Shown: positions 1-64,000 of the stretch, one piece after another
Layout of the letters: each line of letters begins with the position of its first letter
Position numbering within the stretch: position 1 is the stretch's first letter
Assembly (NCBI GenBank): GCA_963796915.1
Contig: CAWCNI010000004.1
Span: 2,693,419 to 2,757,418, forward strand
Direction: 5' to 3'
From: Vicinamibacteria bacterium
GTDB lineage: Bacteria > Acidobacteriota > Vicinamibacteria > Vicinamibacterales > JAENWD01
Length of the DNA stretch: 64,000 nucleotides
Notes under the pieces: model-generated
Told to the model about the DNA's origin: nothing
Seen by the model: only the letters and a program-made list of their open reading frames with translations
The model's database searches: none
Program-made: the position numbers and the translations under genes

Positions 1-60
1 GCGGTCAAGATGAAGGGGAAGCCTGCCGTCTCCGAGATCCTGATCGAGGACCGCGGGTGA
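1..60 (+). CDS. 3' end of a small type II antitoxin-like gene (partial, continues left of the window)
   Basis: Frame 1 is open from the window edge and ends ...KPAVSEILIEDRG then TGA (58-60). The stop overlaps the GTG (57-59) of the downstream PIN toxin gene, the GTGA coupling typical of TA pairs. Only 19 codons are visible, so no family can be assigned. Confidence 0.4.
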   Translation, partial: AVKMKGKPAVSEILIEDRG

Positions 61-494
61 TCCTCTATCTCGATGCCAGTGCGGTCGTGAAGCGCTACGT
101 GATCGAGCCCCACTCGAAGCCGGTCATCGCGTTGATCAGCAGGGCAACGGCAGTGGCCACCTCACTTGTGAGCCGCGCCGAAGTGTCAGCCGCTTTCGCG
201 CGTGCCGTTCGCATGGGCGTGCTCGACGAGGCCGGGGGACGACGCGCGCAGCGCCGCTTCGTGCATGACTGGCCGGATTTCGTCAGGATTCCCGTCACAG
301 AAGCGCTGATCGGCCGCGCCGAAACTGTGGCCTGGGACTACGCGCTTCGCGGGTACGACTCGGTCCAACTCGCGGCCGCGCTCACGTGGCGGGACGCCAT
401 CGGCCAGGACGTGCTGCTGGCGACGTTCGATCAGCAATTGGCGCAGGCGGGGGAGGAGGCCGGCTTGCAGGTCTGGCCAGGGACTCAGGCATGA
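57..494 (+). CDS. vapC: PIN-domain toxin (VapC-family ribonuclease)
   Basis: 145-aa ORF with PIN acidic residues in the usual contexts (ILYLDASAVV near the N-terminus, SRAEV, GYDSVQLAAAL, ATFDQQL). Translationally coupled to the upstream small gene. Confidence 0.8.
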   Translation: MILYLDASAVVKRYVIEPHSKPVIALISRATAVATSLVSRAEVSAAFARAVRMGVLDEAGGRRAQRRFVHDWPDFVRIPVTEALIGRAETVAWDYALRGYDSVQLAAALTWRDAIGQDVLLATFDQQLAQAGEEAGLQVWPGTQA

Positions 495-524
495 GCGGTA
501 ACTGTTGTCTCGGGCGTCCAGTAG

Positions 525-1115
525 TCACTTCATCTCGCCACCTGCCCGTCGGCAGCGCGTCATCGCCATCGCCAGCTTCGATCTCTCCGCCCGGGTCAGC
601 AGTGGCTCAATCTGCTGATAGAGAGCAGCCGCCGTCGCATAGTCCCCGGCTTTGAAGGCCGTTGCGGCCTTGCCTCTGAGCTGCGACGCCCGGCTCTCCA
701 GCGCCAGGCGCTCGGCGTGCTGCGTGCGGTATCGATCCAGCGCGTCAAAATATTCGGCGTCCGTTCGAAGGATCCGTGGCGCCATCGGCACAACCGCTGC
801 CGACATGCGCTGAAGCGCCGCGTCGAGCTGCCCCGCTGTCGTGGCCGTCGGATCCCGATGACGCCAGCCTTCGTCGAAGCCGGCAAAGGTCAGCAGAAGA
901 CCTAGCGGGTATCGTCGGCCGCGTCTCGTGACGGCCAGGCTCACTTCGTGAGAACGCGCCTCCCGGTCGAACGCCAGCGCCACCTCGTGATTCCTGTACA
1001 CGACGCAATCCGGCGAGATCTCTGCGAGCGCGAAGCCGTAGTCGCTCAGGAACGCGAAATGCTTCTCGACCGCGGTCGCGAAGATCAGCTCGTCGAACTG
1101 GAACGGGCTGGTCAC
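525..1115 (-). CDS. hypothetical protein with a TPR-like helical C-terminus
   Basis: ORF 525..1214 trimmed to the GTG at 1115-1113, which overlaps the TGA (1114-1112) of the upstream PLD gene (GTGA coupling). Composition is coding-like and I recognise no family motif. Confidence 0.5.
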   Translation of the reverse strand: MTSPFQFDELIFATAVEKHFAFLSDYGFALAEISPDCVVYRNHEVALAFDREARSHEVSLAVTRRGRRYPLGLLLTFAGFDEGWRHRDPTATTAGQLDAALQRMSAAVVPMAPRILRTDAEYFDALDRYRTQHAERLALESRASQLRGKAATAFKAGDYATAAALYQQIEPLLTRAERSKLAMAMTRCRRAGGEMK

Positions 1116-2563
1116 TGCTTTCCGAAGCGCGCGCGCCAGGCGCGCACCAGCAGGGAGCCGCCCATGACGGCGAACACGCCGGCGACAGGCCACGCGAATC
1201 CCCTGGGCCACCACGCCACGGCTGCGGCCAGCATCAGGGCGACGACGCCGAAGAAGGTCAATGACGCCGCTTCCGCCGGCCCGAGCACGCGATAGCCCCT
1301 GACGGCGGAGCCCAGCACCGAGCCCGCGAGGGCGACGTCTTTCAGCACGCGGTTGGCGCTGCCGCCCATCGCGCGCGACATGCGCTTGCGCGCGGGCTTG
1401 CCATCAGCCAACTGCGGGCGCGGCCGCTCGGCGGCGAGGCGCACGCGCCGGCGATCGGTGATGACGACCTCGGTCGCATTCTTCAAGTCGCGCTCGTAGA
1501 TCTCTTCCATCTGGCCGGCCAGGCCCGCGTCCTCGATGGCGACGTCCAGCTCCCAGTTGCCGACCCAGCTCGAAAGATTCAGGTTCGTCGAACCGACGCG
1601 CACGATCCGGCTGTCGGCGACGGCGGTCTTCGCGTGGATCATCGTGCCGTTCCACTCGAATATGCGCACACCGCTTTGCAGCAGGCGGCGGTACAACGTC
1701 CGCGAGGCGTTTCCGACCCAGCGAACGTCGCTGTTGTTGGGCAACAGCAGCCGCACGTCCACGCCGTGCGCGGCGGCGGCGCTCAGCGCCTCGATGAAGG
1801 TCGTCGTGCCCATGAAGTAGGCGTCGGTGAGCCACACCCGCTTCTGCGCCACGCCGAGCATCGCCAGCTCCAGGCGATAGAGCGAGGTCCGGTCCGGCGA
1901 GGTCGGAATCACGCGGACGTTGACGTTTCCGGCGGCTGGCTGATCGGAGCCTTCCGGCGACCCGCCGGGCAGCGGCGCGCCCCACGTCGCCCACGACGCG
2001 GCGAACGCGCGTTCGGCGTCGGCGACCGCCGGCCCCTCAATCTGCACGCCGGTGTCCCGCCACGGCGGCAGCCCGCGCGCGGGATCGCCAATCCAGTCGT
2101 CGCCGATGCACAGGCCGGAGATGAAGGCGACACGGCTATCCACCGAGAGGAGCTTCCGGTGATTGCGGCTGAGCAGCCCGAGCATCGTGTCGGGCCGCGG
2201 CGCGTTCACGACCCGCACCTCGGCGCCGGCCGCGACGAGCGGCGCCCAGAAGCGAAACGAGGACGGGCGCAACGCGCCGAACCAGTCGTACATCACCCGC
2301 ACGGTCACGTGCGCCTTCGCCCGCTCGACCAGCGCGTCGCGAAAACGGCGACCGATGACGTCGTTGTGGACGATGTACATCTCCAGGTGGATCGTGTGTT
2401 GCGCCCGCTGGATCGCCTCGAGCCACGCCGGGTAGTTGCCTTCGGCGTCGAGCAGCACGCGGACGTCGTTGCCGCCGACCAGCGGCGCGCCGGCGCTGCG
2501 GAGAAACAGGGAGGACACCGCTGCCGTCGTGGCGGGAGCCTGGCGTGGCGCAGGAGTGGACAT
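1112..2563 (-). CDS. phospholipase D family protein, cardiolipin synthase-like (two HKD motifs)
   Basis: 483 aa with two HxK(x)4D motifs (HRKLLSVD and HAKTAVAD). Hydrophobic C-terminal helices (FFGVVALMLAAAVAWW, VAGVFAVMGGSLLV). Confidence 0.8.
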   Translation of the reverse strand: MSTPAPRQAPATTAAVSSLFLRSAGAPLVGGNDVRVLLDAEGNYPAWLEAIQRAQHTIHLEMYIVHNDVIGRRFRDALVERAKAHVTVRVMYDWFGALRPSSFRFWAPLVAAGAEVRVVNAPRPDTMLGLLSRNHRKLLSVDSRVAFISGLCIGDDWIGDPARGLPPWRDTGVQIEGPAVADAERAFAASWATWGAPLPGGSPEGSDQPAAGNVNVRVIPTSPDRTSLYRLELAMLGVAQKRVWLTDAYFMGTTTFIEALSAAAAHGVDVRLLLPNNSDVRWVGNASRTLYRRLLQSGVRIFEWNGTMIHAKTAVADSRIVRVGSTNLNLSSWVGNWELDVAIEDAGLAGQMEEIYERDLKNATEVVITDRRRVRLAAERPRPQLADGKPARKRMSRAMGGSANRVLKDVALAGSVLGSAVRGYRVLGPAEAASLTFFGVVALMLAAAVAWWPRGFAWPVAGVFAVMGGSLLVRAWRARFGKQ

Positions 2564-2566
2564 CGA

Positions 2567-3634
2567 CTAGCGGCGGGGAATCCTGGCGCGAGGATGCGCC
2601 TGGCGATACACCTCGAGCAGGTGAGCGGCATTGACGTGGGTGTAGCGCTGCGTCGTGCTCAACCGCTGGTGCCCCAGCATTTCCTGGATCCCGCGCAGGT
2701 CGGCGCCGCGCTCGAGCAGGTGCGTGGCAAACGAATGGCGCAGCGCGTGCGGCGAGATGCCGAACCGCGCGCTGCACATCGCGACGTACTTGCGGACCAG
2801 GCGGTGCACGCTGCGCGGACCCAGGCGCTGGCCGCGGTAGTTCAGAAAGAGCGGATGCTCAACGCGTCCCGCCCGGCCTCTCGCCCGCTCCCGCACGGCT
2901 TTCGCCGGCCGCACCCGCGGGTGACCGCCGTCGTCGTCATCGGCCCCGACGAGATCGCCGCGGAGGATCGCGTCGCGATCCTTGAGCGACAGGCGGATGG
3001 CCTCGGCCGCCGTCTGGTTCAGCGGCACCATGCGCGGCTTGCGGCCCTTGCCCAGCACGCGCACGACGCGCGCGTTGAGATTCAGGTCGTCGAGATCCAG
3101 GCCAACCAGCTCGCTGAGGCGCAGGCCCGAGGCGTAGAACAACTCCAGAATGGCCTGGTCGCGCCGGCCGAGCGGCGTCGCGCAGTCCGGCATCTCGAGC
3201 AGCCGGTTCATCTCGTCGATCGACAGGTGGGCCGGGATCTTCTGCTCGCGCTTCGGCGTGGCCGCCAGGCCGGCCGGATCGCGTTCGAGCAGCCCCTCGC
3301 GCCGCAGCCAGCGTCCGAAGGTGCGGATGGCCGACAGCTTGCGCGCCGCGCTGGCGCGCGAGACGCCGTCGCGAAACAGCACGCCGAGATACTGCCGGAC
3401 GTTGTCCGACGACAGGTCCTCCGGCGTCAGCTCCGGGCGCGTGCGGCCTTGCGACGCGGCGGTCGCGCCGATGAACTGCTCGAGGTCGCTTTCGTATGCC
3501 GTGGCCGTGTGGTCGGAGGCGTTGCGGTTGTAGCGCAGGTAGTCGATGAAGGCGCGGACGGCGTCGCGCAGGGGGCCCGGGGCTGCTTCGTGGGCACCGG
3601 ATCCGCCTGGCGCTCGGCCCCGCCGTGTCGGCAT
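2567..3634 (-). CDS. xerC: tyrosine recombinase XerC/XerD family
   Basis: C-terminal catalytic region ...HALRHSFATHLLERGADLRGIQEMLGHQRLSTTQRYTHV plus an N-terminal SAM-like domain (FIDYLRYNRNASDHTATAYESDL). Start chosen at the ATG 3634-3632, one nt after the trmFO stop. Sits in the dprA-topA-trmFO-xerC synteny. Confidence 0.85.
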   Translation of the reverse strand: MPTRRGRAPGGSGAHEAAPGPLRDAVRAFIDYLRYNRNASDHTATAYESDLEQFIGATAASQGRTRPELTPEDLSSDNVRQYLGVLFRDGVSRASAARKLSAIRTFGRWLRREGLLERDPAGLAATPKREQKIPAHLSIDEMNRLLEMPDCATPLGRRDQAILELFYASGLRLSELVGLDLDDLNLNARVVRVLGKGRKPRMVPLNQTAAEAIRLSLKDRDAILRGDLVGADDDDGGHPRVRPAKAVRERARGRAGRVEHPLFLNYRGQRLGPRSVHRLVRKYVAMCSARFGISPHALRHSFATHLLERGADLRGIQEMLGHQRLSTTQRYTHVNAAHLLEVYRQAHPRARIPRR

Positions 3635-3635
3635 G

Positions 3636-5106
3636 TCAGCCCATGATACCCGCGAGCGCGCCGACATCGGGCACCGCGGTGACATGGCGTCCCGCCATCC
3701 AGCCGTCGAGCGCTTCCAGCGCCCGCGCGGACATCGCCAGCTTGCGGTCGGCGCCCTTCAGCGGCCGCGCGCCGTCGGCGACGTCGAGCGGCGACATGAT
3801 GCCGAAGGTGATGTTGGACGGCTGGTAGTGTTTCGCCTCGGCGTGCGAGACGTAGTACGCCAGCGCGCCAATCGCCGTCGTCCGCGGCGGCGACGCAGGT
3901 GCCTCGCCGAGCGCCAGCGCGGCGGCGTTGCGGCCGGCCAGCAGGCCCGAGGCCGCCGATTCGACGTAGCCCTCGACGCCGCTCACCTGCCCGGCAAACA
4001 ACAGGTCCGGCCGCGCCCGCGTCTGCCATGTCGCGTCGAGTACCGTCGGCCCGTTGATGTAGGTGTTGCGGTGCACCATCCCGAAGCGGACGAACTCCGC
4101 CTGCTCGAGGCCCGGGATCAGGCGCAGCACGCGCGCCTGATCGGCCCACTTGATCTGCGTCTGGAACCCTACCAGGCTCCAGTGATCGCCGGCCAGCGTG
4201 TCCTGGCGCAGCTGCACGACGGCATAGGGCCGCCGGCCCGTTCGCGGATCGATCAGCCCGACCGGCTTCATCGGCCCGAAGCGCAGGGTATCGCGTCCGC
4301 GGTGCGCCATCACCTCGATCGGCAGGCAGCCTTCGAAGAAGCGTGGCGGTGTCGAAATCGTGGACAGTCGCCGACTCCGCCGACACGAGCGCCTCGTAGA
4401 ACCGCGTGTACTCGTCCTTCGTCATCGGGCAATTGAGGTAGTCGCCCTGCCCGTCGTCTATCCCGCACGCGGGAGCGGGTTGGCCGATCTGAAGATCGGC
4501 GCTCCCGTCTTGCGCCGGATCGGCAGCACTGGCGCGGGCGAAATCGCCGAAACTGCGGTCCCAGCGGCTCTGACGGAACACCTTGCGGCGATCGATCGAC
4601 TCGCTCAGCACGATCGGGCTGATCGCGTCGTAGAACGAGAGGTGCTCGGCGCCGACGAAGCGGACGATGTCGGCGGAGAGCTCGTCGGAGGTGAGCGGCC
4701 CGGTCGCGACGATCCAGATCGCGCCGTCCGGCTCTGGCAGCCGCGCGACGGCTTCGCGGACGACGGTGATGTGTGGATGCGCGCTGACAGCGGCGGTGAC
4801 CAGCGCTGAAAATCGCACGCGATCCACCGCCAGCGCCGCGCCCGCCGGCACGCGCGAGGCGTCGGCCGCGCGCATCACCAGCGACCCGAGCCGGCGCATT
4901 TCTTCCTTGAGCAGGCCGACGGCGTTATCGAGCTTGTCGCCGCGGAAGGAGTTGCTGCACACCAGCTCCGCGAGGCCGTCGGTCTTGTGCACCAGCGTCG
5001 GGCGCACCGGCCGCATCTCGTGCAGCGTCACCGGCACGCCGCGCGCAGCCACCTGCCACGCGGCTTCCGACCCCGCCAGGCCGCCGCCAATCACGTGCAC
5101 GCTCAT
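3636..5106 (-). pseudogene. trmFO: tRNA (uracil54-C5)-methyltransferase TrmFO (folate/FAD-dependent), interrupted by a 1-nt frameshift near 4341
   Basis: The N-terminal ~255 aa (frame of ORF 3427..5106: MSVHVIGGGLAGSEAAWQ...LVCSNSFR) and the C-terminal 225 aa (ORF 3636..4313: [31 protein letters not shown]) are both TrmFO-like. The frames join at ...HDFDTAT|c|[15 protein letters not shown], which needs one nt removed. Confidence 0.85.
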
Positions 5107-5120
5107 TGTTGGTCAGACAA

Positions 5121-5259
5121 ATGAAGAATGGAAAATGAAGAATGGAAAATGAAAAATGAAGAGTGAAAGTAGAGCGGAAGACTGAACCGTTGGCGACGGC
5201 CTCGGCCTTTCATTCTTCATTCTTCATTCTTCTCATTCTTCATTCCTAATTCTTCATTC
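5121..5259. repeat. AT-rich imperfect inverted repeat built from GAATGAAGAAT-type units, between the topA stop and the trmFO start
   Basis: The left arm (5121-5169) is rich in ATGAAGAATGGAAAATGAAGAATGG. The right arm (5208-5259) is rich in the complement TTTCATTCTTCATTCTTCATTC. A GC-rich 38-nt spacer separates them. The AT-richness contrasts sharply with the flanks. Confidence 0.8.
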
Positions 5260-7966
5260 AAGAGACCGCCGCCGCGGTCTTGCGCTTCCGACCCGCAGGC
5301 GCGCGCCGTGCCGTCCGGGCCTTCTTCGGGGCGCCGGCACGTGCCGCCAGCAGTTCGACAGCCTGCTCCATCGTCACCGCCTCGGGATTCGTGCCCTTCG
5401 GCACCGACGCGTTGGTCGTGCCGTCAGTGACGTACGGGCCGTAGCGTCCTTCGAGCAGATTCACCTTGGCGCCGCTGGTCGGATGCGGGCCCAGTTCGCG
5501 CAGCACCCGCTGCGCCGCCGCCTGGCGCCGGCGCGAGGTCTTCGGCGCCGCGAGGAGATCGAGCGCTTCCTGCAGCGTGACAGTGAAGAGCTGATCTTCG
5601 TTCTCGAGCGACCGGTATTCCGAGCCGTGCTTCACGTACGGGCCGAAACGGCCGGGACTGGCAATCACGACGCCCTTGTCGTCGGGGTGGACGCCCAGCT
5701 CGCGCGGCAGCGTCAGGAGCTTCAGCGCCTCGTCGAGCGTCACCGTCTGCTCGCTCATGCTCGCGAACAGCGACGCGCGCTTCGGCTTCGCGGCCTTCTT
5801 GCCCTCGCCCTGGTCGCCGAGCTGCACGTAGGGGCCAAACCGGCCGTTCATCACATACACCGGCAGTCCCGACGCGGAGTCCGTGCCGAGCGTGCGCGGG
5901 CCCTGCGCCTTGGCGTTCAGCAGCTGCACCGCCATTTCGACAGTGAGATCGGCCGGCGGCTGCTCGTCGGGCAGTGACGCCGTATTGCCTTCGCCGCCGT
6001 CGCCGCGCTGGAGGAACGGACCGTAGCGGCCGATGCGGACGCGAATGGGCTGGCCGGTCGACGGATCCGTCCCGATCTCGATGGAGGTGTACTCGATCTC
6101 CGCGGTCTTCTTGTCGATCAACGTCTCGAGGCCTTCATGCTTGCCGTCGCCGCGATAGAACGTGCGCACGAAGTCGAGCCACTCGCGCTCGCCGTTGCTG
6201 ATCGCGTCGAGGACTTCCTCCATCTCCGCCGTGAAGCCGACGTCGACGTAGTCGCTGAAATGCGTTCGCAGAATCTCGGTCACGGCAAACGCGGTGAACG
6301 ACGGCACCATCGCCTTGCCCTGGGGGAACACGTAGCCGCGGTTCTGGATCGTCTGAATGATCGACGCGTAGGTAGAGGGCCGTCCGATACCGGCCGCCTC
6401 CAGCTCCTTGATCAGCGCCGCTTCCGTATAGCGGGCCGGCGGCAGCGTCTCGTGCTTCTTGGCGTCCAGCGCGACAAACGCCAGGCCTTCCTTGTTCGCA
6501 GGCATCACCCCCGCGGCGTAGACGCGGTCGCCCACCTTGCAGGTCGGCAGAATCGTCTCCTGATCCTCCAGCTCCGCTTCGGGGTCGTCGCTGCCCTCGA
6601 CGTAGGCACGGCGGAAGCCGGCAAACTCAATCGCCTTGCCGGCGGCCGTGAAGATACCGGTGCCGTCGCTGCCACCCTCCGCCGAGATCTCGAGCGACGT
6701 CTTGATGACGCGCGCGTCCACCATCTGGGACGCCATCGTGCGCTTCCAGATCAGATCGTAGAGTCGCAGTTCGTCGGGCTCGAGGATCGACGCCAGGCGC
6801 TGCGGCGTCTGGCGGAAGTCCGTCGGACGGATCGCCTCGTGCGCTTCCTGCGCGTTCTTCACCTTGGTCTTGTAGTGGCGCGCGCCGGAGTGGTAGTCGG
6901 CGCCGAACATGTCGTTGATGACCCGCGCCGACTCGGTGAGCGCTTTCTCGCTGAGCGTCGTCGAGTCGGTGCGGTGATACGTGATCAGGCCTTCGATCTC
7001 GCCGCCGCCCACTTCCATGCCCTGGAACAGCCGCTGCGCGATCTGCATCGTCCGGCCGGTCTTGTATCCGAGCTTCCGGCTGGCCTCCTGCGTCAGCGTC
7101 GACGTGGTGAACGGCGGTGAGGGCCGCTCGACGCCGGGCCGCGCGTCCACGGCGGTCACCGTCCACGGCAGGTTCGACTCGAACGCCTGCGCCAGGCGTG
7201 CCGACGCTTCTTCGTCCAGATGGCGGGCCGTGCGGGACTTGAGCGCGCCAGTCGCGGGATCGAAGTCCTTGCCGGTCGCGATGCGTGCGTCAGCCAGCTT
7301 CACCAGCGTGGCCGGGAACTCGCGTCCCTCGCCGGTGAGCCGCGCCTCGAGATCCCAGTAAGTGCTGTTGCGAAAGGCCCGGCGTGCCTCTTCCCGCTCG
7401 ACGATCAGCCGGACGGCGACGCTCTGCACGCGGCCGGCGCTCAGGCCGGTCTGCACCTTCTTCCAGAGCACCGGCGACAGCGAGTAGCCGTAGAGGCGAT
7501 CGACGATCCGCCGGCTCTCCTGCGCCCGGACCAGGCTCTCGTTGATCGTCCGGGCATTGGCCAGCGCGTCGTTGACGGCCTCTTCGGTGATCTCGTGAAA
7601 CTCGATGCGCCGCACCGGGATCTTCGGCTTGAGCACCTCGCTCAGGTGCCAGCTGATGGACTCGCCTTCGCGATCGGGGTCCGTCGCCAGCAGCACTTCG
7701 GAGGCGTCCTTCAGGGCGGCCTTCAGCTTCTGGACGTTGGGCCGCTTGTCCGCCGGCACCACGTAGTACGGCGTGAAGTCGCCGTCGACGTCCACACCCA
7801 TCCGACCCCAGGGCTTGTCCTTGATCTCGGCGGGGATTTCCTTGGCAGACTCCGGCAGGTCGCGGATGTGCCCGACGCTCGCCATGACGGCATACCGGTT
7901 CCCGAGGAACCGCTCGAGCGTGCGCGCTTTCGCCGGCGACTCGACAATTACAAGTGGTTTAGCCAT
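5258..7966 (-). CDS. topA: DNA topoisomerase I
   Basis: N-terminal Toprim MAKPLVIVESPAKARTLERFLG...ATDPDREGE, a central type IA core (ITYHRTDS with the catalytic Tyr context), and a repeated Lys-rich C-terminal region (GRFGPYV, GRYGPYV repeats). ATG at 7966-7964. Confidence 0.95.
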   Translation of the reverse strand: MAKPLVIVESPAKARTLERFLGNRYAVMASVGHIRDLPESAKEIPAEIKDKPWGRMGVDVDGDFTPYYVVPADKRPNVQKLKAALKDASEVLLATDPDREGESISWHLSEVLKPKIPVRRIEFHEITEEAVNDALANARTINESLVRAQESRRIVDRLYGYSLSPVLWKKVQTGLSAGRVQSVAVRLIVEREEARRAFRNSTYWDLEARLTGEGREFPATLVKLADARIATGKDFDPATGALKSRTARHLDEEASARLAQAFESNLPWTVTAVDARPGVERPSPPFTTSTLTQEASRKLGYKTGRTMQIAQRLFQGMEVGGGEIEGLITYHRTDSTTLSEKALTESARVINDMFGADYHSGARHYKTKVKNAQEAHEAIRPTDFRQTPQRLASILEPDELRLYDLIWKRTMASQMVDARVIKTSLEISAEGGSDGTGIFTAAGKAIEFAGFRRAYVEGSDDPEAELEDQETILPTCKVGDRVYAAGVMPANKEGLAFVALDAKKHETLPPARYTEAALIKELEAAGIGRPSTYASIIQTIQNRGYVFPQGKAMVPSFTAFAVTEILRTHFSDYVDVGFTAEMEEVLDAISNGEREWLDFVRTFYRGDGKHEGLETLIDKKTAEIEYTSIEIGTDPSTGQPIRVRIGRYGPFLQRGDGGEGNTASLPDEQPPADLTVEMAVQLLNAKAQGPRTLGTDSASGLPVYVMNGRFGPYVQLGDQGEGKKAAKPKRASLFASMSEQTVTLDEALKLLTLPRELGVHPDDKGVVIASPGRFGPYVKHGSEYRSLENEDQLFTVTLQEALDLLAAPKTSRRRQAAAQRVLRELGPHPTSGAKVNLLEGRYGPYVTDGTTNASVPKGTNPEAVTMEQAVELLAARAGAPKKARTARRAPAGRKRKTAAAVS

Positions 7967-8016
7967 AAGCACTTCCGGCCCTACACCGGGCTCAGGACCC
8001 GCAGCAGGACCTGGGG

Positions 8017-9153
8017 TTACGTTATCACTTTCCGATCCGGGCGCAAGAACAGCCCTCCCGGCAACCGCGTTGCCAAACCCGCCAGCTCGAGCTCGGAAAG
8101 TCGCGCCAGAACTGCGGCGGCGAGGAGCCCGGACCGCGCCACCAGGGCATCCAGGTCGCGGCCTTCCTCCGGGTCGAGGGCCGAGAACACCGGGTCGCCC
8201 GATGGAGCACCGGCCTGGCCGCGGCCCTCGGTCCGGGAGGCGGACGGCAGCTGCTGCTCCGATACTCCCAGCGCCAGCAGGACGTCCTCTGCGGATTCGA
8301 CGAGGACGGCGCCGTCCTTGATCAGGGCGTGGGCGCCGCGGTTACGTCCCGAGAGCACGGGCCCGGGCACGACCATCACCTCTCTTCCCTGTTCGAGCGC
8401 ACACGCCGCCGTCGTCAGCGAGCCGCTGCGCTCGCCGGCCTCGACGACGACCACGGCGCGGCTCAGGCCCGAGATGATCCGGTTCCGGAGCGGGAAGTGC
8501 TGCGGAAGGGGCGGCGTGCCGGGGGCAAACTCGGACAGGAGGCAGCCGGCGGCGGCGACCGCAGTGGCCAGTTCGGCGTGCTCCGGCGGGTAAATGATGT
8601 CGAGCCCGTTGCCGAGCACCGCGACTGTCATGCCGCCCGCTTCGACAGCGCCGCGATGCGCCTCCCCATCGCAGCCGCGCGCCAGGCCGCTGACCACGAC
8701 GACCCCGCGGGAGGCGAGGTCCGCGCCGATGCGGCGCGCCACCATGAGAGCGCCGGGTGACGCGGCGCGCGATCCGACAACCGCCACTGTCAACCGCCCT
8801 GTGGCATCGAGGCTGCGCAGAAACGCCCCACCCGGGGCTGGCTCGCGCAGGCCCGGAGGAGTAGACGTCGCGCGGATCCAGAGCACGAGCGGCGAATCGG
8901 GCAACTGCGCGAGTAGCGGCGGATACTCGTCGCCGCCGAGGGCGACGATCGCGAGACCCGCGGACCGGCCGCGGCCAAGCGCCGCTGTCGCATCCTCGCG
9001 TAGGCGAAGCGGATCGGGCGGTGTGGCCGAACCGAGCGCGGCAAGCGCCGCCTCGAGCGTGCCGTCAGCGGCATCCGCGAAGGCTGCGGCGGCGGCGAGT
9101 CGCGTACGGCTGTTGGGAAGAAGTGAAAGCGCGAGAAGGTCGGCGAGCTGCAT
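8017..9153 (-). CDS. dprA: DNA-processing protein DprA (Smf)
   Basis: Rossmann-like DprA core VAVVGSRAASPGALMVARRIGADLASRGVVVVSGLARGCDGEAHRGA...NGLDIIYPPEH...PLRNRIISGLS...VVVEAGERSGSLTTA. Start taken at MQLADLL (ATG 9153-9151). The rest of the 586-aa ORF 8017..9777 is antisense to the next gene. Confidence 0.9.
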   Translation of the reverse strand: MQLADLLALSLLPNSRTRLAAAAAFADAADGTLEAALAALGSATPPDPLRLREDATAALGRGRSAGLAIVALGGDEYPPLLAQLPDSPLVLWIRATSTPPGLREPAPGGAFLRSLDATGRLTVAVVGSRAASPGALMVARRIGADLASRGVVVVSGLARGCDGEAHRGAVEAGGMTVAVLGNGLDIIYPPEHAELATAVAAAGCLLSEFAPGTPPLPQHFPLRNRIISGLSRAVVVVEAGERSGSLTTAACALEQGREVMVVPGPVLSGRNRGAHALIKDGAVLVESAEDVLLALGVSEQQLPSASRTEGRGQAGAPSGDPVFSALDPEEGRDLDALVARSGLLAAAVLARLSELELAGLATRLPGGLFLRPDRKVIT

Positions 9154-9381
9154 CGGAACGACTCCCGAGCCCGACCTCGACGGAGATTGTAAGGGTTTAC
9201 CGGACACGTCGACAACAGGAAGTGGACAGTTGCCGGAGGTCAGCGCCAGGACGTTGGGGATTTCCGGCCAACTGTCACCGCGGGGCGTGGTATACGCCTT
9301 GCTGCAACCGAGCCAGGACAACAGCGGCTGCACGTGCGCAGCGCGGTTGTCGCGATACGTTATAGTTGGGCACATCGGCCT

Positions 9382-9741
9382 ATGAAGCTCCATTCCACTG
9401 TTGCGGCGGCCCTGGTGCTGGTGTCGGCTGCGTCGGCGTCTGCCGAGCCCAACGTGCGTGAAGTTGCCAAAAAGCATGTCGAGTTCGGGATAGCGGTCGC
9501 GCAGAAGGGGTTGTGGCGCGAGGCGATCTACCGCTGGGAGCAGGCCGCCAAGATCGACCCGAACTACCCGGCGGCCTACAACGACCTGGCGATCGCGTAC
9601 GAGCACGAGGGTCAGTTCGACAAGGCGCGCAAAGCCTACGAGAAAGCGCTCGAGCTCGAGCCCGACAATCAGCTCATTCGGCAGAACTACGAGCTGTTCA
9701 AGGAAATCAATGACCGCACGAACCGCCGCGGCAGCAGCTAG
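9382..9741 (+). CDS. secreted tetratricopeptide (TPR) repeat protein
   Basis: MKLHSTVAAALVLVSAASASA signal-like N-terminus, then TPR consensus (WREAIYRWEQAAKIDPNYPAAYNDLAIAYEHEGQFDKARKAYEKALELEPDN). Confidence 0.8.
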   Translation: MKLHSTVAAALVLVSAASASAEPNVREVAKKHVEFGIAVAQKGLWREAIYRWEQAAKIDPNYPAAYNDLAIAYEHEGQFDKARKAYEKALELEPDNQLIRQNYELFKEINDRTNRRGSS

Positions 9742-10628
9742 CCTCGCGCTCGCGCTTTCGCTGAGCGCGTGCAACAACTTCTACGAGGTGCCGATCGAGA
9801 CGCCGATCCAGCCCAAGATGGACGTGTCGCCGTTCCAGCGCGTGCTGATCGCCGGCTTCCTCGCCGGCGGGTCGGAAGACGTCGACGCGAACCTCGAGAC
9901 CGTGAGGCTGCTGCGCAGCCAGCTGCGATCGAAGTCCACGCTGAAAGTGATCGACGCCGACGTGTTGCCGCTGCTGGAGCTGGCCAACGAGCAGCGCACC
10001 GACAAGCCGGGCGACGATGCGGCCGCGCCCGCTGCGGGCAGTGCAGGCGCGACGGCCTCGCCGGCGTCGACGACAGCCTCACCGGCCTCCCCCGCCGCAA
10101 ACGGACAGTCCACGCCCGCGCCTGTTCCGGCGTCGGCGCCGGCACCAGCCGCGACCGGCGGCAAGGGGAAGGCAGCGGCCGACTCGCTGCCCCATATCCG
10201 CGACGAGAAGGACCTCACGCCGCTCGAGGGCATCTTCGCGAACGTGGAGTACTGGAAGAAGATCGGCGAGGAGTATCAGAACCCGCTGATCGTCACCGGG
10301 TCGGTGCTGTTCACCGCGCACGCGCGATCGGGCTTCGTGCAGCGCGAGCAGGAAGTGATCGACCAGGTCGGCCGCCGCCGCGTCGTCCCCGTGCGCACGT
10401 ATCAGGAGCGCAAGGGGTTCATCCTGCAGCCAAAGTTCATTTTCATCGACGGCCGCACGGGCACCACCCTCTACTCCGAGAGCTACCGGGAAGAAGTGCT
10501 CTACAGCCCGCAGCAGTCCACGCCGGCCCTGTCCTCGGTACTTCGAGCTGATGGACCGCCTGGTTCCAAGCTTCCTGAGCACGCTCAGCACGCAGAAGAT
10601 CAAGGGGTCGAGGATTCTGCTCAAGTAG
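9710..10628 (+). pseudogene. lipoprotein of unknown function (Ala/Pro/Ser-rich linker), interrupted by a 1-nt frameshift near 10538
   Basis: Lipobox LALSLSAC. After ...QQSTPALSS the annotated frame becomes junk. Skipping the g at 10538 gives YFELMDRLVPSFLSTLSTQKIKGSRILLK-TAG (stop 10626-10628), a far more protein-like C-terminus. Confidence 0.65.
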
Positions 10629-10853
10629 CGTTGAGGGCCCCGGGGGCAGGGGTGGCGCGTGCAGGGGGGACAGGGTTCAGGGGGCGAAAGCCGGCCCCTG
10701 GACGACCCACGGTGCACCTTGAACCCGCATAAGCCCGGCACCCCGCACCCTGCCACCCACTAGTAGACCACCCGTCCGTCCCCTGATATACTGAATCCTT
10801 TGTCCCAGCCGGAAACTCCCGGGCGGGGGCGCAAGCTTCGAAGGAGTCTGGAC

Positions 10854-11168
10854 GTGTACACGATTATCCAGAGTGGCGGACGGCAGGTAAAAGTCACGCC
10901 GGGAACCCTGGTGGACGTCGATCACTTCGCCGCGACCGCGGGCGAAGAAGTGTCGGTCACCAACGTGTTGTTCGTCGCGCAGGACGGCGGCGAGGTCATC
11001 GCCGGCGCGCCGTACGTGACCGGTGCCAGGGTCGTGGCTGTCGTCGAGGGCGAGAGCCGCGGGCCGAAGATTCGCGTGTTCAAGAAGAAGCGCCGCAAGG
11101 GCATGCGCCGGACACGCGGTCACCGGAGCGTCTACACGCGGCTCCGCGTGAAGGAGATTGTGATCTAG
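10854..11168 (+). CDS. rplU: 50S ribosomal protein L21
   Basis: [17 protein letters not shown]...[32 protein letters not shown] start at 10854 with AAGGAG 7 nt upstream. Confidence 0.95.
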
Positions 11169-11170
11169 CC

Positions 11171-11428
11171 ATGGCAACCAAAAAAGGACAAGGCAGCTCG
11201 CGCAACGGCCGCGACAGCAACTCGCAGCGGCTGGGCGTCAAGCGTCACGACGGCAACACCGTCACCGGCGGATCGATCCTGGTCCGCCAGCGCGGCCGGC
11301 GGTTCAAGCCCGGCCTGAATGTCGGCCTCGGCAAGGACGACACGCTGTTTGCCAAGGTGGCGGGCAAGGTGAAGTTCGAAGACCACGGCTCGCGCGGCCG
11401 CTACATCAGCGTGCACCCCGTCGAATAA
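11171..11428 (+). CDS. rpmA: 50S ribosomal protein L27
   Basis: [61 protein letters not shown] is near-consensus L27. Confidence 0.97.
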
Positions 11429-11450
11429 CGACCGGGTTGTCGCAATCCCA

Positions 11451-11489
11451 GGGGCGCGCGGACACGAGCCGTGCGCCCCATTTTTATTT
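11451..11489 (+). terminator. rho-independent terminator/attenuator between rpmA and obg
   Basis: 11-bp stem GGGGCGCGCGG / CCGTGCGCCCC with one G-U pair and a 7-nt loop, followed by ATTTTTATTT. Confidence 0.7.
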
Positions 11490-11543
11490 CGGCGTGCCAT
11501 CGTCACTCGTCAGTCTGCCATCGTCGATTCGGCAATCCCCCCA

Positions 11544-12743
11544 ATGTTCGTAGATGAAGTCGAAATTGACGTAGCGGCCGGCGACGGCGGGCGCGGGGCG
11601 ATGAGCTTCCGGCGCGAGAAGTTCGTACCTCGCGGCGGCCCGGACGGCGGCAACGGCGGCGACGGCGGCTCGGTCTACCTGGTCGCCAGCGCGCACTTCA
11701 ACACGCTCGTGAAGTACCGCTTCCACCCCGAGCACGCGGCGGATCGCGGCCGCGGCGGCAGCGGCGCCAATCGCACCGGCGCCAACGGCAAGGACCTCGA
11801 GCTCGACGTGCCCATCGGCACGCTCGTCTACGGGCGTATCGCCGAGACGAGTGTCGACGAAGCGGCCGAGGACGAGGCGGCAGAGGACGAGGTGCCGGCC
11901 CCGCGCAAGCGCGGCCGCCGCCGCAGCAAGCCGGAGTTCGAGCCGACGGTGCCAGACGACGCCGAATGGCACCTCATCGCGGACCTCGCCGAGGACGGAC
12001 AGCGCGTGATGATCGCGCGCGGCGGCAAGGGCGGGCTCGGCAACGCGTTTTTCGCCACCTCCACCAATCGCGCGCCGCGCAAGTGGCAGCCGGGACTGCC
12101 GGGCGAGGTCCTGAAGATCAAGCTGCACCTGAAGCTGCTCGCCGACGTCGGGCTCGTCGGCTATCCCAACGCCGGCAAGTCCACGCTCATCTCGCGCATC
12201 TCCGCCGCGCGGCCGAAGATCGCCAACTACCCGTTCACGACCCTGACGCCCAACCTCGGCGTCGTGACGATGAGCGGCGACCGCAGCTTCGTGGTGGCCG
12301 ATGTCCCCGGCCTCATCGAAGGCGCGCACGACGGCCACGGCCTCGGCGATCGATTCCTGAAGCACCTGGAGCGCACCAAGGTGCTGATCCACCTCGTCGA
12401 CGTGTCGGGGCTCTCGGGCCGCGACCCCCTGGACGACCTCGAGATTCTCCGGCGCGAGCTGGCGCTGTTTGACGCCGCGCTCGCGAGCAAGCCGCAGCTG
12501 GTGGCCGCGACGAAGATGGACGCCGTCGTCGACGACACGCTGGTCGGACCGCTCGAAGCAAAGGCGCAGTCGCTTGGCCTGCCCTTCTTCAAGATCTCCG
12601 CCGTGGCCGGCGACGGGCTCGACGTGCTGCTCGAAGCCGTGTGGAAAGTGCTGGCCGAGGCGCGTGACGCCGAAGCGGCGGCGCGCGTCATCGCGCCTCC
12701 CACTTTGCCGTCAGACCCTGCTATGCTGAATTCGCGCGAATGA
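11544..12743 (+). CDS. obgE: GTPase Obg/CgtA, with a ~40-aa charged insertion in the N-terminal Obg fold
   Basis: MFVDEVEIDVAAGDGGRGAMSFRREKFVPRGGPDGGNGGDGGSV, then G1 GYPNAGKST, DVPGLIEGA, and a C-terminal region. Confidence 0.95.
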   Translation: MFVDEVEIDVAAGDGGRGAMSFRREKFVPRGGPDGGNGGDGGSVYLVASAHFNTLVKYRFHPEHAADRGRGGSGANRTGANGKDLELDVPIGTLVYGRIAETSVDEAAEDEAAEDEVPAPRKRGRRRSKPEFEPTVPDDAEWHLIADLAEDGQRVMIARGGKGGLGNAFFATSTNRAPRKWQPGLPGEVLKIKLHLKLLADVGLVGYPNAGKSTLISRISAARPKIANYPFTTLTPNLGVVTMSGDRSFVVADVPGLIEGAHDGHGLGDRFLKHLERTKVLIHLVDVSGLSGRDPLDDLEILRRELALFDAALASKPQLVAATKMDAVVDDTLVGPLEAKAQSLGLPFFKISAVAGDGLDVLLEAVWKVLAEARDAEAAARVIAPPTLPSDPAMLNSRE

Positions 12744-13471
12744 CGGGGCTCGGCCGCGTTGGCATCCTCGGGGGCACCTTCGACCCCTTTCATGTGGGCC
12801 ACATCGCGGTCGCTCGGGCCGCGCGCACGGCGCTCGCCCTCGACGAAGTCCGCGTCGTCCCTTCCAGCATCCCGCCGCATCGCCCGCAGCCGCGCGCGTC
12901 GCTGTTCCACCGCTTCGCGATGGTCGCGCTCGGCATCGCCAACGAGCCCGGCGTGGTGGTTGACGACATCGAGGCTGTCGCGGACGCGCCGTCGTACACC
13001 GCGGTGACGCTCGAACGCCTGCATACGGCCGGCCTCAGCGCGTCGCAGTTGTTCTTCATCATCGGCGCGGATGCGTTTGCGGAAATTGCCACGTGGCGCG
13101 ACTACCCGCGCGTGCTCGACGCCGCGCACTTCGTCGTGATCTCACGCCGCGGCCGGAGCGCGTCGTCGCTGCCCGCGTCGCTCCCCGCGCTCGCCGCGCG
13201 CATGCGGACGCTTCCCGCGGCGCCGGCCGGCGCGGCGCCGTCATTCGAGAAGCCGTCGATTCTGCTGCTGGATGCGGCGACACCGGACGTGTCGGCTACC
13301 GCAATCCGGCAGCGTGCCGCCGACGGCGCGCCACTCGACGCGCTGGTCGATCCGCTGGTCGCCGGGCACATCAAACGGCATCATCTGTATCGGGTCAGCA
13401 CAGTGTCTTCCTCCCCCGCCGCCGGGCACACGAAGGCGGCCAGCGAGTTGCATGAGCAAAAGTACGTCTAA
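12740..13471 (+). CDS. nadD: nicotinate-nucleotide adenylyltransferase
   Basis: VGILGGTFDPFHVGHIAVA (the (H/T)xGH motif), ...FIIGADAF..., ...SATAIR. The ATGA overlap with obg is consistent with an operon. Confidence 0.9.
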   Translation: MTGLGRVGILGGTFDPFHVGHIAVARAARTALALDEVRVVPSSIPPHRPQPRASLFHRFAMVALGIANEPGVVVDDIEAVADAPSYTAVTLERLHTAGLSASQLFFIIGADAFAEIATWRDYPRVLDAAHFVVISRRGRSASSLPASLPALAARMRTLPAAPAGAAPSFEKPSILLLDAATPDVSATAIRQRAADGAPLDALVDPLVAGHIKRHHLYRVSTVSSSPAAGHTKAASELHEQKYV

Positions 13472-13871
13472 GCGCGTGGCCAGGCCGAAGAAGCCGGCGC
13501 TGCCGGCGCAGGTCATCGAAGCCGTCAAGGCCGCCGTCTCGAAGAAGGCGGAGCAGCTGTCGGTGCTCGACCTGCGCAAGGCCGCCGGGTTCACGGACTT
13601 CTTCGTGATTGCCACCGGCGCCAACGCGCGCCAGATCCGGGCGATCGCGGAAGGCGTGGAAGACGCGCTGCTGAAGCTGCACGTGAAGCCGTCGCACACG
13701 GAGGGCTACGAGCGTACCGGGTGGATCCTGCTCGACTACTTCGACTTCGTGGTCCACGTGTTCAGCGGCGACACGCGCGCCTTCTACGGCCTCGAGCGCC
13801 TGTGGGGCAGCGCTGTCACGGTGGACGTGTCGTCGCTCACCGACGACCCTCCAGCCGCGCGTCGCGCCTAG
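13452..13871 (+). CDS. rsfS: ribosome silencing factor RsfS (iojap family)
   Basis: LDLRKAAGFTDFFVIATGANARQIRAIAEGVEDAL...GWILLDYFDFVVHVFSGDTRAFYGLERLW. ATG at 13452. Confidence 0.9.
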   Translation: MSKSTSKRVARPKKPALPAQVIEAVKAAVSKKAEQLSVLDLRKAAGFTDFFVIATGANARQIRAIAEGVEDALLKLHVKPSHTEGYERTGWILLDYFDFVVHVFSGDTRAFYGLERLWGSAVTVDVSSLTDDPPAARRA

Positions 13872-13899
13872 ATTACCGCTCGACGGGGGCGCGCCGCCC

Positions 13900-14626
13900 A
13901 TGCGCGCGCTGATCGACGTCGCCGTCGCCACGCTGCTGGCGCCGCCCTGCGTGTCGTGCGGCGCCGTCCTCGATTCCACGCTGTCGCCGGCGTGTCCCGG
14001 TTGCTGGCGCAACCTTCATCTCATCCAGCCACCTGCGTGCCTGCGCTGCGGGGCGGCGCTGCCGTCGCCGAACGGGCACGCGGCGTGCCCGGCCGCGACC
14101 TCGGCGATCGCGCGTGCGGCGGCGCTGGGCCCCTACGAGGGGGTCTTGCGCGACGTGATTCACGCGTTCAAGTACCGACGGCCGGCGATCGCTGGCGGTC
14201 GCGCTGGCAGGACGGCTGCCCGCTCCAGCGCTGGAGCTCGTCGAGGCGGCGGACGCGCTGGTGCCGGTCCCGTTGCACGCGTGGCGGCACTGGCGTCGCG
14301 GCTTCAACCAGGCCGACGACCTGGCGATCGCCGTCGGCCGCGTGACTGGCCGTCCTGTCTGGCGCGTGCTCCGGCGTGCTCGCGCGACCCGATCGCAGGC
14401 GGCCCTGGACGCCGCGGCCCGGCGCAGGAATGTGGACGGCGCGTTCGCGCTCTCGGGATGGACCCTCCGCTGGCGATCGCGAACAGCGGCCCGCGTCTCG
14501 GATCGCGTCCTCGTGCTGATTGACGACGTGGCCACGACGGGCGCGACACTGGAGGCCTGCGCGCAGGTGCTCGTGGGGTGCGGCGCGCGCGAGGTGCGCG
14601 CGCTGACGCTGGCGCGCGTGACCTGA
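13900..14626 (+). pseudogene. comF: ComF family protein (phosphoribosyltransferase domain), interrupted by a 1-nt frameshift near 14191
   Basis: N-terminal Cys-rich region (CVSCG...CPGCW...CLRCG) in frame 13900. The C-terminal region VPVPLHAWRHWRRGFNQADDLA...VLVLIDDVATTGATLEACA lies in the frame of ORF 14261..14626. The join reads ...FKYRRPAI|g|LAVALAGRL. Confidence 0.8.
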
Positions 14627-14768
14627 CACGCCATCTGGTCCGCGGCACTCAGAATCGCCGGCGCAGCCGATCCACGGGCGCGGCGCGACATCGGCCTTTT
14701 CCAGTGGTATGCTCGGCTGGCTTTCAGGGTCCAGGCTGAAGCCACGGCCTGCGGCCGCCCGCCTGCAC

Positions 14769-15455
14769 ATGCGCATCGCCATCGTCCAGTCCAACTACAT
14801 TCCGTGGAAGGGCTACTTCGACCTGATGCGCTCGGTGGACGAGTTCGTGCTCTTCGACGACGTCCAGTACACGCGGCGCGACTGGCGCAATCGCAACCGG
14901 ATCAAGACCGCGCGCGGACCTGCCTGGCTGACCATCCCTGTGAACACACGGGGCCAGTATCTGAGCCCGATCAAGGACATCACCGTCAGCGACGGCTCGT
15001 GGGGCGCGCAGCACTGGCGAACGATCGCGGCACACTATGCCAGGGCCCCGTACTTCGCCGACTACGCCGAGCGTTTCGAGCGCCTGTATCTGGACAACCA
15101 GGAGACCCGTCTCAGTGCGATCAACCGGAGGTGGCTGGAGGCGTTGTGCGAGATCCTGGGCGTGCGGACCAGGCTGTCCTGGTCGATGAACTATGAGGTC
15201 GTCGAGGGGCGCACCGAGCGCCTGGTCGGCATCTGCCAGCAGGCCGGCGCCGATTGCTACGTGTCCGGCCCCGCCGCTCGCGTCTACCTGGATGCGGAGT
15301 GCTTTCGCTCCGCCGGCATCGAGCTCGAGTACTTCGACTACGACGGCTATCCGGTGTACGACCAGCTGTTTCCGCCGTTCGATCACTTCGTCAGCGCGAT
15401 CGACCTGATCCTCAATCAAGGCCCGAACGCCGCCCACTTCATGCGGCGTCAGTGA
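14769..15455 (+). CDS. WbqC-like family protein (sugar-modification cluster)
   Basis: MRIAIVQSNYIPWKGYFDLMRSVDEFVLFDDVQYTRRDWRNRNRIKT... is the characteristic WbqC N-terminus. Confidence 0.8.
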   Translation: MRIAIVQSNYIPWKGYFDLMRSVDEFVLFDDVQYTRRDWRNRNRIKTARGPAWLTIPVNTRGQYLSPIKDITVSDGSWGAQHWRTIAAHYARAPYFADYAERFERLYLDNQETRLSAINRRWLEALCEILGVRTRLSWSMNYEVVEGRTERLVGICQQAGADCYVSGPAARVYLDAECFRSAGIELEYFDYDGYPVYDQLFPPFDHFVSAIDLILNQGPNAAHFMRRQ

Positions 15456-15457
15456 CC

Positions 15458-16393
15458 ATGCGCCTGTCCATCGTCACCACGCTCTATCAATCGGCGCGTC
15501 ACCTGGACGAATTCCACGCCCGTGTCAGCGCTGCCGCGGCCCGGCTGACGCCGGACTACGAGATTGTGCTCGTCAACGACGGATCGCCGGACGATTCGCT
15601 GGCCGTGGCGCTCACACTGTTCGAACGTGACGATCGCGTCCGGATCGTCGATCTGGCCAGGAATTTCGGCCATCACAAGGCGATGATGACCGGCCTGGCC
15701 GAGGCGCGGGGCGACCTGGTCTTCCTGATTGACTCCGATCTCGAGGAGGCGCCAGAGCTGCTGACAGAGTTCGCCGACGCCATGCAGGACGGTCGGGCGG
15801 ACGTCGTCTACGGCGTCCAGGATCGGCGCCGGGGCGGTCTCGTCGAACGCGTGAGCGGCTGGCTGTTCTTCAGGCTGTTCAACCTGCTGTCGGAGCAGCA
15901 GATTCCAGAGAACCTCGTCACGGTGCGCCTGATGACCCGGCGTTACGTCTCAGCGCTCGTCTCCCACAAAGAGCGCAAGACGATGATCGCGGGGCTCTGG
16001 GCCCTCACCGGCTTCACCCAGATCGCCCGGACGATCGCCAAGGGCGCCAAGGGCCACACGGCGTACAGCTTCACGCACAAGGTGTCCCTGCTCGTCGACT
16101 CGATCACCTCGTTCAGCGACCGCCCGCTGATCCTGATCTTCTATCTTGGGCTGGCGATCGGCGGCACCTCGTCGCTGGCGGCCGTGTATCTCGTCGTGCG
16201 CCGCCTGTTTTTCGGCGTGGCGCTCCCCGGGTGGCCGTCGCTCATCGTCTCGGTGTGGATGCTCGGCGGGCTGATGCTGATCTGCCTGGGCATCATCGGC
16301 ATCTACCTGTCGAAGATTTTCATCGAGACGAAACAGCGGCCGTACACGATCGTCCGGCAGATTTACGAACGGGACGCGCAGGGACGTGTCTGA
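15458..16393 (+). CDS. GT2 polyprenyl-phosphate glycosyltransferase (GtrB/ArnC/DPM1-like)
   Basis: LSIVTTLYQSARHLDEF...VLVNDGSPDDS...DSDLEE (DxD-type), and two C-terminal TM helices (PLILIFYLGLAIGGTSSLAAVYLVV, LIVSVWMLGGLMLICLGIIGIYL) as in GtrB/ArnC. Confidence 0.8.
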   Translation: MRLSIVTTLYQSARHLDEFHARVSAAAARLTPDYEIVLVNDGSPDDSLAVALTLFERDDRVRIVDLARNFGHHKAMMTGLAEARGDLVFLIDSDLEEAPELLTEFADAMQDGRADVVYGVQDRRRGGLVERVSGWLFFRLFNLLSEQQIPENLVTVRLMTRRYVSALVSHKERKTMIAGLWALTGFTQIARTIAKGAKGHTAYSFTHKVSLLVDSITSFSDRPLILIFYLGLAIGGTSSLAAVYLVVRRLFFGVALPGWPSLIVSVWMLGGLMLICLGIIGIYLSKIFIETKQRPYTIVRQIYERDAQGRV

Positions 16394-17018
16394 GACGATC
16401 CGCCAGGCTGTTGGCCGTTACTACGAAGGCCGGCTCAGTCAGTTCGGGCCGACGCCGCGCGGCGTTGACTGGAACTCGGCGGAGTCGCAGGCGCTGCGCT
16501 TCGACAAGCTCCTCGATTTGATTGTCACGAGTCATGACCAGGACGACACGGCGGTGTCGCTGCTTGACGTCGGCTGTGGCTATGGCGCCCTGCTCGATCA
16601 TCTGAATGCCCTCGGGCTCGCCGTCGACTATCGCGGCTTCGACCTGAGCGAGGCCATGGTTGACGCCGCGCGTGCCAGGCACGAGGCGGCGCGGGATGCG
16701 TTCACGTCCAGCGCGGCCGCGCTCGAGCCGGCGTCGTTCGCCGTGGCGAGCGGCATCTTCAACGTGAAATTGGGCCATTCCGTGGAGCAGTGGCGCGACT
16801 ACGTCTTCGAGACGCTCGAGTCGCTGCACAGGCTCAGCACGCGAGGGTTTGCGTTCAACATGCTGTCCACCTATTCGGATCCGGAGAAGCGCCGGGAGGA
16901 CCTGTTCTATGCCGATCCGTGTGAGATGTTCGACCGGTGCAAGCGCCGGTTCGCCGCACGTGTCGCGCTCCTGCACGACTATCCGCTGTTCGAATTCACT
17001 GTCCTCGTGAGAAAGTAG
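16386..17018 (+). CDS. class I SAM-dependent methyltransferase
   Basis: Motif I LLDVGCGYGALLDHL. 210 aa, overlapping the GT2 gene by 8 nt. Confidence 0.7.
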   Translation: MSETIRQAVGRYYEGRLSQFGPTPRGVDWNSAESQALRFDKLLDLIVTSHDQDDTAVSLLDVGCGYGALLDHLNALGLAVDYRGFDLSEAMVDAARARHEAARDAFTSSAAALEPASFAVASGIFNVKLGHSVEQWRDYVFETLESLHRLSTRGFAFNMLSTYSDPEKRREDLFYADPCEMFDRCKRRFAARVALLHDYPLFEFTVLVRK

Positions 17019-17022
17019 CGAC

Positions 17023-17682
17023 ATGGCGAAGATCGTCATCTTCGGCGCCGGAGACATCGCCAGACTTGCCGACTTCTACTTTTCAACGGACTCGGAACAC
17101 GAGGTGGTCGCCTTCACCGTTGATGCCGGGTATCTGACCGGAGAGACGTTCCTCGATCGGCCGTTGCTGCCGTTCGATCAGGTAGCGTCGGCATATCCGC
17201 CGTCGTCGCACAAGATGTTCGTCGCCCTCAGCTACGCGAAGATGAACCAGGTACGCGAAGCGAAGTGCCTCGACGCCAGGGCTGCCGGATACGATCTCGT
17301 CAGCTACGTGAGCAGCCGCTGCTCCTTCCTCACCCGGTATCCGACCGGCGACAACTGCTTCATCCTCGAGGACAACACGGTGCAGCCGTTCGTGCGCATC
17401 GGCAACAACGTCACCTTGTGGAGCGGCAATCACATCGGCCACGATTCGACCATCGGCGATCACTCGTTCGTCAGCTCACACGTCGTCGTGTCCGGGCACG
17501 TGCAGATGGGCTCCAACTGCTTCGTCGGCGTGAATGCGACGATCGGCAACGGCGTCACCGTCGCGCCGTTCACACTGGTCGGGGCGGGCGCCTTGATCAT
17601 GAAGGACACGACGGCGCGCTCGGTGTTCGTGCCCGGCCGCACCGAGCCGTTCCGGAAGACCAGCGACCAGATCGACCTGTAG
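17023..17682 (+). CDS. NeuD/PglD-like sugar N/O-acetyltransferase (left-handed beta-helix)
   Basis: N-terminal Rossmann-like KIVIFGAGDIARLADFY..., then hexapeptide repeats (IGNNVTLWSGNHIGHDSTIGDHSFVSSHVVVSGHVQMGSNCFVGVNATIGNGVTV). Confidence 0.8.
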   Translation: MAKIVIFGAGDIARLADFYFSTDSEHEVVAFTVDAGYLTGETFLDRPLLPFDQVASAYPPSSHKMFVALSYAKMNQVREAKCLDARAAGYDLVSYVSSRCSFLTRYPTGDNCFILEDNTVQPFVRIGNNVTLWSGNHIGHDSTIGDHSFVSSHVVVSGHVQMGSNCFVGVNATIGNGVTVAPFTLVGAGALIMKDTTARSVFVPGRTEPFRKTSDQIDL

Positions 17683-17687
17683 ACGCC

Positions 17688-18596
17688 ATGCGATGGCTGA
17701 AGCAGGGCCTGATCGTCTCGCCGAATGCTCAGGCTCCCTGGGTCGGCTCGCACGCGGCGTTGCCCATCGTGTCGACGGTGAACGAGCGCCAGCGCATCTA
17801 CTTCAGCTCGCGTGACGCCGGGAACCGCGCGCACATCGGCCACGTCACGCTGTCGCTGATCGACAGCGGCGAGCCCCAGGAGTTCAGCCGGTCGGCGGTG
17901 CTCTCGCCAGGAGCGATCGGCACATTCGACGATGCCGGCGTGACGAGCTCGTGCCTGGTGGAGCACGGCGATCGCCTTTACCTCTTCTACACAGGATGGG
18001 CGCTCGGCGTCAGCGTTCCCTTCTACCTCCATGCTGGCCTGGCGGTCAGCGACGACGGCGGCGAGAGCTTCCGGCGCCTGTCGGACGCGCCGCTGCTGGA
18101 ACGCACCGCTGTCGACGCGTACCTGACGGCGTCGCCGTGGGTGCTCATCGAAGACGGGCTGTGGCGGATGTGGTACGTCTCGGGCACCGAGTGGCAGGTG
18201 ACGCCCGCCGGCCCGCGACATCGCTATCACATCAAGTACGCCGAGTCTCGAGACGGCGTGCGCTGGGACCGGCGCGGCATCGTGTGCATCGACTACCAGT
18301 CGCCGGAGGAGTACGCGTTTGGCCGGCCCTGTGTGATCAAGGACGCGGATCGGTATCGCATGTGGTACTCGCACCGCGGCGAGAGTTACCGGATGGGCTA
18401 CGCCGAGTCACGCGACGGCATCGTCTGGTCGCGCCACGATGACCGATGCGTGCTGGACGTGTCGTCGGACCAGGGCTGGGATGCCGAGATGGTGACGTAT
18501 CCCGTTGTGGCCGACGTGGCCGGCGACAGGTTCATGCTCTACAACGGCAACGGATACGGCCGCACGGGCATCGGCCTCGCGCGACAGGCTGTCTGA
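17688..18596 (+). CDS. hypothetical protein, beta-propeller-like (GH32/43/62/68-superfamily-like repeats)
   Basis: Repeated ...YFSSRD..., LYLFYTGW, WRMWYVSG, YAESRDGVRW, YRMWYSHR and YAESRDGIVW blade-like motifs. ATG at 17688. Function not assignable by eye. Confidence 0.55.
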   Translation: MRWLKQGLIVSPNAQAPWVGSHAALPIVSTVNERQRIYFSSRDAGNRAHIGHVTLSLIDSGEPQEFSRSAVLSPGAIGTFDDAGVTSSCLVEHGDRLYLFYTGWALGVSVPFYLHAGLAVSDDGGESFRRLSDAPLLERTAVDAYLTASPWVLIEDGLWRMWYVSGTEWQVTPAGPRHRYHIKYAESRDGVRWDRRGIVCIDYQSPEEYAFGRPCVIKDADRYRMWYSHRGESYRMGYAESRDGIVWSRHDDRCVLDVSSDQGWDAEMVTYPVVADVAGDRFMLYNGNGYGRTGIGLARQAV

Positions 18597-19728
18597 TGGC
18601 GATGGTCCCATTCAATCGGCCGCGCATCGCGGGACGAGAGTTCGACTACATCCGCGAGGCGATCGACAGGGCGCATCTGGCGAGCGACGGGCAGTTCTCG
18701 CGGCGGTGCGAAGAGTGGCTCGCAGAGACTATCGGATGCCGCCGGGCGCTGCTGACGCATTCCTGCACGGCTGCGCTCGAGATGGCGGCGCTGCTCGCCG
18801 GCATACAGCCGGGCGACGAAGTCATCATGCCGTCGTTCACGTTCGTCTCGACGGCCAACGCGTTCGTCCTCCGCGGCGGCGTGCCGGTGTTTGTCGACAT
18901 CCGCGCCGACACGCTCAATCTCGACGAGGGTCACATCGAGGCCGCCATCACGACGCGTACACGCGCCATCGTGCCGGTGCACTACGCAGGCGTGGCCTGC
19001 GAGATGGACGCCATCATGGCGATTGCGAGCGCGCACGCGCTGCCGGTGATTGAAGACGCCGCCCAGGCGCTGGGGTCCACGTACCGGGGCACTCCGCTCG
19101 GCCGCTTTGGCGTGCTGGCCGCCACCAGCTTTCATGAGACCAAGAACGTCATCTCCGGGGAGGGCGGCGCGCTGTTCGTGAACGACCCGAGTACGTCGAT
19201 CGCGCCGAGATCGTGCGCGAGAAAGGGACCGATCGCCGGCGATTTTCGCGCGGCGAAGTGGACAAATACACGTGGGTCGACGTCGGCTCCTCGTTCGCGC
19301 CGAGCGAGCTGACGGCGGCGTTCCTGTGGGCCCAGATGGAACAGGCGGCGGCGATCCGTGCGGCGCGGCTGGCAATCTGGCGCTGGTATCGGGAGGCGTT
19401 CGCGGCCTTCGAGGAGAAGGGCCTGCTGCGGTGCCCGTACGTCCCGTCGCACTGCGAGCACAACGGGCACATGTTCTACATCCTCCTGAACGATGCCGCC
19501 AGCAGAACGCGTGTCCTCCAGGCCCTGAATGCCGGCGGCATCAACGCCGTGTTCCACTACGTCCCGCTGCACAGCTCGGGGGCCGGCCGCAGATTCGCGC
19601 GGACGGCGGGGCCGCTGCCGCAGACCGCGAGCATCGCGGAGCGCCTGATCAGGCTGCCGATGTGGATTGGGATGACCGAGCGCGACGTGGAACACGCGGC
19701 GACCATCGTCGGCCGCACGGCAGGATGA
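18596..19728 (+). pseudogene. DegT/DnrJ/EryC1/StrS-family sugar aminotransferase (WecE-like), interrupted by a 1-nt deletion near 19189
   Basis: N-terminal frame: MVPFNRPRIAGREFDYIREAI...SCTAALEMAA...IMPSFTFVSTANA...SFHETKNVISGEGGALFVNDP (PLP-Lys context). The continuation EYVDRAEIVREKGTDRRRFSRGEVDKYTWVDVGSSF... lies in ORF 19213..19728. The expected GAC CCG GAG TAC is present as GACCCGAGTAC. Confidence 0.85.
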
Positions 19729-21761
19729 GTCGCTCGATCCGCGCCGCCGTCGAGGCGTGCCTCCTGGTCATCGCGTTTGCGATCGCCCTGCTCATGGCGC
19801 CCGCGTACGGCCGGGTTGTCGCCGGTCCTGCGCCGATTGCCGCCGCGCTCTTCATCGCCGCCATCTCACTCCTCTACGGCCGGGCGCTGGGACGGCTGTT
19901 GCGCGTCCCGGCAGCGGCATCCCACCGCAACCCGTTCGAGCTGGTCGCCGGATTCACGGGCGTCAGCCTGGTGCATCTGACGGCCACTGCCCTTCTGAAC
20001 CTGACGGCGCTCGCCGCTCTCCCCGTCGACCTCGTGTGTGGCGCAGCGCTGTTGGCCTGGACTGTCGTGCGCCCGCGGCCGGTCGCGACGCCGCCTGCGC
20101 CGCGTGGACGCGCGGCGATCGCGATCGACGTGTGCGTGATTCTCGCGTGCGGTGCGCTGGTTGCGGTCTGGACGCGTGAAACGGCGGCCTCGATTCCCGT
20201 GGCGGAAACCACGGGCATCTTCCACGCGTGGAAGGACTACTTCCTTCACGCGTCAGAGATTACTTATCTGCGGGACTACCCGGCCTTCGGCCGGCACGCG
20301 CAGTATCTCGCCGGCGCGCCGCAGCCGCTCTATCACCGGGCGAGCTACGCGATGTCGGGCGTGTTCTCGCTGGTCTCCGGCGTGCCGTCACTCGAGACGG
20401 CGACGACGTTCTGGATGCCGGCCGGCCTCCTGCTGTGTGCGCTGGCGACGTATGCATACGGGTGCGTTTTGGGCGGCATGCTGGCAGGTCTGGCCGCCGT
20501 CACGGCGGTGTTCCTGTTTCCAGACCCCTCGACCTACGCCCTGAAGAATCAGTTCCTGGGGTTCTCGTGGTTGATGCAGGTATCCGCCGGGTCGGGGTAC
20601 ACCGTCGCCCTGACGTTGCTGGCGCTGATCGTCCTGACGACCGCCGGCAAGTGGCCCGACCGGCGCGGGTTTGCTGTCGCGGCTGCGTTGGTCGGCGCCG
20701 CGGCGGCGTTCAGGGTGCACATCGCGGCTGTGGCCGGCGGCATGCTGGTGCTGCTGGTCTGCTTCACCTGGCGGCCAGCGCTGACGCGCCGGCGGCTCGC
20801 GATCGGGTTCGCCGCGCTCGTGGCGATTGCGGGAGCCGTGGTGTTGATGGAGTCAGTGGCGCTGGCTCCGCACTTCCTGACGGGACAGTCGCATCCGCTG
20901 CTGTTTCTCCAGCTGGTCCACGGGCTGGCCGAGGTGCCGACGACCTATGCGGCGTGGACCAACGGCCGCAGCAGCGCGGTGACGTTCGTCATCGGCTACG
21001 CGATGCTGCTGGTTTCAGCGTGCGGGATCATGATTCCGGCGCTGGTCTTCGTATGGCTTGGTGACCTGCTCGGCCCAACGGGGCGCCGGGTGCTGCTGTT
21101 CCCGATCGCGCTGGTCCTGACCCACATCGCCATCATCCTGCTGGTTCCGACAGCCGCGTACGGGGATGTGAGCGACTTCGGCCATCGTCCCTTCGTGCTG
21201 ATCTACGCCGTGGCCGCCGCGACGGTGGGCGCTGCTGGCGGACGGCTGTTGTCCGGGTTGTCGAACCAGGGCTTCGGACGCGAGTCGCCGGCATGGGTGG
21301 CGCTGGCAGGAATGATGATCGCGGGTTCTCTCGTGCCTTTGACAATGGGCGCCCAGCTGCAACAGCGATGGGGACCGCACCTCGCGCAGGTCCCTGTCCG
21401 GGACGGGGACTTCGAGGCGGGTCGATTTGTCCGCCGCAATTCGACGCCAGGCGAATACGTGCTCGCGGCGGACAACGACCCGCTGGGCCTGTTCGTCGGT
21501 CTGACCGAGCGCACTGCGTGGCTCTCACGTCGCGAGCTGTACCGACGCCTCGGCGGCGCCACGGGCGCGTTGGCGGCTGCGCGAGGTGCGGAGCATGACG
21601 CGCTCGCGCCGCTGACGTTCGAACAACTCCAGGCCTTTGGCCGGTCTCGGGGCCTGCGCTGGTATGTGGCGAACACGCCGGCGTCGCAGCTGTGGCCGGC
21701 GGCGGTCACGAGTCGCTGCGCGTACTGCGGTCGCGGGATTCAGGTCTACGACCTGCGCTGA
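19725..21761 (+). CDS. polytopic membrane protein (~14 TM) with a soluble C-terminal domain; possible GT-C-type glycosyltransferase or polymerase
   Basis: 678 aa from the ATG at 19725 (ATGA overlap with the aminotransferase stop). Long run of hydrophobic helices, then a ~170-aa hydrophilic tail. The GT-C assignment is inferred from context only. Confidence 0.6.
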   Translation: MSRSIRAAVEACLLVIAFAIALLMAPAYGRVVAGPAPIAAALFIAAISLLYGRALGRLLRVPAAASHRNPFELVAGFTGVSLVHLTATALLNLTALAALPVDLVCGAALLAWTVVRPRPVATPPAPRGRAAIAIDVCVILACGALVAVWTRETAASIPVAETTGIFHAWKDYFLHASEITYLRDYPAFGRHAQYLAGAPQPLYHRASYAMSGVFSLVSGVPSLETATTFWMPAGLLLCALATYAYGCVLGGMLAGLAAVTAVFLFPDPSTYALKNQFLGFSWLMQVSAGSGYTVALTLLALIVLTTAGKWPDRRGFAVAAALVGAAAAFRVHIAAVAGGMLVLLVCFTWRPALTRRRLAIGFAALVAIAGAVVLMESVALAPHFLTGQSHPLLFLQLVHGLAEVPTTYAAWTNGRSSAVTFVIGYAMLLVSACGIMIPALVFVWLGDLLGPTGRRVLLFPIALVLTHIAIILLVPTAAYGDVSDFGHRPFVLIYAVAAATVGAAGGRLLSGLSNQGFGRESPAWVALAGMMIAGSLVPLTMGAQLQQRWGPHLAQVPVRDGDFEAGRFVRRNSTPGEYVLAADNDPLGLFVGLTERTAWLSRRELYRRLGGATGALAAARGAEHDALAPLTFEQLQAFGRSRGLRWYVANTPASQLWPAAVTSRCAYCGRGIQVYDLR

Positions 21762-22389
21762 GTGAGCCGGTCGCAATCGTCCCTTCCATCATCCAATGCG
21801 TATACGGAATCCAGGCCCGATGCCGCAGCACCCCGCGGACGGCGCTGAACGTGGGACGGACAAGCGACAGGTAGCCCTCCGGGTCACGAACATTCAGGCC
21901 GCGATCGCGCTCGATGAGGAACCGGGCCACCGGGTTCTGATTCGGCACCAGCACCGGATCGATTGACACGAAGCGGCCGCCGTCGCGGAGCGCGAGGCCG
22001 ATAGTTTGCATCAGGCCCTCGACAGTGTCGTCGTCAAGGTGGTGCAGGACGGCGCTGGCGACGACGATGTCGAAGGGCGGGAGGGCGAGCACCTGCGGAC
22101 CGTCGACAATGCCGCAGACGAATTGTGCTCGCGTGCCAAACCGTCGTTGCGCCGCGGCGATGTAAGGCGCGCTGACGTCGTATCCGAGGTAGTCCACACC
22201 CTGCGGGAGGTACGCCAGGACATCACCAGTGCCGCAGCCGATGTCCAGCACTCGTGCGCCGGCAGACGCCCTGATCATGTGATTGGCGAAATCGGCACGC
22301 CCGACCGGCCCGCCCATCAGCCATTGGCACAGGTCGTAGACCCGCGGGCGTGACAGCGCCGCCCTGATTCCCGTTGTCGTCTGGCTCAT
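21706..22389 (-). CDS. class I SAM-dependent methyltransferase
   Basis: VLDIGCGTGDVLAYL (motif I) and FDIVVASAVLHHLDD. ATG at 22389-22387 overlaps the upstream stop (ATGA). The 3' end overlaps the convergent membrane-protein gene by 56 nt, so the true stop may be earlier. Confidence 0.75.
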   Translation of the reverse strand: MSQTTTGIRAALSRPRVYDLCQWLMGGPVGRADFANHMIRASAGARVLDIGCGTGDVLAYLPQGVDYLGYDVSAPYIAAAQRRFGTRAQFVCGIVDGPQVLALPPFDIVVASAVLHHLDDDTVEGLMQTIGLALRDGGRFVSIDPVLVPNQNPVARFLIERDRGLNVRDPEGYLSLVRPTFSAVRGVLRHRAWIPYTHWMMEGTIATGSLSAGRRPESRDRSTRSDS

Positions 22390-23264
22390 ATCAGCGACGC
22401 GCGGGGCTTGGTGACCCGGCACGACATCGCGGGTTGGGCGCCCGCCGGCAACAGTGCCAGCAACCGCGTGACGCCGATGGCGTCGAGAGAAGCAGCGAGC
22501 ACGGAGAACACCCCTGGGTGGCGCCGCTGAAAACTGGAATCGCCAATGGCCCGACGCACGTAGCGATAGGAGACTGTGCGATCGAATTCCGGCTCGAGAC
22601 CGAGATGGCGGCACGTGCGACGGACGGAGGCTGTCGAAATCCAGTTGAGCGATTCCCAGGTGCCGGCAGGATCGATGACTGTGCGCGACGCGAGAACACG
22701 GCGCCGAAAGACTCGGCCGGTGAGCCGCTTCGAGAACAGCGTGGGTATGTCGAAGTGCGGCTCATAAGGGAACCGGTAGTTCGGGCAGACGAAGTGATAG
22801 GTCGCCCCCGGCCGCAAGGCGCTCAATACCCGATCGAGCACGAGCGGGACATCCGCCACGTGCTCCATGACATTCATCGAGAACGCAAAGTCGAACTCGG
22901 CATCGGCGACGAGTTGTTCGGCCTTGATCGGCCGCAACTCGGGACGACAGCCCCGGCCGGCCGCGTAGTCCCAGACAATCTCGCGTAGGCGGTCGATGTG
23001 CGAAAAGCCGATTCCGACAGGTTCGACCGCCGAGACTCGATAGCCGGCTGACTGGAGCGCGCAACTGAGCAGCAGCATGCCGGCGCCGACTTCGAGGACG
23101 CGCGAACCCGCAGGTAGCTGGCGGATCTCGGCGTCCAGGACTGAAGCCCCGAAGCGCGCCTCGCCGATATAGTCGGTCAACGCGTCGCCAAGGTTTGGCG
23201 CCATGGCCCTGGCATGACGCTCGACGTCCTCGAGCCAGAGCTCCGTTGCCTGCAGGATGCTCAC
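22386..23264 (-). CDS. class I SAM-dependent methyltransferase
   Basis: VLEVGAGMLLLSCALQSAGYRVSAVEP (motif I) and FDFAFSMNVMEHVAD. Start taken at the GTG 23264-23262, overlapping the upstream TGA. An internal ATG (MAPNLG) is an alternative start. Confidence 0.7.
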   Translation of the reverse strand: MSILQATELWLEDVERHARAMAPNLGDALTDYIGEARFGASVLDAEIRQLPAGSRVLEVGAGMLLLSCALQSAGYRVSAVEPVGIGFSHIDRLREIVWDYAAGRGCRPELRPIKAEQLVADAEFDFAFSMNVMEHVADVPLVLDRVLSALRPGATYHFVCPNYRFPYEPHFDIPTLFSKRLTGRVFRRRVLASRTVIDPAGTWESLNWISTASVRRTCRHLGLEPEFDRTVSYRYVRRAIGDSSFQRRHPGVFSVLAASLDAIGVTRLLALLPAGAQPAMSCRVTKPRASLI

Positions 23265-25327
23265 TCGACTCGCCACAGCGACATGCCCGGCCAGTGTTCG
23301 ACCGGCGAGAGGCCAGCTCGATCGGCCGGCACTGTCGCGCCGAGCCACAGCAGGTACAAACCGCGTGACGGCCCAACATCCGTGCGGATCGTAGCGCGGG
23401 CGGCGGCGTCCTGGAGGGTGTCACGAATCAGCCAGAGCCGCGAGGCCACGCGAGAGTCCACGTTGGTTCGGGCCCTATAGATCGGGAGGATTCTGCGGGA
23501 CGCGTAAAGCTGGAGACCAGGGACGGCGGCGGGTAAGACACGGTCGTCGAGGATCGCGACGTTCCCGCCGGTCACGACCACATCACCGGGAACCACGTGC
23601 CGTTCAAGGGCCTGCACCAACTCCGCGAAACCCGGAACAGTCTGGAACACGGGCGTTGGAGTCGGAAATTGCGTCACCGATAACTTCGGCGCGAAGCCCG
23701 AGGAAAAATCCCAGAGTTGCACGGCGAAAAGCAGCGTGCTCGCCAGGAGTGCGCCGGCCGCGAGCACGGGCTGTGTCAGTCGCCGCTGCCAGAGTGCGCG
23801 CAGTCCAGCGGCGCCGAGCAGCGCGAAGCCGATGTCGGCGTACCAGTAGAAGGCCCAGATCTCCTGTGGCACGACTGCCTCGACGAGCACCAGCAGGCTA
23901 ATCCCGGCCAGCGCTACACCACCGAGCAACACCCGGAGATTGCGTTCGACGCCGGTGTCGGGAGCGAAGAGGGCAAAGACGACGCCGGGGAGCAAGAACG
24001 TCATTCGCCCGAGGATGGCCACCAGAAGGTAGGCAGCCGCAGTCAACGGCGTCGGGAGGCCAGCCGCGAGCAGGATTCGGACCAGCGGAGAATACTTCAC
24101 TTGTGTTTCGGAGACGGTAACGTTGAGTGGGCTGACAAAGAGCAGCGACGTGCCATTCGAGCCGCCGTCTCCCATCCCCAGGAAGAACACTGCGCCGGCG
24201 GCGATAGCGAGTATCGCAGCGGCGAGGAGGCCCGCGTACGCCACCCGCCGGTGAACGTTCCGCACGTGGGCAAGAAGCATCAGCCCCAGGCCGCCGCACA
24301 GCATCGGCAAGAGATTGGCGCGTGTGCCGCTGGCGACGAGCATGAGAAACACGATAAGAGCATAGGGGCGCTGGCTCCCCTGCTCCGGCTGGCCCAGAAT
24401 CTCGTCGCAAAGGACGAGGAAGATCTCGAAGGCGACGGCGGTGGAAGCAAGCTGAAAGATGATCAGCGCCGTTGCCATGTGAAAAAACGGCCACATCACC
24501 GCCGAGAACCCAAACGTCAACATGAGCTGTACGGCTACAGGTGTGCCGAGCCATACGGCGCGGAACCGCGACTGGCAGAACGCGTGCAGCATCAGCACGA
24601 ACAGAAAACCCTGAAAGATGACGGCTAGTCGTGAGGCAACGAGTATGAGCGGAATGCCGAAGGTCCGCGCGGCCGTACCGACGTGGATGTTGAACAGGTA
24701 GTGATAGTGGAGCGGCACATCCATCAGAAACGGCTCACGGATCGGCCACTGCGTCACTGCGACGTTGCTGAAGGCCGCGACCCAGGTGAAGTGCTGGTCG
24801 ATACGCTCGTCGAAGCCGAATAGCGAAGCGGCGAACACGAGGAACCACGCGACGAGGACGCCGATCAGCAGCGGAAGGATCTTCGGACTGCCATCGCCAG
24901 CGTGGATGTCTTGCAGGATGCGGCGCCGCCAGAAGACCAGTTCGGCCAGATAGACAAGCGGCAGGAAGCGATAGAGCGCATGAGCACCGGTCATGCTCGC
25001 CAGCAGGCCGGCCGACATCTCGACGCACTGTCCGACGACCGTCGCCTTCGCGGCGAAGACGAGGGCCGCTTGTGCCGAACGCGAGGCCAGTCCGAAGTGG
25101 ACGACGCCGGGCAGGATGATGAACAGCGCGACGTAAGCGGCATACGCCAGCGCCGCGCGGAGCGGCACGCCGAAAAGTACAGCCATCCCGGTGGTCAGGA
25201 GCAGCAGGCCAAACCAGATGACCGCGCACTGCACAATTCCGCGTGCAGAACCAGATGTCACAGCGCTCAACGCAGCCACCTTCGGTCGTGGCGCGAGCTC
25301 GCTGCAGCAGTGTGAGTCATGGCGCAA
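23261..25327 (-). CDS. polytopic membrane protein (~14 TM) with a soluble C-terminal domain; second copy of the architecture seen at 19725..21761
   Basis: 688-aa ORF, hydrophobic for ~520 aa and then hydrophilic. No motif I can name. Confidence 0.6.
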   Translation of the reverse strand: MRHDSHCCSELAPRPKVAALSAVTSGSARGIVQCAVIWFGLLLLTTGMAVLFGVPLRAALAYAAYVALFIILPGVVHFGLASRSAQAALVFAAKATVVGQCVEMSAGLLASMTGAHALYRFLPLVYLAELVFWRRRILQDIHAGDGSPKILPLLIGVLVAWFLVFAASLFGFDERIDQHFTWVAAFSNVAVTQWPIREPFLMDVPLHYHYLFNIHVGTAARTFGIPLILVASRLAVIFQGFLFVLMLHAFCQSRFRAVWLGTPVAVQLMLTFGFSAVMWPFFHMATALIIFQLASTAVAFEIFLVLCDEILGQPEQGSQRPYALIVFLMLVASGTRANLLPMLCGGLGLMLLAHVRNVHRRVAYAGLLAAAILAIAAGAVFFLGMGDGGSNGTSLLFVSPLNVTVSETQVKYSPLVRILLAAGLPTPLTAAAYLLVAILGRMTFLLPGVVFALFAPDTGVERNLRVLLGGVALAGISLLVLVEAVVPQEIWAFYWYADIGFALLGAAGLRALWQRRLTQPVLAAGALLASTLLFAVQLWDFSSGFAPKLSVTQFPTPTPVFQTVPGFAELVQALERHVVPGDVVVTGGNVAILDDRVLPAAVPGLQLYASRRILPIYRARTNVDSRVASRLWLIRDTLQDAAARATIRTDVGPSRGLYLLWLGATVPADRAGLSPVEHWPGMSLWRVE

Positions 25328-25483
25328 TCATATGAGAGGCAGACGGGCTCTCACATACGCCAGTGGCACAAGTCCGCCCAACCCCTCAGACGTGACAACC
25401 GCTTTGCTTCCCGTTGTCGTCCAGTCGTGGCGACGACAGCCGGGACCCAGGCCCAGCCTGAGGGGTTCGAATGGACGACGGCG

Positions 25484-27157
25484 TTACTGCGCCGAGGGCT
25501 TCGGGCTGATAGCGCGAAGTCTCGCCTTCACTGCCTCCGCTTTCGTCGTGGCGCGGCCTTTGGCCTTTGCCGGGGTGTCGCCAAGGGTCGAGAGGCCCTT
25601 TTCGACTGGCTGTCCGAAATCTTCGGGGTGCAGGTAGGTCCCGACTGCGGCGGGCGACTTCGGCTCCTCGACCTGGATCCGGTGCGCGCTCGCGTAGGCG
25701 TCATGGCGAATGCCGGTCACCTGCCAGGACACCTTCCGGCCAGCGATCCCGCCAGCGATCTTGAACTGGTTGCCGGCGATCTCCTCGGCGATGTACGGCA
25801 CGAAGGCGGCACCCATCGGCGTCAGTTGATAGCGGAAGTCCTGATTGAGCGCTTCGAACCAGTCCGGCAGCGTGATCGTCACCTCGCCGGCCGCGTCGAA
25901 GACCGCGACTCCGTCGTAGATGTTCTTCATGTCCGGCGACTCGACGAAGGAGTGGTTCAGGTACTTGTGCTCCGGGTCGAGCGGATGGTCGATGCGGAAG
26001 GCGCCGGCGCCCTTGAAGAGGGTGCCGGTGATGTCCACGTCGCCGTCGAAGAGTCCGGCCACGCCCACGTTGGTATCGGTGACGCTGCCGACGACGGCAG
26101 TGCCGGTGTTCGAGGAAGCAAAGACGCCAAACCCGGCGTCGGCCGTCGTGTTTATGGCAGCGCTGGTTGCATCTGTGCTGGTGTTGGTGACGGACAAGCT
26201 GGTAAACACGGCCCCGGCAACGACGCGGGCCGGCCCGGTAATCGTGGTGCCAAGAGCCGTATCAATCTTCAGCCGCGATGCGCTCGCGAGCATGAAGTTG
26301 ATCGACCCACCGGCGGCGATGTTGTTGATTCGGTACTCGTGCGTGCTGTTGTTGAAGCCCTGGAACTGGCCGAGCGCCCCGGCCTGGTCGTAGAAGAGCA
26401 TGCCCGAGTACGACGTCGCGGTATTGGACAGGTTTTGGACCGCCACGCCGGTAAAGCCGCCAATTGGATCGGTGAATCGCACGTGAAGAAAGTCAGACGG
26501 CGTCGTCGTGCCAATCCCCACCTTCCCACCAGTCTCGAACACCGCGGAATTCCCCACGTTGGCGCTGCTCACGTACTTGGCAAGGAAATTCACGGTGCCC
26601 GGTGTCACGTCGGCCGCGACCGGCGGAGGTAGTGACGAATCGCCAACGGTCGCGACGGCGGTCAGGCGTGCCACTTCGCCTTTGGTGGCCAGCTGATAGG
26701 CCGACGCCGGACGGCCGCCGAGCGTGTCTGCGTCCTGCGCTTTCAGCGCATAGGGCACACTGGCAATCTGCACGCGCGGCCGTTCGACGCCGCCGGCCCG
26801 CGCAAAGTCCAGGCTCAGCCACCGTGCCTCGCCGGAGGCAAAGACCTCGAGCGGCAGTCCGTCCGGCAGTGAAGCGCCCAGCAGGACGGTGTAGCGGCCG
26901 CCTGTGTCGACAGGAACAGTCTGGACCTCGCGCCACAGGGGCACGCCGCCCTCCTGTTCCGCGTAGATCGACAGCGTGACGACCTCCCTCGAAGCGGGTG
27001 GCTGGCCGTCAGCCGGCTGGAAGACGCCGCTGAACTTGATCAGCCGCGGCACCGAGGCGGCGGGCTGCGACCCAGTGAGCTGGGCGGACTGGGCCTGAAT
27101 GCTCGCAATGGACGTCAGCACGATGAGGCTCGCGAGCGCAGACGTGAATACGCGCAT
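25484..27157 (-). CDS. secreted tail-fibre-like / adhesin-like protein with a conserved C-terminal domain
   Basis: Start at the ATG 27157-27155 (GGAG 9 nt upstream). Signal peptide MRVFTSALASLIVLTSIASIQA. N-terminal module ...VTLSIYAEQEGGVPLWREVQTVPVDTGGRYTVLLGA...VPYALKA. C-terminal FRIDHPLDPEHKYLNHSFVESPDMKNIYDG...DFRYQLTPMG...KVSWQVTGIRHD, a motif I recall from proteins annotated as tail-fibre-domain or hypothetical. Confidence 0.7.
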   Translation of the reverse strand: MRVFTSALASLIVLTSIASIQAQSAQLTGSQPAASVPRLIKFSGVFQPADGQPPASREVVTLSIYAEQEGGVPLWREVQTVPVDTGGRYTVLLGASLPDGLPLEVFASGEARWLSLDFARAGGVERPRVQIASVPYALKAQDADTLGGRPASAYQLATKGEVARLTAVATVGDSSLPPPVAADVTPGTVNFLAKYVSSANVGNSAVFETGGKVGIGTTTPSDFLHVRFTDPIGGFTGVAVQNLSNTATSYSGMLFYDQAGALGQFQGFNNSTHEYRINNIAAGGSINFMLASASRLKIDTALGTTITGPARVVAGAVFTSLSVTNTSTDATSAAINTTADAGFGVFASSNTGTAVVGSVTDTNVGVAGLFDGDVDITGTLFKGAGAFRIDHPLDPEHKYLNHSFVESPDMKNIYDGVAVFDAAGEVTITLPDWFEALNQDFRYQLTPMGAAFVPYIAEEIAGNQFKIAGGIAGRKVSWQVTGIRHDAYASAHRIQVEEPKSPAAVGTYLHPEDFGQPVEKGLSTLGDTPAKAKGRATTKAEAVKARLRAISPKPSAQ

Positions 27158-27357
27158 CTGAGAACTCCTTCTGCCCGTAGGCCGCCCGTAGGGCTGCTCC
27201 GTCCGGCAGACGGCCCGGCTGGACCCCTCCTGCGAGCGAAAACCGACACCCAACTTCGCCACCACCGTGCAGGACTTCAGGACCCGCATTTCGCTCCCTC
27301 ACTGGACGGGGACTTCCCCGTACGGGCTCGGAGGACAGTCCCCGACGCCAAGGTTCA

Positions 27358-27409
27358 GCTTGCATGCAAGCGCGATACCTGCGAACGCCCAGATGAGGCT
27401 TCGCGAAGC
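27358..27409. promoter_or_regulatory. two perfect palindromes in the 392-bp region upstream of the fibre-like gene (candidate operator sites)
   Basis: GCTTGCATGCAAGC (27358-27371, 14-bp perfect palindrome) and GCTTCGCGAAGC (27398-27409, 12-bp perfect palindrome). They share GCTT...AAGC ends and lie 200-250 nt upstream of the start at 27157. Confidence 0.35.
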
Positions 27410-27549
27410 GGTCCCGGGAGAAGGGGCGTTTGTCTCGATTTTTCGTGCATCGCCGCCGCGAAGCGAGTCACGGACGGGACAAAAGTCGACCGGTAGAGTG
27501 TAAAAAATACGTCAGTGAACAGACGCCGACCGGGGGCAGGTCCGGCGCT

Positions 27550-28131
27550 CTAGAGGGCGAGATGAGAGGTCGCCAGTGACAGGATCTCGGCGGCAATCGC
27601 GTCCTTGCCGCGCTCGCCGTCGATCAGCGTCCAGCCGGGCGCCGCAGCCTGACGCCGGTAACTGCGGCGCGCACGCGAGAGCAGCTCGAGGTCCCGCTCG
27701 TAGCGGTCGCGGTCCCGCTGCTTGCGCTGCACCGCTGTTTCCGGCGCGATGTCCAGCACGAAGGTGAGGTCGGGTTGCGGCAGGTGGCGCTGCGCCGCGA
27801 GCAGCCACTCGGCCTCGAGCCCCTGCGATTCGCCATACGCGACGCTGGACGCCAGGTAGCGGTCGCACACGACGACGGCGCCATCTCGCAGCCAGTCGAC
27901 GATGCGCGGCTTCCATTCGTAGCGGTTGGCGATGTAGAGCAGCTGCATCACGTCGGGAGGAAACTCGCGGCGGCCGGCCAGCGCCTCGCCGATCTCGCGG
28001 CCGATGGGCGTCTCGTAGTCCGGGAACGACAGCGTCTCGACGCGCGCGCCGCGGCCGCGCAGCGCCTCGGCCAGCATCCGGGCCTGCGTTTCCTTGCCGC
28101 TCTGATCGAGTCCTTCAAAGGCGACGAGCAT
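27550..28131 (-). CDS. tmk: thymidylate kinase
   Basis: MLVAFEGLDQSGKETQARMLAEAL (P-loop) and ...VVCDRYLASSVAYG.... Confidence 0.9.
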   Translation of the reverse strand: MLVAFEGLDQSGKETQARMLAEALRGRGARVETLSFPDYETPIGREIGEALAGRREFPPDVMQLLYIANRYEWKPRIVDWLRDGAVVVCDRYLASSVAYGESQGLEAEWLLAAQRHLPQPDLTFVLDIAPETAVQRKQRDRDRYERDLELLSRARRSYRRQAAAPGWTLIDGERGKDAIAAEILSLATSHLAL

Positions 28132-29373
28132 TCACGCTTCCAGCATGAGCTGATCGTCAATCGTCTGCCGCCGGCGGACCACGCGCCAGCCGCCGTCGTC
28201 GAGCAGCACTTCCGGCGGGAGCGGATGACGGTTGTAGAGCGACGCCATGACGGCGCCGTACGCGCCGGCGTCGAGGATCGCGACGAGGTCGCCGACCTCG
28301 AGCGGCGGCATCGGGCGCTCGCGGCCGAAGATGTCGCTGCTCTCGCAGATGGGGCCGACGATCTCACAGGGCACTTCCGCGCCGGGCCGAGGCGTCACGG
28401 CGACGATCCGGTGGTACGAGCCGTAGAGCGCCGGCCGGAGCAGCTCCGACATGCCGGCGTCGAGGACGACGAAGCGCGGCCCGCCCTCGTACGACTTGAG
28501 GTCCACGACACGGGCCAGCAGCACGCCGGCGGCGGCGACCAGCAGGCGCCCGGGCTCGACCAGCACGGTCAGGCCCGAGTCGCGGACGACGGGCAGCACC
28601 GTGGCGGCGTAGTCCGCGGGTGATGGCACCGGCGTGCCGTCGTAGGAAATGCCCAGGCCGCCACCGATATCGGCATGCTCCAGCACGATCCCGTCGCCGC
28701 GCAGCTCGGCGGCCAGGGCGACGACCCGTTCCGCGGCGCTCCGCAGCGGCTCGAGCGTGGTGATCTGCGAGCCGACGTGCACGTGGACCCCCACCGGCTC
28801 GAGGCCCGCCTGGCGCGCGTGATCCCGGTAAATCTGCCGGGCCTGGTCGAGCGGCATGCCGAACTTGTTGGTCTTGAGGCCGGTGGAGATGTGCGGGTGG
28901 CTCCTGGCGTCGATGTCGGGGTTCACCCGCAGCGCCACGCGCGCCGTCGTGTCCTGGGCTCGCGCGCGCGCCGCAATCCGGTCGAGCTCTCCCGGCGACT
29001 CGGCGTTGATCGCCTTGAGGCCGAGCGTCACGGCGCGATCGAGCTCTTCGGCGGTCTTGCCGACGCCGGTGAAGACGATCTGATCGGGAATCAGCCCGGC
29101 CCTGAGCGCGACCTCGATTTCCCCGCCTGAATTGGCATCCGCCGACGCGCCGAGGCTGCGCAGCAGCCTGACGACGGCCAGCGAGGAGTTGGCTTTCAGC
29201 GCGTAGTGGATCGCGTGCGGCGCGTCGCCGAGCGCCTCGTCGAGCTGTCGGTAGGCGGCTCGAATCAACCTGGCGTCGTAGACGTAGACGGGCGTTCCGA
29301 CCTCTGCGGCGATGGCTTCAAGGCGCGTGCGATCGAGGCTGGCGGCGGTCGTTGGCCCCGCGGAGGTGGGCAT
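28132..29373 (-). CDS. lysA: diaminopimelate decarboxylase
   Basis: PVYVYDARLIRAAYRQL...IHYALKANSSLAVVRLL (PLP-Lys), HVHVGSQI, GGGLGISY, CESSDIF. Confidence 0.9.
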   Translation of the reverse strand: MPTSAGPTTAASLDRTRLEAIAAEVGTPVYVYDARLIRAAYRQLDEALGDAPHAIHYALKANSSLAVVRLLRSLGASADANSGGEIEVALRAGLIPDQIVFTGVGKTAEELDRAVTLGLKAINAESPGELDRIAARARAQDTTARVALRVNPDIDARSHPHISTGLKTNKFGMPLDQARQIYRDHARQAGLEPVGVHVHVGSQITTLEPLRSAAERVVALAAELRGDGIVLEHADIGGGLGISYDGTPVPSPADYAATVLPVVRDSGLTVLVEPGRLLVAAAGVLLARVVDLKSYEGGPRFVVLDAGMSELLRPALYGSYHRIVAVTPRPGAEVPCEIVGPICESSDIFGRERPMPPLEVGDLVAILDAGAYGAVMASLYNRHPLPPEVLLDDGGWRVVRRRQTIDDQLMLEA

Positions 29374-29438
29374 CAGCCCACGGATCTTAGCCGAATTCAG
29401 GCCATTTCAACGTTTGACAGCCAAAAAATCGCTTTGCT

Positions 29439-30134
29439 ATGATGCGACGCGCCCGCCTGCTTTCCGCTCCGGCGAACGCCCTCCCAATGCCACCAGAATC
29501 CCAGCCGGCAGCGGCCATCGACGACCTGATCGAGCGCTGCCTGCGGGGCGACCAGCAGGCGTGGGAGCAGATCGTGCGCCAGCACTGGCGCAAGGTCTTC
29601 AACGTCGCGTACAAGTTCGTCGGCAAGCACGACGAAGCCGAGGACCTGACGCAGGACATCTTCCTCAAGATCTTCAAGTCGCTCGACACCTTCGACCGGC
29701 GCGCGAATTTCCAGACCTGGCTGATCAGCGTCAGCCGGAACCTGTGCATCGATCACTACCGCAGCGTCCGCAAGGAGCGCGAGACGATCGACAGGGACGT
29801 CGATCCGGGAGACCTGACGCCGGTCTCCCACGAGGTCAGTCCGTACGCCGCGCTCGAACATCGCGACCGCGTGACGCTGCTGAAAGAGGCGCTGGCGGAG
29901 CTGCCCGAAACCCTCCGGACTGCCGTGCTGCTGCGCGACATCCGCGAGCTGTCCTATCTCGAAATCGCGGAGGCCCTGCACCTGCCGGAGGGCACCGTGA
30001 AGTCGCGCATCAATCGCGGCCGCACCGAGCTGGCACGTCAGATCAAACGTTTGAGACAGCAGCACGAACAAGCGGCCGGGCCGCGTGGCACGCCGGGCAC
30101 CTCCGGCGGACCCGCGGCTGCGTCCGTGGAGTGA
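29439..30134 (+). CDS. ECF-type RNA polymerase sigma factor (sigma-70 family)
   Basis: Region 2 (EDLTQDIFLKIFKSLDTFDRRANFQTWLISVSRNLCIDHYR) and region 4 (LRDIRELSYLEIAEALHLPEGTVKSRINRGRTEL). The N-terminal start is uncertain. Confidence 0.85.
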   Translation: MMRRARLLSAPANALPMPPESQPAAAIDDLIERCLRGDQQAWEQIVRQHWRKVFNVAYKFVGKHDEAEDLTQDIFLKIFKSLDTFDRRANFQTWLISVSRNLCIDHYRSVRKERETIDRDVDPGDLTPVSHEVSPYAALEHRDRVTLLKEALAELPETLRTAVLLRDIRELSYLEIAEALHLPEGTVKSRINRGRTELARQIKRLRQQHEQAAGPRGTPGTSGGPAAASVE

Positions 30135-30138
30135 GCGG

Positions 30139-30480
30139 ATGAACCTCACGACTGAGATTGCCAACGGGCTTGCGATTGTCCGCGTCGGCGAGACGCGGCT
30201 GATGTACCCGATGCTGGCGGACTTCTCGTCCACAGTGTCGGGCCTCATCGCCAAGGGCGAGAAGAAGCTGATCGTCGACCTGTCGACTGTGACCTACGTC
30301 GACAGCGCCACCATCGGCTGCTTCATGGACCTCTACCGCCAGGCGACGGCCGCCGGCGCCGCGCTGCGGCTGGCCGGCGTCCAGAAGCGGGTCGAGACGA
30401 TGCTGACGATGACGGGCGCCCACAACTTCCTGCAGCTCCACGCCGACGAGGCAAGCGCCGTCCGGAGCTTCGAGGGCTAA
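30139..30480 (+). CDS. STAS-domain anti-sigma-factor antagonist (SpoIIAA/RsbV-like)
   Basis: LIVDLSTVTYVDSATIGCFMDLYRQATAAGAALRLAGVQKRVETMLTMTG. The DS(A) serine context is retained. Confidence 0.8.
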   Translation: MNLTTEIANGLAIVRVGETRLMYPMLADFSSTVSGLIAKGEKKLIVDLSTVTYVDSATIGCFMDLYRQATAAGAALRLAGVQKRVETMLTMTGAHNFLQLHADEASAVRSFEG

Positions 30481-30482
30481 CC

Positions 30483-30749
30483 ATGCGACGCATCACGACG
30501 ACGACCGGCGCCTCGATCCTGCTGGACGGCGATCTGCTTGCCGTCATGGAAACGCTCTACCACGAGATCACGGCCAGGAAGGCCCTCGAGCGCTCCTTCG
30601 AGGACATGGTCCGCGAGATCGATCACCTGATCCGCCAGATGACCGACGAGGAGCGCAGGAGCTACCTGGCGGAGAGCCTGTTCCTCAACACGGTCAAGTA
30701 CCAGAACGACAAGCTCGAGGCTTACATCAAGAAGCTCGAGAAGTCGTAA
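30483..30749 (+). CDS. small helical hypothetical protein (88 aa)
   Basis: Starts 3 nt after the STAS stop. Heptad-like charged sequence (EDMVREIDHLIRQMTDEERRSYLAESLF...KLEAYIKKLEKS). No family recognised. Confidence 0.55.
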   Translation: MRRITTTTGASILLDGDLLAVMETLYHEITARKALERSFEDMVREIDHLIRQMTDEERRSYLAESLFLNTVKYQNDKLEAYIKKLEKS

Positions 30750-30798
30750 GCAGGGTTCCAAGCCAACATTCAGCCCCTGAGATCCGTCCAAGAGGGGC

Positions 30799-33204
30799 AT
30801 GCTGGATTTTCTGCGCTACGACGTCCGCCTGGCCCTCCGGAGCCTGCGGCGCGAGCCGGCGCACTCGCTGGTCGCCATCCTCATCCTCGCCATCGGCATC
30901 GGGGCCAACACCGCCGTCTTCAGCGTGGTGAACCCCCTGCTGCTGAAGCCGCTCCCCTTCAAGGACGCCGACAGGCTCGTGTGGATCGAGAACACCGGCG
31001 GCTCCGGCCTCAGCGAGCAGACCTACCGCGTCGCGGCGTACGAAGAGCTGGCCCGCCAGAGCCGCTCGTTCGACGCGATGAGCGGATACTTCGCGTTCTT
31101 CGGCTACGCGAGCTACACGCTGAGCGGCACCGGGGTGCCGGAACGGCTGTCCGGAGTCCCCATCACCCCGGGCTTCCTGGAGATGCTGGGCGTCGCGCCC
31201 GCGCTCGGCCGCCGATTCGCCGGCGCCGAGTGGACCGCCGGGGACCCCGGCGCGGCCCTGCTGAGCGATGGCCTCTGGCGACGCCGCTTCGGCGCCGACC
31301 CGGCCATCGTCGGACGCACCGTCACCATCAACGGCGCCCCGTGCGTGGTGGCGGGCGTGCTGCCGGCAACCTTCGATTTCTCGTCGACGTTCACCCCCGG
31401 GATTCGGGTCGATCTGCTGGTGCCGGCGCGGCTCGACCTGATCCGGAATTGGGGCAACACGCTCTCGATCATCGGCCGGCTGAAGCCGGGCGCGACGATC
31501 GGCCAGGCGGAGTCGGAGCTGCGCACTCTCGTCCCGCAGATTGGGAAGGCGCAGCACTACAACTTCGGCACCGCCCTCTCCGCACTCAAGTCGCGTGTGA
31601 GCGGCCCGATGCGCCGGGCGCTGGTGGTGCTGTGGGCGGCGGTCGGCCTCGTGCTGCTCATCGTCTGCGCCAACCTGTCGAACCTGCTGCTGGCGCGCAC
31701 TGCGGCGCGATCGAAGGAGTTCGCCATCCGCCTGGCGCTCGGCGCGAGCCGCGGACGGATCGTGTCGCAGCTGCTGATGGAAGGCGTCCTGCTCGCCGGC
31801 TGCGGGGCTGTCCTGGGAGTGCCGCTCGCCTACCTGCTGACCGCCACGCTCAAGTCCTCTTCGTCGCTCGCGATTCCGCTCCTGCACCAGGTGCACGTGG
31901 ACGGGAGTGCCCTGGCGATGACCGCCGTCATCGCCATCCTGTCCGGCCTCGCCTTCGGCGCCATGCCGGCGTTGCGCGTCGCGGCGCAGCCGCCGCAGGA
32001 CGCGCTCAAGGCGCAGGGCCGCGGCACCACCGACGGCCGCCAGCACACCCGCGTACGCTCGACGCTGGTGGTCGCGGAAGTCGCGCTGGCGACTGTGCTG
32101 CTGGTCGGCGCGGGCCTGCTGCTCAAGAGCTTCGTGCACATCCTCGACGTCGATCTCGGCTTCCAGCCGTCGCGGGCGATCGGGCTGCGCCTCGAGGTCG
32201 CCGGGCAAACCGACGAGGCGACGCGGCGCCGCCGGCTGGCTGACGTCGCGCGCCAGCTGCGCGACATGCCGGGTGTCGAAGCGGCCGGCCTCACCGACGC
32301 GCTGCCGCTCGACAGGAACCGGACGTGGGATTTGGCGGTGCCGGGGCACGTGTATCCCAACAACAACGCGCCGCTGGCCTTCGTCTACATCACCGGGCCC
32401 GGCTACCTGCGCGCAATGGGCATCCCGCTGCGCAAGGGCCGGGACTTCGACGATCGCGACGTCCCGGGTGCGGCGCCCACCATGCCGATCATCATCAACG
32501 AGACGCTCGCCAGGACCCTGTTTCCTGACCAGGACGCTGTCGGCAGAGAAGCCGCGACCGGCGACACGCACTGCACCATCGTCGGCGTGGTGGCGGACGT
32601 GCGTCAGATGCGGGTGGACGAACCGCCGGCGTCGCAGATGTACTTGCCCTTCGAGGGCCAGGGCGGCCCATCCGAGCTGATCGTGCGCTCGGCGCTGCCG
32701 GCCGCAACGCTGGTCAACTCGCTGAGGGCCGCAGTCGGCCGGGCGGACCAGTCGGTGGCGGTTACGGAGGTGCGCGAGCTGAGCGACCTGGTCGATCGTG
32801 CTGTGTCGCCGCGGCGATTCCTGCTCACGCTGCTTGGCGGGTTTGCCGCGGTGGGCCTGCTGCTCGCGAGTCTCGGCATCTACGGCGTCATCTCGTACGG
32901 CGTCGCGCAGCGCGGCCAGGAAATCGGCGTGCGCATGGCTCTCGGCGCGACCGCTGGCAACGTGCAAAGCCAGGTGATGCGCGAGACCCTGCGGCTGGCA
33001 GTGGCCGGCCTCGGCGTCGGCCTGCTTGCCGCGCTCGGCGTGTCGCGCCTGATCGCGGCGCTCCTGTATGACACGTCGCCGGTCGATCCAGCGGCCTTCG
33101 GCATCACCGCATTGCTGCTGATCGGCGTGGCCGCCATCGCCGGCTACCTCCCCGCCCTGCGCGCCTCGCGGGTCGACCCAAGCACCGCGCTTCGCGCCGG
33201 ATAA
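30799..33204 (+). CDS. ADOP-family duplicated FtsX/MacB-type ABC permease (acidobacterial duplicated orphan permease)
   Basis: MLDFLRYDVRLALRSLRREPAHSLVAILILAIGIGANTAVFSVVNPLLLKPLPF N-terminus. Two FtsX-like 4-TM modules, each after a large periplasmic domain. 801 aa, with no ATPase gene adjacent. Confidence 0.85.
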   Translation: MLDFLRYDVRLALRSLRREPAHSLVAILILAIGIGANTAVFSVVNPLLLKPLPFKDADRLVWIENTGGSGLSEQTYRVAAYEELARQSRSFDAMSGYFAFFGYASYTLSGTGVPERLSGVPITPGFLEMLGVAPALGRRFAGAEWTAGDPGAALLSDGLWRRRFGADPAIVGRTVTINGAPCVVAGVLPATFDFSSTFTPGIRVDLLVPARLDLIRNWGNTLSIIGRLKPGATIGQAESELRTLVPQIGKAQHYNFGTALSALKSRVSGPMRRALVVLWAAVGLVLLIVCANLSNLLLARTAARSKEFAIRLALGASRGRIVSQLLMEGVLLAGCGAVLGVPLAYLLTATLKSSSSLAIPLLHQVHVDGSALAMTAVIAILSGLAFGAMPALRVAAQPPQDALKAQGRGTTDGRQHTRVRSTLVVAEVALATVLLVGAGLLLKSFVHILDVDLGFQPSRAIGLRLEVAGQTDEATRRRRLADVARQLRDMPGVEAAGLTDALPLDRNRTWDLAVPGHVYPNNNAPLAFVYITGPGYLRAMGIPLRKGRDFDDRDVPGAAPTMPIIINETLARTLFPDQDAVGREAATGDTHCTIVGVVADVRQMRVDEPPASQMYLPFEGQGGPSELIVRSALPAATLVNSLRAAVGRADQSVAVTEVRELSDLVDRAVSPRRFLLTLLGGFAAVGLLLASLGIYGVISYGVAQRGQEIGVRMALGATAGNVQSQVMRETLRLAVAGLGVGLLAALGVSRLIAALLYDTSPVDPAAFGITALLLIGVAAIAGYLPALRASRVDPSTALRAG

Positions 33205-33252
33205 TTGGAACTGGCGCAGTGGCCCTGGATCGCAGAAAGGCCTGAATCCCCG

Positions 33253-33335
33253 GTAGGGCGAATCTTTAGATTGGCCTCCCACCCAGCCGATCTGAGGGTC
33301 GGCCTACAGCCGGCCGATCTAAAGATCGGCCCTAC
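33253..33335. repeat. three tandem palindromic units of the GTAGGGCCGATCT-NN-AGATCGGCC family
   Basis: GTAGGGCGAATCTTTAGATTGGCC (33253-33276), GCCGATCTGAGGGTCGGCCTAC (33286-33307) and GGCCGATCTAAAGATCGGCCCTAC (33312-33335). Confidence 0.85.
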
Positions 33336-33350
33336 AGCCGTCGTATTGAG

Positions 33351-33440
33351 GCACTGCGGCACGAGCACCGCCGCACTTCCGCACTTGAGCACTTCAGCAC
33401 CGCACTGCCGCACCGCAGCACTTCAGCACCGCAGCACTGG
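33351..33440. repeat. GCACTGCGGCAC / GCACTTCAGCAC-type short tandem array
   Basis: GCACTGCGGCACGAGCACCGCCGCACTTCCGCACTTGAGCACTTCAGCACCGCACTGCCGCACCGCAGCACTTCAGCACCGCAGCACTGG. Its reverse complement matches the array at 48178-48261. Confidence 0.8.
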
Positions 33441-33462
33441 ACAAATGCGGTACAAAGAAAAA

Positions 33463-33488
33463 GGGGCGTGTGGTTCACGCCCCCTTTT
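33463..33488. terminator. bidirectional rho-independent terminator (ADOP permease / lpxC convergent junction)
   Basis: Perfect 8-bp stem GGGGCGTG / CACGCCCC with a 5-nt loop. Flanked by AAAGAAAAA on the left and CTTTT on the right. The T-run is better for minus-strand lpxC. Confidence 0.7.
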
Positions 33489-33508
33489 CGCTCTGAAACC
33501 GTCAGCTA

Positions 33509-34423
33509 TCAGTTCGCGGTGACGATGCCCTTGACGCCGAGGGATGCGGGCACGGCGTCGGCGCGCGGCGCTTCGACCAGCTGCCAGGCATCGGTTTCGG
33601 CGAGCAGCTGCGCGGCCATCGCGGTGTGCAGCGCGTGGCCGCCGCGGTGGACCACCGCGTGCGCCATCACCGGATGCCCCAGCAGCGCCAGGTCGCCGAC
33701 CAGATCGAGAATCTTGTGGCGCACGAACTCGTCTTCGAACCGCAGCGAGCTGTTCAGCACGCCGGTGTCGCCGATGACGATGGCGTTGTCGAGCGAGCCG
33801 CCGAGCGCGAGGCCGTTCTGCCGGAGCAGCTCCACTTCCTTGAGGAAGGTGAAGGTGCGCGCCGGCGCGACCTCCTCCATGAAGGTCTCCTCGTCGAGGA
33901 CCATCGTCCGGGTCTGGTGCCGCAGGAGCGGGTGATCGAAGCTGATCGTGTAGCTGACCTTGAACTGGTCGGCGGGATAGAGCGCGATCTGCTTGTCGCC
34001 GCGCGCGACGGTGATGGGCCGCGTGACCTTGAGGTACTTGCGCGGCACGTTCAGCGTGCGGACGCCGGCTTCCTGGACCAGATAAATGAAGGGCGCGGAG
34101 CTGCCGTCCATGATCGGCACTTCCGGCGTGTTCAGCTCGATCACGCAGTTGTCGATGCGCGCGCTCGACAGCGCCGCCAGCAGGTGCTCCACGGTCTCGA
34201 CGCGCGCCTCGCCAGACTTCAGCTGCGTGGCGTAGGCAACCGCCCCGACGTGCGTCACGCGCGCCGGAATCTCGATGCCGCCCAGGTCAACTCGCCGGAA
34301 CCGGATGCCGGAATCCGCGGGCGCGGGCTTGAGGGACAGCGTGACCTTCTTGCCGGAGTGCAGGCCTATCCCGGCGCAGGAGATGGCACGTCGTAGGGTG
34401 CGTTGTAGGTCCATGGGCCTCAC
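33509..34423 (-). CDS. lpxC: UDP-3-O-acyl-N-acetylglucosamine deacetylase
   Basis: QRTLRRAISCAGIGLHSGKKVTLSLKPAPADSGIRFRRVD...VETVEHLLAAL...PIMDGSSAPF...HKILDLVGDLALLG...HRGGHALH. Confidence 0.95.
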   Translation of the reverse strand: MRPMDLQRTLRRAISCAGIGLHSGKKVTLSLKPAPADSGIRFRRVDLGGIEIPARVTHVGAVAYATQLKSGEARVETVEHLLAALSSARIDNCVIELNTPEVPIMDGSSAPFIYLVQEAGVRTLNVPRKYLKVTRPITVARGDKQIALYPADQFKVSYTISFDHPLLRHQTRTMVLDEETFMEEVAPARTFTFLKEVELLRQNGLALGGSLDNAIVIGDTGVLNSSLRFEDEFVRHKILDLVGDLALLGHPVMAHAVVHRGGHALHTAMAAQLLAETDAWQLVEAPRADAVPASLGVKGIVTAN

Positions 34424-34677
34424 TGCTCACCAAGAGCGGGCAGCGTTGCCAAGAGCAAACGAAATGCCGCTATCGGATTCTTGGAGAGTTGTTGGCTAAA
34501 TGACTGACTTGCATACTGTTACATGCAAATTCAGGGGGCGGTAGTATCCGGAAGTGTTCAAAATCGTGGTTTCCCAGCCACAGTTGAGGCTTCCACGACC
34601 GTGGTTGAGCAGCCACACCGCTTACGGCGCCTTTCCTGCCGTGTAAGCGTGACGCCAGCCTCGAAATCCGGCTGGCG

Positions 34678-37528
<2,851 letters not shown>

Positions 37529-37621
37529 CGCCTCTCGGTCAGGGACATTGGAGCTGCCCCAAACCTCGAATTGTACCACCGGCGGGTGTTCCGGCGCGCC
37601 AGATCCGAACGGACGAGTTTG

Positions 37622-39112
37622 TTAGGGAATGTCCCTGATTTTCGACCGCCAGAAGCCGTAGACGAAATACAGCGCCAGGCCGATGGCCAGCCACCAGCCG
37701 AACCGCTCCCAGGCCAGCGTCGGCAGCCCCTTCATCACGAACACGCACAACGCCGCGCCGCCGATGCCGACGACGTGGACGAACGGCACGCGGAAAGGCC
37801 GCGGACGCTCGGGCTCGAGGTGCCTGAGGACGATGACGCCAATCGAGACCAGCGCGAAGGCGAACAGCGTCCCGATGTTGGTCAGGTCGTAGGTCTCGCC
37901 CGCGTCGCCGATCGCCGACCACACGGCGACGAAGATGCCGGTGAGCAGCGTCGTCGCGTACGGGATCCGGGTCTTCTTGCTCAAGCGGGCGGCCCACTGC
38001 GGGAGCAGGCCGTCGCGGGCCATCGCGAAGAAGATGCGCGGCTGGCCGTACTGGAATACCAGCAGCACCGCCGCCATCGAGAACACCGCGCCGAGGGCGA
38101 CGATCTTGGCGATGCCCTGCAGGCCGGTCGCGTTGAGCGCGTAGGCCAGCGGGTCGGCCGCCTTGCCGAGCTCGCGGTACGGCACCATGCCGGTGAGCAC
38201 GGCGCCGATGACGATGTAGATGACGGTGCAGATGGCCAGCCCCCCGAGGATCCCTATGGGGAGGTTGCGTTGGGGGTTCTTCGTCTCCTCCGCCGCCGTC
38301 GAAATCGCGTCGAAGCCGATGTAGGCGAAAAAGACGATGGCGGCGCCCTGATGGATGCCGGTGAAGCCGTTGGGCGCGAACGGCGTGTAGTTGGCCATGT
38401 TGATGTGGCCGAGCCCCGCGACGATGAACAGGGCCAGCACGACCAGCTTGACGGCCACCATGATGTTGTTCGCGCGCGTGCTTTCGCGCGCGCCAAGCAG
38501 CAGCAGCCCGGTAATCGCCGCCACGATGCCGAACGCCGGCACGTTCAGCAGCACGGGAAATCCGCCCAGCGTCGGGGCCGACTTCAGCAGTCCGTGCACG
38601 GCGGGATCGGAGCTCAGGAGCGCCGTGCGATAGCCGGTGGTGAGCCAGGCCGGTAAATCGACCCACCCGGACAGGAGGGACTTGAAGTAGTCCGCCCACG
38701 AGATCGCCACCGCGACGTTGCCGACTGCGTACTCGAGAATGAGGTCCCAGCCGATGATCCACGCCACCAGCTCGCCGAGCGTGGCGTAGGAATACGCGTA
38801 GGCGCTCCCGGCCTGCGGAATCATCGCCGCCAGTTCGGCGTAGCAGAGGCCGGCCAGCGCGCAGCAGGCACCGAGCAGGACGAAGGACAGGACGAGGGCC
38901 GGACCGGCGCCGACGCGGATCACCTCGCCGTTGGGTCCGATCTGGCCGGCCGCCGCCGACCCGATCGAGCCGAAAATCCCGGCGCCAATCACCGCCCCGA
39001 TGGCCAGCATCACCAGGTCGCCGGCGCCCAGCACGCGTTTCAGCGCATGCGCCGAGTCCGCCTCGTCGACGACCAGCGCCGCAATCGGCTTTCGCCGGAA
39101 CAACTGCAACAT
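37622..39112 (-). CDS. APC-family amino acid permease
   Basis: Start MLQLFRRKP (ATG 39112-39110). LGAGDLVMLAIGAVIGAGIFGSIG...CYAELAAMIPQAGSAYAYSY. About 12 TM helices. Confidence 0.85.
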   Translation of the reverse strand: MLQLFRRKPIAALVVDEADSAHALKRVLGAGDLVMLAIGAVIGAGIFGSIGSAAAGQIGPNGEVIRVGAGPALVLSFVLLGACCALAGLCYAELAAMIPQAGSAYAYSYATLGELVAWIIGWDLILEYAVGNVAVAISWADYFKSLLSGWVDLPAWLTTGYRTALLSSDPAVHGLLKSAPTLGGFPVLLNVPAFGIVAAITGLLLLGARESTRANNIMVAVKLVVLALFIVAGLGHINMANYTPFAPNGFTGIHQGAAIVFFAYIGFDAISTAAEETKNPQRNLPIGILGGLAICTVIYIVIGAVLTGMVPYRELGKAADPLAYALNATGLQGIAKIVALGAVFSMAAVLLVFQYGQPRIFFAMARDGLLPQWAARLSKKTRIPYATTLLTGIFVAVWSAIGDAGETYDLTNIGTLFAFALVSIGVIVLRHLEPERPRPFRVPFVHVVGIGGAALCVFVMKGLPTLAWERFGWWLAIGLALYFVYGFWRSKIRDIP

Positions 39113-39350
39113 GGGCGGTGATTCTACTCTGGGACGGACGAGCGGAGTGGGGCCTCGGGGACGCGTGCGTCCTGAGCCTGTCGAAGGACGAAACGGGGCG
39201 AGCGACGAACTGGTGTCGGGTGCGGTGGGCGCCCGCGTCGGGGGGCCTGGGCGGATTTCGTGCGAAACCGCGCACGGAGGTGTGTAGCGGCGGGAAGGCG
39301 CGACCGATACACGGCAAAACCGCCTACCGCCGGCGGCGCCCGGAGACTCC

Positions 39351-40370
39351 ATGAACTTTGCCAAGATGCTCGGCTTCAGCAGCGACCTCGCCATCGACCT
39401 CGGCACTGCCAACACGTGCGTCTACGCGCCGGGCCGCGGGATCGTGCTCAACGAGCCGTCGGTCGTCGCCTTCAACACCGTGCAGGGCCGGATCGAGGCC
39501 GTCGGCACCGAGGCCAAGGAGATGATCGGGCGGACGCCGCAGCACCTGATCGCCATCCGGCCGCTGCGCGACGGCGTCATCGCCGACTTCGAGGCCGCCG
39601 AGCGCATGCTGACGGACTTCATCCGCAAGGCGCATCCGCGGGCCGCGTGGGTCCGCCCGCGGGTCATCGTCGGCGTGCCGGCGGAAATCACCCAGGTGGA
39701 ACGCCGCGCCGTGCGCGAGAGCACGCTGCGCGCGAAGGCCAGCCAGGTCTATCTCGTGGACGAACCGGTCGCCGCGGCTGTCGGCGCCGGCCTGCCCATC
39801 ACCGAACCGACGGGCAACATGATCGTGGACATCGGCGGCGGCACCACGGACATCGCCGTCGTCTCGCTGGCCGGCATGGTCTACAGCAAGTCGGTCCGGG
39901 TCGCCGGCAACGAGATGGACGAGGCGATCATCGAGTTCATGAAGCGCGCGCACGGCCTGCTCATCGGCGAGCGGACCGCCGAGCAGATCAAGATCGAGAT
40001 CGGATCCGCCACGCCGCTGGACCGCCCGATTGCCATGGAGGTCCGCGGCCGTCACCTGGCTGACGGCATCCCCAAGAGCGTCAAGGTCACGGACATGGAA
40101 GTCCGCGGCGCCCTCAAGCCGACCATCGACGTGCTCGTCCAGGCTGTCCGCGACGCGCTCGAGCGCGTGCCGCCGGAGCTGTCCGCCGACATCTACGACC
40201 GCGGCGTCGTGCTGACCGGCGGCGGCTCGCTGCTCCGTAACCTGGACCGGCGCATCGCCGACGACACGCACCTCCCCGTCCAGCTTGCCGAGGATCCGCT
40301 GACCTCGGTGGTGAAGGGCGCGGGCATGATGCTGGAAGACTTGCCGCTGCTCCAGAAACTGGCGGCCTGA
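39351..40370 (+). CDS. mreB: rod shape-determining protein MreB (copy 1)
   Basis: DLAIDLGTANTCVYAPGRGIVLNEPSVVAF...IRPLRDGVIADFEAAERML...VDIGGGTTDIAV...VLTGGGSLLRNLD. Confidence 0.93.
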   Translation: MNFAKMLGFSSDLAIDLGTANTCVYAPGRGIVLNEPSVVAFNTVQGRIEAVGTEAKEMIGRTPQHLIAIRPLRDGVIADFEAAERMLTDFIRKAHPRAAWVRPRVIVGVPAEITQVERRAVRESTLRAKASQVYLVDEPVAAAVGAGLPITEPTGNMIVDIGGGTTDIAVVSLAGMVYSKSVRVAGNEMDEAIIEFMKRAHGLLIGERTAEQIKIEIGSATPLDRPIAMEVRGRHLADGIPKSVKVTDMEVRGALKPTIDVLVQAVRDALERVPPELSADIYDRGVVLTGGGSLLRNLDRRIADDTHLPVQLAEDPLTSVVKGAGMMLEDLPLLQKLAA

Positions 40371-40637
40371 CCGTCAGGCAATTTCGACATACCCGTCAAA
40401 GCGACGCGATCGTGTAACGGGCGCGTGTGCGCCTTACGCGGTCGCGGCGGAACCGCCACGCGCCACGCGGTGCAACGCACGCTGCACCGTGCGCCGCGCC
40501 GTGAAAGCCTGCCTTTTTCTCACCTGCTCGGAAGACGGCCGAACGGCGCTGCCGCGAGCTCGGCGGGCACGCCAGTTGCTCTGCAGTTGCGAGATCCGGC
40601 GGGCCCCGCCGGGCTCACCCTCAACTCCGGAGTCGCC

Positions 40638-41654
40638 ATGCTCGCCAGCTTGCTGGGCCTCACGACCGATCTCGCCATCGATCTGGGGACAGCCAACACG
40701 TGTGTCTTCGCCTGCGGACGCGGCATCGTCCTCAACGAGCCGTCTGTCGTCGCCTACAACACGGCGCACAACCGCATCGAGGCCGTGGGCGCGAAAGCAC
40801 GCGACATGATCGGGCGGACGCCGAAGGACCTGATGGCGGTGCGTCCCATGCGCGACGGCGTGATCGCGGACTTCGAGGCGGCCGAGCGGATGCTGACCGA
40901 CTTCATCAAGCGGGCTACGCGTCACTCCGGCTGGGTCAGGCCGCGCGTGGTCATCGGCGTGCCGGCGGAGACCACGCAGGTCGAGCGGCGTGCCGTGCGC
41001 GACAGCACGCTGCGCGCCCGCGCGAGCGAGGTCTACCTCGTCGACGAGCCTGTCGCCGCGGCCATCGGATCGGGGCTGCCGATCACCGAGCCGGTCGGCA
41101 ACATGATCGTGGACATCGGCGGCGGCACCACGGACATCGCCGTCATCTCGCTGGCCGGCATCGTCTACCGGAAGTCCGTCCGCGTCGGCGGCGACGAGAT
41201 GGACGAGGCGATCATGGACTACATGAAGCGCCAGCACAGCCTGCTCATCGGCGAGCGGACCGCCGAGCAGATCAAGATCGACATCGGATCGGCGACGCCG
41301 TTCCAGGCGCCGCAATCGATCGAGGTTCGCGGCCGCCACCTGATCGACGGCCTGCCGAAGCGCATCACCGTGGACGACTGCGAGGTGCGCGAGGCGCTGG
41401 CGCCGACAGTCAACGTGATCGTCCAGGCCGTGCGCGACGCGCTGGAACGCATTCCGCCGGAGCTGTCCGCCGACATCTACGACCACGGCGTCGTCCTGAC
41501 CGGCGGCGGCGCGCTGCTGCACAACCTGCCCGAGCGGCTGCGCAACGACACCGAGTTGCCGGTGCAGCTGGCAGAAGACCCGCTCACCTCTGTCGTCCGC
41601 GGCGCGGGCCGGATGCTGTCGAACTTCGCGCTGTTGAAGAAGCTGGCGTCCTGA
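40638..41654 (+). CDS. mreB: rod shape-determining protein MreB (copy 2, tandem paralog)
   Basis: Start MLASLLGLTTDLAIDLGTANTCVFACGRGIVLNEPSVVAY (ATG 40638). Collinear with copy 1 along the whole length and roughly three quarters identical by eye. Confidence 0.9.
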   Translation: MLASLLGLTTDLAIDLGTANTCVFACGRGIVLNEPSVVAYNTAHNRIEAVGAKARDMIGRTPKDLMAVRPMRDGVIADFEAAERMLTDFIKRATRHSGWVRPRVVIGVPAETTQVERRAVRDSTLRARASEVYLVDEPVAAAIGSGLPITEPVGNMIVDIGGGTTDIAVISLAGIVYRKSVRVGGDEMDEAIMDYMKRQHSLLIGERTAEQIKIDIGSATPFQAPQSIEVRGRHLIDGLPKRITVDDCEVREALAPTVNVIVQAVRDALERIPPELSADIYDHGVVLTGGGALLHNLPERLRNDTELPVQLAEDPLTSVVRGAGRMLSNFALLKKLAS

Positions 41655-41665
41655 CGCGGCGGCGT

Positions 41666-41719
41666 CCGTAGCCCGTAGCCCGTAGCCCGTAGCCCGTAGC
41701 CCTAGCCCGTAGCCCGTTA
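41666..41719. repeat. CCGTAGC heptamer microsatellite (about 7.5 units)
   Basis: CCGTAGC x5, then CCTAGC, CCGTAGC, CCGTTA. Fills the convergent gap and runs into the TAA stop (41717-41719) of the NHL-repeat gene. Confidence 0.9.
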
Positions 41720-42713
41720 GGAAACTACTCCCGAGAGCCGCCAGAGCGTGTCGTTGGACGTGACCAGCATGTCGCCCGCGGGATCGAACGCCAGTCCGAT
41801 CAGTCCCTCTCCAGACACGACCAGTTCAGGCTCGGCGCCCGGCCGCAGCCTGAACACGCCGCTCGCGCCGGCCAGCGCCTCGACGACGTAGAGGACGCCG
41901 TCGGGACCGAAGGCGAGGCCCTGCGGCCGGCCGAAGCCTGTCCACGCGGTATCGACCTGCCCATCGAGGTGCACGCGATAGACCACGTCGCGTGATGTCA
42001 GCGTCGGCCCGGTGACGTAGAGGCAGTGGTCCGGGCCCATCGCCAGGTGAAAAGCGGCGACGGAGGGCGGCAGCGTGGCCAGCATGGTGGCCTGGCCGTT
42101 GGCGCGGACGCGAAAGATGGTGCCCGAGCGGTCGCCGACAAACAGCACCCCGTCGGCGTCGAACGCCAGGCCGCACGCCACGCCGACCTCAGTCACTGCC
42201 GGCTCGTACTGCCCGCTCTCGTCGACGCGATAGACGACGCCCTCGAACCGGCTCGAGACGTGCAGCCGCCCGGTGGGCGAAAACGCCATCGACGTCGGAT
42301 TGACGAGGCCGGCGACGAACGACTCGCGCGTGCCGTCCGGCCTCGACGCGGAAAATCGAGACCGGGACCACTTCGGCGCGGCTGCCGGAGTAGGTGACGT
42401 AGACGCGGCCCTGCGCGTCGACGGCGGGGTTGTCCACCTGGTGCAGCCCGCGCGCGACGACGGCGCCGATGTTGACGATCGGCGGCTCGCCGGCAATTCC
42501 CTCGAGGCGCACCGGCGCCGGGCCGCCGGGCACGTCCGGCGGCACGATCACCACCACCCGCGACCGCCGCGCCGAGACGATGCGGGCGCGCGCGTCGCCC
42601 AGGTGCACGACCGGTCCGGCGACGCCGCCGGGATCCAGTGCGCTCCCGAAAATCGTGAGGCGGCCCCGTTCGCAGGCGGCCCGGGGCACGACGCCCGTAA
42701 TCGACCCGGACAT
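41717..42713 (-). pseudogene. IPT/TIG + NHL/SMP-30-like beta-propeller repeat protein, interrupted by a 1-nt frameshift near 42341
   Basis: N-terminal frame (ORF 42189..42713): MSGSITGVVPRAACERGRLTIFGSAL...VRLEGIAGEPPIVNIGA...GRVYVTYSG...VSIFRVE. C-terminal frame (ORF 41717..42496): PDGTRESFVAGLVNPTSMAFSPTGRLHVSS...GLAFDADGVLFVGDR...GLAFGPDGVLYVVE...GLAFDPAGDMLVTS. The join reads IFRVE|g|PDGTRE. Confidence 0.75.
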
Positions 42714-42782
42714 GGACCTTCGAGCGTAGCACGAGGGCTGCTACACGGTTTCCACTATTGACCGCGTCGCGCAGCACCGCGC

Positions 42783-44094
42783 ATGCTGGTCCGCATGTCG
42801 CGCCGCCGCCTCTGGCCGCTGTGGGTTGCCGTGCTCGTCACGCTCGTCGCCGGGCTTGGCGTGGTGGCGTTCCCGACCTTCTACATCATGCCCTTCCGCC
42901 CGCAGGCGGGAACGGCGATGCAGTGGGCGCTGACGGCGCGGACGTTCGCGCCGATGATCACCGCCGTTACCTCCGTGCTGGCGGTGCTGCTCTCGGCGAT
43001 GCTGGTGCTGCGCCTGCGCCGGTGGTGGAGTCGCGGCCTGGCGCTGCTCGTCGTGCTGCCGATGTTCGCCGGCGCGTGGTTCGCCCGCCAGAACCACTTC
43101 GAGTGGATGTTCAACCCGCTGCCGCAGCCGACCTACAGCGACGCGGCAAAGGCGACCTTCGTCCACGACACCGACGTCGTGATGGCCATCGTCGTCGGCA
43201 AGCAGGCGGTCGCCTATCCGATCCTGCAACTCGCCTATCACCATCTGGTCAACGACGTCGTCGCCGGCGAGCCTGTCGTCGCCACGTATTGAACGCTCTG
43301 CCACACCGGTCTGGTGTGGAGCCGCGCGGTGGGGGGCCGGACGCTGACGTTCCGTCTGGCCGGCATCAACAACCAGAACTTCGTGATGCGCGACGAGCAG
43401 ACCGGCTCGTGGTGGCAGCAGGTGTCGGGCCGGGCGATCGCCGGTCCGCTCAAGGGCCAGCGCCTGACGCTGGTGCCGCACGACGAGTTGACGTTCGCCA
43501 CGTGGAAGACCGAGCAGCCGCACGGGCGGGTGCTCGATCGCGACAAGCGCGCCGTCGCGGACGATGACTATGCCGAGCCCGACTGGGAGGAGCACGTCGG
43601 GCGCTACCCGGTGAAGGTGGCGGTGCCGCCAGGCGGGCCGATCGAGCCGCGCACGATCGTCGTCGGCGTGACCATCGGCGGGAAGAGCAAGGCGTGGCCG
43701 CAGGCGAGCGTGATGTCGGCCGGCGCGACCATCGATCAGATCGGCGACGTGCCGCTGGCGCTCGTCGTCGCGCCCGACGGCCGATCCATCCGCGTCTTCG
43801 ATCGCCGCGTGAACGGCCAGACGCTGACGTTCGTCCGCGCGGGGACGGCAATCGCCACCAGCGCGCTGCTCGATGTCGAGACGATGAGCGAGTGGGACTT
43901 CGAAGGCAGGGCGCAAACGGGCGAGCTGGCTGGCGCGCAGCTCAAGACTGTGGACTACCTGCTCGACTACTGGTTCGACTGGAAGACGTACCACGCCCGA
44001 CACGGTGGTGGTGAAGCCGTGGGAGCCGCCAGCCAAGCGCCGCAAGATGCCGGAGATCCCGCGGCCCGACGGCACGCCAGCGCCCAAGAAGTAA
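42783..44094 (+). CDS. DUF3179-family membrane protein with an in-frame TGA (43290-43292, candidate selenocysteine) and a 1-nt frameshift near 43995
   Basis: ORFs 42783..43292 and 43314..44207 are in the same frame and separated only by the TGA. The sequence reads ...AYPILQLAYHHLVNDVVAGEPVVATY-TGA-TLCHTGLVWSRAVGGRTLTFRLAGINNQNFVMRDEQTGSWWQQVSG..., matching the DUF3179 core as I remember it (TYCPLC...DReTxSxWsQ). Removing the g at 43995 gives ...DYWFDWKTYHPDTVVVKPWEPPAKRRKMPEIPRPDGTPAPKK-TAA (44092-44094). Confidence 0.7.
43301..43319 (+). promoter_or_regulatory. SECIS-like hairpin 8 nt downstream of the in-frame UGA
   Basis: Perfect 7-bp stem CCACACC / GGTGTGG with apical loop GGTCT. The loop starts 15 nt after the UGA. 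The GGUC(U) loop resembles the SelB-binding apical loop of the E. coli fdhF SECIS (GCA-GGUC-UGC). Confidence 0.5.
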
Positions 44095-44112
44095 GGCGGG
44101 CACGACCGAAGC

Positions 44113-44220
44113 CTGTAGGGCCGATCTTCCGCCTTCGCGCGGAGCGCTTTGGCGGACTCGCCATAGCCTTGGCGGAGGCGGTCAGACGGCCATCCCGGCG
44201 CATCTAAAGATGCGCCCTAC
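44113..44220. repeat. composite repeat: a palindromic unit split by a 53-nt structured insert, plus an adjacent GGCGCATCTAAAGATGCGCC unit
   Basis: CTGTAGGGCCGATCTT[CCGCCTTCGCGCGGAGCGCTTTGGCGGACTCGCCATAGCCTTGGCGGAGGCGG]TCAGACGGCC (44113-44191), then GGCGCATCTAAAGATGCGCCCTAC (44197-44220). The insert is ~93% identical to the reverse complement of 62435-62487. Confidence 0.85.
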
Positions 44221-44226
44221 CGACAC

Positions 44227-44317
44227 CCGTAGCCCGTAGCCCGTAGCCCGGAGCCCGGAGCCCGTAGCCCGGAGCCCGGAGCCCGTAGCCCGTAGCCCGT
44301 AGCCCGTAGCCCGTAGC
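44227..44317. repeat. CCGTAGC / CCGGAGC heptamer microsatellite (13 units)
   Basis: Unit order T T T G G T G G T T T T T (T = CCGTAGC, G = CCGGAGC), perfectly phased. Confidence 0.95.
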
Positions 44318-44323
44318 CTGGAG

Positions 44324-44343
44324 GGCCAATCTTTAGATTGGCC
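44324..44343. repeat. palindromic unit GGCCAATCTTTAGATTGGCC
   Basis: 9-bp perfect arms around TT. Lies 8 nt from the HNH gene stop (44352). Confidence 0.85.
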
Positions 44344-44351
44344 AACCCTGC

Positions 44352-44885
44352 CTACGTGTCGTCGAGCTCGACGTTCCAGTACAGGTAGTCTCGCCAGCTG
44401 TCGGGCGCCTGTCGCACGCCGATCGTGAAGCGGACCGCCGGTGCGGAGTCGGGGCGGCGCGGCACCGTCATCAGCCGCATCCCGGCCTCGTCAGGCGTAC
44501 GTCCGCCCTTGCGCCGGTTGCAGGTCACGCAGCAGGTGACGATGTTCTCCCAGTCCTTCCGGCCGCCCTGGGCCACGGGGATGACGTGGTCGAACGTGAG
44601 ATCGCTTGTGTGGAAGGAGTGCCCGCAGTACAGGCAGCGGTGCTTGTCCCGCGCGTAGATGTTGGCGCGGGAAAACGGCACGTAGTCGATCCGTCGTTTG
44701 ATCCGGACGAACCGCAGCAGGCGTATCACCGACGGCAGCTTGAAGCTGACCGAGACGGAGTGCACCTCGCGGTCGTAGACCGAGATCACCTCGACCTTCC
44801 CCTGGCACCACAAGGTGAGCGCCTTGCGCCAGTGGACGACCTTCAGCGGTTCATACGTCGCGTTAAGCAGGAGCGTCTGCTCCAT
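44352..44885 (-). CDS. HNH endonuclease family protein
   Basis: ...RDKHRCLYCGHSFHTSDLTFDHVIPVAQGGRKDWENIVTCCVTCNRRKG (the HNH/CxxC...CxxC zinc finger), with an N-terminal LLLNATYEPLKVV module. Confidence 0.85.
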   Translation of the reverse strand: MEQTLLLNATYEPLKVVHWRKALTLWCQGKVEVISVYDREVHSVSVSFKLPSVIRLLRFVRIKRRIDYVPFSRANIYARDKHRCLYCGHSFHTSDLTFDHVIPVAQGGRKDWENIVTCCVTCNRRKGGRTPDEAGMRLMTVPRRPDSAPAVRFTIGVRQAPDSWRDYLYWNVELDDT

Positions 44886-44978
44886 GCCACAGTATAGTGG
44901 GGACCGGGCGGCGGCCTGTCAAGATACTGGGGTCCTGCCCCCTCCTGCCAGGCCTGCGACGCGCCGATAAGCAGGAAC

Positions 44979-45509
44979 ATGAACGCGCGTGCACTCCTGG
45001 GCATCGCCCTGGGCGCCGTCATCGTCTCGGCGGCCGCCTGCGCGTCCAGCCGGGTGGCCGGGCGCCCGCCGGAGTTGCCGCAGCCGGAAGCCGCGCCGGA
45101 GCCGGCCCCGCTGGTCATCCCGGGGGCTCCTTCGGGCGACGGGTTCACCATCGCGCGCACCGCCCTGCGCCTGCAGGGCATCCCCTACCGGGTCGGCGGC
45201 ACCGACACGCACGGCTTCGATTGCAGCGGCTTCGTGCAGTACGTCTTCGGCCTCTATGGGGTGGCGCTGCCCCGCGTGGTGCGCGACCAGTTCCGCACCG
45301 GCCACCGCGTCGGCCTGGAAGACCTGGAGCCGGGCGACCTGGTATTTTTTTCCACCGCAGGCGACGAGGTGTCGCACGTCGGCATCGTGATTGGCGGCGA
45401 TCGGTTCGTGCACGCGCCGAACTCACGCGGCGTCGTGCGCGTGGACAGCCTGGCGTCCGCCTACTGGGGCGGACACGTGGTGGGCGCGCGGCGGATGAGC
45501 GGGAGTTGA
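44979..45509 (+). CDS. NlpC/P60 (C40) peptidoglycan endopeptidase lipoprotein
   Basis: Lipobox VSAAAC. Catalytic GFDCSGFVQYVF...SHVGIVIGGDRFVHAPNS. Confidence 0.88.
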   Translation: MNARALLGIALGAVIVSAAACASSRVAGRPPELPQPEAAPEPAPLVIPGAPSGDGFTIARTALRLQGIPYRVGGTDTHGFDCSGFVQYVFGLYGVALPRVVRDQFRTGHRVGLEDLEPGDLVFFSTAGDEVSHVGIVIGGDRFVHAPNSRGVVRVDSLASAYWGGHVVGARRMSGS

Positions 45510-45517
45510 TTCGACGG

Positions 45518-45611
45518 CCGTAGCTGGCAGCGAGCGGTGGGCAGCAGGCAGCGAGCGGCCGCTACCCGCCGCATCCTGCCAGCTGCCAGCTGCCTGCGGC
45601 CAGCTGCCGCG
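45518..45611. repeat. GGCAGC / GCTGCC inverted low-complexity repeat (long imperfect hairpin) at a convergent junction
   Basis: The left half CCGTAGCTGGCAGCGAGCGGTGGGCAGCAGGCAGCGAGCGG is G-rich. The right half CATCCTGCCAGCTGCCAGCTGCCTGCGGCCAGCTGCCGCG is the complementary motif. The element begins with one CCGTAGC unit. Confidence 0.75.
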
Positions 45612-45621
45612 ATAAAAGCCG

Positions 45622-46428
45622 TCAGGCGGCGCGGGTGATCGGGATGCGGCGCGACGTGCGCGAGCTGAACTCCCGCACTTCGAGATCGGCTTCGGTGAAG
45701 CTGCGGCGGCCGGCCGCCGCGCGGACGGGCTCCACGCGAACGCCGGCTTCAATGGCCGGCTGCTCGGCGAGCACCTCGACGTAGCGCTGCGGAAACGACG
45801 GGAAACCGCGGAACGTCGTCCCCACCACGCGGCCCATGCGGCGTTCCAGGCCGTCGAAATCGAATGTCAGGAACTCCAGCAGCGAGGGGTCGGGGCGCGT
45901 CGCCAGGTAGGCCTTGGTCATCCGCACCACGTCCTCGAAGAACTCCGGGCTGTGCGTGCGCGTGCTGTGGCGGCCGGCCGCGCCGGGCAGGCGCCGGATG
46001 CCGTTGTGCGTCGGATCGACGTGGTAGAGCTCGTGGACGATGGTGTCCAGCTTCGCCAGCCAGGGCTCGGCGCCGGGGTACGACGCCTGCTTGTGCGCGC
46101 GGGCGATCGTCTGATCGCAGAAGCGCGGCAGGCAGAACGAGATCATGTAGTCGATGGTGGTCCCGCCCATGCGCACGTCGGGCGACTTGGTGACGAACCA
46201 TTCCGAACGCCGGGTCATGTGCCCGGTGCGGCGGTCGCGCCAGAAGTAGTAGCTCGGCTCGCTCGACGGGATGCTGATGGCGTGGCAGGTGGCGTAGGCG
46301 CCCTCGGCGTCCGAGCGCCCGAAGCGCGAGAACACCAGCACGCGCGACATGTCCACGTGCGCAAACTCCGGCACGCGACTCACGATGTCTTCCATCAAGC
46401 GCGTGACGTGGTCCGTGTAGTTGATCAT
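45622..46428 (-). CDS. putative zinc metallopeptidase (HExxH) of unknown family
   Basis: HELYH motif (LDTIVHELYHVDPTHNG). Start set at MINYTDHV (ATG 46428-46426) to avoid overlapping mtgA. The upstream start of ORF 45622..46518 (first residue at 46518) is an alternative. Confidence 0.6.
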   Translation of the reverse strand: MINYTDHVTRLMEDIVSRVPEFAHVDMSRVLVFSRFGRSDAEGAYATCHAISIPSSEPSYYFWRDRRTGHMTRRSEWFVTKSPDVRMGGTTIDYMISFCLPRFCDQTIARAHKQASYPGAEPWLAKLDTIVHELYHVDPTHNGIRRLPGAAGRHSTRTHSPEFFEDVVRMTKAYLATRPDPSLLEFLTFDFDGLERRMGRVVGTTFRGFPSFPQRYVEVLAEQPAIEAGVRVEPVRAAAGRRSFTEADLEVREFSSRTSRRIPITRAA

Positions 46429-46474
46429 CCGCTCGGGTTGGTGCGTCTCGCCGTGAGTTGCGCGCCCGCGTTTG

Positions 46475-47524
46475 TCACAATGGGCGTTCCTTATATCGGT
46501 CGTCATATCGAGTGTCAAGATAGCTTCTGCACACTCTGCTGACGTTGATCCAGATCAAGTCCCGCGCCAACGCGCGCGGCGCGTTCGCCGCAACGGATGG
46601 GCTTGATTCCGGCGGCTTCTCCGCCGGTTTTTCATTCGGCTTTTCTGGTGTCGGCGCCGGCGACTGATCAGGCGGCACCGGCGGCTGCTCTTCCGGCTGT
46701 GGTGGCGGCGGTGTCGCCGGCGTGTCTTCGCCGGGTGACGGCGGCGTCATTTCCGGCTCTGGCGTGACCGGCACGATGGGCTCGGGCTGGACCTCGGGCG
46801 CCGGCGGCTCCGGCTCCTCCGGCGCTTCCGCCGGAGGCGTGACCAGACCCATCCGCCGCAGGATGATCTGCTGCCGGCGCCTCAGCCTGGCGGTGGGGTG
46901 TGCCGGGCTGTGCACGCGCGGGTTGATGATCGCGCCGGCCAGCAGCGCGGCCTCCTCCGGCGAGAGCGAGTTGGCGGAGCGGCCGAAATAGGTCCGCGCC
47001 GCTGCCTCCGCGCCGTAGACGCCGTCGCCCCACTCGATGACGTTCAGGTACAGCTCGAGGATGCGGCGCTTGGAGAGCGAGGCCTCGAGCCGCCGCGCGA
47101 TGAGCACCTCGCGGAGCTTGCGGATCGGGTTCTTGGACGGCGACAGGTAGAGATTCTTCGCCAGCTGCTGCGTGATGGTGCTGCCGCCGCGCGTGGCGTG
47201 GCCCGTTTCCAGGTTCTTCTCGATCGACTCCTTCAGCTGCTCGACGTCCACCCCGTCATGCGTCCAGAACGCATCGTCCTCGGCGACGAGCACGGCCTTG
47301 CGGAGGTTGGGCGAGATGGCTTCGTAGCGCGCCCAGCGCTGGACGCGGCGCGGTGTCTTGCCCTCGTGGCGTGCTTCCTCGTTTCGGAGCTCGATGAAGG
47401 CCGTCGTGGCCGGATTGGAGACCGCCAGGGGACGGACATCCGGCAGCGTCAAAAAGACGTAGGCAAGGAGCGCGAATCCGGCGGCCGGGAGGCCGAAGAG
47501 TATTTGAGCGGCACGACGCCGCAT
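46475..47524 (-). CDS. mtgA: monofunctional peptidoglycan glycosyltransferase with a Pro-rich C-terminal tail
   Basis: GT51 motifs VLVAEDDAFWTHDGVD, RGGSTITQQLAKNLYL, RKLREVLIARRLE and ILELYLNVIEWGDGVYG. TM anchor at the N-terminus. The C-terminal ~100 aa is a PEP-rich low-complexity region. Confidence 0.88.
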   Translation of the reverse strand: MRRRAAQILFGLPAAGFALLAYVFLTLPDVRPLAVSNPATTAFIELRNEEARHEGKTPRRVQRWARYEAISPNLRKAVLVAEDDAFWTHDGVDVEQLKESIEKNLETGHATRGGSTITQQLAKNLYLSPSKNPIRKLREVLIARRLEASLSKRRILELYLNVIEWGDGVYGAEAAARTYFGRSANSLSPEEAALLAGAIINPRVHSPAHPTARLRRRQQIILRRMGLVTPPAEAPEEPEPPAPEVQPEPIVPVTPEPEMTPPSPGEDTPATPPPPQPEEQPPVPPDQSPAPTPEKPNEKPAEKPPESSPSVAANAPRALARDLIWINVSRVCRSYLDTRYDDRYKERPL

Positions 47525-47625
47525 GCCGGGATTATAGCGTCAGACCTCGACTGATCGCGCCGGCAGTGCCGGCCCCGACCGTTTCGGCGCGCTCCGGCGT
47601 CAAACAAAGAGGGGCCCGTCGTCCG

Positions 47626-48165
47626 ATGATTCAGCTGAGATCCAGGGTTGCCGCGCTGGCGGTGGTGACTGTGCTCGCGCTGTCGGTTACGCCACGCGTG
47701 ACTGCCGGCGAGACGGCGCTCGCCGCCATCCGCATCGACAACTTCGGCCAGATCAACGCCCACTACTATCGCGGCGCGCAGCCGCGGCCCGACGACTACG
47801 CCGACCTCGCGGCGCTCGGCGTCAGGACGGTGATCGATCTGACCAGGGACGGCCGCGACGACGAGCGGGGCTTCGTCGAAGCGCACGGGATGCGCTTCGT
47901 GCGCATTCCGCTCACGACCAGCGAGCGTCCGCCAGACGCGGCGATCGCGCAGTTCCTCTCGATCGTCAACGACCCGGCGAACCAGCCGGTCTACGTGCAC
48001 TGCCAGGGCGGCCGGCATCGCACAGGCACGATGACCGCGGTCTACCGGATGGCAGACGACGGCTGGACGGCGGATCGCGCGTATCAGGAGATGAAGCAGT
48101 ACCGCTTCGAAGGCTTCCCCGACCACCCGACGCTTCGGAAATTTATCTACAGCTATCAACCGTAG
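47626..48165 (+). CDS. secreted protein-tyrosine/dual-specificity phosphatase (CX5R)
   Basis: Signal-like MIQLRSRVAALAVVTVLALSV. Active site VHCQGGRHRTGTMTAVY. Confidence 0.8.
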   Translation: MIQLRSRVAALAVVTVLALSVTPRVTAGETALAAIRIDNFGQINAHYYRGAQPRPDDYADLAALGVRTVIDLTRDGRDDERGFVEAHGMRFVRIPLTTSERPPDAAIAQFLSIVNDPANQPVYVHCQGGRHRTGTMTAVYRMADDGWTADRAYQEMKQYRFEGFPDHPTLRKFIYSYQP

Positions 48166-48177
48166 CGACGCTTGCAG

Positions 48178-48261
48178 GTGCTGCAGTGCTGGGGTGCGTG
48201 TGAAGTGCTGGGGTGCGGCAGTGCGTGCTGAAGTGCTGCAGTGCTAAGGTGCTGCAGTGCG
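48178..48261. repeat. GTGCTGCAGTGC / GTGCTGAAGTGC-type short tandem array (reverse orientation of 33351-33440)
   Basis: GTGCTGCAGTGCTGGGGTGCGTGTGAAGTGCTGGGGTGCGGCAGTGCGTGCTGAAGTGCTGCAGTGCTAAGGTGCTGCAGTGCG. Confidence 0.8.
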
Positions 48262-48290
48262 TTGCCCCTGCTGGCACTAGCGCAGTCGGG

Positions 48291-48420
48291 CCTCTGCCCT
48301 GGCCCGGTCTCCTGCCTTAGCCTTGCCTTCTTCCTCGGCCTTGCCCTGCCGTTGCCCTGCACCTGCCCTTGCCCCTGCCGTGCCTTTGCCCTGCCCTTGC
48401 CGTGCCGCTGCCCCGGCCCC
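48291..48420. repeat. C-rich GCCCTTGCCCTGCC-type array (G-rich, G-quadruplex-capable on the minus strand)
   Basis: ...GCCTTGCCCTGCCGTTGCCCTGCACCTGCCCTTGCCCCTGCCGTGCCTTTGCCCTGCCCTTGCCGTGCC.... The minus strand reads GGCAAGGGCAGGGCAAAGGCACGGCAGGGGCAAGGGCAGG. Confidence 0.8.
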
Positions 48421-48426
48421 TTTGGG

Positions 48427-49573
48427 CTAAGCGCCCTGGCCTTGCGCGGCGGCGCTGCCCGCGCCCGGCGTGAAGCGATGGCCGGCGCGCGTGAGGACGG
48501 CTTCGAGCGTCGAGACCAGCAGCTGCACTGAGGCCGGCGTCGCGCCGGCGCCCATCAGGCCGATCCGCCAGATCGCGCCAGCGAGCGGTCCGATGCCGGC
48601 GCCGATTTCGACGTTGAACGTCTCGCGCAGGGCCGTGCGGACGTCGGCGTCGTTCACGCCGGCGGGAATGCGCACGGTGGCGAGCGTCATCAGGCGCTCG
48701 GCTTGCGGCGGCAGCAGCTCCATTCCCATCGCGGCAATCGCCGCGGCGAACATGCGATGCGCGCGCGTGTGGCGGGTCCATCGTGCCTCGAGGCCTTCCT
48801 CTTCGATGGCGGCCAGCGCCTCGGCGAGGGCGTAGACCAGCGACGCCGAGATCGTGTGGTGGTACTTGCGCCGCACCCAGTAGTCCTCGAGCAGCGACAG
48901 ATCGAGGTAGAAGTTGCGGCTCTGGACGCGCGCCTTCAACGCCGCGGGCGCGAAGGCGACCGGCGCGAGGCCAGATGGCGCGCCGATGCACTTCTGCGTG
49001 CCGCTGTAGCACGCGTCCACGCCCCAGCCCGCCATGTCGAAGGTCTGCCCGCCGAGCGAGGTCACTGCGTCCACCAACGTGAGCGCGCCGTGTGCGCGCG
49101 CGAGCGCGGCGATCTCGGGCACCGGGTTCCTGACGCCCGTGGACGTCTCCGCGTGCACCACCGCCACGATGTCCGCGCCGGTGGTTCGAAGATGCGCCTC
49201 GACGAGCGCCGGGATCGACGGCGCGGCCCCAGTCGGCCTCCACCTTCGACACCGTCCCGCCATACCGCGTGCACATCTCTACGAGCCGCAGGCCGAAGTA
49301 CCCGGTCACAACGACGAGGACACGCTTGCCGGGCTCGACGAGATTCGCGACGGCGGCCTCCATGCCTGCGGTGCCGGTGCCCGAGACCGGCAGCACGAGC
49401 GCGCCTTCGGGCGCCTTCATCACGCGCGCGAGCCGTTCGCGCAGCGCGTCCATGATCGTCACGAACTGCGGATCGAGGTGGCCGAGCACGGGCGCCGCCA
49501 GCGCGCGCATCACGCGCGGCGTGACCATGCTGGGGCCGGGTCCGAAGAGCAGGCGTTCTGTCTGTGGGAGCAC
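48427..49573 (-). pseudogene. class V aminotransferase (alanine-glyoxylate / serine-pyruvate aminotransferase family), interrupted by a 1-nt frameshift near 49228
   Basis: N-terminal frame from the GTG at 49573: LLFGPGPSMVTPRVMRA...VSGTGTAGMEAAVANL...VSKVEADW. C-terminal frame (ORF 48427..49263): AAPSIPALVEAHL...VVHAETSTGV...YSGTQKCIGAPSG (PLP-Lys). The join falls in a GGGG run on the coding strand. Confidence 0.85.
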
Positions 49574-49590
49574 GTCAGGTCCTTAGTGAG

Positions 49591-49672
49591 AGGAGGAAGG
49601 GCCTAGAGGGCCGAGGAAGCCAAGAGGGGCAAGGGGGCCAAGAGAGCCAAGAGGGCCAAGAGGGCCAAGGGC
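49591..49672. repeat. G-rich GGCCAAGAG(G) array (G-quadruplex-capable on the plus strand)
   Basis: AGGAGGAAGGGCCTAGAGGGCCGAGGAAGCCAAGAGGGGCAAGGGGGCCAAGAGAGCCAAGAGGGCCAAGAGGGCCAAGGGC. Confidence 0.8.
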
Positions 49673-49683
49673 GCAGCATGGGA

Positions 49684-49709
49684 CTGTAGGGCCGATCCTC
49701 AGATCGGCC
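49684..49709. repeat. palindromic unit CTGTAGGGCCGATCCTCAGATCGGCC
   Basis: Same family as 33312-33335 and 62308-62331. Arms GGCCGATC / GATCGGCC. Confidence 0.85.
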
Positions 49710-49739
49710 ATCCCCACGCAGAACAACGCCGGGAGCGCG

Positions 49740-50636
49740 TCATACCGGCTGCAACAGCGCGGCGACTTGTTCTCGGATCGTTGCCGCTGCCGCTGGCGCC
49801 ACCGGGCGGAGTGGCGGACGCGGCGGGCCGCCGGCGAGTCCCGCGGCGTCGACCGCTACCTTCAGCCCGGGGATGCTGTGAATCGGGCCCACCGCTTTCG
49901 CGATCGGCATCAGCCGCCGCTGAAGCGCCTGCGCCTCGTCGTACCTTCCGGCCATCACGCACTCGAACAGCGACGTGCACGCGTCGGGCGCGACGTCGGC
50001 GGGGCCGATCGTCGCCCCGGTGGCGCCGACCATCAGCGAGCCCAGGAGCGCGCTCGTCGATCCCGCGAGCACGCCAAATCCTGGCCGGCAGCCGGCGGCG
50101 AGGTCGGCGATCACAGTCACGTCACCGCCCGAGTCCTTGATGCCGATGATGTTCGGATGCGCCGAGAGCGTGGCTGCCGCGTCGGGCGCCATGTTGATGC
50201 CGGTGAAGATCGTCACGTTGTACAGGATGACCGGCACCGGCGCCGCGTCGGCGACGCGCGTGTAGAACTCGACCAGCGCCTCGCTGTTCATCCGGCCCTT
50301 GAAAAACGACGGCGTGCGCACCATCACGGCGTCCGCGCCGCGCTCCGCCGCCCGCGCGCCGGCCGCGATCGCCGCGGCCGTGGACTCGCGCCCGGTGCCG
50401 GCGATCAGCCACTTCTCCGTCGGCCACACCGATCGCGCGCGCTCGATCAGCCGATCGGACTCCTCATCGTCCAGCAGCGGCGCCTCGCCGTTGCTGCCGA
50501 GCACCACGACCCCGGCCAGTGCCGTCTTCGCGTAGTGGCGGAGGTTCGACCCGAACGCATCGAGATCCACAGCGTCGCCGCGGAAGGGGGTCGTGACAGG
50601 CGCAAAGATGCCGCGGAGTGACCGGCCAGAAGACAT
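49740..50636 (-). CDS. dihydrodipicolinate synthase (DapA/NAL) family lyase
   Basis: GIFAPVTTPF...GVVVLGSNGEAPLL (GxxGE), ...YNV..., IIGIKDSGGD (Schiff-base Lys context). Confidence 0.8.
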   Translation of the reverse strand: MSSGRSLRGIFAPVTTPFRGDAVDLDAFGSNLRHYAKTALAGVVVLGSNGEAPLLDDEESDRLIERARSVWPTEKWLIAGTGRESTAAAIAAGARAAERGADAVMVRTPSFFKGRMNSEALVEFYTRVADAAPVPVILYNVTIFTGINMAPDAAATLSAHPNIIGIKDSGGDVTVIADLAAGCRPGFGVLAGSTSALLGSLMVGATGATIGPADVAPDACTSLFECVMAGRYDEAQALQRRLMPIAKAVGPIHSIPGLKVAVDAAGLAGGPPRPPLRPVAPAAAATIREQVAALLQPV

Positions 50637-50739
50637 CCCCCGACTCTACGGGGGCAGGCGAGAACGGTCAAGCGATGCGCGCCGGCCCTCACGCGCAAGG
50701 CGCCGGGGCGAAAAGGCGCACAGTACAGTCAGGCCAGCA

Positions 50740-50765
50740 CTGTAGGGCCAATCTTCAGATTGGCC
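50740..50765. repeat. palindromic unit CTGTAGGGCCAATCTTCAGATTGGCC
   Basis: Same family. Arms GGCCAATCT / AGATTGGCC. Confidence 0.85.
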
Positions 50766-50793
50766 ACGACACCGACGCCCTGTATAGAAGTTC

Positions 50794-50850
50794 GCGTAGC
50801 CCCGGAGCCCGGAGCCCGGAGCCCGTAGCCCGTAGCCCGTAGCCCGTGAG
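50794..50850. repeat. CCGGAGC / CCGTAGC heptamer microsatellite (about 8 units)
   Basis: GCGTAGC-C-(CCGGAGC)x3-(CCGTAGC)x3-CCGTGAGC. Ends 1 nt before the stop (50851) of the ABC permease gene. Confidence 0.9.
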
Positions 50851-51807
50851 CTACTGTCCTCCCTCCGCGACGATGTTCGTGAGCAGCGTGACGACGAAGA
50901 TCGCCACCGCCGGCGCAAGCAGCCACGGAAACGCGGCGAGCGCAGGGCCGGTGGCTTCCTGCAGCGCCGTCCCCCAGCTGGGCACGCGGTCGGGCAGGCC
51001 CAGGCCGATGAACGACAGCGTCGCCTCGGCGAGCACGAACGCGGGAACGAGCAGCGCCGCCTGGCGCGCCACGAAGCCGAAGGACGCCGGCAGCAGGTGC
51101 AGGCGCAGCACGCGCCACGGCGACGCGCCGAGCGCGCGCGCGGCTTCGGCGTGCGCCATCGCGTTCTCCGCCGCGACGATCGGCCGCACGCCGCGCGCGA
51201 TCCACGGCGCGCCGGCGACGGCGAGCAGCGCGATCAGCGCCGCGACGACGGCCGGCGTCGGCAGCACGATCGGCAGCGCCGCACGGAGCGTGACGACCAG
51301 GTAGATCGCCGGCAGCACGGCGATGACATCGGCGACGCGCATCAGGAGCGCAGCCAGCCAGCCGCCGCGGGCACCGGCGATGCCGCCAATCGCAAGCCCG
51401 ATCAGCACCGCGCCGGCGACGGCGCCGAGCGCGATCCCCAGCGATGCGCGCGCGCCGTAGACGAGACGCGCGAAGACGTCGCGGCCCGACCTGTCGGCGC
51501 CGAGCAGCAGGAGCGGCGCGTCGGGATCGCCAGCGTCGCTGACGAGGCGTCCGCTGGCGAAGAATGTCACCGGCACGTCCACGCCGGCGTCTTCGCGGTA
51601 TTGCTGGCTGAGACGATCGACCAGGCGCTGCGGATGAAAGTACGGCGCGCGCCAGTGGCCCGCGGCGTCGCGGAGCCGCACGACGGTGGGCGGCGCGTAC
51701 GGCGCGTCGGCGAACGGCGTATCGGGCGCGTGCGGCGCCACGACCGGCGCGGCAATCGACGCGATCACAATCGCACCGAGCAGCGCCGCACCGAGCGCGC
51801 GCGTCAT
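50851..51807 (-). CDS. ABC transporter permease (DppC/OppC-like)
   Basis: Start MTRALGAALLGAIVIASIAAPVVAP (ATG 51807-51805, ATGA overlap with the upstream stop). ...GADRSGRDVFARLVYGARASL... and the EAA-loop-like AHAEAARALGASPWRVLRLHLLP. Confidence 0.85.
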   Translation of the reverse strand: MTRALGAALLGAIVIASIAAPVVAPHAPDTPFADAPYAPPTVVRLRDAAGHWRAPYFHPQRLVDRLSQQYREDAGVDVPVTFFASGRLVSDAGDPDAPLLLLGADRSGRDVFARLVYGARASLGIALGAVAGAVLIGLAIGGIAGARGGWLAALLMRVADVIAVLPAIYLVVTLRAALPIVLPTPAVVAALIALLAVAGAPWIARGVRPIVAAENAMAHAEAARALGASPWRVLRLHLLPASFGFVARQAALLVPAFVLAEATLSFIGLGLPDRVPSWGTALQEATGPALAAFPWLLAPAVAIFVVTLLTNIVAEGGQ

Positions 51808-52787
51808 GCGGCCCTGCCTTCGGCGGAGGCGCCGGGCGACGTGATGCGCGGGTCGGCCCACGCGATCACCAGGTCTGCCGCGAGCAGCCCCAGTCCGAGC
51901 AGCAGCGTGCCGGCGGCCGCGCACCCGGCGACCAGGTTCAGATCGCGATGCAGGAGCGCGTCGAACGTCAGGCGGCCCAGCCCGGGCCACGCCGTGACGA
52001 TCTCGACCACGAACGACCCGCTGAGCAGCGCGCCGAACGCCAGCCCCGCCACCGCCGCGACGGGCTTCACGGAGAGCCGCCAGGCGTGGTGGACCATCAC
52101 GCGCGCCGGCGGGATGCCACGCGCCCGCGCCGCCTGCACGGCGGGATGCCGGAGCGCTTCGCCCAGCGCCTGCGCCTGCAGCCGCTCGAACGTCGCCGCC
52201 AGCGGTAATGCGAGCGCCAGGACCGGCAGCGGCAGGTGCCAGACGACATCGCGCACGTACGCGAGTCCGGACAGGCCAGCCGCCGACGTCATCCCGCTGG
52301 CGGGAAACCACCCGGTGCGCAGCGCGAGCAGCACCAGCGCCAGCGACCCCACGAACGGCGGAATCGAGAGCAGCACCAGCGAGACGATGCGGATCGCGTG
52401 CGCCAGCAGCGACCGCGGCCGTGTCGCGGAGAGAAACGCCGGAGGGATGCCGAGGATCAGCGCGACGAGCAGTGCCGTCACTGCCAGGATCGCCGTGTGC
52501 CCCGCGCGCGACGCGACCAGCGGGCCAGCCGGCTGCTGGTAGAGCGTGGAGTCGCCGAGATCGAGCCGGGCGACGCCGCCGATCCACGACGCCCACTGCG
52601 CGACGAGCGGGCGATCGAGGCCGGCCTGCGATCGCGCGCGCGCGATCCGCTCCCGCGACGCGCCGAAGCCGCCCGCGATCTCCGCCGCGTCGCCGGGCGC
52701 CAGCCGCGTCAGGACGAAGGCGCCGGACGACACCAGCAGCACGAGGAGGAGCGTCGAGCCGAGGCGCCGCAGCAGGTGGCCGATCAT
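51804..52787 (-). CDS. ABC transporter permease (DppB/OppB-like)
   Basis: MIGHLLRRLGSTLLLVLLVSSGAFVLTRLAPGD... and AARARGIPPARVMVHHAWRLS (EAA loop). Confidence 0.85.
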   Translation of the reverse strand: MIGHLLRRLGSTLLLVLLVSSGAFVLTRLAPGDAAEIAGGFGASRERIARARSQAGLDRPLVAQWASWIGGVARLDLGDSTLYQQPAGPLVASRAGHTAILAVTALLVALILGIPPAFLSATRPRSLLAHAIRIVSLVLLSIPPFVGSLALVLLALRTGWFPASGMTSAAGLSGLAYVRDVVWHLPLPVLALALPLAATFERLQAQALGEALRHPAVQAARARGIPPARVMVHHAWRLSVKPVAAVAGLAFGALLSGSFVVEIVTAWPGLGRLTFDALLHRDLNLVAGCAAAGTLLLGLGLLAADLVIAWADPRITSPGASAEGRAA

Positions 52788-52839
52788 CAGGATGGCATCC
52801 GGTCGGGGCCGATGATACCGGGTGCGCGGCCGGCGCGCG

Positions 52840-54584
52840 CTATGGCGCCGCCGGCGTCACGTACAGCTCGTCTGCCGCCCACAGCACCGGCGGCGTCGTC
52901 GGCGTGGGCTTCGCGCCGCCGACGCGGCGGCCGGTGGCGACGAACACGCGCGGCGCGGCGAAGTAGAGCGCCGGGTTGTGCGTCAGGAACAGCCGCTGGA
53001 CGTCGGTGAAGAGCGCCACGCGCTCCGTGCGGCTGGCGCTGGCCGCCTGCTGCGCCATCAGCGTGTCGATCTGCGCCTCCCACGGCGTGGCCGGCGTCTT
53101 CTGCGATGGATGCCACAGGTGCATGCCGCCGGAGCTGAGCCACCAGTCCAGGTTCGTCGCCGGATCGGTGTCGCTCGGCGTGGCGTGGTGGTAGATCGCG
53201 TCGAAGTCGCCCTCGCCCCATCGCTTCATGACGCCGCCGAGGTCCATGGCGACCACGTCCACCGCGACGCCGACCGGCGCGAGCTGGTCGCGGATGAACT
53301 GCGCGCCCTTCTCCCCCGCCGTCACGCCGGCCTGCACGAGGATCGTGATGCGCGCCGGGTGCCCCGCAGCGTCCTCGCGCACGCCGTCCTCGTTGCGATC
53401 GACCAGGCCCATCGCGTCGAGCAGCGCCGAGGCCTGCTTCGGGTCGAAGGGCGGAGGCTGGAGCCCGGTGGGCAGCCACTCGTGATTGGCCGCCGGCACC
53501 GCGAACGGCGACGCCTCCGCGGCGCCGAGATAGACGGAGTCCACGAAGCCCTGCCGGCTCACCGCCAGCGACACCGCCTGGCGGAACCTGTCGTCGAGGA
53601 GGAACGCGTGCGGACTGTCCTTGGCCGCCGCCAGGTTGAACCACAGTAGATAGCGGTCGAAGCCCCCTCCGAGATCGACCAGGTGCACCTTGCCGGCGTC
53701 TGCCGCGGCCTTCATCTCGCGATAGTCGTCGGGCCGCAGTTGCGTCTGCGTCAGATCGACCTGGCCGCCGGCCAGGCGCAGGAGCTCGGTGTTCTGGTCC
53801 GGCGCGATCTCCAATGTCAGCGTGTCCAGGTACGGGAGCGCGCGGCCCTCGCCGTCCTTCCGCCAGTAGTGCGGGTTGCGCACGAGCACGACGCGCTCGG
53901 CCGGCGTGTAGGACTGCGACCAGGAACGGGCCGAGCCCCGGCATCTCCGCCGGCGGCGTCTGCGGGCCCCAGGCGCTGCCGAACGTGCCGGCGGCCAAAG
54001 CGGCGCTGAGCGCGTGCTTGGGATAGATCGGCAGCGCGTCCAGCAGGCGGACGCCCGGCGCGTACGGCTTGTCGAAGTTGAGGACGACGCGGAGCGGCGA
54101 TTCGGCGTGGACGGCAATCGGCGCGTTGCCGACGCGGACCACGTCGGTCATCACGTTGTCGAAGTGCGCGTCCAGCGCCGCCGCAAACGAGAACGTCACA
54201 TCGTCTGCCGTGAACGGGCGTGCCGTCGGACCAGACAACGCCAGGGCGCAGATCGAGCGTGATGGTGCGGGTGTCCGGCGACACCGTCCACGCGGCAGCG
54301 AGCCATGGCTCCGGCGTGTCGGTGACGCGGTTCACGCGGACCAGGCGTCCGGCGGTGAGCAGCGCGATCAGATCGGTGGGGAAGGCGTTGCTCGCGTAGC
54401 GGTTGAAAGTCTTCGGCTCGCCGCGCATCGTGGCAACAAGCGCACCGCCTTTTGCCGGCTGGTCCTGTGTAGCCGAACGCGACGGTGATGAAGGGGGTCC
54501 CCCCGGTCGAACGTAATAAACGCCAACACCAAGAGCGACCAACAGCAGGGCCAGTGGAGCCCAGCGGCGCGAATTCCCGGTCAC
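52840..54584 (-). pseudogene. ABC transporter substrate-binding protein, family 5 (peptide/nickel), interrupted by two 1-nt frameshifts near 54215 and 53917
   Basis: Three consecutive frames carry one protein: ORF 53817..54584 (signal plus ...VVWSDGTP), ORF 52787..54238 (FTADDVTFSFAAAL...GLGPFLV) and ORF 52840..54117 (QSYTPAERVVLVRNPHYWRKDGEG...). The joins read SDGTP|g|FTADDV and PFLV|g|QSYTP. Confidence 0.8.
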
Positions 54585-54814
54585 GATCCTGGCCGACCGG
54601 CCAATCCGTTGGCCGGTGAAGAAGGGCGTTTATGGCTGAGGCTTTTCACGATTCACCGTGTTTTTGTGCAAACCCTGCACGCTAACGCTATTGGCGGTCA
54701 ATGCGTTGACCGATAGGGCGGCGTTACTTAACCGGTAACTCCCGACCCCTTCGAGGCCGCCATCCTACCTGAAATCAACAACTAACGAGCTCCGCCCGCG
54801 CGGGCCGCCGGCGA

Positions 54815-54829
54815 TGGTACCCACCCTGC
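54815..54829 (+). promoter_or_regulatory. candidate sigma-54 (-24/-12) promoter upstream of the HTH-S8 operon
   Basis: TGGTAC-CCACC-CTGC matches TGGCAC-N5-TTGC, with the invariant GG and GC at the correct 10-nt spacing. It lies 32 nt upstream of the ATG at 54861 and just before a GGAGG-rich RBS. A sigma-54 activator is encoded 4.6 kb downstream. Confidence 0.3.
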
Positions 54830-54860
54830 CACTACAGGAGGCGGGGAGGACTATTTCCGG

Positions 54861-55100
54861 ATGTCACAGGCCGCTCAGCCATCACCTGCCGCAGACCCAC
54901 GGGTCGGGCGCAGCGTGTCCATCGATCAGGCTGCTGAACTTCTCGGCGTCTCTCGTCGGACGGTTTACAACCGCATTCGCGACGGGCGCCTGGCCACCAT
55001 CCGGACATTGGGCGGTTCGCAACGCGTGTTGCTCGAGTCACTCGCGCGTTCGGCCGCATGGATTCGCCCGCTCGTGTCGGAATTCGGAGGCAGACAATGA
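54861..55100 (+). CDS. excisionase-family/MerR-type helix-turn-helix DNA-binding protein
   Basis: SIDQAAELLGVSRRTVYNRIRDGRLATIRTLGGSQRVL (HTH_17-like). The stop TGA (55098-55100) overlaps the ATG (55097-55099) of the S8 peptidase gene. Confidence 0.75.
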   Translation: MSQAAQPSPAADPRVGRSVSIDQAAELLGVSRRTVYNRIRDGRLATIRTLGGSQRVLLESLARSAAWIRPLVSEFGGRQ

Positions 55101-56881
55101 CGACGCTTAAGGGACGGCACCAGGTGGCGGCAGCCTTGGTAGGAGCTGTCGTGGCGTTTGGCGTGACCGTGACGGCAGAGGGGGGCCCGCGTGCGCGGCT
55201 GTCCCGCGACCTCTCCGACGCGCTCACACGTGGAGGCGCGGCGACGCGCGATGTCATTCTGCAGGCCGACGCGACGACCGTGGCGGCGGTGGCCGCGCGG
55301 CACGGCGCGCAGGTGAAGAAGTGGCTGACGACCGGCGCTGTCCTCTCGGTGAGCGACGCCAACCTGGGCGGCCTGACGGCTGACGCCGCCGTCGACCACC
55401 TGTCCGGCGACACCTTCGTGCACTCGATGATGGCGGTGACCGACCAGGCGATTGGCGAGGACCAGGTGCTGGCCGGGCTCAAGGGCATCGGGCCGGTGAG
55501 CGGCCGCGGCATCGGCATCGCGCTGATCGATTCCGGCGTCTCGAACCACGTGGCGCTGAAGGGCCACATCGCGGCGGCGCTGGACTTCACGGAGGCGGGC
55601 GGCAAGGGCGTGGACGAACTGGGCCACGGCACGCACGTGGCGGGGATTATCGGCGGCGAGGACGCGGACTTCCGCGGCGTGGCGCCGGGCGCGTGGATCG
55701 TGAGCCTGAAGGTGCTGAGCGCTGACGGCTCGGGCCGGACCAGCGACGTGATCAACGCGATCGACTGGGCGGTCTCGCACAGCCGGCAGTACGGCATCCG
55801 GGTGATCAACCTGTCGCTGGGGCGGCCGGTGTTCGAGTCGTACCTGGACGACCCGCTGTGCCAGGCGGTGGAGCGCGCGTATCGCGCCGGGCTGCTGGTG
55901 GTGACCTCGGCGGGCAACTACGGGATGACGCAGGACGGGCAGAAGGTGCTGGGCGCGATCACCGCGCCGGGCAACTCGCCGTACGCCTTCACGGTGGGCT
56001 CGCTCGACAGCCAGAACACCGTCACGCGCTCCGACGACGTGGTGTCCGACTACAGCTCGCGCGGGCCGACGCTCTACGACCGGCTGGTGAAGCCGGACAT
56101 CGCGGCGCCGGGGCGGAAGATCGTCTCGCTCTACAACGAGGGCTCGACGCTGGCGGTGCGGTATCCCGACCACCTGGTGAGCGGCAGCGGGAAGACGGGG
56201 CTGTTCTACCTGAGTGGCACGAGCATGGCGACCGGCGTGGTCAGCGGCGCGGCGGCGCTGGTGCTGGAGACCAACCCGAAGCTGACGCCGCTCCAGGTGC
56301 GGGTGGCGCTGCAGATGTCGGCGTCGTTCATGCCGGACGCCGGCCTCATCGGCGCGGGCGCGGGCGAGCTGAACGTGGCGGCGGCGGTGAAGCTGGCGAA
56401 GACGGGGCCGTCGGTGCAGCGGGTGTCGACGGTGATTGCCGGCGAGCCGGTCCAGTCGAGCGGTGTCGTAACAGGCGACTCGACGGTGTGGGGAAGCGGA
56501 CGTTCAATCGTCCGCGGCGCCAACACGATCGTGTGGGGAAACTCCAACACCATCGTCTGGGGTAATAGCGCGAACACTATTGTCTGGGGCAACACCATTG
56601 TCTGGGGCAACACGATCGTGTGGGGAAACTCGAACACCATCGTTTGGGGGAACTCCAACACCATTGTCTGGGGCAACACCATTGTCTGGGGCAACACCAT
56701 CGTTTGGGGGAACTCCGCCGACACGATCGTTTGGGGAAACGCACTCATGAATACGATCGTCTGGGGGAACAGCCTGGACACCATCGTCTGGGGCAATACG
56801 ATCGTCTGGGGCAACACCATCGTTTGGGGCAATTCAGCGGACACCATCGTCTGGGGTAACACGATCGTCTGGGGCAACTAG
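55097..56881 (+). CDS. secreted S8 (subtilisin-family) serine peptidase with 16 C-terminal TIVWGN repeats
   Basis: Signal peptide and I9-like propeptide. Catalytic triad contexts IALIDSGV, HGTHVAGII and GTSMATGVVSGAAAL. The C-terminal 119 aa consists of TIVWGN units. Confidence 0.9.
   Translation: MTTLKGRHQVAAALVGAVVAFGVTVTAEGGPRARLSRDLSDALTRGGAATRDVILQADATTVAAVAARHGAQVKKWLTTGAVLSVSDANLGGLTADAAVDHLSGDTFVHSMMAVTDQAIGEDQVLAGLKGIGPVSGRGIGIALIDSGVSNHVALKGHIAAALDFTEAGGKGVDELGHGTHVAGIIGGEDADFRGVAPGAWIVSLKVLSADGSGRTSDVINAIDWAVSHSRQYGIRVINLSLGRPVFESYLDDPLCQAVERAYRAGLLVVTSAGNYGMTQDGQKVLGAITAPGNSPYAFTVGSLDSQNTVTRSDDVVSDYSSRGPTLYDRLVKPDIAAPGRKIVSLYNEGSTLAVRYPDHLVSGSGKTGLFYLSGTSMATGVVSGAAALVLETNPKLTPLQVRVALQMSASFMPDAGLIGAGAGELNVAAAVKLAKTGPSVQRVSTVIAGEPVQSSGVVTGDSTVWGSGRSIVRGANTIVWGNSNTIVWGNSANTIVWGNTIVWGNTIVWGNSNTIVWGNSNTIVWGNTIVWGNTIVWGNSADTIVWGNALMNTIVWGNSLDTIVWGNTIVWGNTIVWGNSADTIVWGNTIVWGN
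56522..56878 (+). repeat. coding tandem repeat: 16 x TIVWGN with 0-4-aa linkers
   Basis: NTIVWGN SNTIVWGN SANTIVWGN TIVWGN TIVWGN SNTIVWGN SNTIVWGN TIVWGN TIVWGN SADTIVWGN ALMNTIVWGN SLDTIVWGN TIVWGN TIVWGN SADTIVWGN TIVWGN, then stop. The core hexapeptide is invariant while third codon positions vary (ATC/ATT, GTC/GTG/GTT, GGC/GGA/GGG/GGT). Confidence 0.95.
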
Positions 56882-56924
56882 GCGAACGCAGGGCGTGCGC
56901 CATAGCACCTTTCGCCTTTTTTTT
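56881..56924 (+). terminator. rho-independent terminator after the S8 gene
   Basis: GGCGAA...TTCGCC stem enclosing a GC-rich internal hairpin, followed by T8 (56917-56924). Confidence 0.6.
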
Positions 56925-57023
56925 GCGGATCAAACATGCAGCCTATAATCGTCTGGTCCTGACAAGCCGATAAACGTCGGTATGGGGTAACCCCGCCTTA
57001 GCGGGGACCGACCCTCTTGACCA

Positions 57024-59405
57024 ATGGCGCCCGCGAATCCGCTATCGCCTCACGGCCGAACATACGTCATCGGCGTCATCACTGCCGGTACGTTCGCGGT
57101 GGCAGCAGCGGTGGCGCAACTAGTCGCGACGCCTCCTCGCAGCGGGTGGTTCCTGTTTGCCGCGTTGACCGTGATCAGCGGCTCCGCCACCGTTAAGCTG
57201 CCCTCGATTCCGGCATCTCTTTCTGTATCCGAAGCCTTCGTCTTCGCTTCCGTCCTTCTATACGGTCCCGCTGCCGGTACGATAATCGTAGCGCTGGACG
57301 GTCTGATCATCTCGTTCTGGCTCAACAAGAAACGCAAGGAGGTCCATCGCGTACTGTTCAATATGGCGGCTCCCGCGCTCTCCATCTGGATTGCCAGCCA
57401 ACTGTTTTTCATCATGCTGGGGCTCGAGCCACTTAGTGTGTCTCATGCCCCGATCGAAAAGTTTCTATTACCCCTTATTGTTTTTACGGTTCTGTACTTC
57501 GGTCTGAATAGCTCGCTAATTGCGTTTGCGGTTGCCGCTGAAACCCAGGCATCCGCGTTCCAGGTATGGAAGAACAATTTCCTCTGGCTGTCACTCAACT
57601 TCATCTGCGGCGCTTCCGTTGCTACCCTAGTCATCGCCTTTACGAACAGGCAACGGCCAGAGTGGCTGTACATTGGCGCGATTGTCCCATTGTTATTTGT
57701 TCTGTACATGACATACAGAACGGCGATGGCCAGAGTCGAAGACGCCAACAAGCACCTATCGCAAGTAAACACCTTATATCTATCGACAATTGAAACGTTG
57801 GCAATGGCGATCGACGCTAAAGACCAGGTTACCCACGGTCATATCCGCAGGGTCCAGGCGTTCGCGACCGGGTTGGCGCGTTCTCTCGGAGTGACGGAAA
57901 CCGCCACGCTTCATGCTGTTGAGGCGGCCTCTCTGTTGCACGACATGGGAAAGCTCGCGATCCCTGAGCACATTTTGAACAAGCCTGGTAGGTTGACTAC
58001 ATCCGAGTTCGAAAGGATGAAGCTTCACGCCGCCATAGGGGCGGACATTCTGTCAGCGATTCAGTTTCCGTATCCGGTAGTGCCGATTGTTCGGCATCAT
58101 CACGAGAACTGGGATGGCACAGGTTACCCTGACGGGCTATCAGGGACTGACATTCCAGTCGGCGCGCGAATTTTGTCGGTTGTGGACTGCTACGATGCGT
58201 TGACTTCGGATCGGCCGTACCGTCCGGCACTTTCAAACGACGAGGCAATTAAGATTCTGCTCGAAAGACGCGGCTCAATGTATGACCCGTTGGTTGTTGA
58301 TACATTCGTGCGAGTTCACAACTCAATCGGGCCAGATCTAGAGATCTATCGGACCGCGCCACAAGTAATCCGAGACATTGCAAAAAGTATCGCGGTTCCG
58401 CAAGTTGCTTCAGACGCTAGCGATGTACTGAGGCTTGGCGACCAGTCGGAAAAACTATTGGTCTTTGCGTCTCTACTCAGCAATATCCCAGGGCATGTCG
58501 GAAGTATAGATATTGCCGAGTTGAGCTGGTATCACTTGCGGCAGATGATGCCAGTTACGTCACTGGGACTGTTTGGTTACGATAACGCGACCGACGAGAT
58601 CGTTTGTCTGGCGTTCATTGACCCGTCCGGTCCTGTCAACCTGCGAATGAGACGTCCCGTAGGGCAGGGACTCTCGGGTTGGGTTGCCGCTAGCAGGCAA
58701 GGAATCTTCAACTCGGATCCCATGTTGGATTTGGGCCAGGGCGCCATCAAGTCGGCATTTTCGCTGAGAAGCGCCATTAGTGCTCCCCTGGTGATGGACG
58801 AGCAACTGGTCGGGGTACTAACTATGTATGCGGACGTGCCTGCGGCCTACAGCGAGCGTCACCTTGAGCTTCTTAGTATTCTTGGACCTCGTCTCGGAAA
58901 CGCCCTCCAGAGGTCTCGGCAATTTGATGAGGACACGGGAGCTCAGCTCTGGGACGCTTCCACGGGTCTGCCAAACGATCGACATCTACGTCAGTACCTT
59001 TCCGGGCTTCCAGGACGCGGCCTCAACGCCAGCACTTCATTGCTCCTTGTTTCTCTCGATGGCGCAACCTCGCAACGGGACGATCGAGCCGAGGTCGCTC
59101 TAAAAGGGGTTGCCCAGGCGATAAAATCTTCATTGAGACTCGGCGACCTGCTATTCCGCCTTCAACATGACGAGATCCTGTGCGTCTTGCATGGAGCGGA
59201 CGCGATGACCGCTCATTTGGTCTTGCTGCGCGTCACCGAGGCGCTCTCGCTTGGCCTGCGGGACCAGTCTGAGGGAGTCGCCCTGTCAACCGGAGTTGCG
59301 ACTCCGCCTATCGACGGCCGAAACCTAGATGAGCTGGTGCGCTCAGCCCGTTCTCGCCTGGTGCCCGTAAGTTCTGGGTTGATAACTTATCAGCGACCGA
59401 GCTAG
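57024..59405 (+). CDS. membrane-anchored HD-GYP phosphodiesterase with GAF and degenerate GGDEF (I-site-retaining) domains
   Basis: About 7 N-terminal TM helices. HD-GYP: THGHIRRV...LLHDMGKLAIP...HHHENWDGTGYPDGL...DCYDALTSDRPYR. GAF-like: ...GQGLSGWVAASRQGIFNSD...LVGVLTMYA. GGDEF-like end with RLGD-LLFRL-QHDEI in place of RxxD-x5-GG(D/E)EF. The gene is visibly lower in GC than its neighbours. Confidence 0.85.
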   Translation: MAPANPLSPHGRTYVIGVITAGTFAVAAAVAQLVATPPRSGWFLFAALTVISGSATVKLPSIPASLSVSEAFVFASVLLYGPAAGTIIVALDGLIISFWLNKKRKEVHRVLFNMAAPALSIWIASQLFFIMLGLEPLSVSHAPIEKFLLPLIVFTVLYFGLNSSLIAFAVAAETQASAFQVWKNNFLWLSLNFICGASVATLVIAFTNRQRPEWLYIGAIVPLLFVLYMTYRTAMARVEDANKHLSQVNTLYLSTIETLAMAIDAKDQVTHGHIRRVQAFATGLARSLGVTETATLHAVEAASLLHDMGKLAIPEHILNKPGRLTTSEFERMKLHAAIGADILSAIQFPYPVVPIVRHHHENWDGTGYPDGLSGTDIPVGARILSVVDCYDALTSDRPYRPALSNDEAIKILLERRGSMYDPLVVDTFVRVHNSIGPDLEIYRTAPQVIRDIAKSIAVPQVASDASDVLRLGDQSEKLLVFASLLSNIPGHVGSIDIAELSWYHLRQMMPVTSLGLFGYDNATDEIVCLAFIDPSGPVNLRMRRPVGQGLSGWVAASRQGIFNSDPMLDLGQGAIKSAFSLRSAISAPLVMDEQLVGVLTMYADVPAAYSERHLELLSILGPRLGNALQRSRQFDEDTGAQLWDASTGLPNDRHLRQYLSGLPGRGLNASTSLLLVSLDGATSQRDDRAEVALKGVAQAIKSSLRLGDLLFRLQHDEILCVLHGADAMTAHLVLLRVTEALSLGLRDQSEGVALSTGVATPPIDGRNLDELVRSARSRLVPVSSGLITYQRPS

Positions 59406-59434
59406 TTTAGGGGCTCACCCGAGGAGTCCCCCCT

Positions 59435-62227
59435 ATGGCAGGCGTTCCGATGCTGCGATCGTTGGAGCAGAGCCTTCAGCTCGGGCGATTTGTCGACGTT
59501 CTCACTTCCTTAAAGACCAACCTTCAGGCCGGTGGCCTCGAGCGCGACGCGATCGCTGCTGAGGTATGCGCGCTGGCCGGACGATCCGCGGAAGCAAAGA
59601 TTGCGGCTGAGAGGCTCGTGTCCGATGCCAGGACGTCAGTCGACCTGGCACTCCGGGCTCGTCTGGTCTTGGCACAGTTGCAGATCGACGCCGGGCAGGC
59701 TCGGGCGGCTCACTCACTATTGCAGGCGATCGCGTCGGAGGCCACCTCGGCTCGAGCCTGGAAACTTCGGTGCTGGGCTGAGCTATGGCAATTGACGGCT
59801 CTCGGCGAGTTTGCCGGCCCAGCTGAAATCCGCGCCCTGTTGAAACAAGTCAGGCACCACGTGAATCAGCTCGGCGATCCGATGACGACCGTCGCTCTTC
59901 ACTTGTTTGTTGCCGAAGCCGAGAGCAGACGGGGTGTTATTGACTCGTCGGTCGAGCATGTTCGGATAGCGAGGTCGCTGCTTGAAGGTTCTCCGAATTA
60001 TTGGCTTGAGGGCCTCGCGGCCATCGATTCGCTATGTCTCGCGTACATGCGGTCAGATCCGGATCTCGCGAAGCAAGAGAGCGAACGAGCCGTTCGCGCC
60101 GCCTACGAAGCCGGGGCGGAAAAGACAAAGCTCGCTGCGGTAGCGAATTCGGCGACGCTCGCGCTGACTGCCGGCGACCTCGATATCGCTGAGCGAGACT
60201 TCACCGCTGCTCTTCGTCTCGCAAGTGTGGCGCCTCGGTGGAGGTCGTCGATCGTTGATGGGCTCTGCCAAGTTCACCTTGCTCGTGGCACTCCTCGTTT
60301 GGCGATCGAACGGTTCGAGGATTCTTCCGACGGTCAGGCCGACTCTCTATCGTACCAGGCGCTTTGGCCGAGACTCACCCAGGCTAGGGCACGACTCGCC
60401 GCGGGTGACATGGCGCGTGTCCGTTCGGACATCAAGGTGGTCCTTTCGGATGCTCGTCGGGTCGGCGACCGCGAGTTGTCGATGCGGCTCTTGCTTCTCG
60501 ACGCCGAGGCAGCCTCGAGGGAACGCGAGCCGGCGATTGCTAGTCTCAGCCTTCAGGCCGCCGACTTCGAGCATCCTGATCCCTCACTGGAATTGGTTGC
60601 TGAGTACAGCCGAGTGTGCGGACTGCTGATGGCGGTCAGCCATCCGTTCATCGCGGCGACTTCCGCCAGGAGAAGCCGGCGGATTTTTACGGCGATTGGT
60701 CACACGCGGGCGGCCAACGAGGTCAACATTCCCTCAACGCCAGGCAAGGTGGCTCCCCTGAATCTAATCGCTGACCTTGCCGGAGTCGTGACAAGTAACG
60801 TCGCTGCTGCGTTTCAACAGGCCTCACGTCCAGATCTATTTGGCGCAGAACTCTCCGATCTCCTGATCGACGTGGGCGCCGCGCGTTCGGTTGCGATCCT
60901 GACGCGAGACGCTCGAGACGTCGTCCGCGTCGTCACAACGCGCGGCTGGTCAGAGTCGGCCGCGCTCGCGGCGGCGCGCGCGGTGCCGGCGCTTCCCACT
61001 CTTCCCCTGGGCGAATGGCGCAACCAGCACTGGAGCCTCCTCGTCGACGTCCTGCCAACACCCGCCGCGAGCTCGGCGTTCGTCGCAGTGCGCACGCTCG
61101 CCGCTTGCAGCCTGACGGTCAACGCCGCGAGGCGCGACGAACGGGAACGGGCGGCGCTCTGGCCCGTCGATCCCGTTGAAGACTCGACGCACGGCGTCTT
61201 TGTGGCCTCGTCGATGATTGAACTGATCAAGACGATCCGCCAGGTCGCCGACACGCCAGTCACAGTGCTGCTCACCGGCGAAACCGGCACCGGCAAGGAC
61301 ATCCTCGCCCGGCTGGTCCACGAGTATTCGCGCCGCGCCACCAAGACGTTCACGCCCTTCTGCTGCACGGCGGTGCCGCGCGAGATGCTCGACAGCCAGC
61401 TGTTCGGACATCGGCGTGGGGCCTTTACTGGCGCTCAGGAGCAGGCGCCTGGCGTCATCAGAGGCGCACAGGGCGGCACGTTGTTCCTCGATGAAATCGG
61501 CGAGCTCGCGCCCGAAGCGCAGGTGAAGCTGCTCCGCTTCCTCGAGTCCCATGAGGTGCACCCGATCGGGGAATCACACCCGGTGCAGGTCGACGTCCGG
61601 GTCGTGGCGGCGACGAATCGCGATCTGCCGACGCTGATCAAACAGGGCGCGTTCCGGGAAGACCTCTACTACCGACTCAACGTCGTCCCACTACGGGTCC
61701 CGCCATTGCGAGAGCGGCGCGAGGAGATTCCGCGGCTTGTCGACTTCTACCTGTCGAAGTTCGGACCGCAGTTTCACAAGGGCCAGCTCACTGTCTCGCC
61801 GGAGGCATTGGAATATCTGCTGCTCTATTCGTGGCCTGGCAACGTGCGCCAGCTCGCCAACGAGCTGCGGCGCGTTGCGGTCCTCGCGGAAGTGGACGCC
61901 GTCATCTCACCAGCGCACCTGACGCCCGACTTGCTCGCCTCGCGGACGACGGCGCCCGCCGCGGATGACGAGATGCTGCCCACCGAGATGAAGATCCGGA
62001 CGAATCAAACCTTGTCGGCGGCAACCGACGAGCTCGAGCGTCAAATGATCCGTCGCGCCCTCACGCTGTGCGATGGCCACGTCGATCAGGCCGCGCAGCT
62101 GCTGGGGCTGTCACGTAAGGGTCTCTATCTCAAACGCCAGCGCCTCGGGATCGACCCGGTACCGGACAGTGATGGCCCCGCACAGCCGCCGCCTTCCGGC
62201 GGCTCGGACGAAGGTCTGCCCGACTGA
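59435..62227 (+). CDS. sigma-54-dependent transcriptional activator (bEBP) with a ~560-aa helical/TPR-like N-terminal domain
   Basis: AAA+ core VLLTGETGTGKDILA (Walker A), GAFTGA loop (HRRGAFTGA), GGTLFLDEIGEL (Walker B), RVVAATNRDL, EDLYYRLNVV, WPGNVRQL. C-terminal Fis-type HTH DQAAQLLGLSRKGLYLKRQRLGI. No receiver, PAS or GAF domain recognised in the N-terminus. Confidence 0.9.
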   Translation: MAGVPMLRSLEQSLQLGRFVDVLTSLKTNLQAGGLERDAIAAEVCALAGRSAEAKIAAERLVSDARTSVDLALRARLVLAQLQIDAGQARAAHSLLQAIASEATSARAWKLRCWAELWQLTALGEFAGPAEIRALLKQVRHHVNQLGDPMTTVALHLFVAEAESRRGVIDSSVEHVRIARSLLEGSPNYWLEGLAAIDSLCLAYMRSDPDLAKQESERAVRAAYEAGAEKTKLAAVANSATLALTAGDLDIAERDFTAALRLASVAPRWRSSIVDGLCQVHLARGTPRLAIERFEDSSDGQADSLSYQALWPRLTQARARLAAGDMARVRSDIKVVLSDARRVGDRELSMRLLLLDAEAASREREPAIASLSLQAADFEHPDPSLELVAEYSRVCGLLMAVSHPFIAATSARRSRRIFTAIGHTRAANEVNIPSTPGKVAPLNLIADLAGVVTSNVAAAFQQASRPDLFGAELSDLLIDVGAARSVAILTRDARDVVRVVTTRGWSESAALAAARAVPALPTLPLGEWRNQHWSLLVDVLPTPAASSAFVAVRTLAACSLTVNAARRDERERAALWPVDPVEDSTHGVFVASSMIELIKTIRQVADTPVTVLLTGETGTGKDILARLVHEYSRRATKTFTPFCCTAVPREMLDSQLFGHRRGAFTGAQEQAPGVIRGAQGGTLFLDEIGELAPEAQVKLLRFLESHEVHPIGESHPVQVDVRVVAATNRDLPTLIKQGAFREDLYYRLNVVPLRVPPLRERREEIPRLVDFYLSKFGPQFHKGQLTVSPEALEYLLLYSWPGNVRQLANELRRVAVLAEVDAVISPAHLTPDLLASRTTAPAADDEMLPTEMKIRTNQTLSAATDELERQMIRRALTLCDGHVDQAAQLLGLSRKGLYLKRQRLGIDPVPDSDGPAQPPPSGGSDEGLPD

Positions 62228-62307
62228 TAGTGATGGCCTGAGTCATCCGCATGCGGACGGATGCCGGCCGAGCCGTTCCGGTCGCGCGTCCACAGATGCA
62301 GCCGAAT

Positions 62308-62418
62308 GGCCGATCTAAAGATCGGCCCTACCGATGCGGGTGGGCGGCGGATCTGCAGATGGGCCTTCTAGCGGCCTCGCTCTGTATCGTTCCGGTAGGG
62401 CGCATCTTCAGATGCGCC
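62308..62418. repeat. three palindromic units of the GGCCGATCT-NN-AGATCGGCC family
   Basis: GGCCGATCTAAAGATCGGCCCTAC (62308-62331), the degenerate GGCGGATCTGCAGATGGGCC (62346-62365) and GTAGGGCGCATCTTCAGATGCGCC (62395-62418). Confidence 0.85.
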
Positions 62419-62423
62419 GGAGT

Positions 62424-62497
62424 GGCCGATCTAACCGCCTCCGCCAAGGCTACGGCGAGTCCGCCGAAGCGCTCCGCGCAAAGGCGGAAGATCGGCC
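62424..62497. repeat. palindromic unit split by the 53-nt structured insert (inverted copy of 44113-44191)
   Basis: GGCCGATCTAA[CCGCCTCCGCCAAGGCTACGGCGAGTCCGCCGAAGCGCTCCGCGCAAAGGCGG]AAGATCGGCC. Ends 13 nt before the HlyD gene stop. Confidence 0.85.
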
Positions 62498-62510
62498 CGA
62501 CAACCTCGTG

Positions 62511-63749
62511 CTACTTCGTGAAGACAATGGCTTCGACAGACATCCCCGGACGCAGCAGGTGGCTCGGATCCTGGTCGCGATTGATGGAGATCTTCACCGG
62601 GACACGCTGGACGACTTTGACGAAGTTGCCGCTGGCATTCTCCGGCGGCAGCACGCTGAAGCGCGCGCCGGTCGCCGCCGCGATGCTGTTCACGGTGCCT
62701 TCGAACTTCCGGCCGTAGGCGTCCACCTTGATCTCGGCGCGCTGGCCCGGGACGATGCCGGACAGCTGCGTCTCCTTGAAGTTCGCCGTCACCCACACCT
62801 GCTCGAGCGGGACGATCGCCATCAGCGGCTGACCCGGCTGCACGATCTGCCCGACTTCGACGTTCTTGCGGCTGACGAGCCCGGCGGCCGGCGCCCTCAG
62901 CGTCGCGTATTCCAGGTTCAGCGTCGCCTGCGCGACCATCGCCTCCTGCTGCGCGACCCGCGCGTCGGCAGAACTGGCGCGCGCCTCGAGCGCGTTGACC
63001 TGCTGCGGCACCGTGGACGCCGCCGTGACGCCAGAGGTCGCCTGCGTGACCCGCCCGTGCGCCTGCGCCAGCCGCGCCGTCGCGACGTCGATCGCCCGCT
63101 GCTGCTCGACCACCGCGGCCTGCGCCGAGTCCAGAGCCGCGCGCGCCGAGGCCTCTGTCGCCACCACCAGGTCGAACTGCTGCTTGGACACTTCGTCCTT
63201 GGCCACCAGCGGCTCGAGCCGCGCCTTGTCCTTGGACGCCTTGGTCAGGTTGGCCTCCGCCTCGCGCTGCCGGGCCTCCGCCGACGAGAGCTTCGCCTTG
63301 GCCGCGTCGATGTCGCCAGTGGCGAGCGCGATGCCGGCCTCGGCGTTCTGCTGCTCGGCACGGGCATCGGTCAGCTGGCTGTGCGCCGTCGTGCTGTTCA
63401 CCGAGACGCCGGACCGCGCCGCCTGGGCCGCCGCCTTCGCTTCCTCGAGATCCGCCTGCGCGCGCGCCAGCGCCACGTGCAGATCGCGCGGGTCGATCTC
63501 GACGAGCACGTCGCCCGCCTTCACCTGCTGGTTGTCCTCGACGAGCACCTTGCCGACGATGCCGCCGACTTTGGCGGCGATCGGCGAGATGTGTCCGTCG
63601 ATCTGCGCGTCGTCAGTCGACTGGCGGCCGGAGAAGTGAATCCAGATGCCCGCGACGACGGCAATGACGATGAGGGCGCCGGCCGCAATCCAGCGGACGC
63701 GTCCGCTCTTCTGCGGCGCGGGCGCGTCGGTTAGTGACTGGTCGGCCAT
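62511..63749 (-). CDS. HlyD/EmrA-family efflux pump membrane-fusion (periplasmic adaptor) protein
   Basis: N-terminal TM (WIAAGALIVIAVVAGIWI), ...TDDAQIDGHISPIAAKVGGIVGKVLVEDNQQVKAGDVLVEIDPRD..., a long coiled-coil, ...ATLNLEYATLRAPAAGLVS...VVQRVPVKI. Confidence 0.88.
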   Translation of the reverse strand: MADQSLTDAPAPQKSGRVRWIAAGALIVIAVVAGIWIHFSGRQSTDDAQIDGHISPIAAKVGGIVGKVLVEDNQQVKAGDVLVEIDPRDLHVALARAQADLEEAKAAAQAARSGVSVNSTTAHSQLTDARAEQQNAEAGIALATGDIDAAKAKLSSAEARQREAEANLTKASKDKARLEPLVAKDEVSKQQFDLVVATEASARAALDSAQAAVVEQQRAIDVATARLAQAHGRVTQATSGVTAASTVPQQVNALEARASSADARVAQQEAMVAQATLNLEYATLRAPAAGLVSRKNVEVGQIVQPGQPLMAIVPLEQVWVTANFKETQLSGIVPGQRAEIKVDAYGRKFEGTVNSIAAATGARFSVLPPENASGNFVKVVQRVPVKISINRDQDPSHLLRPGMSVEAIVFTK

Positions 63750-64000
63750 GGCAACGTTCCCTCCAGAAGCTGAATGAATTCGTGTTCGCCGGCGCCAAGC
63801 GCGCGGGCAAGCGCCACCTTCGCCACGTTGTGCGAGTAGACGGCGGCGATGTAGTTCTCACGCGAGGTGGTCAGCGCCTGCTGCGCCTGCACCACCTCGA
63901 GGTTGTTGGCGACGCCGGACTTGAAGCGGTCCTCCGACTGCTCGAGCGCCTGGCCGGCGACCGAGACCGCGTCGCGGGCGACGGTCACCTGGTCGGACGC
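63731..64000 (-). CDS. TolC-family outer membrane efflux protein, 3' part (partial, continues right of the window)
   Basis: The frame is open to the window edge. ...AGQALEQSEDRFKSGVANNLEVVQAQQALTTSRENYIAAVYSHNVAKVALARALG is the typical OEP C-terminal repeat. It overlaps the adaptor gene start by 19 nt. Confidence 0.8.
   Translation of the reverse strand, partial: ASDQVTVARDAVSVAGQALEQSEDRFKSGVANNLEVVQAQQALTTSRENYIAAVYSHNVAKVALARALGAGEHEFIQLLEGTLPWPTSH

Follow-up and report, generated by a model that had tools for sequence, protein, structure and literature searches.

Repetitive extragenic palindromes (REPs) are small elements gained and lost in the DNA between genes. Their GTAG superfamily, to which the SMAG repeats of Stenotrophomonas belong, is believed to owe its mobility to REP-associated tyrosine transposases (RAYTs). 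The BIMEs of E. coli have defined Y and Z units, linkers and host-protein binding sites. A REPIN is an inverted REP doublet with conserved spacing that acts as a replicating unit; the REPIN/RAYT system of Pseudomonas fluorescens was reportedly described by Bertels and Rainey in 2011. The superfamily, E. coli REPs included, is defined by an unpaired GTAG head, which belongs to a wider GTAG syndrome: the elements form dimers and clusters, occupy intergenic regions between convergent or unidirectional genes, occur at times within genes and may carry long self-complementary loops (PMC3733652). In Pseudomonas and Xanthomonas, the superfamily is represented by families with short stems and TY loops (PMC3733652; Di Nocera, De Gregorio and Rocco 2013), and the surveyed hosts of GTAG repeats are Proteobacteria, Cyanobacteria, Chloroflexi and the PVC group (PMC3733652). 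E. coli TnpA_REP, of the Y1/HUH type, recognises a single strand folded into a hairpin together with GTAG and cleaves beside the REP; one group of such enzymes recognises perfect palindromes (PMC8266576).

In this study, we analysed a 64-kb stretch of DNA, hereafter the window, from an uncultured bacterium. The initial annotation had proposed a structured, possibly mobilised REP/BIME-like family at gene 3' ends, and stem covariation, indels between relatives and RAYT-flanking REPs elsewhere bear this out. The same annotation had called the unit unrelated to enterobacterial REPs, a view that we do not share: the GTAG head is their common hallmark. Since this head defines a superfamily that includes the E. 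coli REPs, the window unit is a member of the class and not a mere analogue. The window units are an example of a known GTAG REP class in an uncultured soil bacterium and not a new type of system. We put at roughly 0.85 the probability that they are non-autonomous GTAG-superfamily REPs, subject to RAYT-type gain and loss downstream of genes.

We found eight clear units in the window, with a GTAG head, a 9-bp G+C-rich stem and a 2-nt TT or TC loop. Other copies are degenerate (n = 2), long-looped (n = 2) or inside trmFO (n = 1), giving 13 units at six loci per 64 kb; the second half of the window holds 12 of the 13. The pattern GGCCRATCTNNAGATYGGCC, with at most two mismatches, matched eight times in the window against 0.01 matches expected from shuffles. 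A structural scan for GTAG, a 7-10 bp stem and a short loop returned nine matches, seven of them from the window REP family, against 0.4 in first-order Markov controls. A covariance model gave eight full-length matches at E < 1e-5 (33253+, 33335-, 44220-, 44320+, 49686+, 50742+, 62331- and 62395+), whose scores are partly circular because the model was built partly from the window's own units. Weaker matches lay at 4483-4500 (E 1e-4), 33285-33307 (E 0.006) and 62346-62365 (E 0.32), and scanning the window with this model without filters produced no further copies. The head is GTAG in seven of the eight strong units and in one long-loop copy, and GGAG or GTCG in others, such degenerate heads having been described in the superfamily (PMC3733652). 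Of 161 units, 130 have a TC or TT loop, and a 'TY' loop is reported in many GTAG families (PMC3733652). Predicted folding energies of the units lie between -4.4 and -9.8 kcal/mol, and z falls as low as -5.

Each site listed in the initial annotation is real and lies no more than 2 nt from the position given there, and the three arm variants that it named are present and complementary on both arms. The first cluster contains a plus-strand REP, GTAG-GGCGAATCT-tt-AGATTGGCC, at 33253-33276 (8/9 pairs; 33.2 bits). It forms the outer arm of a doublet whose partner is a canonical minus-strand REP with a perfect stem, GTAG-GGCCGATCT-tt-AGATCGGCC, at 33312-33335 (41.3 bits). Between these arms lies a degenerate minus-strand REP, GTAG-GCCGACCC-tc-AGATCGGC, at 33285-33307 (16.5 bits), and the whole of 33251-33337 is predicted to form a single long hairpin (-24.7 kcal/mol, z -5.2). 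In the second cluster, the minus-strand variant GTAG-GGCGCATCT-tt-AGATGCGCC at 44197-44220 carries a CG-to-GC swap on both arms (38.3 bits). It is followed by the plus-strand unit GGAG-GGCCAATCT-tt-AGATTGGCC at 44320-44343 (27.1 bits), a REP whose head is mutated from GTAG. Two plus-strand units stand apart from the clusters. GTAG-GGCCGATC-ctca-GATCGGCC, at 49686-49709, has an 8-bp stem and a 4-nt loop (37.7 bits; predicted fold -9.8 kcal/mol, z -5.1), and the stop codon of a DHDPS-family gene lies 30 nt upstream. The canonical variant GTAG-GGCCAATCT-tc-AGATTGGCC, at 50742-50765 (38.3 bits), has a permease gene upstream. In the last cluster, a canonical GTAG-GGCCGATCT-tt-AGATCGGCC occupies 62308-62331 on the minus strand (41.3 bits) and the variant GTAG-GGCGCATCT-tc-AGATGCGCC occupies 62395-62418 on the plus strand (38.7 bits). 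The palindrome GGCGGATCT-gc-AGATGGGCC at 62346-62365, also listed as a copy, exists but is weak and headless, with 7/9 pairs and 11.1 bits; its predicted fold allows pairing with 62395-62418. The earlier list missed one copy outside its range, the minus-strand unit GGAG-CGCCGATCT-tc-AGATCGGCC at 4478-4505 (21.8 bits), which lies in trmFO within a 35-residue in-frame insertion relative to the solved TrmFO structure 3g5q.

The two sites previously described as split copies are real, and both are a long-loop element of about 80 nt. The copies at 44113-44192 (+) and 62423-62502 (-) represent one element type, with matching orientation relative to the head. The former (GTAG head at 44115-44118; -25.7 kcal/mol) has arms that enclose an inner palindrome of about 55 nt, and it starts 18 nt past the true stop codon of the DUF3179 gene (44093-44095). 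The latter (head GTCG; -30.6 kcal/mol, z -6.1) ends 8 nt short of an HlyD-family gene's stop codon, and its inner 55 nt are 94.5% identical to 44128-44182. Across contigs, the core of about 55 nt is conserved and the outer stem follows the local REP variant. This 80-nt form might be a cargo-bearing REP, or a structured RNA, rather than a loop variant. A joint reading, in which RAYTs and REPs spread horizontally among soil phyla instead of converging and, separately, the 80-nt form is a distinct element, seems rather doubtful to us.

Regarding gene context, every intergenic copy lies downstream of a gene 3' end, and one further copy is intragenic. Three REP-bearing junctions are convergent (33204/33509, 44095/44352 and 62227/62511) and two are co-directional, that is, tail-to-head (49279-49739 and 50637-50850). 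The divergent regions of the window contain no REPs, in agreement with the initial annotation, and its count of six convergent and two tail-to-head repeat-bearing regions holds if the array-only regions 41654/41717, 45509/45622 and 48165/48427 are included. Intergenic copies that all lie past stop codons, mostly at convergent junctions, could also be host RNA elements under selection, either factor-independent terminators or 3'-end mRNA stabilisers, instead of mobile DNA. Compensatory change that preserves the stem fits such elements too, and the stabilisation of upstream mRNA by REPs is well established in E. coli. The roles of REPs have been summarised (PMC3733652). However, no unit is followed by a T-run, the bases beyond the stems being GGCC-tcccac, GGCC-atcccc and GGCC-acgaca, and a terminator scan of 44000-63000 lists no REP. 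Units that lack a T-tract are therefore not classical intrinsic terminators. Moreover, LpxC has its own classical hairpin-plus-T terminator next to the REP cluster, the orthologous junctions of relatives manage without units, unit orientation with respect to the upstream gene is inconsistent, and a plain RNA hairpin gives the asymmetric GTAG head no role. An RNA role is plausible as a secondary effect of some copies and weak as the sole explanation, which we consider distinctly unlikely.

The units form mixed-orientation clusters at 33253-33335, 44113-44343 and 62308-62502, in which no recurrent linker, defined Y and Z units or host-protein binding sites of the BIME type were seen. Among 51 adjacent REP pairs, 14 are heads-out, 17 heads-in and 20 tandem, and no arrangement or spacing of the REPIN-type inverted doublet dominates.

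Comparison with syntenic relatives reached four of five loci, and at three of them the relatives carry no REP copies; at the fourth, a relative has 1.3 kb of unrelated sequence in place of the REPs. The presence/absence polymorphism for which the initial annotation suggested looking is thus found at orthologous loci. At locus A, a segment of about 140 nt with three REPs (33205-33347) is missing from L231-L233, in which LpxC is 96% identical and the LpxC/MacB junction is shared with the window; the LpxC terminator and an 8-mer array are retained there despite the absence of REPs. A further relative, L235, shows about 86% identity over 17 kb of synteny and has zero units of the window REP family. 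Against this sequence, the REP at 44320-44343 appears as a clean 36-nt insertion, and the REPs of loci B and D, including 50742-50765, are absent. Since flanking genes, terminator and neighbouring tandem arrays are kept, the units are gained or lost as discrete pieces; the indels could be deletions rather than insertions. The tandem arrays, kept at orthologous sites without REPs, therefore look like an independent lineage feature sharing the intergenic space. In this sense, the mosaics of units and arrays proposed previously are partly right, but the arrays persist where REPs are absent.

As to spread beyond the window, the window-type unit occurs in at least 120 stretches from soil metagenomes, so the unit is not confined to this DNA, a possibility that the initial annotation had raised. 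Units with the window-type stem were also found in Acidobacteriota MAGs and an Eremiobacterota MAG; the stem GGCCGATCT-TY-AGATCGGCC behind a GTAG head is common to these MAGs and the high-G+C lineage of the window. The initial annotation had further suggested searching for a RAYT. An HMM search of the window and of 608 kb of metagenome stretches with the window-type unit revealed no RAYT homologue. RAYT genes of other genomes, Acidobacteriota among them, are bordered by REPs of the same stem; these were found in two other contig sets. The ORF at 4475-5059 of L100 matches PF01797 (E 5e-9), has E. coli TnpA_REP (4er8) as its best solved relative and bears GTAG-T-GGCCGATCT REPs on its flanks; P0224, a RAYT of L227/L228, is flanked by REPs likewise. 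In these RAYT-flanking REPs, unlike in the window units, a single additional base separates GTAG from the stem, and therefore the RAYT link is a close analogy, not an identity.

The units might instead be MITEs or MITE remnants moved by a classical, non-RAYT transposase, or targets or footprints of IS insertion. Their indel polymorphism, the MITE-like long-loop form of about 80 nt with terminal inverted arms, and the known use of REPs as IS targets (PMC3733652) are all compatible with such an origin. However, no target-site duplication surrounds the units or the 80-nt form, and 24-nt units fall far below MITE size (50-500 bp). In addition, a GTAG head with a short perfect stem is a RAYT-type signature, and Y1/HUH is the only transposase found adjoining such units, which makes this origin highly improbable.

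The compensatory arm changes claimed in the initial annotation are supported in the window, in relatives and in metagenomes. In relatives at about 80% nucleotide identity, GTAGGGCCGAACT..AGTTCGGCC and GTAGGGCCGAGCT..AGCTCGGCC replace ATCT..AGAT. Units retrieved by the GTAGGG anchor alone carry GGCGCAACT/AGTTGCGCC, GGCGCGACT/AGTCGCGCC and similar arms. Among the matches listed for the 120 metagenome stretches, 126 of 134 units keep complementarity at the single stem pair left free. Across 51 distinct units, both-sided change occurs at four of nine pairs (52 cells), and the covariation score of 0.326, compared with 0.083 for shuffled data, is reached by 0 of 500 shuffles. The aligned sequences were pre-selected for at least 7/9 pairs, and many came from a pattern fixing most stem positions, so that the percentage paired is inflated and the informative part of these data is the counts of both-sided changes at free positions. 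An operator of a dimeric DNA-binding protein, forming a regulon of duplex binding sites, was an alternative in the initial annotation and would suit a perfect palindrome whose halves are separated by 2 nt, but it can hardly be entertained for sites that lie at gene 3' ends and in no divergent promoter region, keep pairing while the sequence changes (a pattern pointing to a folded strand more than to a fixed recognition sequence in the duplex), conserve a one-sided head, occur as clustered or tandem copies and 80-nt long-loop versions, and are lacking at the orthologous loci of relatives.

For GTAG-superfamily REPs of the kind that we propose, the unit would fold into a hairpin on single-stranded DNA or in the transcript. 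As in the studied systems, a RAYT (HUH/Y1; TnpA_REP) would bind the folded hairpin and its GTAG head, and would then cut and rejoin the single-stranded DNA adjoining it. Such activity could disperse REPs and rearrange them as singletons, inverted doublets and clusters. Units would come and go in non-essential DNA 3' of genes, persisting chiefly at convergent or co-directional junctions, in which a hairpin would be harmless. By analogy with these systems, the source genome probably encodes a cognate RAYT, and the window units would be moved by it. A transcribed unit may also shield mRNA 3' ends, a presumed RNA-level effect of the window units.

These findings add soil lineages that are abundant and uncultured to the known range of the GTAG REP class. 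They provide a clean natural example of compensatory stem evolution, of unit gain and loss at 4-15% genome divergence, and of long-loop derivatives; the window units open no new mechanism. Together with neighbouring tandem arrays, the units account for the oversized convergent intergenic regions of the source genome. Units and arrays mark likely assembly and synteny breakpoints, and are possible strain-typing markers.

Altogether, the window units share features with three described systems. As in the REPIN/RAYT system of P. fluorescens, an inverted pair (33253-33335) can fold as one long hairpin and copies are tied to a single-copy RAYT in other genomes; unlike REPINs, the window units have no fixed doublet spacing, and most look like singletons or mixed clusters. 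With the E. coli REP/BIME system they share a GTAG-tagged extragenic palindrome and clusters of mixed orientation. However, the E. coli palindromes are longer and imperfect, and their bulge is essential, whereas the window units are perfect palindromes and resemble the second (group 3) class in PMC8266576. The GTAG superfamily of PMC3733652 shares with them the unpaired GTAG at one end, the 2-nt TY loop and the 6-13 bp G+C-rich stem with complementary variation. Also shared are the occurrence as singletons, dimers and clusters, the convergent or unidirectional sites 3' of ORFs, the rare intragenic copies and the long self-complementary loops. From the descriptions of the published GTAG families, the GGCCGATCT stem and its variants could not be assigned to any of them. 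In contrast to those families, the host here is an uncultured high-G+C soil bacterium, and units with the same stem extend beyond the host groups of that survey, to Acidobacteriota and Eremiobacterota MAGs.

The initial annotation had read the short palindromes of the window as a REP-like system. We found this reading to be essentially right and the finding to be real, and we assign the GTAGGGCCGA-type units of the window, with high confidence, to a REP family of the GTAG superfamily. Inspection of the sequence revealed the described unit at every site that had been listed. Typically, a unit comprises a GTAG head, a 9-bp stem and a 2-nt loop (TT or TC), 24 nt in total. The stem occurs in the window as GGCCGATCT/AGATCGGCC, GGCCAATCT/AGATTGGCC and GGCGCATCT/AGATGCGCC, and a GGCGAATCT/AGATTGGCC form carries one mismatch. 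The G+C content is 64-73% over most of the window. Eight matches to GGCCRATCTNNAGATYGGCC with at most two mismatches were detected, against 0.01 expected from dinucleotide-preserving shuffles. A structural scan (GTAG followed by a 7-10-bp stem, one mismatch being allowed, and a 2-6-nt loop) returned nine sites, seven of them from the REP family, while first-order Markov controls gave 0.4. We also built a covariance model (R1) from 51 distinct units and ran it over the window without filters. It gave eight full-length matches with E<1e-5 (33253+, 33335-, 44220-, 44320+, 49686+, 50742+, 62331- and 62395+) and weaker ones at 4483-4500, 33285-33307 and 62346-62365, scores that are partly circular because the window units are included in the model; this search revealed no additional copies in the window. 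Orientation is balanced, with about six units per strand. Folded as single-stranded DNA, a good unit reaches about -10 kcal/mol (z -5), and the segment 33251-33337 forms a single long hairpin in which the first unit pairs with the third (-24.7 kcal/mol, z -5.2). Rfam yielded nothing in the window at gathering thresholds and only sub-threshold chance matches at lax ones, and no tRNAs were found there.

The proposal that the arm variants co-vary so that pairing is kept is borne out by both-sided changes in the window, in relatives and in metagenome units. Two related contigs, L105 and L106, share about 75-86% nucleotide identity with window 33.5-44 kb, and blastn and tblastx comparisons of the window with the retrieved loci gave no close match besides these two. 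They carry GTAGGGCCGAACT-tc-AGTTCGGCC and GTAGGGCCGAGCT-tc-AGCTCGGCC, that is, the window unit with both arms changed. Nor is the unit confined to the window, as a metagenome scan with GTAGGGCCGANCTNNAGNTCGGCC recovered it in at least 120 stretches, chiefly from soil and rhizosphere. Among the matches listed, bases at the two free stem positions pair in 126 of 134 units and are T/G in three more. Units entered the covariation set only if at least 7 of 9 pairs formed, and the majority derived from a pattern fixing seven pairs; the percentage of paired positions is therefore inflated, and it is the compensatory counts at free positions that carry weight. A collection anchored solely on GTAGGG includes variants that the pattern had not imposed, among them GGCGCAACT/AGTTGCGCC (five), GGCGCGACT/AGTCGCGCC (three) and GGCGGAACT/AGTTCCGCC. 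Across the 51 distinct units, both-sided changes affect four of the nine stem pairs (52 cells). The covariation score was 0.326 versus 0.083 after shuffling, a value reached by none of 500 shuffles, and slid registers scored at most 0.043. The loop is TC or TT in 130 of 161 units.

On the basis of gene calls from third-position G+C and Pfam, REPs lie at three convergent junctions, namely those of a MacB-type permease with LpxC (33204/33509), of a DUF3179 protein with an HNH protein (44095/44352) and of a sigma-54 activator with an HlyD-family protein (62227/62511). At two co-directional junctions, the units at 49686 and 50742 lie downstream of the stop of the upstream gene, which encodes a DHDPS-family protein and an OppC-like permease, respectively. 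As the initial annotation had stated, no unit was found in any divergent region of the window. No T-run comes after any of the units, and a terminator scan of 44000-63000 picked up none. The lpxC gene has its own classical intrinsic terminator directly 3' of the gene (~33455-33490, minus strand), a GGGGCG...CGCCCC hairpin followed by TTTTT; it adjoins the REP cluster, is separate from it, and is kept in close relatives (L230-L233).

An ORF at 43314-44207 seems to read through the long-loop REP at 44113-44192, a reading that we rejected. A frameshift near 43990 splits the DUF3179 gene, and the other frame extends the DUF3179 sequence to the TAA at 44093-44095, which is the true stop. Third-position G+C collapses in the frame of the ORF, and L235, a syntenic relative, has kept the context of this stop. 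Conserved genes are also split between frames at ~4340 (trmFO), 34678-37579 (UvrA), 48317-49573 (aminotransferase) and 50851-52856 (permease), and L105 and L106 contain split genes of a like kind. Such splits probably stem from indel errors in a long-read assembly rather than marking pseudogenes, so ORF-based annotation of the window is unreliable near the split points.

Comparison with relatives revealed the presence/absence polymorphism that the initial annotation had proposed to look for. Contigs L231-L233 encode an LpxC 96% identical to that of the window and have the same convergent LpxC/MacB junction. They keep the LpxC terminator and a GTGCTGAA-type array and do not have the ~140 nt corresponding to window 33205-33347, the segment with all three REPs of locus A (33253-33335). 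In L235, the DHDPS-family protein is 90% identical, and 17 kb are syntenic with window 40.8-58 kb at about 86% nucleotide identity; no unit of the REP family was found in this contig. At locus B (44113-44343), L235 conserves the (GTAGCCC)n array and both stop codons. Relative to it, the REP at 44320-44343 appears as a clean 36-nt insertion in the window; such indels may be insertions or deletions. Unrelated sequence in L235 replaces the segment with the REP at 44197-44220 and its long-loop neighbour. At locus D (50742-50765), L235 has neither the REP nor the array beside it. These absences indicate that units are gained or lost as discrete pieces over a short evolutionary scale. A different repeat was noticed 3' of LpxC in L106 (10897-11006), where a ~45-nt palindrome (GGGGTCAGACGCTGTTAAGGCGCAAGCGGTTGCTTAACAGCG) unrelated to the GTAG units occurs in two copies.

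Tandem arrays accompany the REPs, and the initial annotation had joined both into mosaics. Both do share intergenic regions, and the arrays are kept where REPs are missing (L231-L233, L235). A derivation of the (GTAGCCC)n arrays from REPs, or their dependence on a REP-associated tyrosine transposase (RAYT), was rejected as a general rule, since most array units have no GTAG and arrays are conserved at orthologous sites without REPs. We therefore treat the arrays as a separate feature, whose proximity to REPs comes from a shared location in intergenic DNA. In this lineage, 84 intergenic arrays of 7-9 nt occur in ~670 kb; their units are diverse, and a period of 7 is the most frequent. Those of the window lie at 5119-5168, 5209-5259, 33364-33438, 41666-41717, 44226-44318, 45576-45608, 48173-48260, 48313-48419, 49598-49671 and 50795-50851, and their units include (AAATGAA)7 facing (TTCATTC)7, GCACTTCA-type repeats (also present in L126 and L150), (CCCGTAG)13, (AGGGCCAAG)8 and others. 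Further along, window 56000-62000 has a lower G+C content (57-65% versus ~68%) and contains a gene with many repeats of 18-nt period (56521-56878, ACCATCGTCTGGGGCAAC-type); this stretch is possibly acquired DNA.

The elements at 44113-44192 (+) and 62423-62502 (-), previously described as split copies, are one ~80-nt element with REP arms around a 55-nt inner palindrome, which is 94.5% identical between both copies and alike in orientation relative to the head. They fold at -25.7 and -30.6 kcal/mol. With L191 1031-1106, L146 9567-9645 and L118 738-817, five such copies were found, a GTAG-headed form (with GTCG at 62423-62502) in which all copies share a conserved inner core (TCCGCCTTCGCG...GGCGGAC.CGCC..AGCCTTGGCGGAGGCGG). 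The outer stems track the local REP variant (ATCT, GCATCT, GACCT or GAACT, with complementary partners), and the consensus is a 31-pair hairpin with both-sided changes in five pairs. The form has a low copy number and no Rfam match. A REP absent from the initial annotation, GGAG-CGCCGATCT-tc-AGATCGGCC, lies inside trmFO (4478-4505, minus strand). Alignment with the solved TrmFO 3g5q revealed 35 extra in-frame residues (window 4451-4555, minus strand; peptide ...SADLQIGQ...) between residues 183 and 184, which are adjacent in the structure, and this insertion holds the REP-like palindrome without a GTAG head. Intragenic REPs have been described for the GTAG superfamily (PMC3733652).

The initial annotation had also suggested looking for a RAYT, a Y1/HUH enzyme, and RAYT genes bracketed by same-stem REPs were found in other genomes. 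The first collection scan omitted the GTAG head, and many of its matches were due to chance, within coding sequence of unrelated phyla; its counts are lower bounds. Among the matches listed, GTAG-T-GGCCGATCT, with a stem identical to that of the window, occurs in many Acidobacteriota MAGs, and GTAG-G-GGCCGATCT in the Eremiobacterota MAG MFD05705.bin.2.76 (L099). The GGCCGATCT-TY-AGATCGGCC stem, separated from GTAG by a single additional base, occurs abundantly in MAGs of both phyla (contigs L005, L020, L029, L031, L046, L052, L095 and L099). Extra-base REPs flank RAYT genes at L100 4398-5062 (Acidobacteriota MAG) and L227 391-1037 (JGI metagenome contig). The L100 ORF at 4475-5059 (-) matches PF01797 (Y1_Tnp, E 5e-9), has E. 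coli TnpA_REP (4er8) as its best solved relative and is bracketed by three GTAG-T-GGCCGATCT REPs. Some of its ~1,500 homologues are named 'REP element-mobilizing transposase RayT' by JGI. A second homologue, P0224 (L227/L228), is likewise bracketed by REPs; by the criteria used, no REP flanks a third, P0164 (L229). A motif regex and an HMM from 120 of these homologues, run over the window and all retrieved loci, matched only L100. The same HMM found no RAYT in 608 kb of metagenome stretches with the window-type unit, and the 3.15-Mb source contig is absent among the best 120 of the ~1,500 homologues. If REPs outnumber RAYT genes by hundreds to one, finding none of these genes in the window and the 608 kb would be expected. 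That the family is driven by a RAYT of its own genome is held with moderate confidence.

Specialists may wish to note the recurrence of the same stem across phyla, the clean cases of presence or absence between relatives, and the long-loop derivative. GTAG REPs from Acidobacteriota or Eremiobacterota were not reported in the 2013 survey (PMC3733652). Long self-complementary loops have been described in other REP families, such as those of Bradyrhizobium and E. coli (PMC3733652); hence, the long-loop form has precedent. A cognate RAYT would process the window units on single-stranded DNA, and units may persist downstream of genes, where the hairpin would be harmless; an extra role at the RNA level, in 3'-end protection, is plausible. 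In E. coli, S. maltophilia and Marinomonas, TnpA_REP recognises the hairpin, folded from single-stranded DNA, jointly with GTAG, and its cleavage site is a CT (or CA) next to the REP (PMC8266576). One group of these enzymes recognises perfect palindromes, and GTAG helps to choose the cleavage site (PMC8266576). Compared with these enzyme groups, the window units fit the perfect-palindrome class.

Follow-up and report, generated by a model that had tools for sequence, protein, structure and literature searches.

A C-terminal TIVWGN repeat tail on a predicted exported subtilase of Acidobacteriota

A protease gene of a Vicinamibacteria bacterium, located in a 64,000-nt stretch of DNA (hereafter, the window), ends in an array of tandem TIVWGN hexapeptides and overlaps a small upstream gene for an HTH protein. 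This arrangement raises the questions of what the repeat tail is, what it may contribute to the protease, and whether the upstream gene belongs with the protease or is a remnant of a mobile element.

Architecture of the protease

The protease ORF (55097-56881, + strand) encodes 594 aa followed by a TAG stop codon. Its ATG start codon overlaps the stop codon of the upstream 79-aa ORF as ATGA (55097-55100). The following features were assigned within the protease gene.

55097-55177 (+): Sec-type signal peptide, residues 1-27, MTTLKGRHQVAAALVGAVVAFGVTVTA with EG after the cleavage site, read from the sequence
55193-55426 (+): subtilisin-type N-terminal propeptide, residues ~33-110, from AF2 and Foldseek
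55502-56323 (+): Peptidase_S8 catalytic domain, residues 136-409, from Pfam PF00082, alignment and AF2 (pLDDT >90)
56486-56521 (+): degenerate lead-in units STVWGS and SIVRGA, joining the catalytic domain to the array, from the translation
56522-56878 (+): repeat array, 16 x [N/D]-TIVWG with linkers of 0-4 residues, up to the stop codon, from the translation and TRF

The S8 peptidase identity given in the initial annotation was confirmed by a strong Pfam match (1.7e-51, 175.7 bits against a cutoff of 21.8). The catalytic triad (D145, H177 and S376) and the oxyanion-hole residue N274 were invariant in an alignment of 106 homologous sequences. Inspected by eye, the signal peptide shows a basic n-region followed by a hydrophobic core of 16 residues and a cleavage motif of the small-x-small type, and its residues 8-22 form a helix in the AF2 model. 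The propeptide was modeled at pLDDT >90 with its secondary structure in the order β-α-β-β-α-β. Foldseek aligned 406-452 columns with unprocessed pro-subtilisins and ProN-Tk-SP (3AFG), as opposed to ~300 columns with mature subtilisins; the E values for ProN-Tk-SP and pro-subtilisin E ranged from 1e-27 to 1e-30. Judged from its sequence, the protein is a pre-pro-subtilase with an intact active site and predicted Sec export.

The best solved match to the propeptide and catalytic part was Tk-SP of Thermococcus kodakarensis (PDB 3AFG and 9UES; phmmer E ~1e-45; Foldseek 3AFG E 2.7e-30 over 421 columns at 31% identity). Both proteins have a signal peptide, a propeptide, an S8 domain and an extra non-catalytic C-terminal domain; however, no part of 3AFG aligned with residues 465-594 of the window protease. 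In Tk-SP, the C-terminal domain is a globular β-jelly roll instead of an array of short tandem repeats. In our AF2 model, the confidence fell from ~90 to <50 over residues 461-480, that is, on entering the repeat tail.

The repeat array and its relatives

When the translation was re-read, exactly 16 TIVWGN units were found within the last 119 residues, either directly adjoining or separated by SN, SAN, SAD, SLD or ALMN. The last unit closes at position 56878 and is followed immediately by the stop codon. All of this agrees with the initial annotation; its array start of 56522, however, counts the preceding Asn codon, and the first TIVWGN itself begins at 56525. The successive unit-to-unit intervals are 8, 9, 6, 6, 8, 8, 6, 6, 9, 10, 9, 6, 6, 9 and 6 residues. 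A search of the 64-kb window in all six frames gave 16 matches to the pattern [ILVMF][ILVMF]WG, every one of them inside the array, which is far above chance expectation.

At the DNA level, the 16 identical hexapeptides exist in 11 versions, which differ at third codon positions only (ACC/ACG/ACT, ATC/ATT, GTC/GTT/GTG, TGG, all four GGN codons and AAC/AAT). Among the units, the mean pS was 0.64 and pN was 0 (Nei-Gojobori); for comparison, the protease domain of the window and that of a 93% orthologue differ with a pS of 0.20. In line with the earlier view, these values indicate strong purifying selection on the peptide sequence rather than fresh slippage. Since the 16 peptides are identical while their silent sites are saturated, the constraint appears to be sequence-specific and stronger than for a disposable spacer.

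The loose higher-order pattern that had been noticed in the array is real as a DNA block duplication: TRF detected an 87-nt period with 86% matches, units 1-4 are similar to units 5-8, and exact repeats reach up to 35 nt in length. A regular structural super-period, however, found no statistical support. When the variance of the sums of two to five consecutive periods was compared with that of shuffles in 27 arrays, no signal was detected for a super-period of 2, 3, 4 or 5 units.

An exhaustive phmmer search with the tail as the query yielded 422 clusters at 50% identity, and further tail loci were collected by scanning GTDB with a hand-written DNA pattern. The taxa bearing the tail are almost all Acidobacteriota metagenome-assembled genomes (MAGs). 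A C-terminal run of 3-21 units (median 11) was present in 109 of the 120 best homologues, and the protein ended 0-1 residue after the last WG in 37 of these 109. The partner domain is nearly always this S8 clade, and was S8 wherever the partner was checked; an S8 homologue was encoded in 94 of the 126 loci examined, 119 of which came from the GTDB pattern scan. Hits with other partners (an ion channel, a thaumatin and a 7TM protein) were rejected as unrelated low-complexity repeats. A whole-protein scan of GTDB species representatives found no close relative of the window protease. The tail is thus a family-wide feature, C-terminal on this S8 clade.

Across the family, the unit can be written as [DN]-[TS]-Φ-Φ-W-G plus a linker of 0-6 residues. 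Intervals of 8 (n=387), 9 (n=238) and 10 (n=159) are the commonest and intervals of 6 (n=100) are a minority; two positions before ΦΦWG, 56% of the units have Asp and 15% have Asn. The codon-scrambled pattern was seen in five of seven related arrays, and those of two related loci, L002 and L003, are recent DNA expansions. Unit number shows high turnover, and the flavour of the unit differs from protein to protein. Relatives with a regular period include P0115 (15 x GDTVVWGE), P0061 (17 x ADNILWGN) and P0120 (period 7).

Identity to the 93% orthologue falls sharply at the start of the tail (~56,450) and does not recover over the following gene, suggesting either that recombination occurred at this point or that the right-hand segment is not orthologous. 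A parallel in-place change between TIVWGN in the window and SLVWGN in the orthologue was considered and rejected, because nucleotide identity collapses at this point.

This identity drop, the high turnover (3-21 units, protein-specific flavours and the two recent expansions) and the very low AF2 confidence on the tail would suit a tail that forms no stable binding domain, acting instead as a cleaved C-terminal pro-sequence or export helper, or as a β-aggregating, amyloid-like self-association tail. Aqualysin-type subtilases carry a C-terminal pro-sequence that is cleaved after the envelope has been crossed, and T-I-V-W strings would be strongly prone to β-aggregation. The identity of the 16 peptides despite their saturated silent sites argues the other way, as does a composition that is not disorder-like, and we regard this explanation as distinctly unlikely.

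Two elements were noted downstream of the stop codon.

56881-56924 (+): weak terminator-like element, a GGCGAA...TTCGCC stem followed by T8, read from the sequence
56948-56956 (+): ATCGTCTGG 9-mer, in frame with the protease gene, where the reading is IIVWS and then a stop; a possible unit relic

The terminator-like element folds at -16.6 kcal/mol, which is not significant (z -1.2), and a consensus terminator scan made no call. Eight copies of ATCGTCTGG occur in the window, of which six lie in the array, one is at 56948 and one, unrelated, is at 18420. The relic of the repeat that had been reported past the stop codon is therefore present and in frame, but as a single 9-mer it is indistinguishable from chance.

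Candidate folds of the tail

No Pfam, NCBIfam or PDB match to the tail exceeded threshold, in keeping with the initial annotation, which could place the repeat in no named family; Pfam PF27509 is listed as a precomputed label on two homologues. Searches of Pfam, NCBIfam and PDB sequences revealed no similarity to known carbohydrate-, cell-wall- or membrane-binding modules. The PDB sequence search with the tail gave low-complexity echoes only (Spt5 CTR, E 0.09; the Lolium perenne ice-binding protein LpIBP, 3ULT, E 1.1), and a full-text literature search for the repeat motif strings found nothing relevant. AF2 produced no confident fold either with the 106-sequence alignment (tail pLDDT ~35) or with the tail alone as a single sequence (pLDDT ~48). 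The low-confidence single-sequence model has one short strand per unit, and a Foldseek search of the tail model against the PDB returned noise (best E 0.3, TM <0.3). The composition, with T/I/V/W strands and G-N turns, is hydrophobic and β-prone.

The initial annotation had proposed a left-handed β-helix following the hexapeptide rule; in its canonical form, this fold has three hexapeptide units per 18-residue coil. As in the hexapeptide family (PF00132), the unit is six residues long and keeps Gly and aliphatic residues in fixed places: read from the Trp, as WGNTIV, it recalls the hexad [LIV]-G-x-x-[STAV]-x. Linker-free hexamers in series are found in this array and in relatives, and weak, non-significant Foldseek and Pfam echoes involved GlmU, LpxD and DCTN5 (E 0.18). 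However, the tail departs from the [LIV]-[GAED]-X2-[STAV]-X consensus and has linkers after most units, and neither the protein nor the tail matched Pfam Hexapep at E<=1. In the canonical fold, each coil would have to accommodate Trp at three small aliphatic core positions. In most family arrays, the period of 8-10 recurs at every unit and does not reflect occasional loops, and neither a contiguous six-residue period nor a three-unit super-period is present. AF2, which as a rule builds such domains easily, failed to do so here. The canonical left-handed β-helix was accordingly not borne out, and we consider it very improbable; a looser β-solenoid may be the fold of the tail.

The family periods of mostly 8-10 and the frequent Asp (or Asn) two positions before ΦΦWG recall instead a Ca2+-dependent, RTX-like β-roll, which would remain unfolded until export and then serve as a folding switch or protease stabiliser. 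Such switches have parallels in the RTX block of serralysins and in the Ca-binding C-terminal domain of Tk-SP. RTX β-rolls (PF00353) are likewise C-terminal arrays of G/N/D turns and short hydrophobic strands on secreted proteases. One relative (P0163), with 9-mer units of the form WGSAADNVV, matches Pfam HemolysinCabind at 3.3e-13, and an RTX protein (P0272) was among the matches to the tail query. The window protein itself, however, had no HemolysinCabind match at E<=1. The tail has a variable period of 6-10 and lacks the GGxGxD turn: G2 and G4 are not conserved, and the Asp is one position early in the 9-mers. In the window array, 13 of the 16 units carry Asn in place of Asp, and linkers are missing from seven units. 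RTX proteins are exported by type I secretion, whereas this protein carries a Sec signal and has no type I secretion context. AF2 normally performs well on RTX rolls but fails on this tail. On balance, an RTX-like roll appears improbable.

The failure of AF2 on a monomer is what would be expected of an obligate trimer, such as an intertwined β-helix of the phage T4 gp5 or VgrG type, in which the protease would be a trimer and a single chain could not fold. The gp5 triple-stranded β-helix is built from the repeat VxGxxxxx, with N/D at the second position and an N/D ladder (PMC4576200). V-x-G is present in every unit of our array, an N/D ladder would be common to both, and 8 is the commonest family period. 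The array nevertheless does not follow a regular VxGxxxxx octapeptide: periods of 6-10 are mixed, and just 3 of its 15 intervals are of 8 residues. The second repeat position is Trp in the tail but N/D in gp5 (PMC4576200), the likeness amounts to a three-residue pattern, and phage or T6SS context is absent at the seven related loci. We therefore rate a gp5-like trimer as quite improbable.

The sole Pfam family near threshold was PF21300 (LbR_Ice_bind), which would make the tail an ice-binding β-roll akin to grass antifreeze protein. Both the tail and LpIBP consist of short N/T/V/G-rich tandem repeats, nine of 120 homologues carry a precomputed PF21300 label, and some relatives reached 30.9-34.6 bits, barely past the 30-bit cutoff. 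The window tail alone scored 22.9 bits and the whole protein 13.6, both below this gathering threshold, and the LpIBP structure was matched only at the E value given above. The LpIBP repeats are without Trp and differ in register and period (N-x-V-x-G with a period of 7+7, against N-T-I-V-W-G with 6-10). A Trp/Ile-rich surface is unlike known ice-binding faces, which also counts against this assignment. The PF21300 score is probably best explained by a shared N/T/V/G periodicity, and ice binding itself seems extremely improbable.

The free spacing of 6-12 residues (linkers of 0-6), combined with the lack of a super-period of 2-5 units, is awkward for a regular solenoid. It is conceivable, although unlikely, that the tail represents a previously undescribed β-repeat architecture restricted to Acidobacteriota subtilases: a six-residue strand-turn rod, serving as a surface, polysaccharide or self-assembly module. 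Such a rod would tolerate the free insertion of 0-6 residues after any unit, would have one Trp per rung, and would be beyond current structure predictors.

Gene neighbourhood and proposed role

The genes and elements flanking the protease gene are as follows.

49740-54584 (-): SBP_bac_5 gene (split over frames in the window), two BPD_transp_1 permease genes and a DHDPS-family enzyme gene, from Pfam
54815-54829 (+): σ54-type promoter candidate TGGTAC-N5-CTGC, TGGTACCCACCCTGC, 31 nt upstream of the HTH start codon
54861-55100 (+): gene for the small 79-aa HTH protein with an HTH_17/excisionase-type domain, from Pfam HTH_17 and NCBIfam TIGR01764
57024-59405 (+): downstream gene for a MASE9 - HD-GYP (HD_5) - GAF - GGDEF signalling protein, from Pfam
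59435-62227 (+): gene for a σ54 enhancer-binding protein (Sigma54_activat, AAA_lid_14, HTH_8), from Pfam (1.8e-63)

The excisionase-type HTH gene and its ATGA overlap with the protease gene stood as first described (HTH_17, 2.9e-10; TIGR01764, 38.5 bits against a cutoff of 28.8). The HTH gene had been regarded as an unusual partner for a protease, a view that did not hold: it lies 5' of the protease gene in six of the seven related loci (L001-L006), and the pair is preceded by a candidate σ54-type promoter. Gene calling in the flanks of the seven loci revealed no integrase. Considering the conserved pair, the conserved σ54-type promoter candidate and the lack of an integrase nearby, the HTH gene looks like a co-transcribed regulator rather than a mobile-element relic.

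The promoter candidate contains the GG-N10-GC element of σ54 promoters (consensus TGGCAC-N5-TTGCW), and a TGGYAY-N5-NTGC element precedes the HTH gene by 15-33 nt in the window as well as in L001-L006. Since the pattern does not exceed its chance frequency in the window (3 matches against an expectation of 1.67), the argument for this candidate comes from its conserved position. A gene for an HD_5/GAF protein is located 3' of the protease gene in all seven related loci, and a σ54 activator gene is located downstream in L001, L003, L004, L005 and L007. Rfam and tRNA scans of the window detected nothing.

The peptide-binding-protein/permease block is located divergently upstream of the HTH-protease pair, providing a nutritional context. 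The peptide-importer/DHDPS block is kept in L001 and L003-L006, and L002 has SBP_bac_5 only. The transporter block is divergent from the protease gene and is not co-transcribed with it; it is absent in the relative L007, which has the DHDPS gene only.

The reading that we tentatively prefer, at a little short of an even chance, is that the tail is a selected, non-catalytic β-repeat module for binding or retention, carried by a nutritional protease that is encoded in a σ54-dependent HTH-protease operon. The C-terminal 130 residues would constitute a lineage-specific, non-catalytic repeat domain in which each unit may consist of a single short β-strand, T-I-V-W, closed by a G-N/D turn. Stacked side by side, the units could build an elongated β-sheet or solenoid-like rod displaying a row of ~16 tryptophans and an Asn/Asp ladder. 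This rod may hold the mature protease on the cell envelope, on exopolysaccharide or on an insoluble substrate, and the peptide ABC importer encoded next to it could then capture the peptides that are released. Together, the HTH and protease genes would form a σ54-dependent operon controlled from within the locus. The analysis shows the protease identity, the export signal and propeptide, the family-wide tail, its selection at the peptide level and the conserved neighbourhood, whereas the stacking of β-strands, the exposure of a Trp row, the binding role and its ligand are our inference.

The Acidobacteriota, most of which have not been cultured, rank among the most abundant bacteria of soils, and this is especially true of the Vicinamibacterales. 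The protease and its σ54, HD-GYP and peptide-importer neighbourhood look core to organic nitrogen acquisition in this phylum. Hundreds of homologues bear the tail, yet it has no model in the Pfam and NCBIfam copies searched and no solved relative. With the tail defined as a family, hundreds of MAG proteins now labelled only 'S8 peptidase / AprX' would be better annotated, and spurious 'antifreeze β-roll' labels would be removed. As a simple, codon-scrambled and length-variable repeat, the tail is also an attractive system for studies of repeat-protein evolution and design. If the binding rod that we propose is real, it would explain how the exoenzyme and its products are kept near the cell.

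The protease and its tryptophan repeat array

The following features were mapped in the window.

Features of the protease locus
54815-54829: σ54-type promoter element TGGYAY-N5-NTGC (TGGCAC-N5-xTGC class)
54861-55100 (+): small upstream ORF, 79 aa; its TGA overlaps the protease ATG as ATGA
55097-56881 (+): protease ORF, coding for 594 residues
57024-59405: HD-GYP/GAF signalling gene, 3' of the protease
59435-62227: σ54 enhancer-binding protein gene, 3' of the protease

The ATGA overlap with the upstream gene, pointed out in the initial annotation, was borne out by both ORF boundaries. Residues 136-409 of the protease form a Peptidase_S8 domain (Pfam, 1.7e-51), and D145, H177, N274 and S376 were invariant in an alignment of 106 homologues. 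The N-terminus, MTTLKGRHQVAAALVGAVVAFGVTVTA|EG, reads as a Sec signal peptide. In the AlphaFold2 (AF2) model built with the same 106-sequence alignment, pLDDT was above 90 at residues about 30-460 and about 35 from residue 473 to the C-terminus. The best Foldseek partners of the modelled N-terminal and catalytic part were unprocessed pro-subtilases (ProN-Tk-SP from Thermococcus kodakarensis, 3AFG, E 2.7e-30; pro-subtilisin E was also among the best matches), which identifies residues about 33-110 as a subtilisin-type propeptide. Subtilases with additional C-terminal domains are common.

The last 119 residues contain 16 exact copies of TIVWGN, joined directly or by SN, SAN, SAD, SLD or ALMN linkers, and the stop codon directly follows the final unit. 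The units, linkers and end had been described correctly; the earlier start at 56522 counts the preceding Asn codon, and the first unit begins at 56525. The motif [ILVMF][ILVMF]WG occurred 16 times in the six frames of the 64-kb window, each time inside the array, which is thus genuine and far exceeds chance expectation. Since 13 units follow an N and the other 3 a D, "[N/D]TIVWG + linker" describes the repeat better than "TIVWGN + linker". TRF detected a period of 87 nt (86% matches), units 1-4 are similar to units 5-8, and exact repeats reach at most 35 nt. The higher-order pattern noticed initially thus exists as a DNA block duplication, but not as a regular structural super-period.

The 16 units comprise 11 DNA versions that differ only at third codon positions (ACC/ACG/ACT, ATC/ATT, GTC/GTT/GTG, four GGN, AAC/AAT). 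A 223-aa antisense ORF (56206-56877, - strand) with repeats of the PQT[IM]V type mirrors the array; because the units vary only at third positions of the + frame, we regard it as a by-product of the repeat rather than a gene.

Spread and history of the repeat family

A whole-protein search returned thousands of S8 proteins, and our statistics were drawn from the best 120 (44-93% identity). At least three C-terminal ΦΦWG units (Φ, hydrophobic residue) were found in 109 of these; the repeat-bearing homologues are mostly named "serine protease AprX" or "S8 family peptidase" and come from Vicinamibacterales or Acidobacteriota MAGs.

Repeat units among the 109 repeat-bearing homologues
Units per protein: 3-21, median 11
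Proteins ending 0-1 residue from the last WG: 37/109
Unit intervals of length 6: 100
Unit intervals of length 8: 387
Unit intervals of length 9: 238
Unit intervals of length 10: 159
Unit intervals of length 11: 52
Unit intervals of length 12: 86

Position-wise counts gave the family core [D 56% / N 15% / E 9%]-[T 43% / S 29%]-Φ-Φ-W-G-[N 30% / S 25%]; in bare hexamers, one Asn serves as both the trailing residue of a unit and the leading residue of the next. The homology check proposed at the outset, run as an exhaustive phmmer search of 1.84 billion representatives with the tail as query, yielded 422 clusters at E<=1e-3, in which the partner domain was S8 wherever visible; a few non-S8 partners were rejected as unrelated low-complexity repeats. 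A DNA pattern matched at least 119 stretches in GTDB species genomes, and among the matches listed almost all were from Acidobacteriota MAGs (Vicinamibacterales, Bryobacterales/Solibacter and Terriglobia). Among 126 fetched loci, 94 encoded an S8 protein homologous to that of the window. In several Acidobacteriota genomes (loci L010, L032, L044, L060, L075 and L107), two or three S8-plus-repeat paralogues stand in tandem within 8 kb. In the 806-aa homologue P0260, Laminin_G_3 (LamG) is inserted in the S8 catalytic domain and the C-terminus is a pure hexamer array (DSLVWS/DSVVWG); the repeat is therefore not bound to one domain layout. Two other homologues, P0077 and P0146, bear the precomputed Pfam accession PF27509, which may be a new family spanning some portion of them, perhaps the repeat. 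We found no mention of a [D/N]-[T/S]-Φ-Φ-W-G repeat in the searchable literature.

Silent sites are saturated among the window units (mean pairwise pS 0.64) with zero replacement changes (pN 0), so the proposal of peptide-level purifying selection without recent slippage is largely right for the window. We compared eight arrays, those of the window and of seven loci with related proteases (L001-L007, L001 being the closest). In L002 and L003 the unit DNA is near-identical (0.08-0.10 differences per degenerate codon), indicating recent expansion there; the other six arrays (window, L001, L004-L007) are codon-scrambled, at 0.49-0.82 differences. The L002 gene (6001-7770) has 12 units in 3 DNA versions and the L003 gene (6001-7881) 9 units in 2 versions. 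These two regimes show that arrays grow by duplication at the DNA level and can then last long while selection strictly maintains the peptide.

The L001 protease is 93% identical to that of the window in amino acids, and their protease domains differ by only pS 0.20, dS 0.23 and dN 0.046, far less than the units at silent sites. The L001 tail, however, consists of about 22 SLVWGN units, not TIVWGN. At the nucleotide level the two loci are 86-98% identical as far as about 56,450; beyond it, identity drops sharply to 40-70% through the tail, the intergenic stretch and the HD-GYP gene. The segment to the right thus has a history separate from L001, with a likely recombination breakpoint at the tail start. 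Parallel in-place change from one hexamer to the other was rejected, since the fall in identity extends past the tail.

Gene context and regulation

The upstream 79-aa protein is of the HTH_17/excisionase type (Pfam, NCBIfam). It had been considered an unusual partner for a protease; however, an equivalent small HTH gene lies 5' of the protease in 6 of the 7 related loci (proteases 46-93% identical to that of the window), and no integrase was called near the pair. Its conservation and context make it a candidate co-transcribed regulator. In the window and L001-L006, all seven loci with the HTH gene, the σ54-type element lies 15-33 nt 5' of the HTH start codon. The HD-GYP/GAF gene follows the protease in 7/7 related loci and the σ54 enhancer-binding protein gene in 5/7. 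The promoter element and the nearby activator gene suggest that the HTH-protease operon is under σ54 control. Another conserved set of genes, divergent and upstream, encodes a family-5 peptide-binding protein, a pair of ABC permeases and an enzyme of the DHDPS family. The locus can be read as a regulated system that couples proteolysis outside the cell with uptake of peptides.

The SBP_bac_5 gene (52840-54584, - strand) does not run in one frame but is broken into at least two and probably three. In L001 it is split at another place, and a frameshift lies between protease and tail; such breaks resemble indel errors from long-read assembly more than pseudogenes. Directly after the protease stop, a GGCGAA...TTCGCC stem followed by T8 (56881-56924) could be a terminator parting the operon from the HD-GYP gene; its fold stability was not significant (z -1.2), and a consensus terminator scan made no call there. 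The 466-aa ORF 3' of the activator gene (62334-63734, +) had no Pfam match at E<=1e-5.

Fold and role of the tail

As first stated, the repeat fits no named family: the tail matched zero Pfam or NCBIfam families above threshold, and no related PDB sequence was found (best, Spt5 CTR, E 0.09; LpIBP, E 1.1). Its sole near match was PF21300, the grass antifreeze β-roll. A few relatives' tails just pass that cutoff (31-35 bits), and 9 of the best 120 homologues carry the precomputed label. The window tail scored 22.9 bits against a 30-bit cutoff, and we take the near match to be a common N/T/V/G periodicity; an ice-binding β-roll is thus extremely unlikely.

The AlphaFold prediction proposed for the repeat region gave low confidence in the full model and for the tail alone (pLDDT 48, pTM 0.41, one short strand in each unit), and Foldseek found nothing with the tail-only model (best E 0.3, TM below 0.3). 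The canonical left-handed β-helix originally proposed from the hexapeptide rule is very unlikely: the window protein had no Hexapep match at E<=1, and sums of 2-5 successive periods were no more uniform than shuffles and so give no evidence of a fixed unit number per coil. A Ca2+-dependent RTX-like β-roll is unlikely as well; one relative with 9-mer units matched the RTX model (3e-13), but the window protein had no HemolysinCabind match at E<=1. Possible folds include a less regular β-solenoid, triangular or two-sheeted and with corners of varying length, and a β-hairpin meander, for which W-G-N-T would make a good tight turn. An intertwined trimer like that of gp5, whose helix repeat is VxGxxxxx (PMC4576200), is possible as a fold but quite unlikely.

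We tentatively favor, at somewhat below an even chance, a selected non-catalytic β-repeat domain. Such a tail would present a row of tryptophans plus an Asn/Asp ladder and would serve a nutritional exoprotease as its binding or retention module. The data establish what the protease is, its export signals, the selection on the repeat, its family distribution and the operon; fold, exposed Trp row and binding role are inferred from them. That it is instead a cleaved pro-sequence or a self-aggregating tail seems rather unlikely. The repeat is widespread yet unnamed in the Pfam and NCBIfam releases searched; it is missing from the PDB, and AF2 fails to model it. It overturns nothing; it is useful for annotation and merits structural study.
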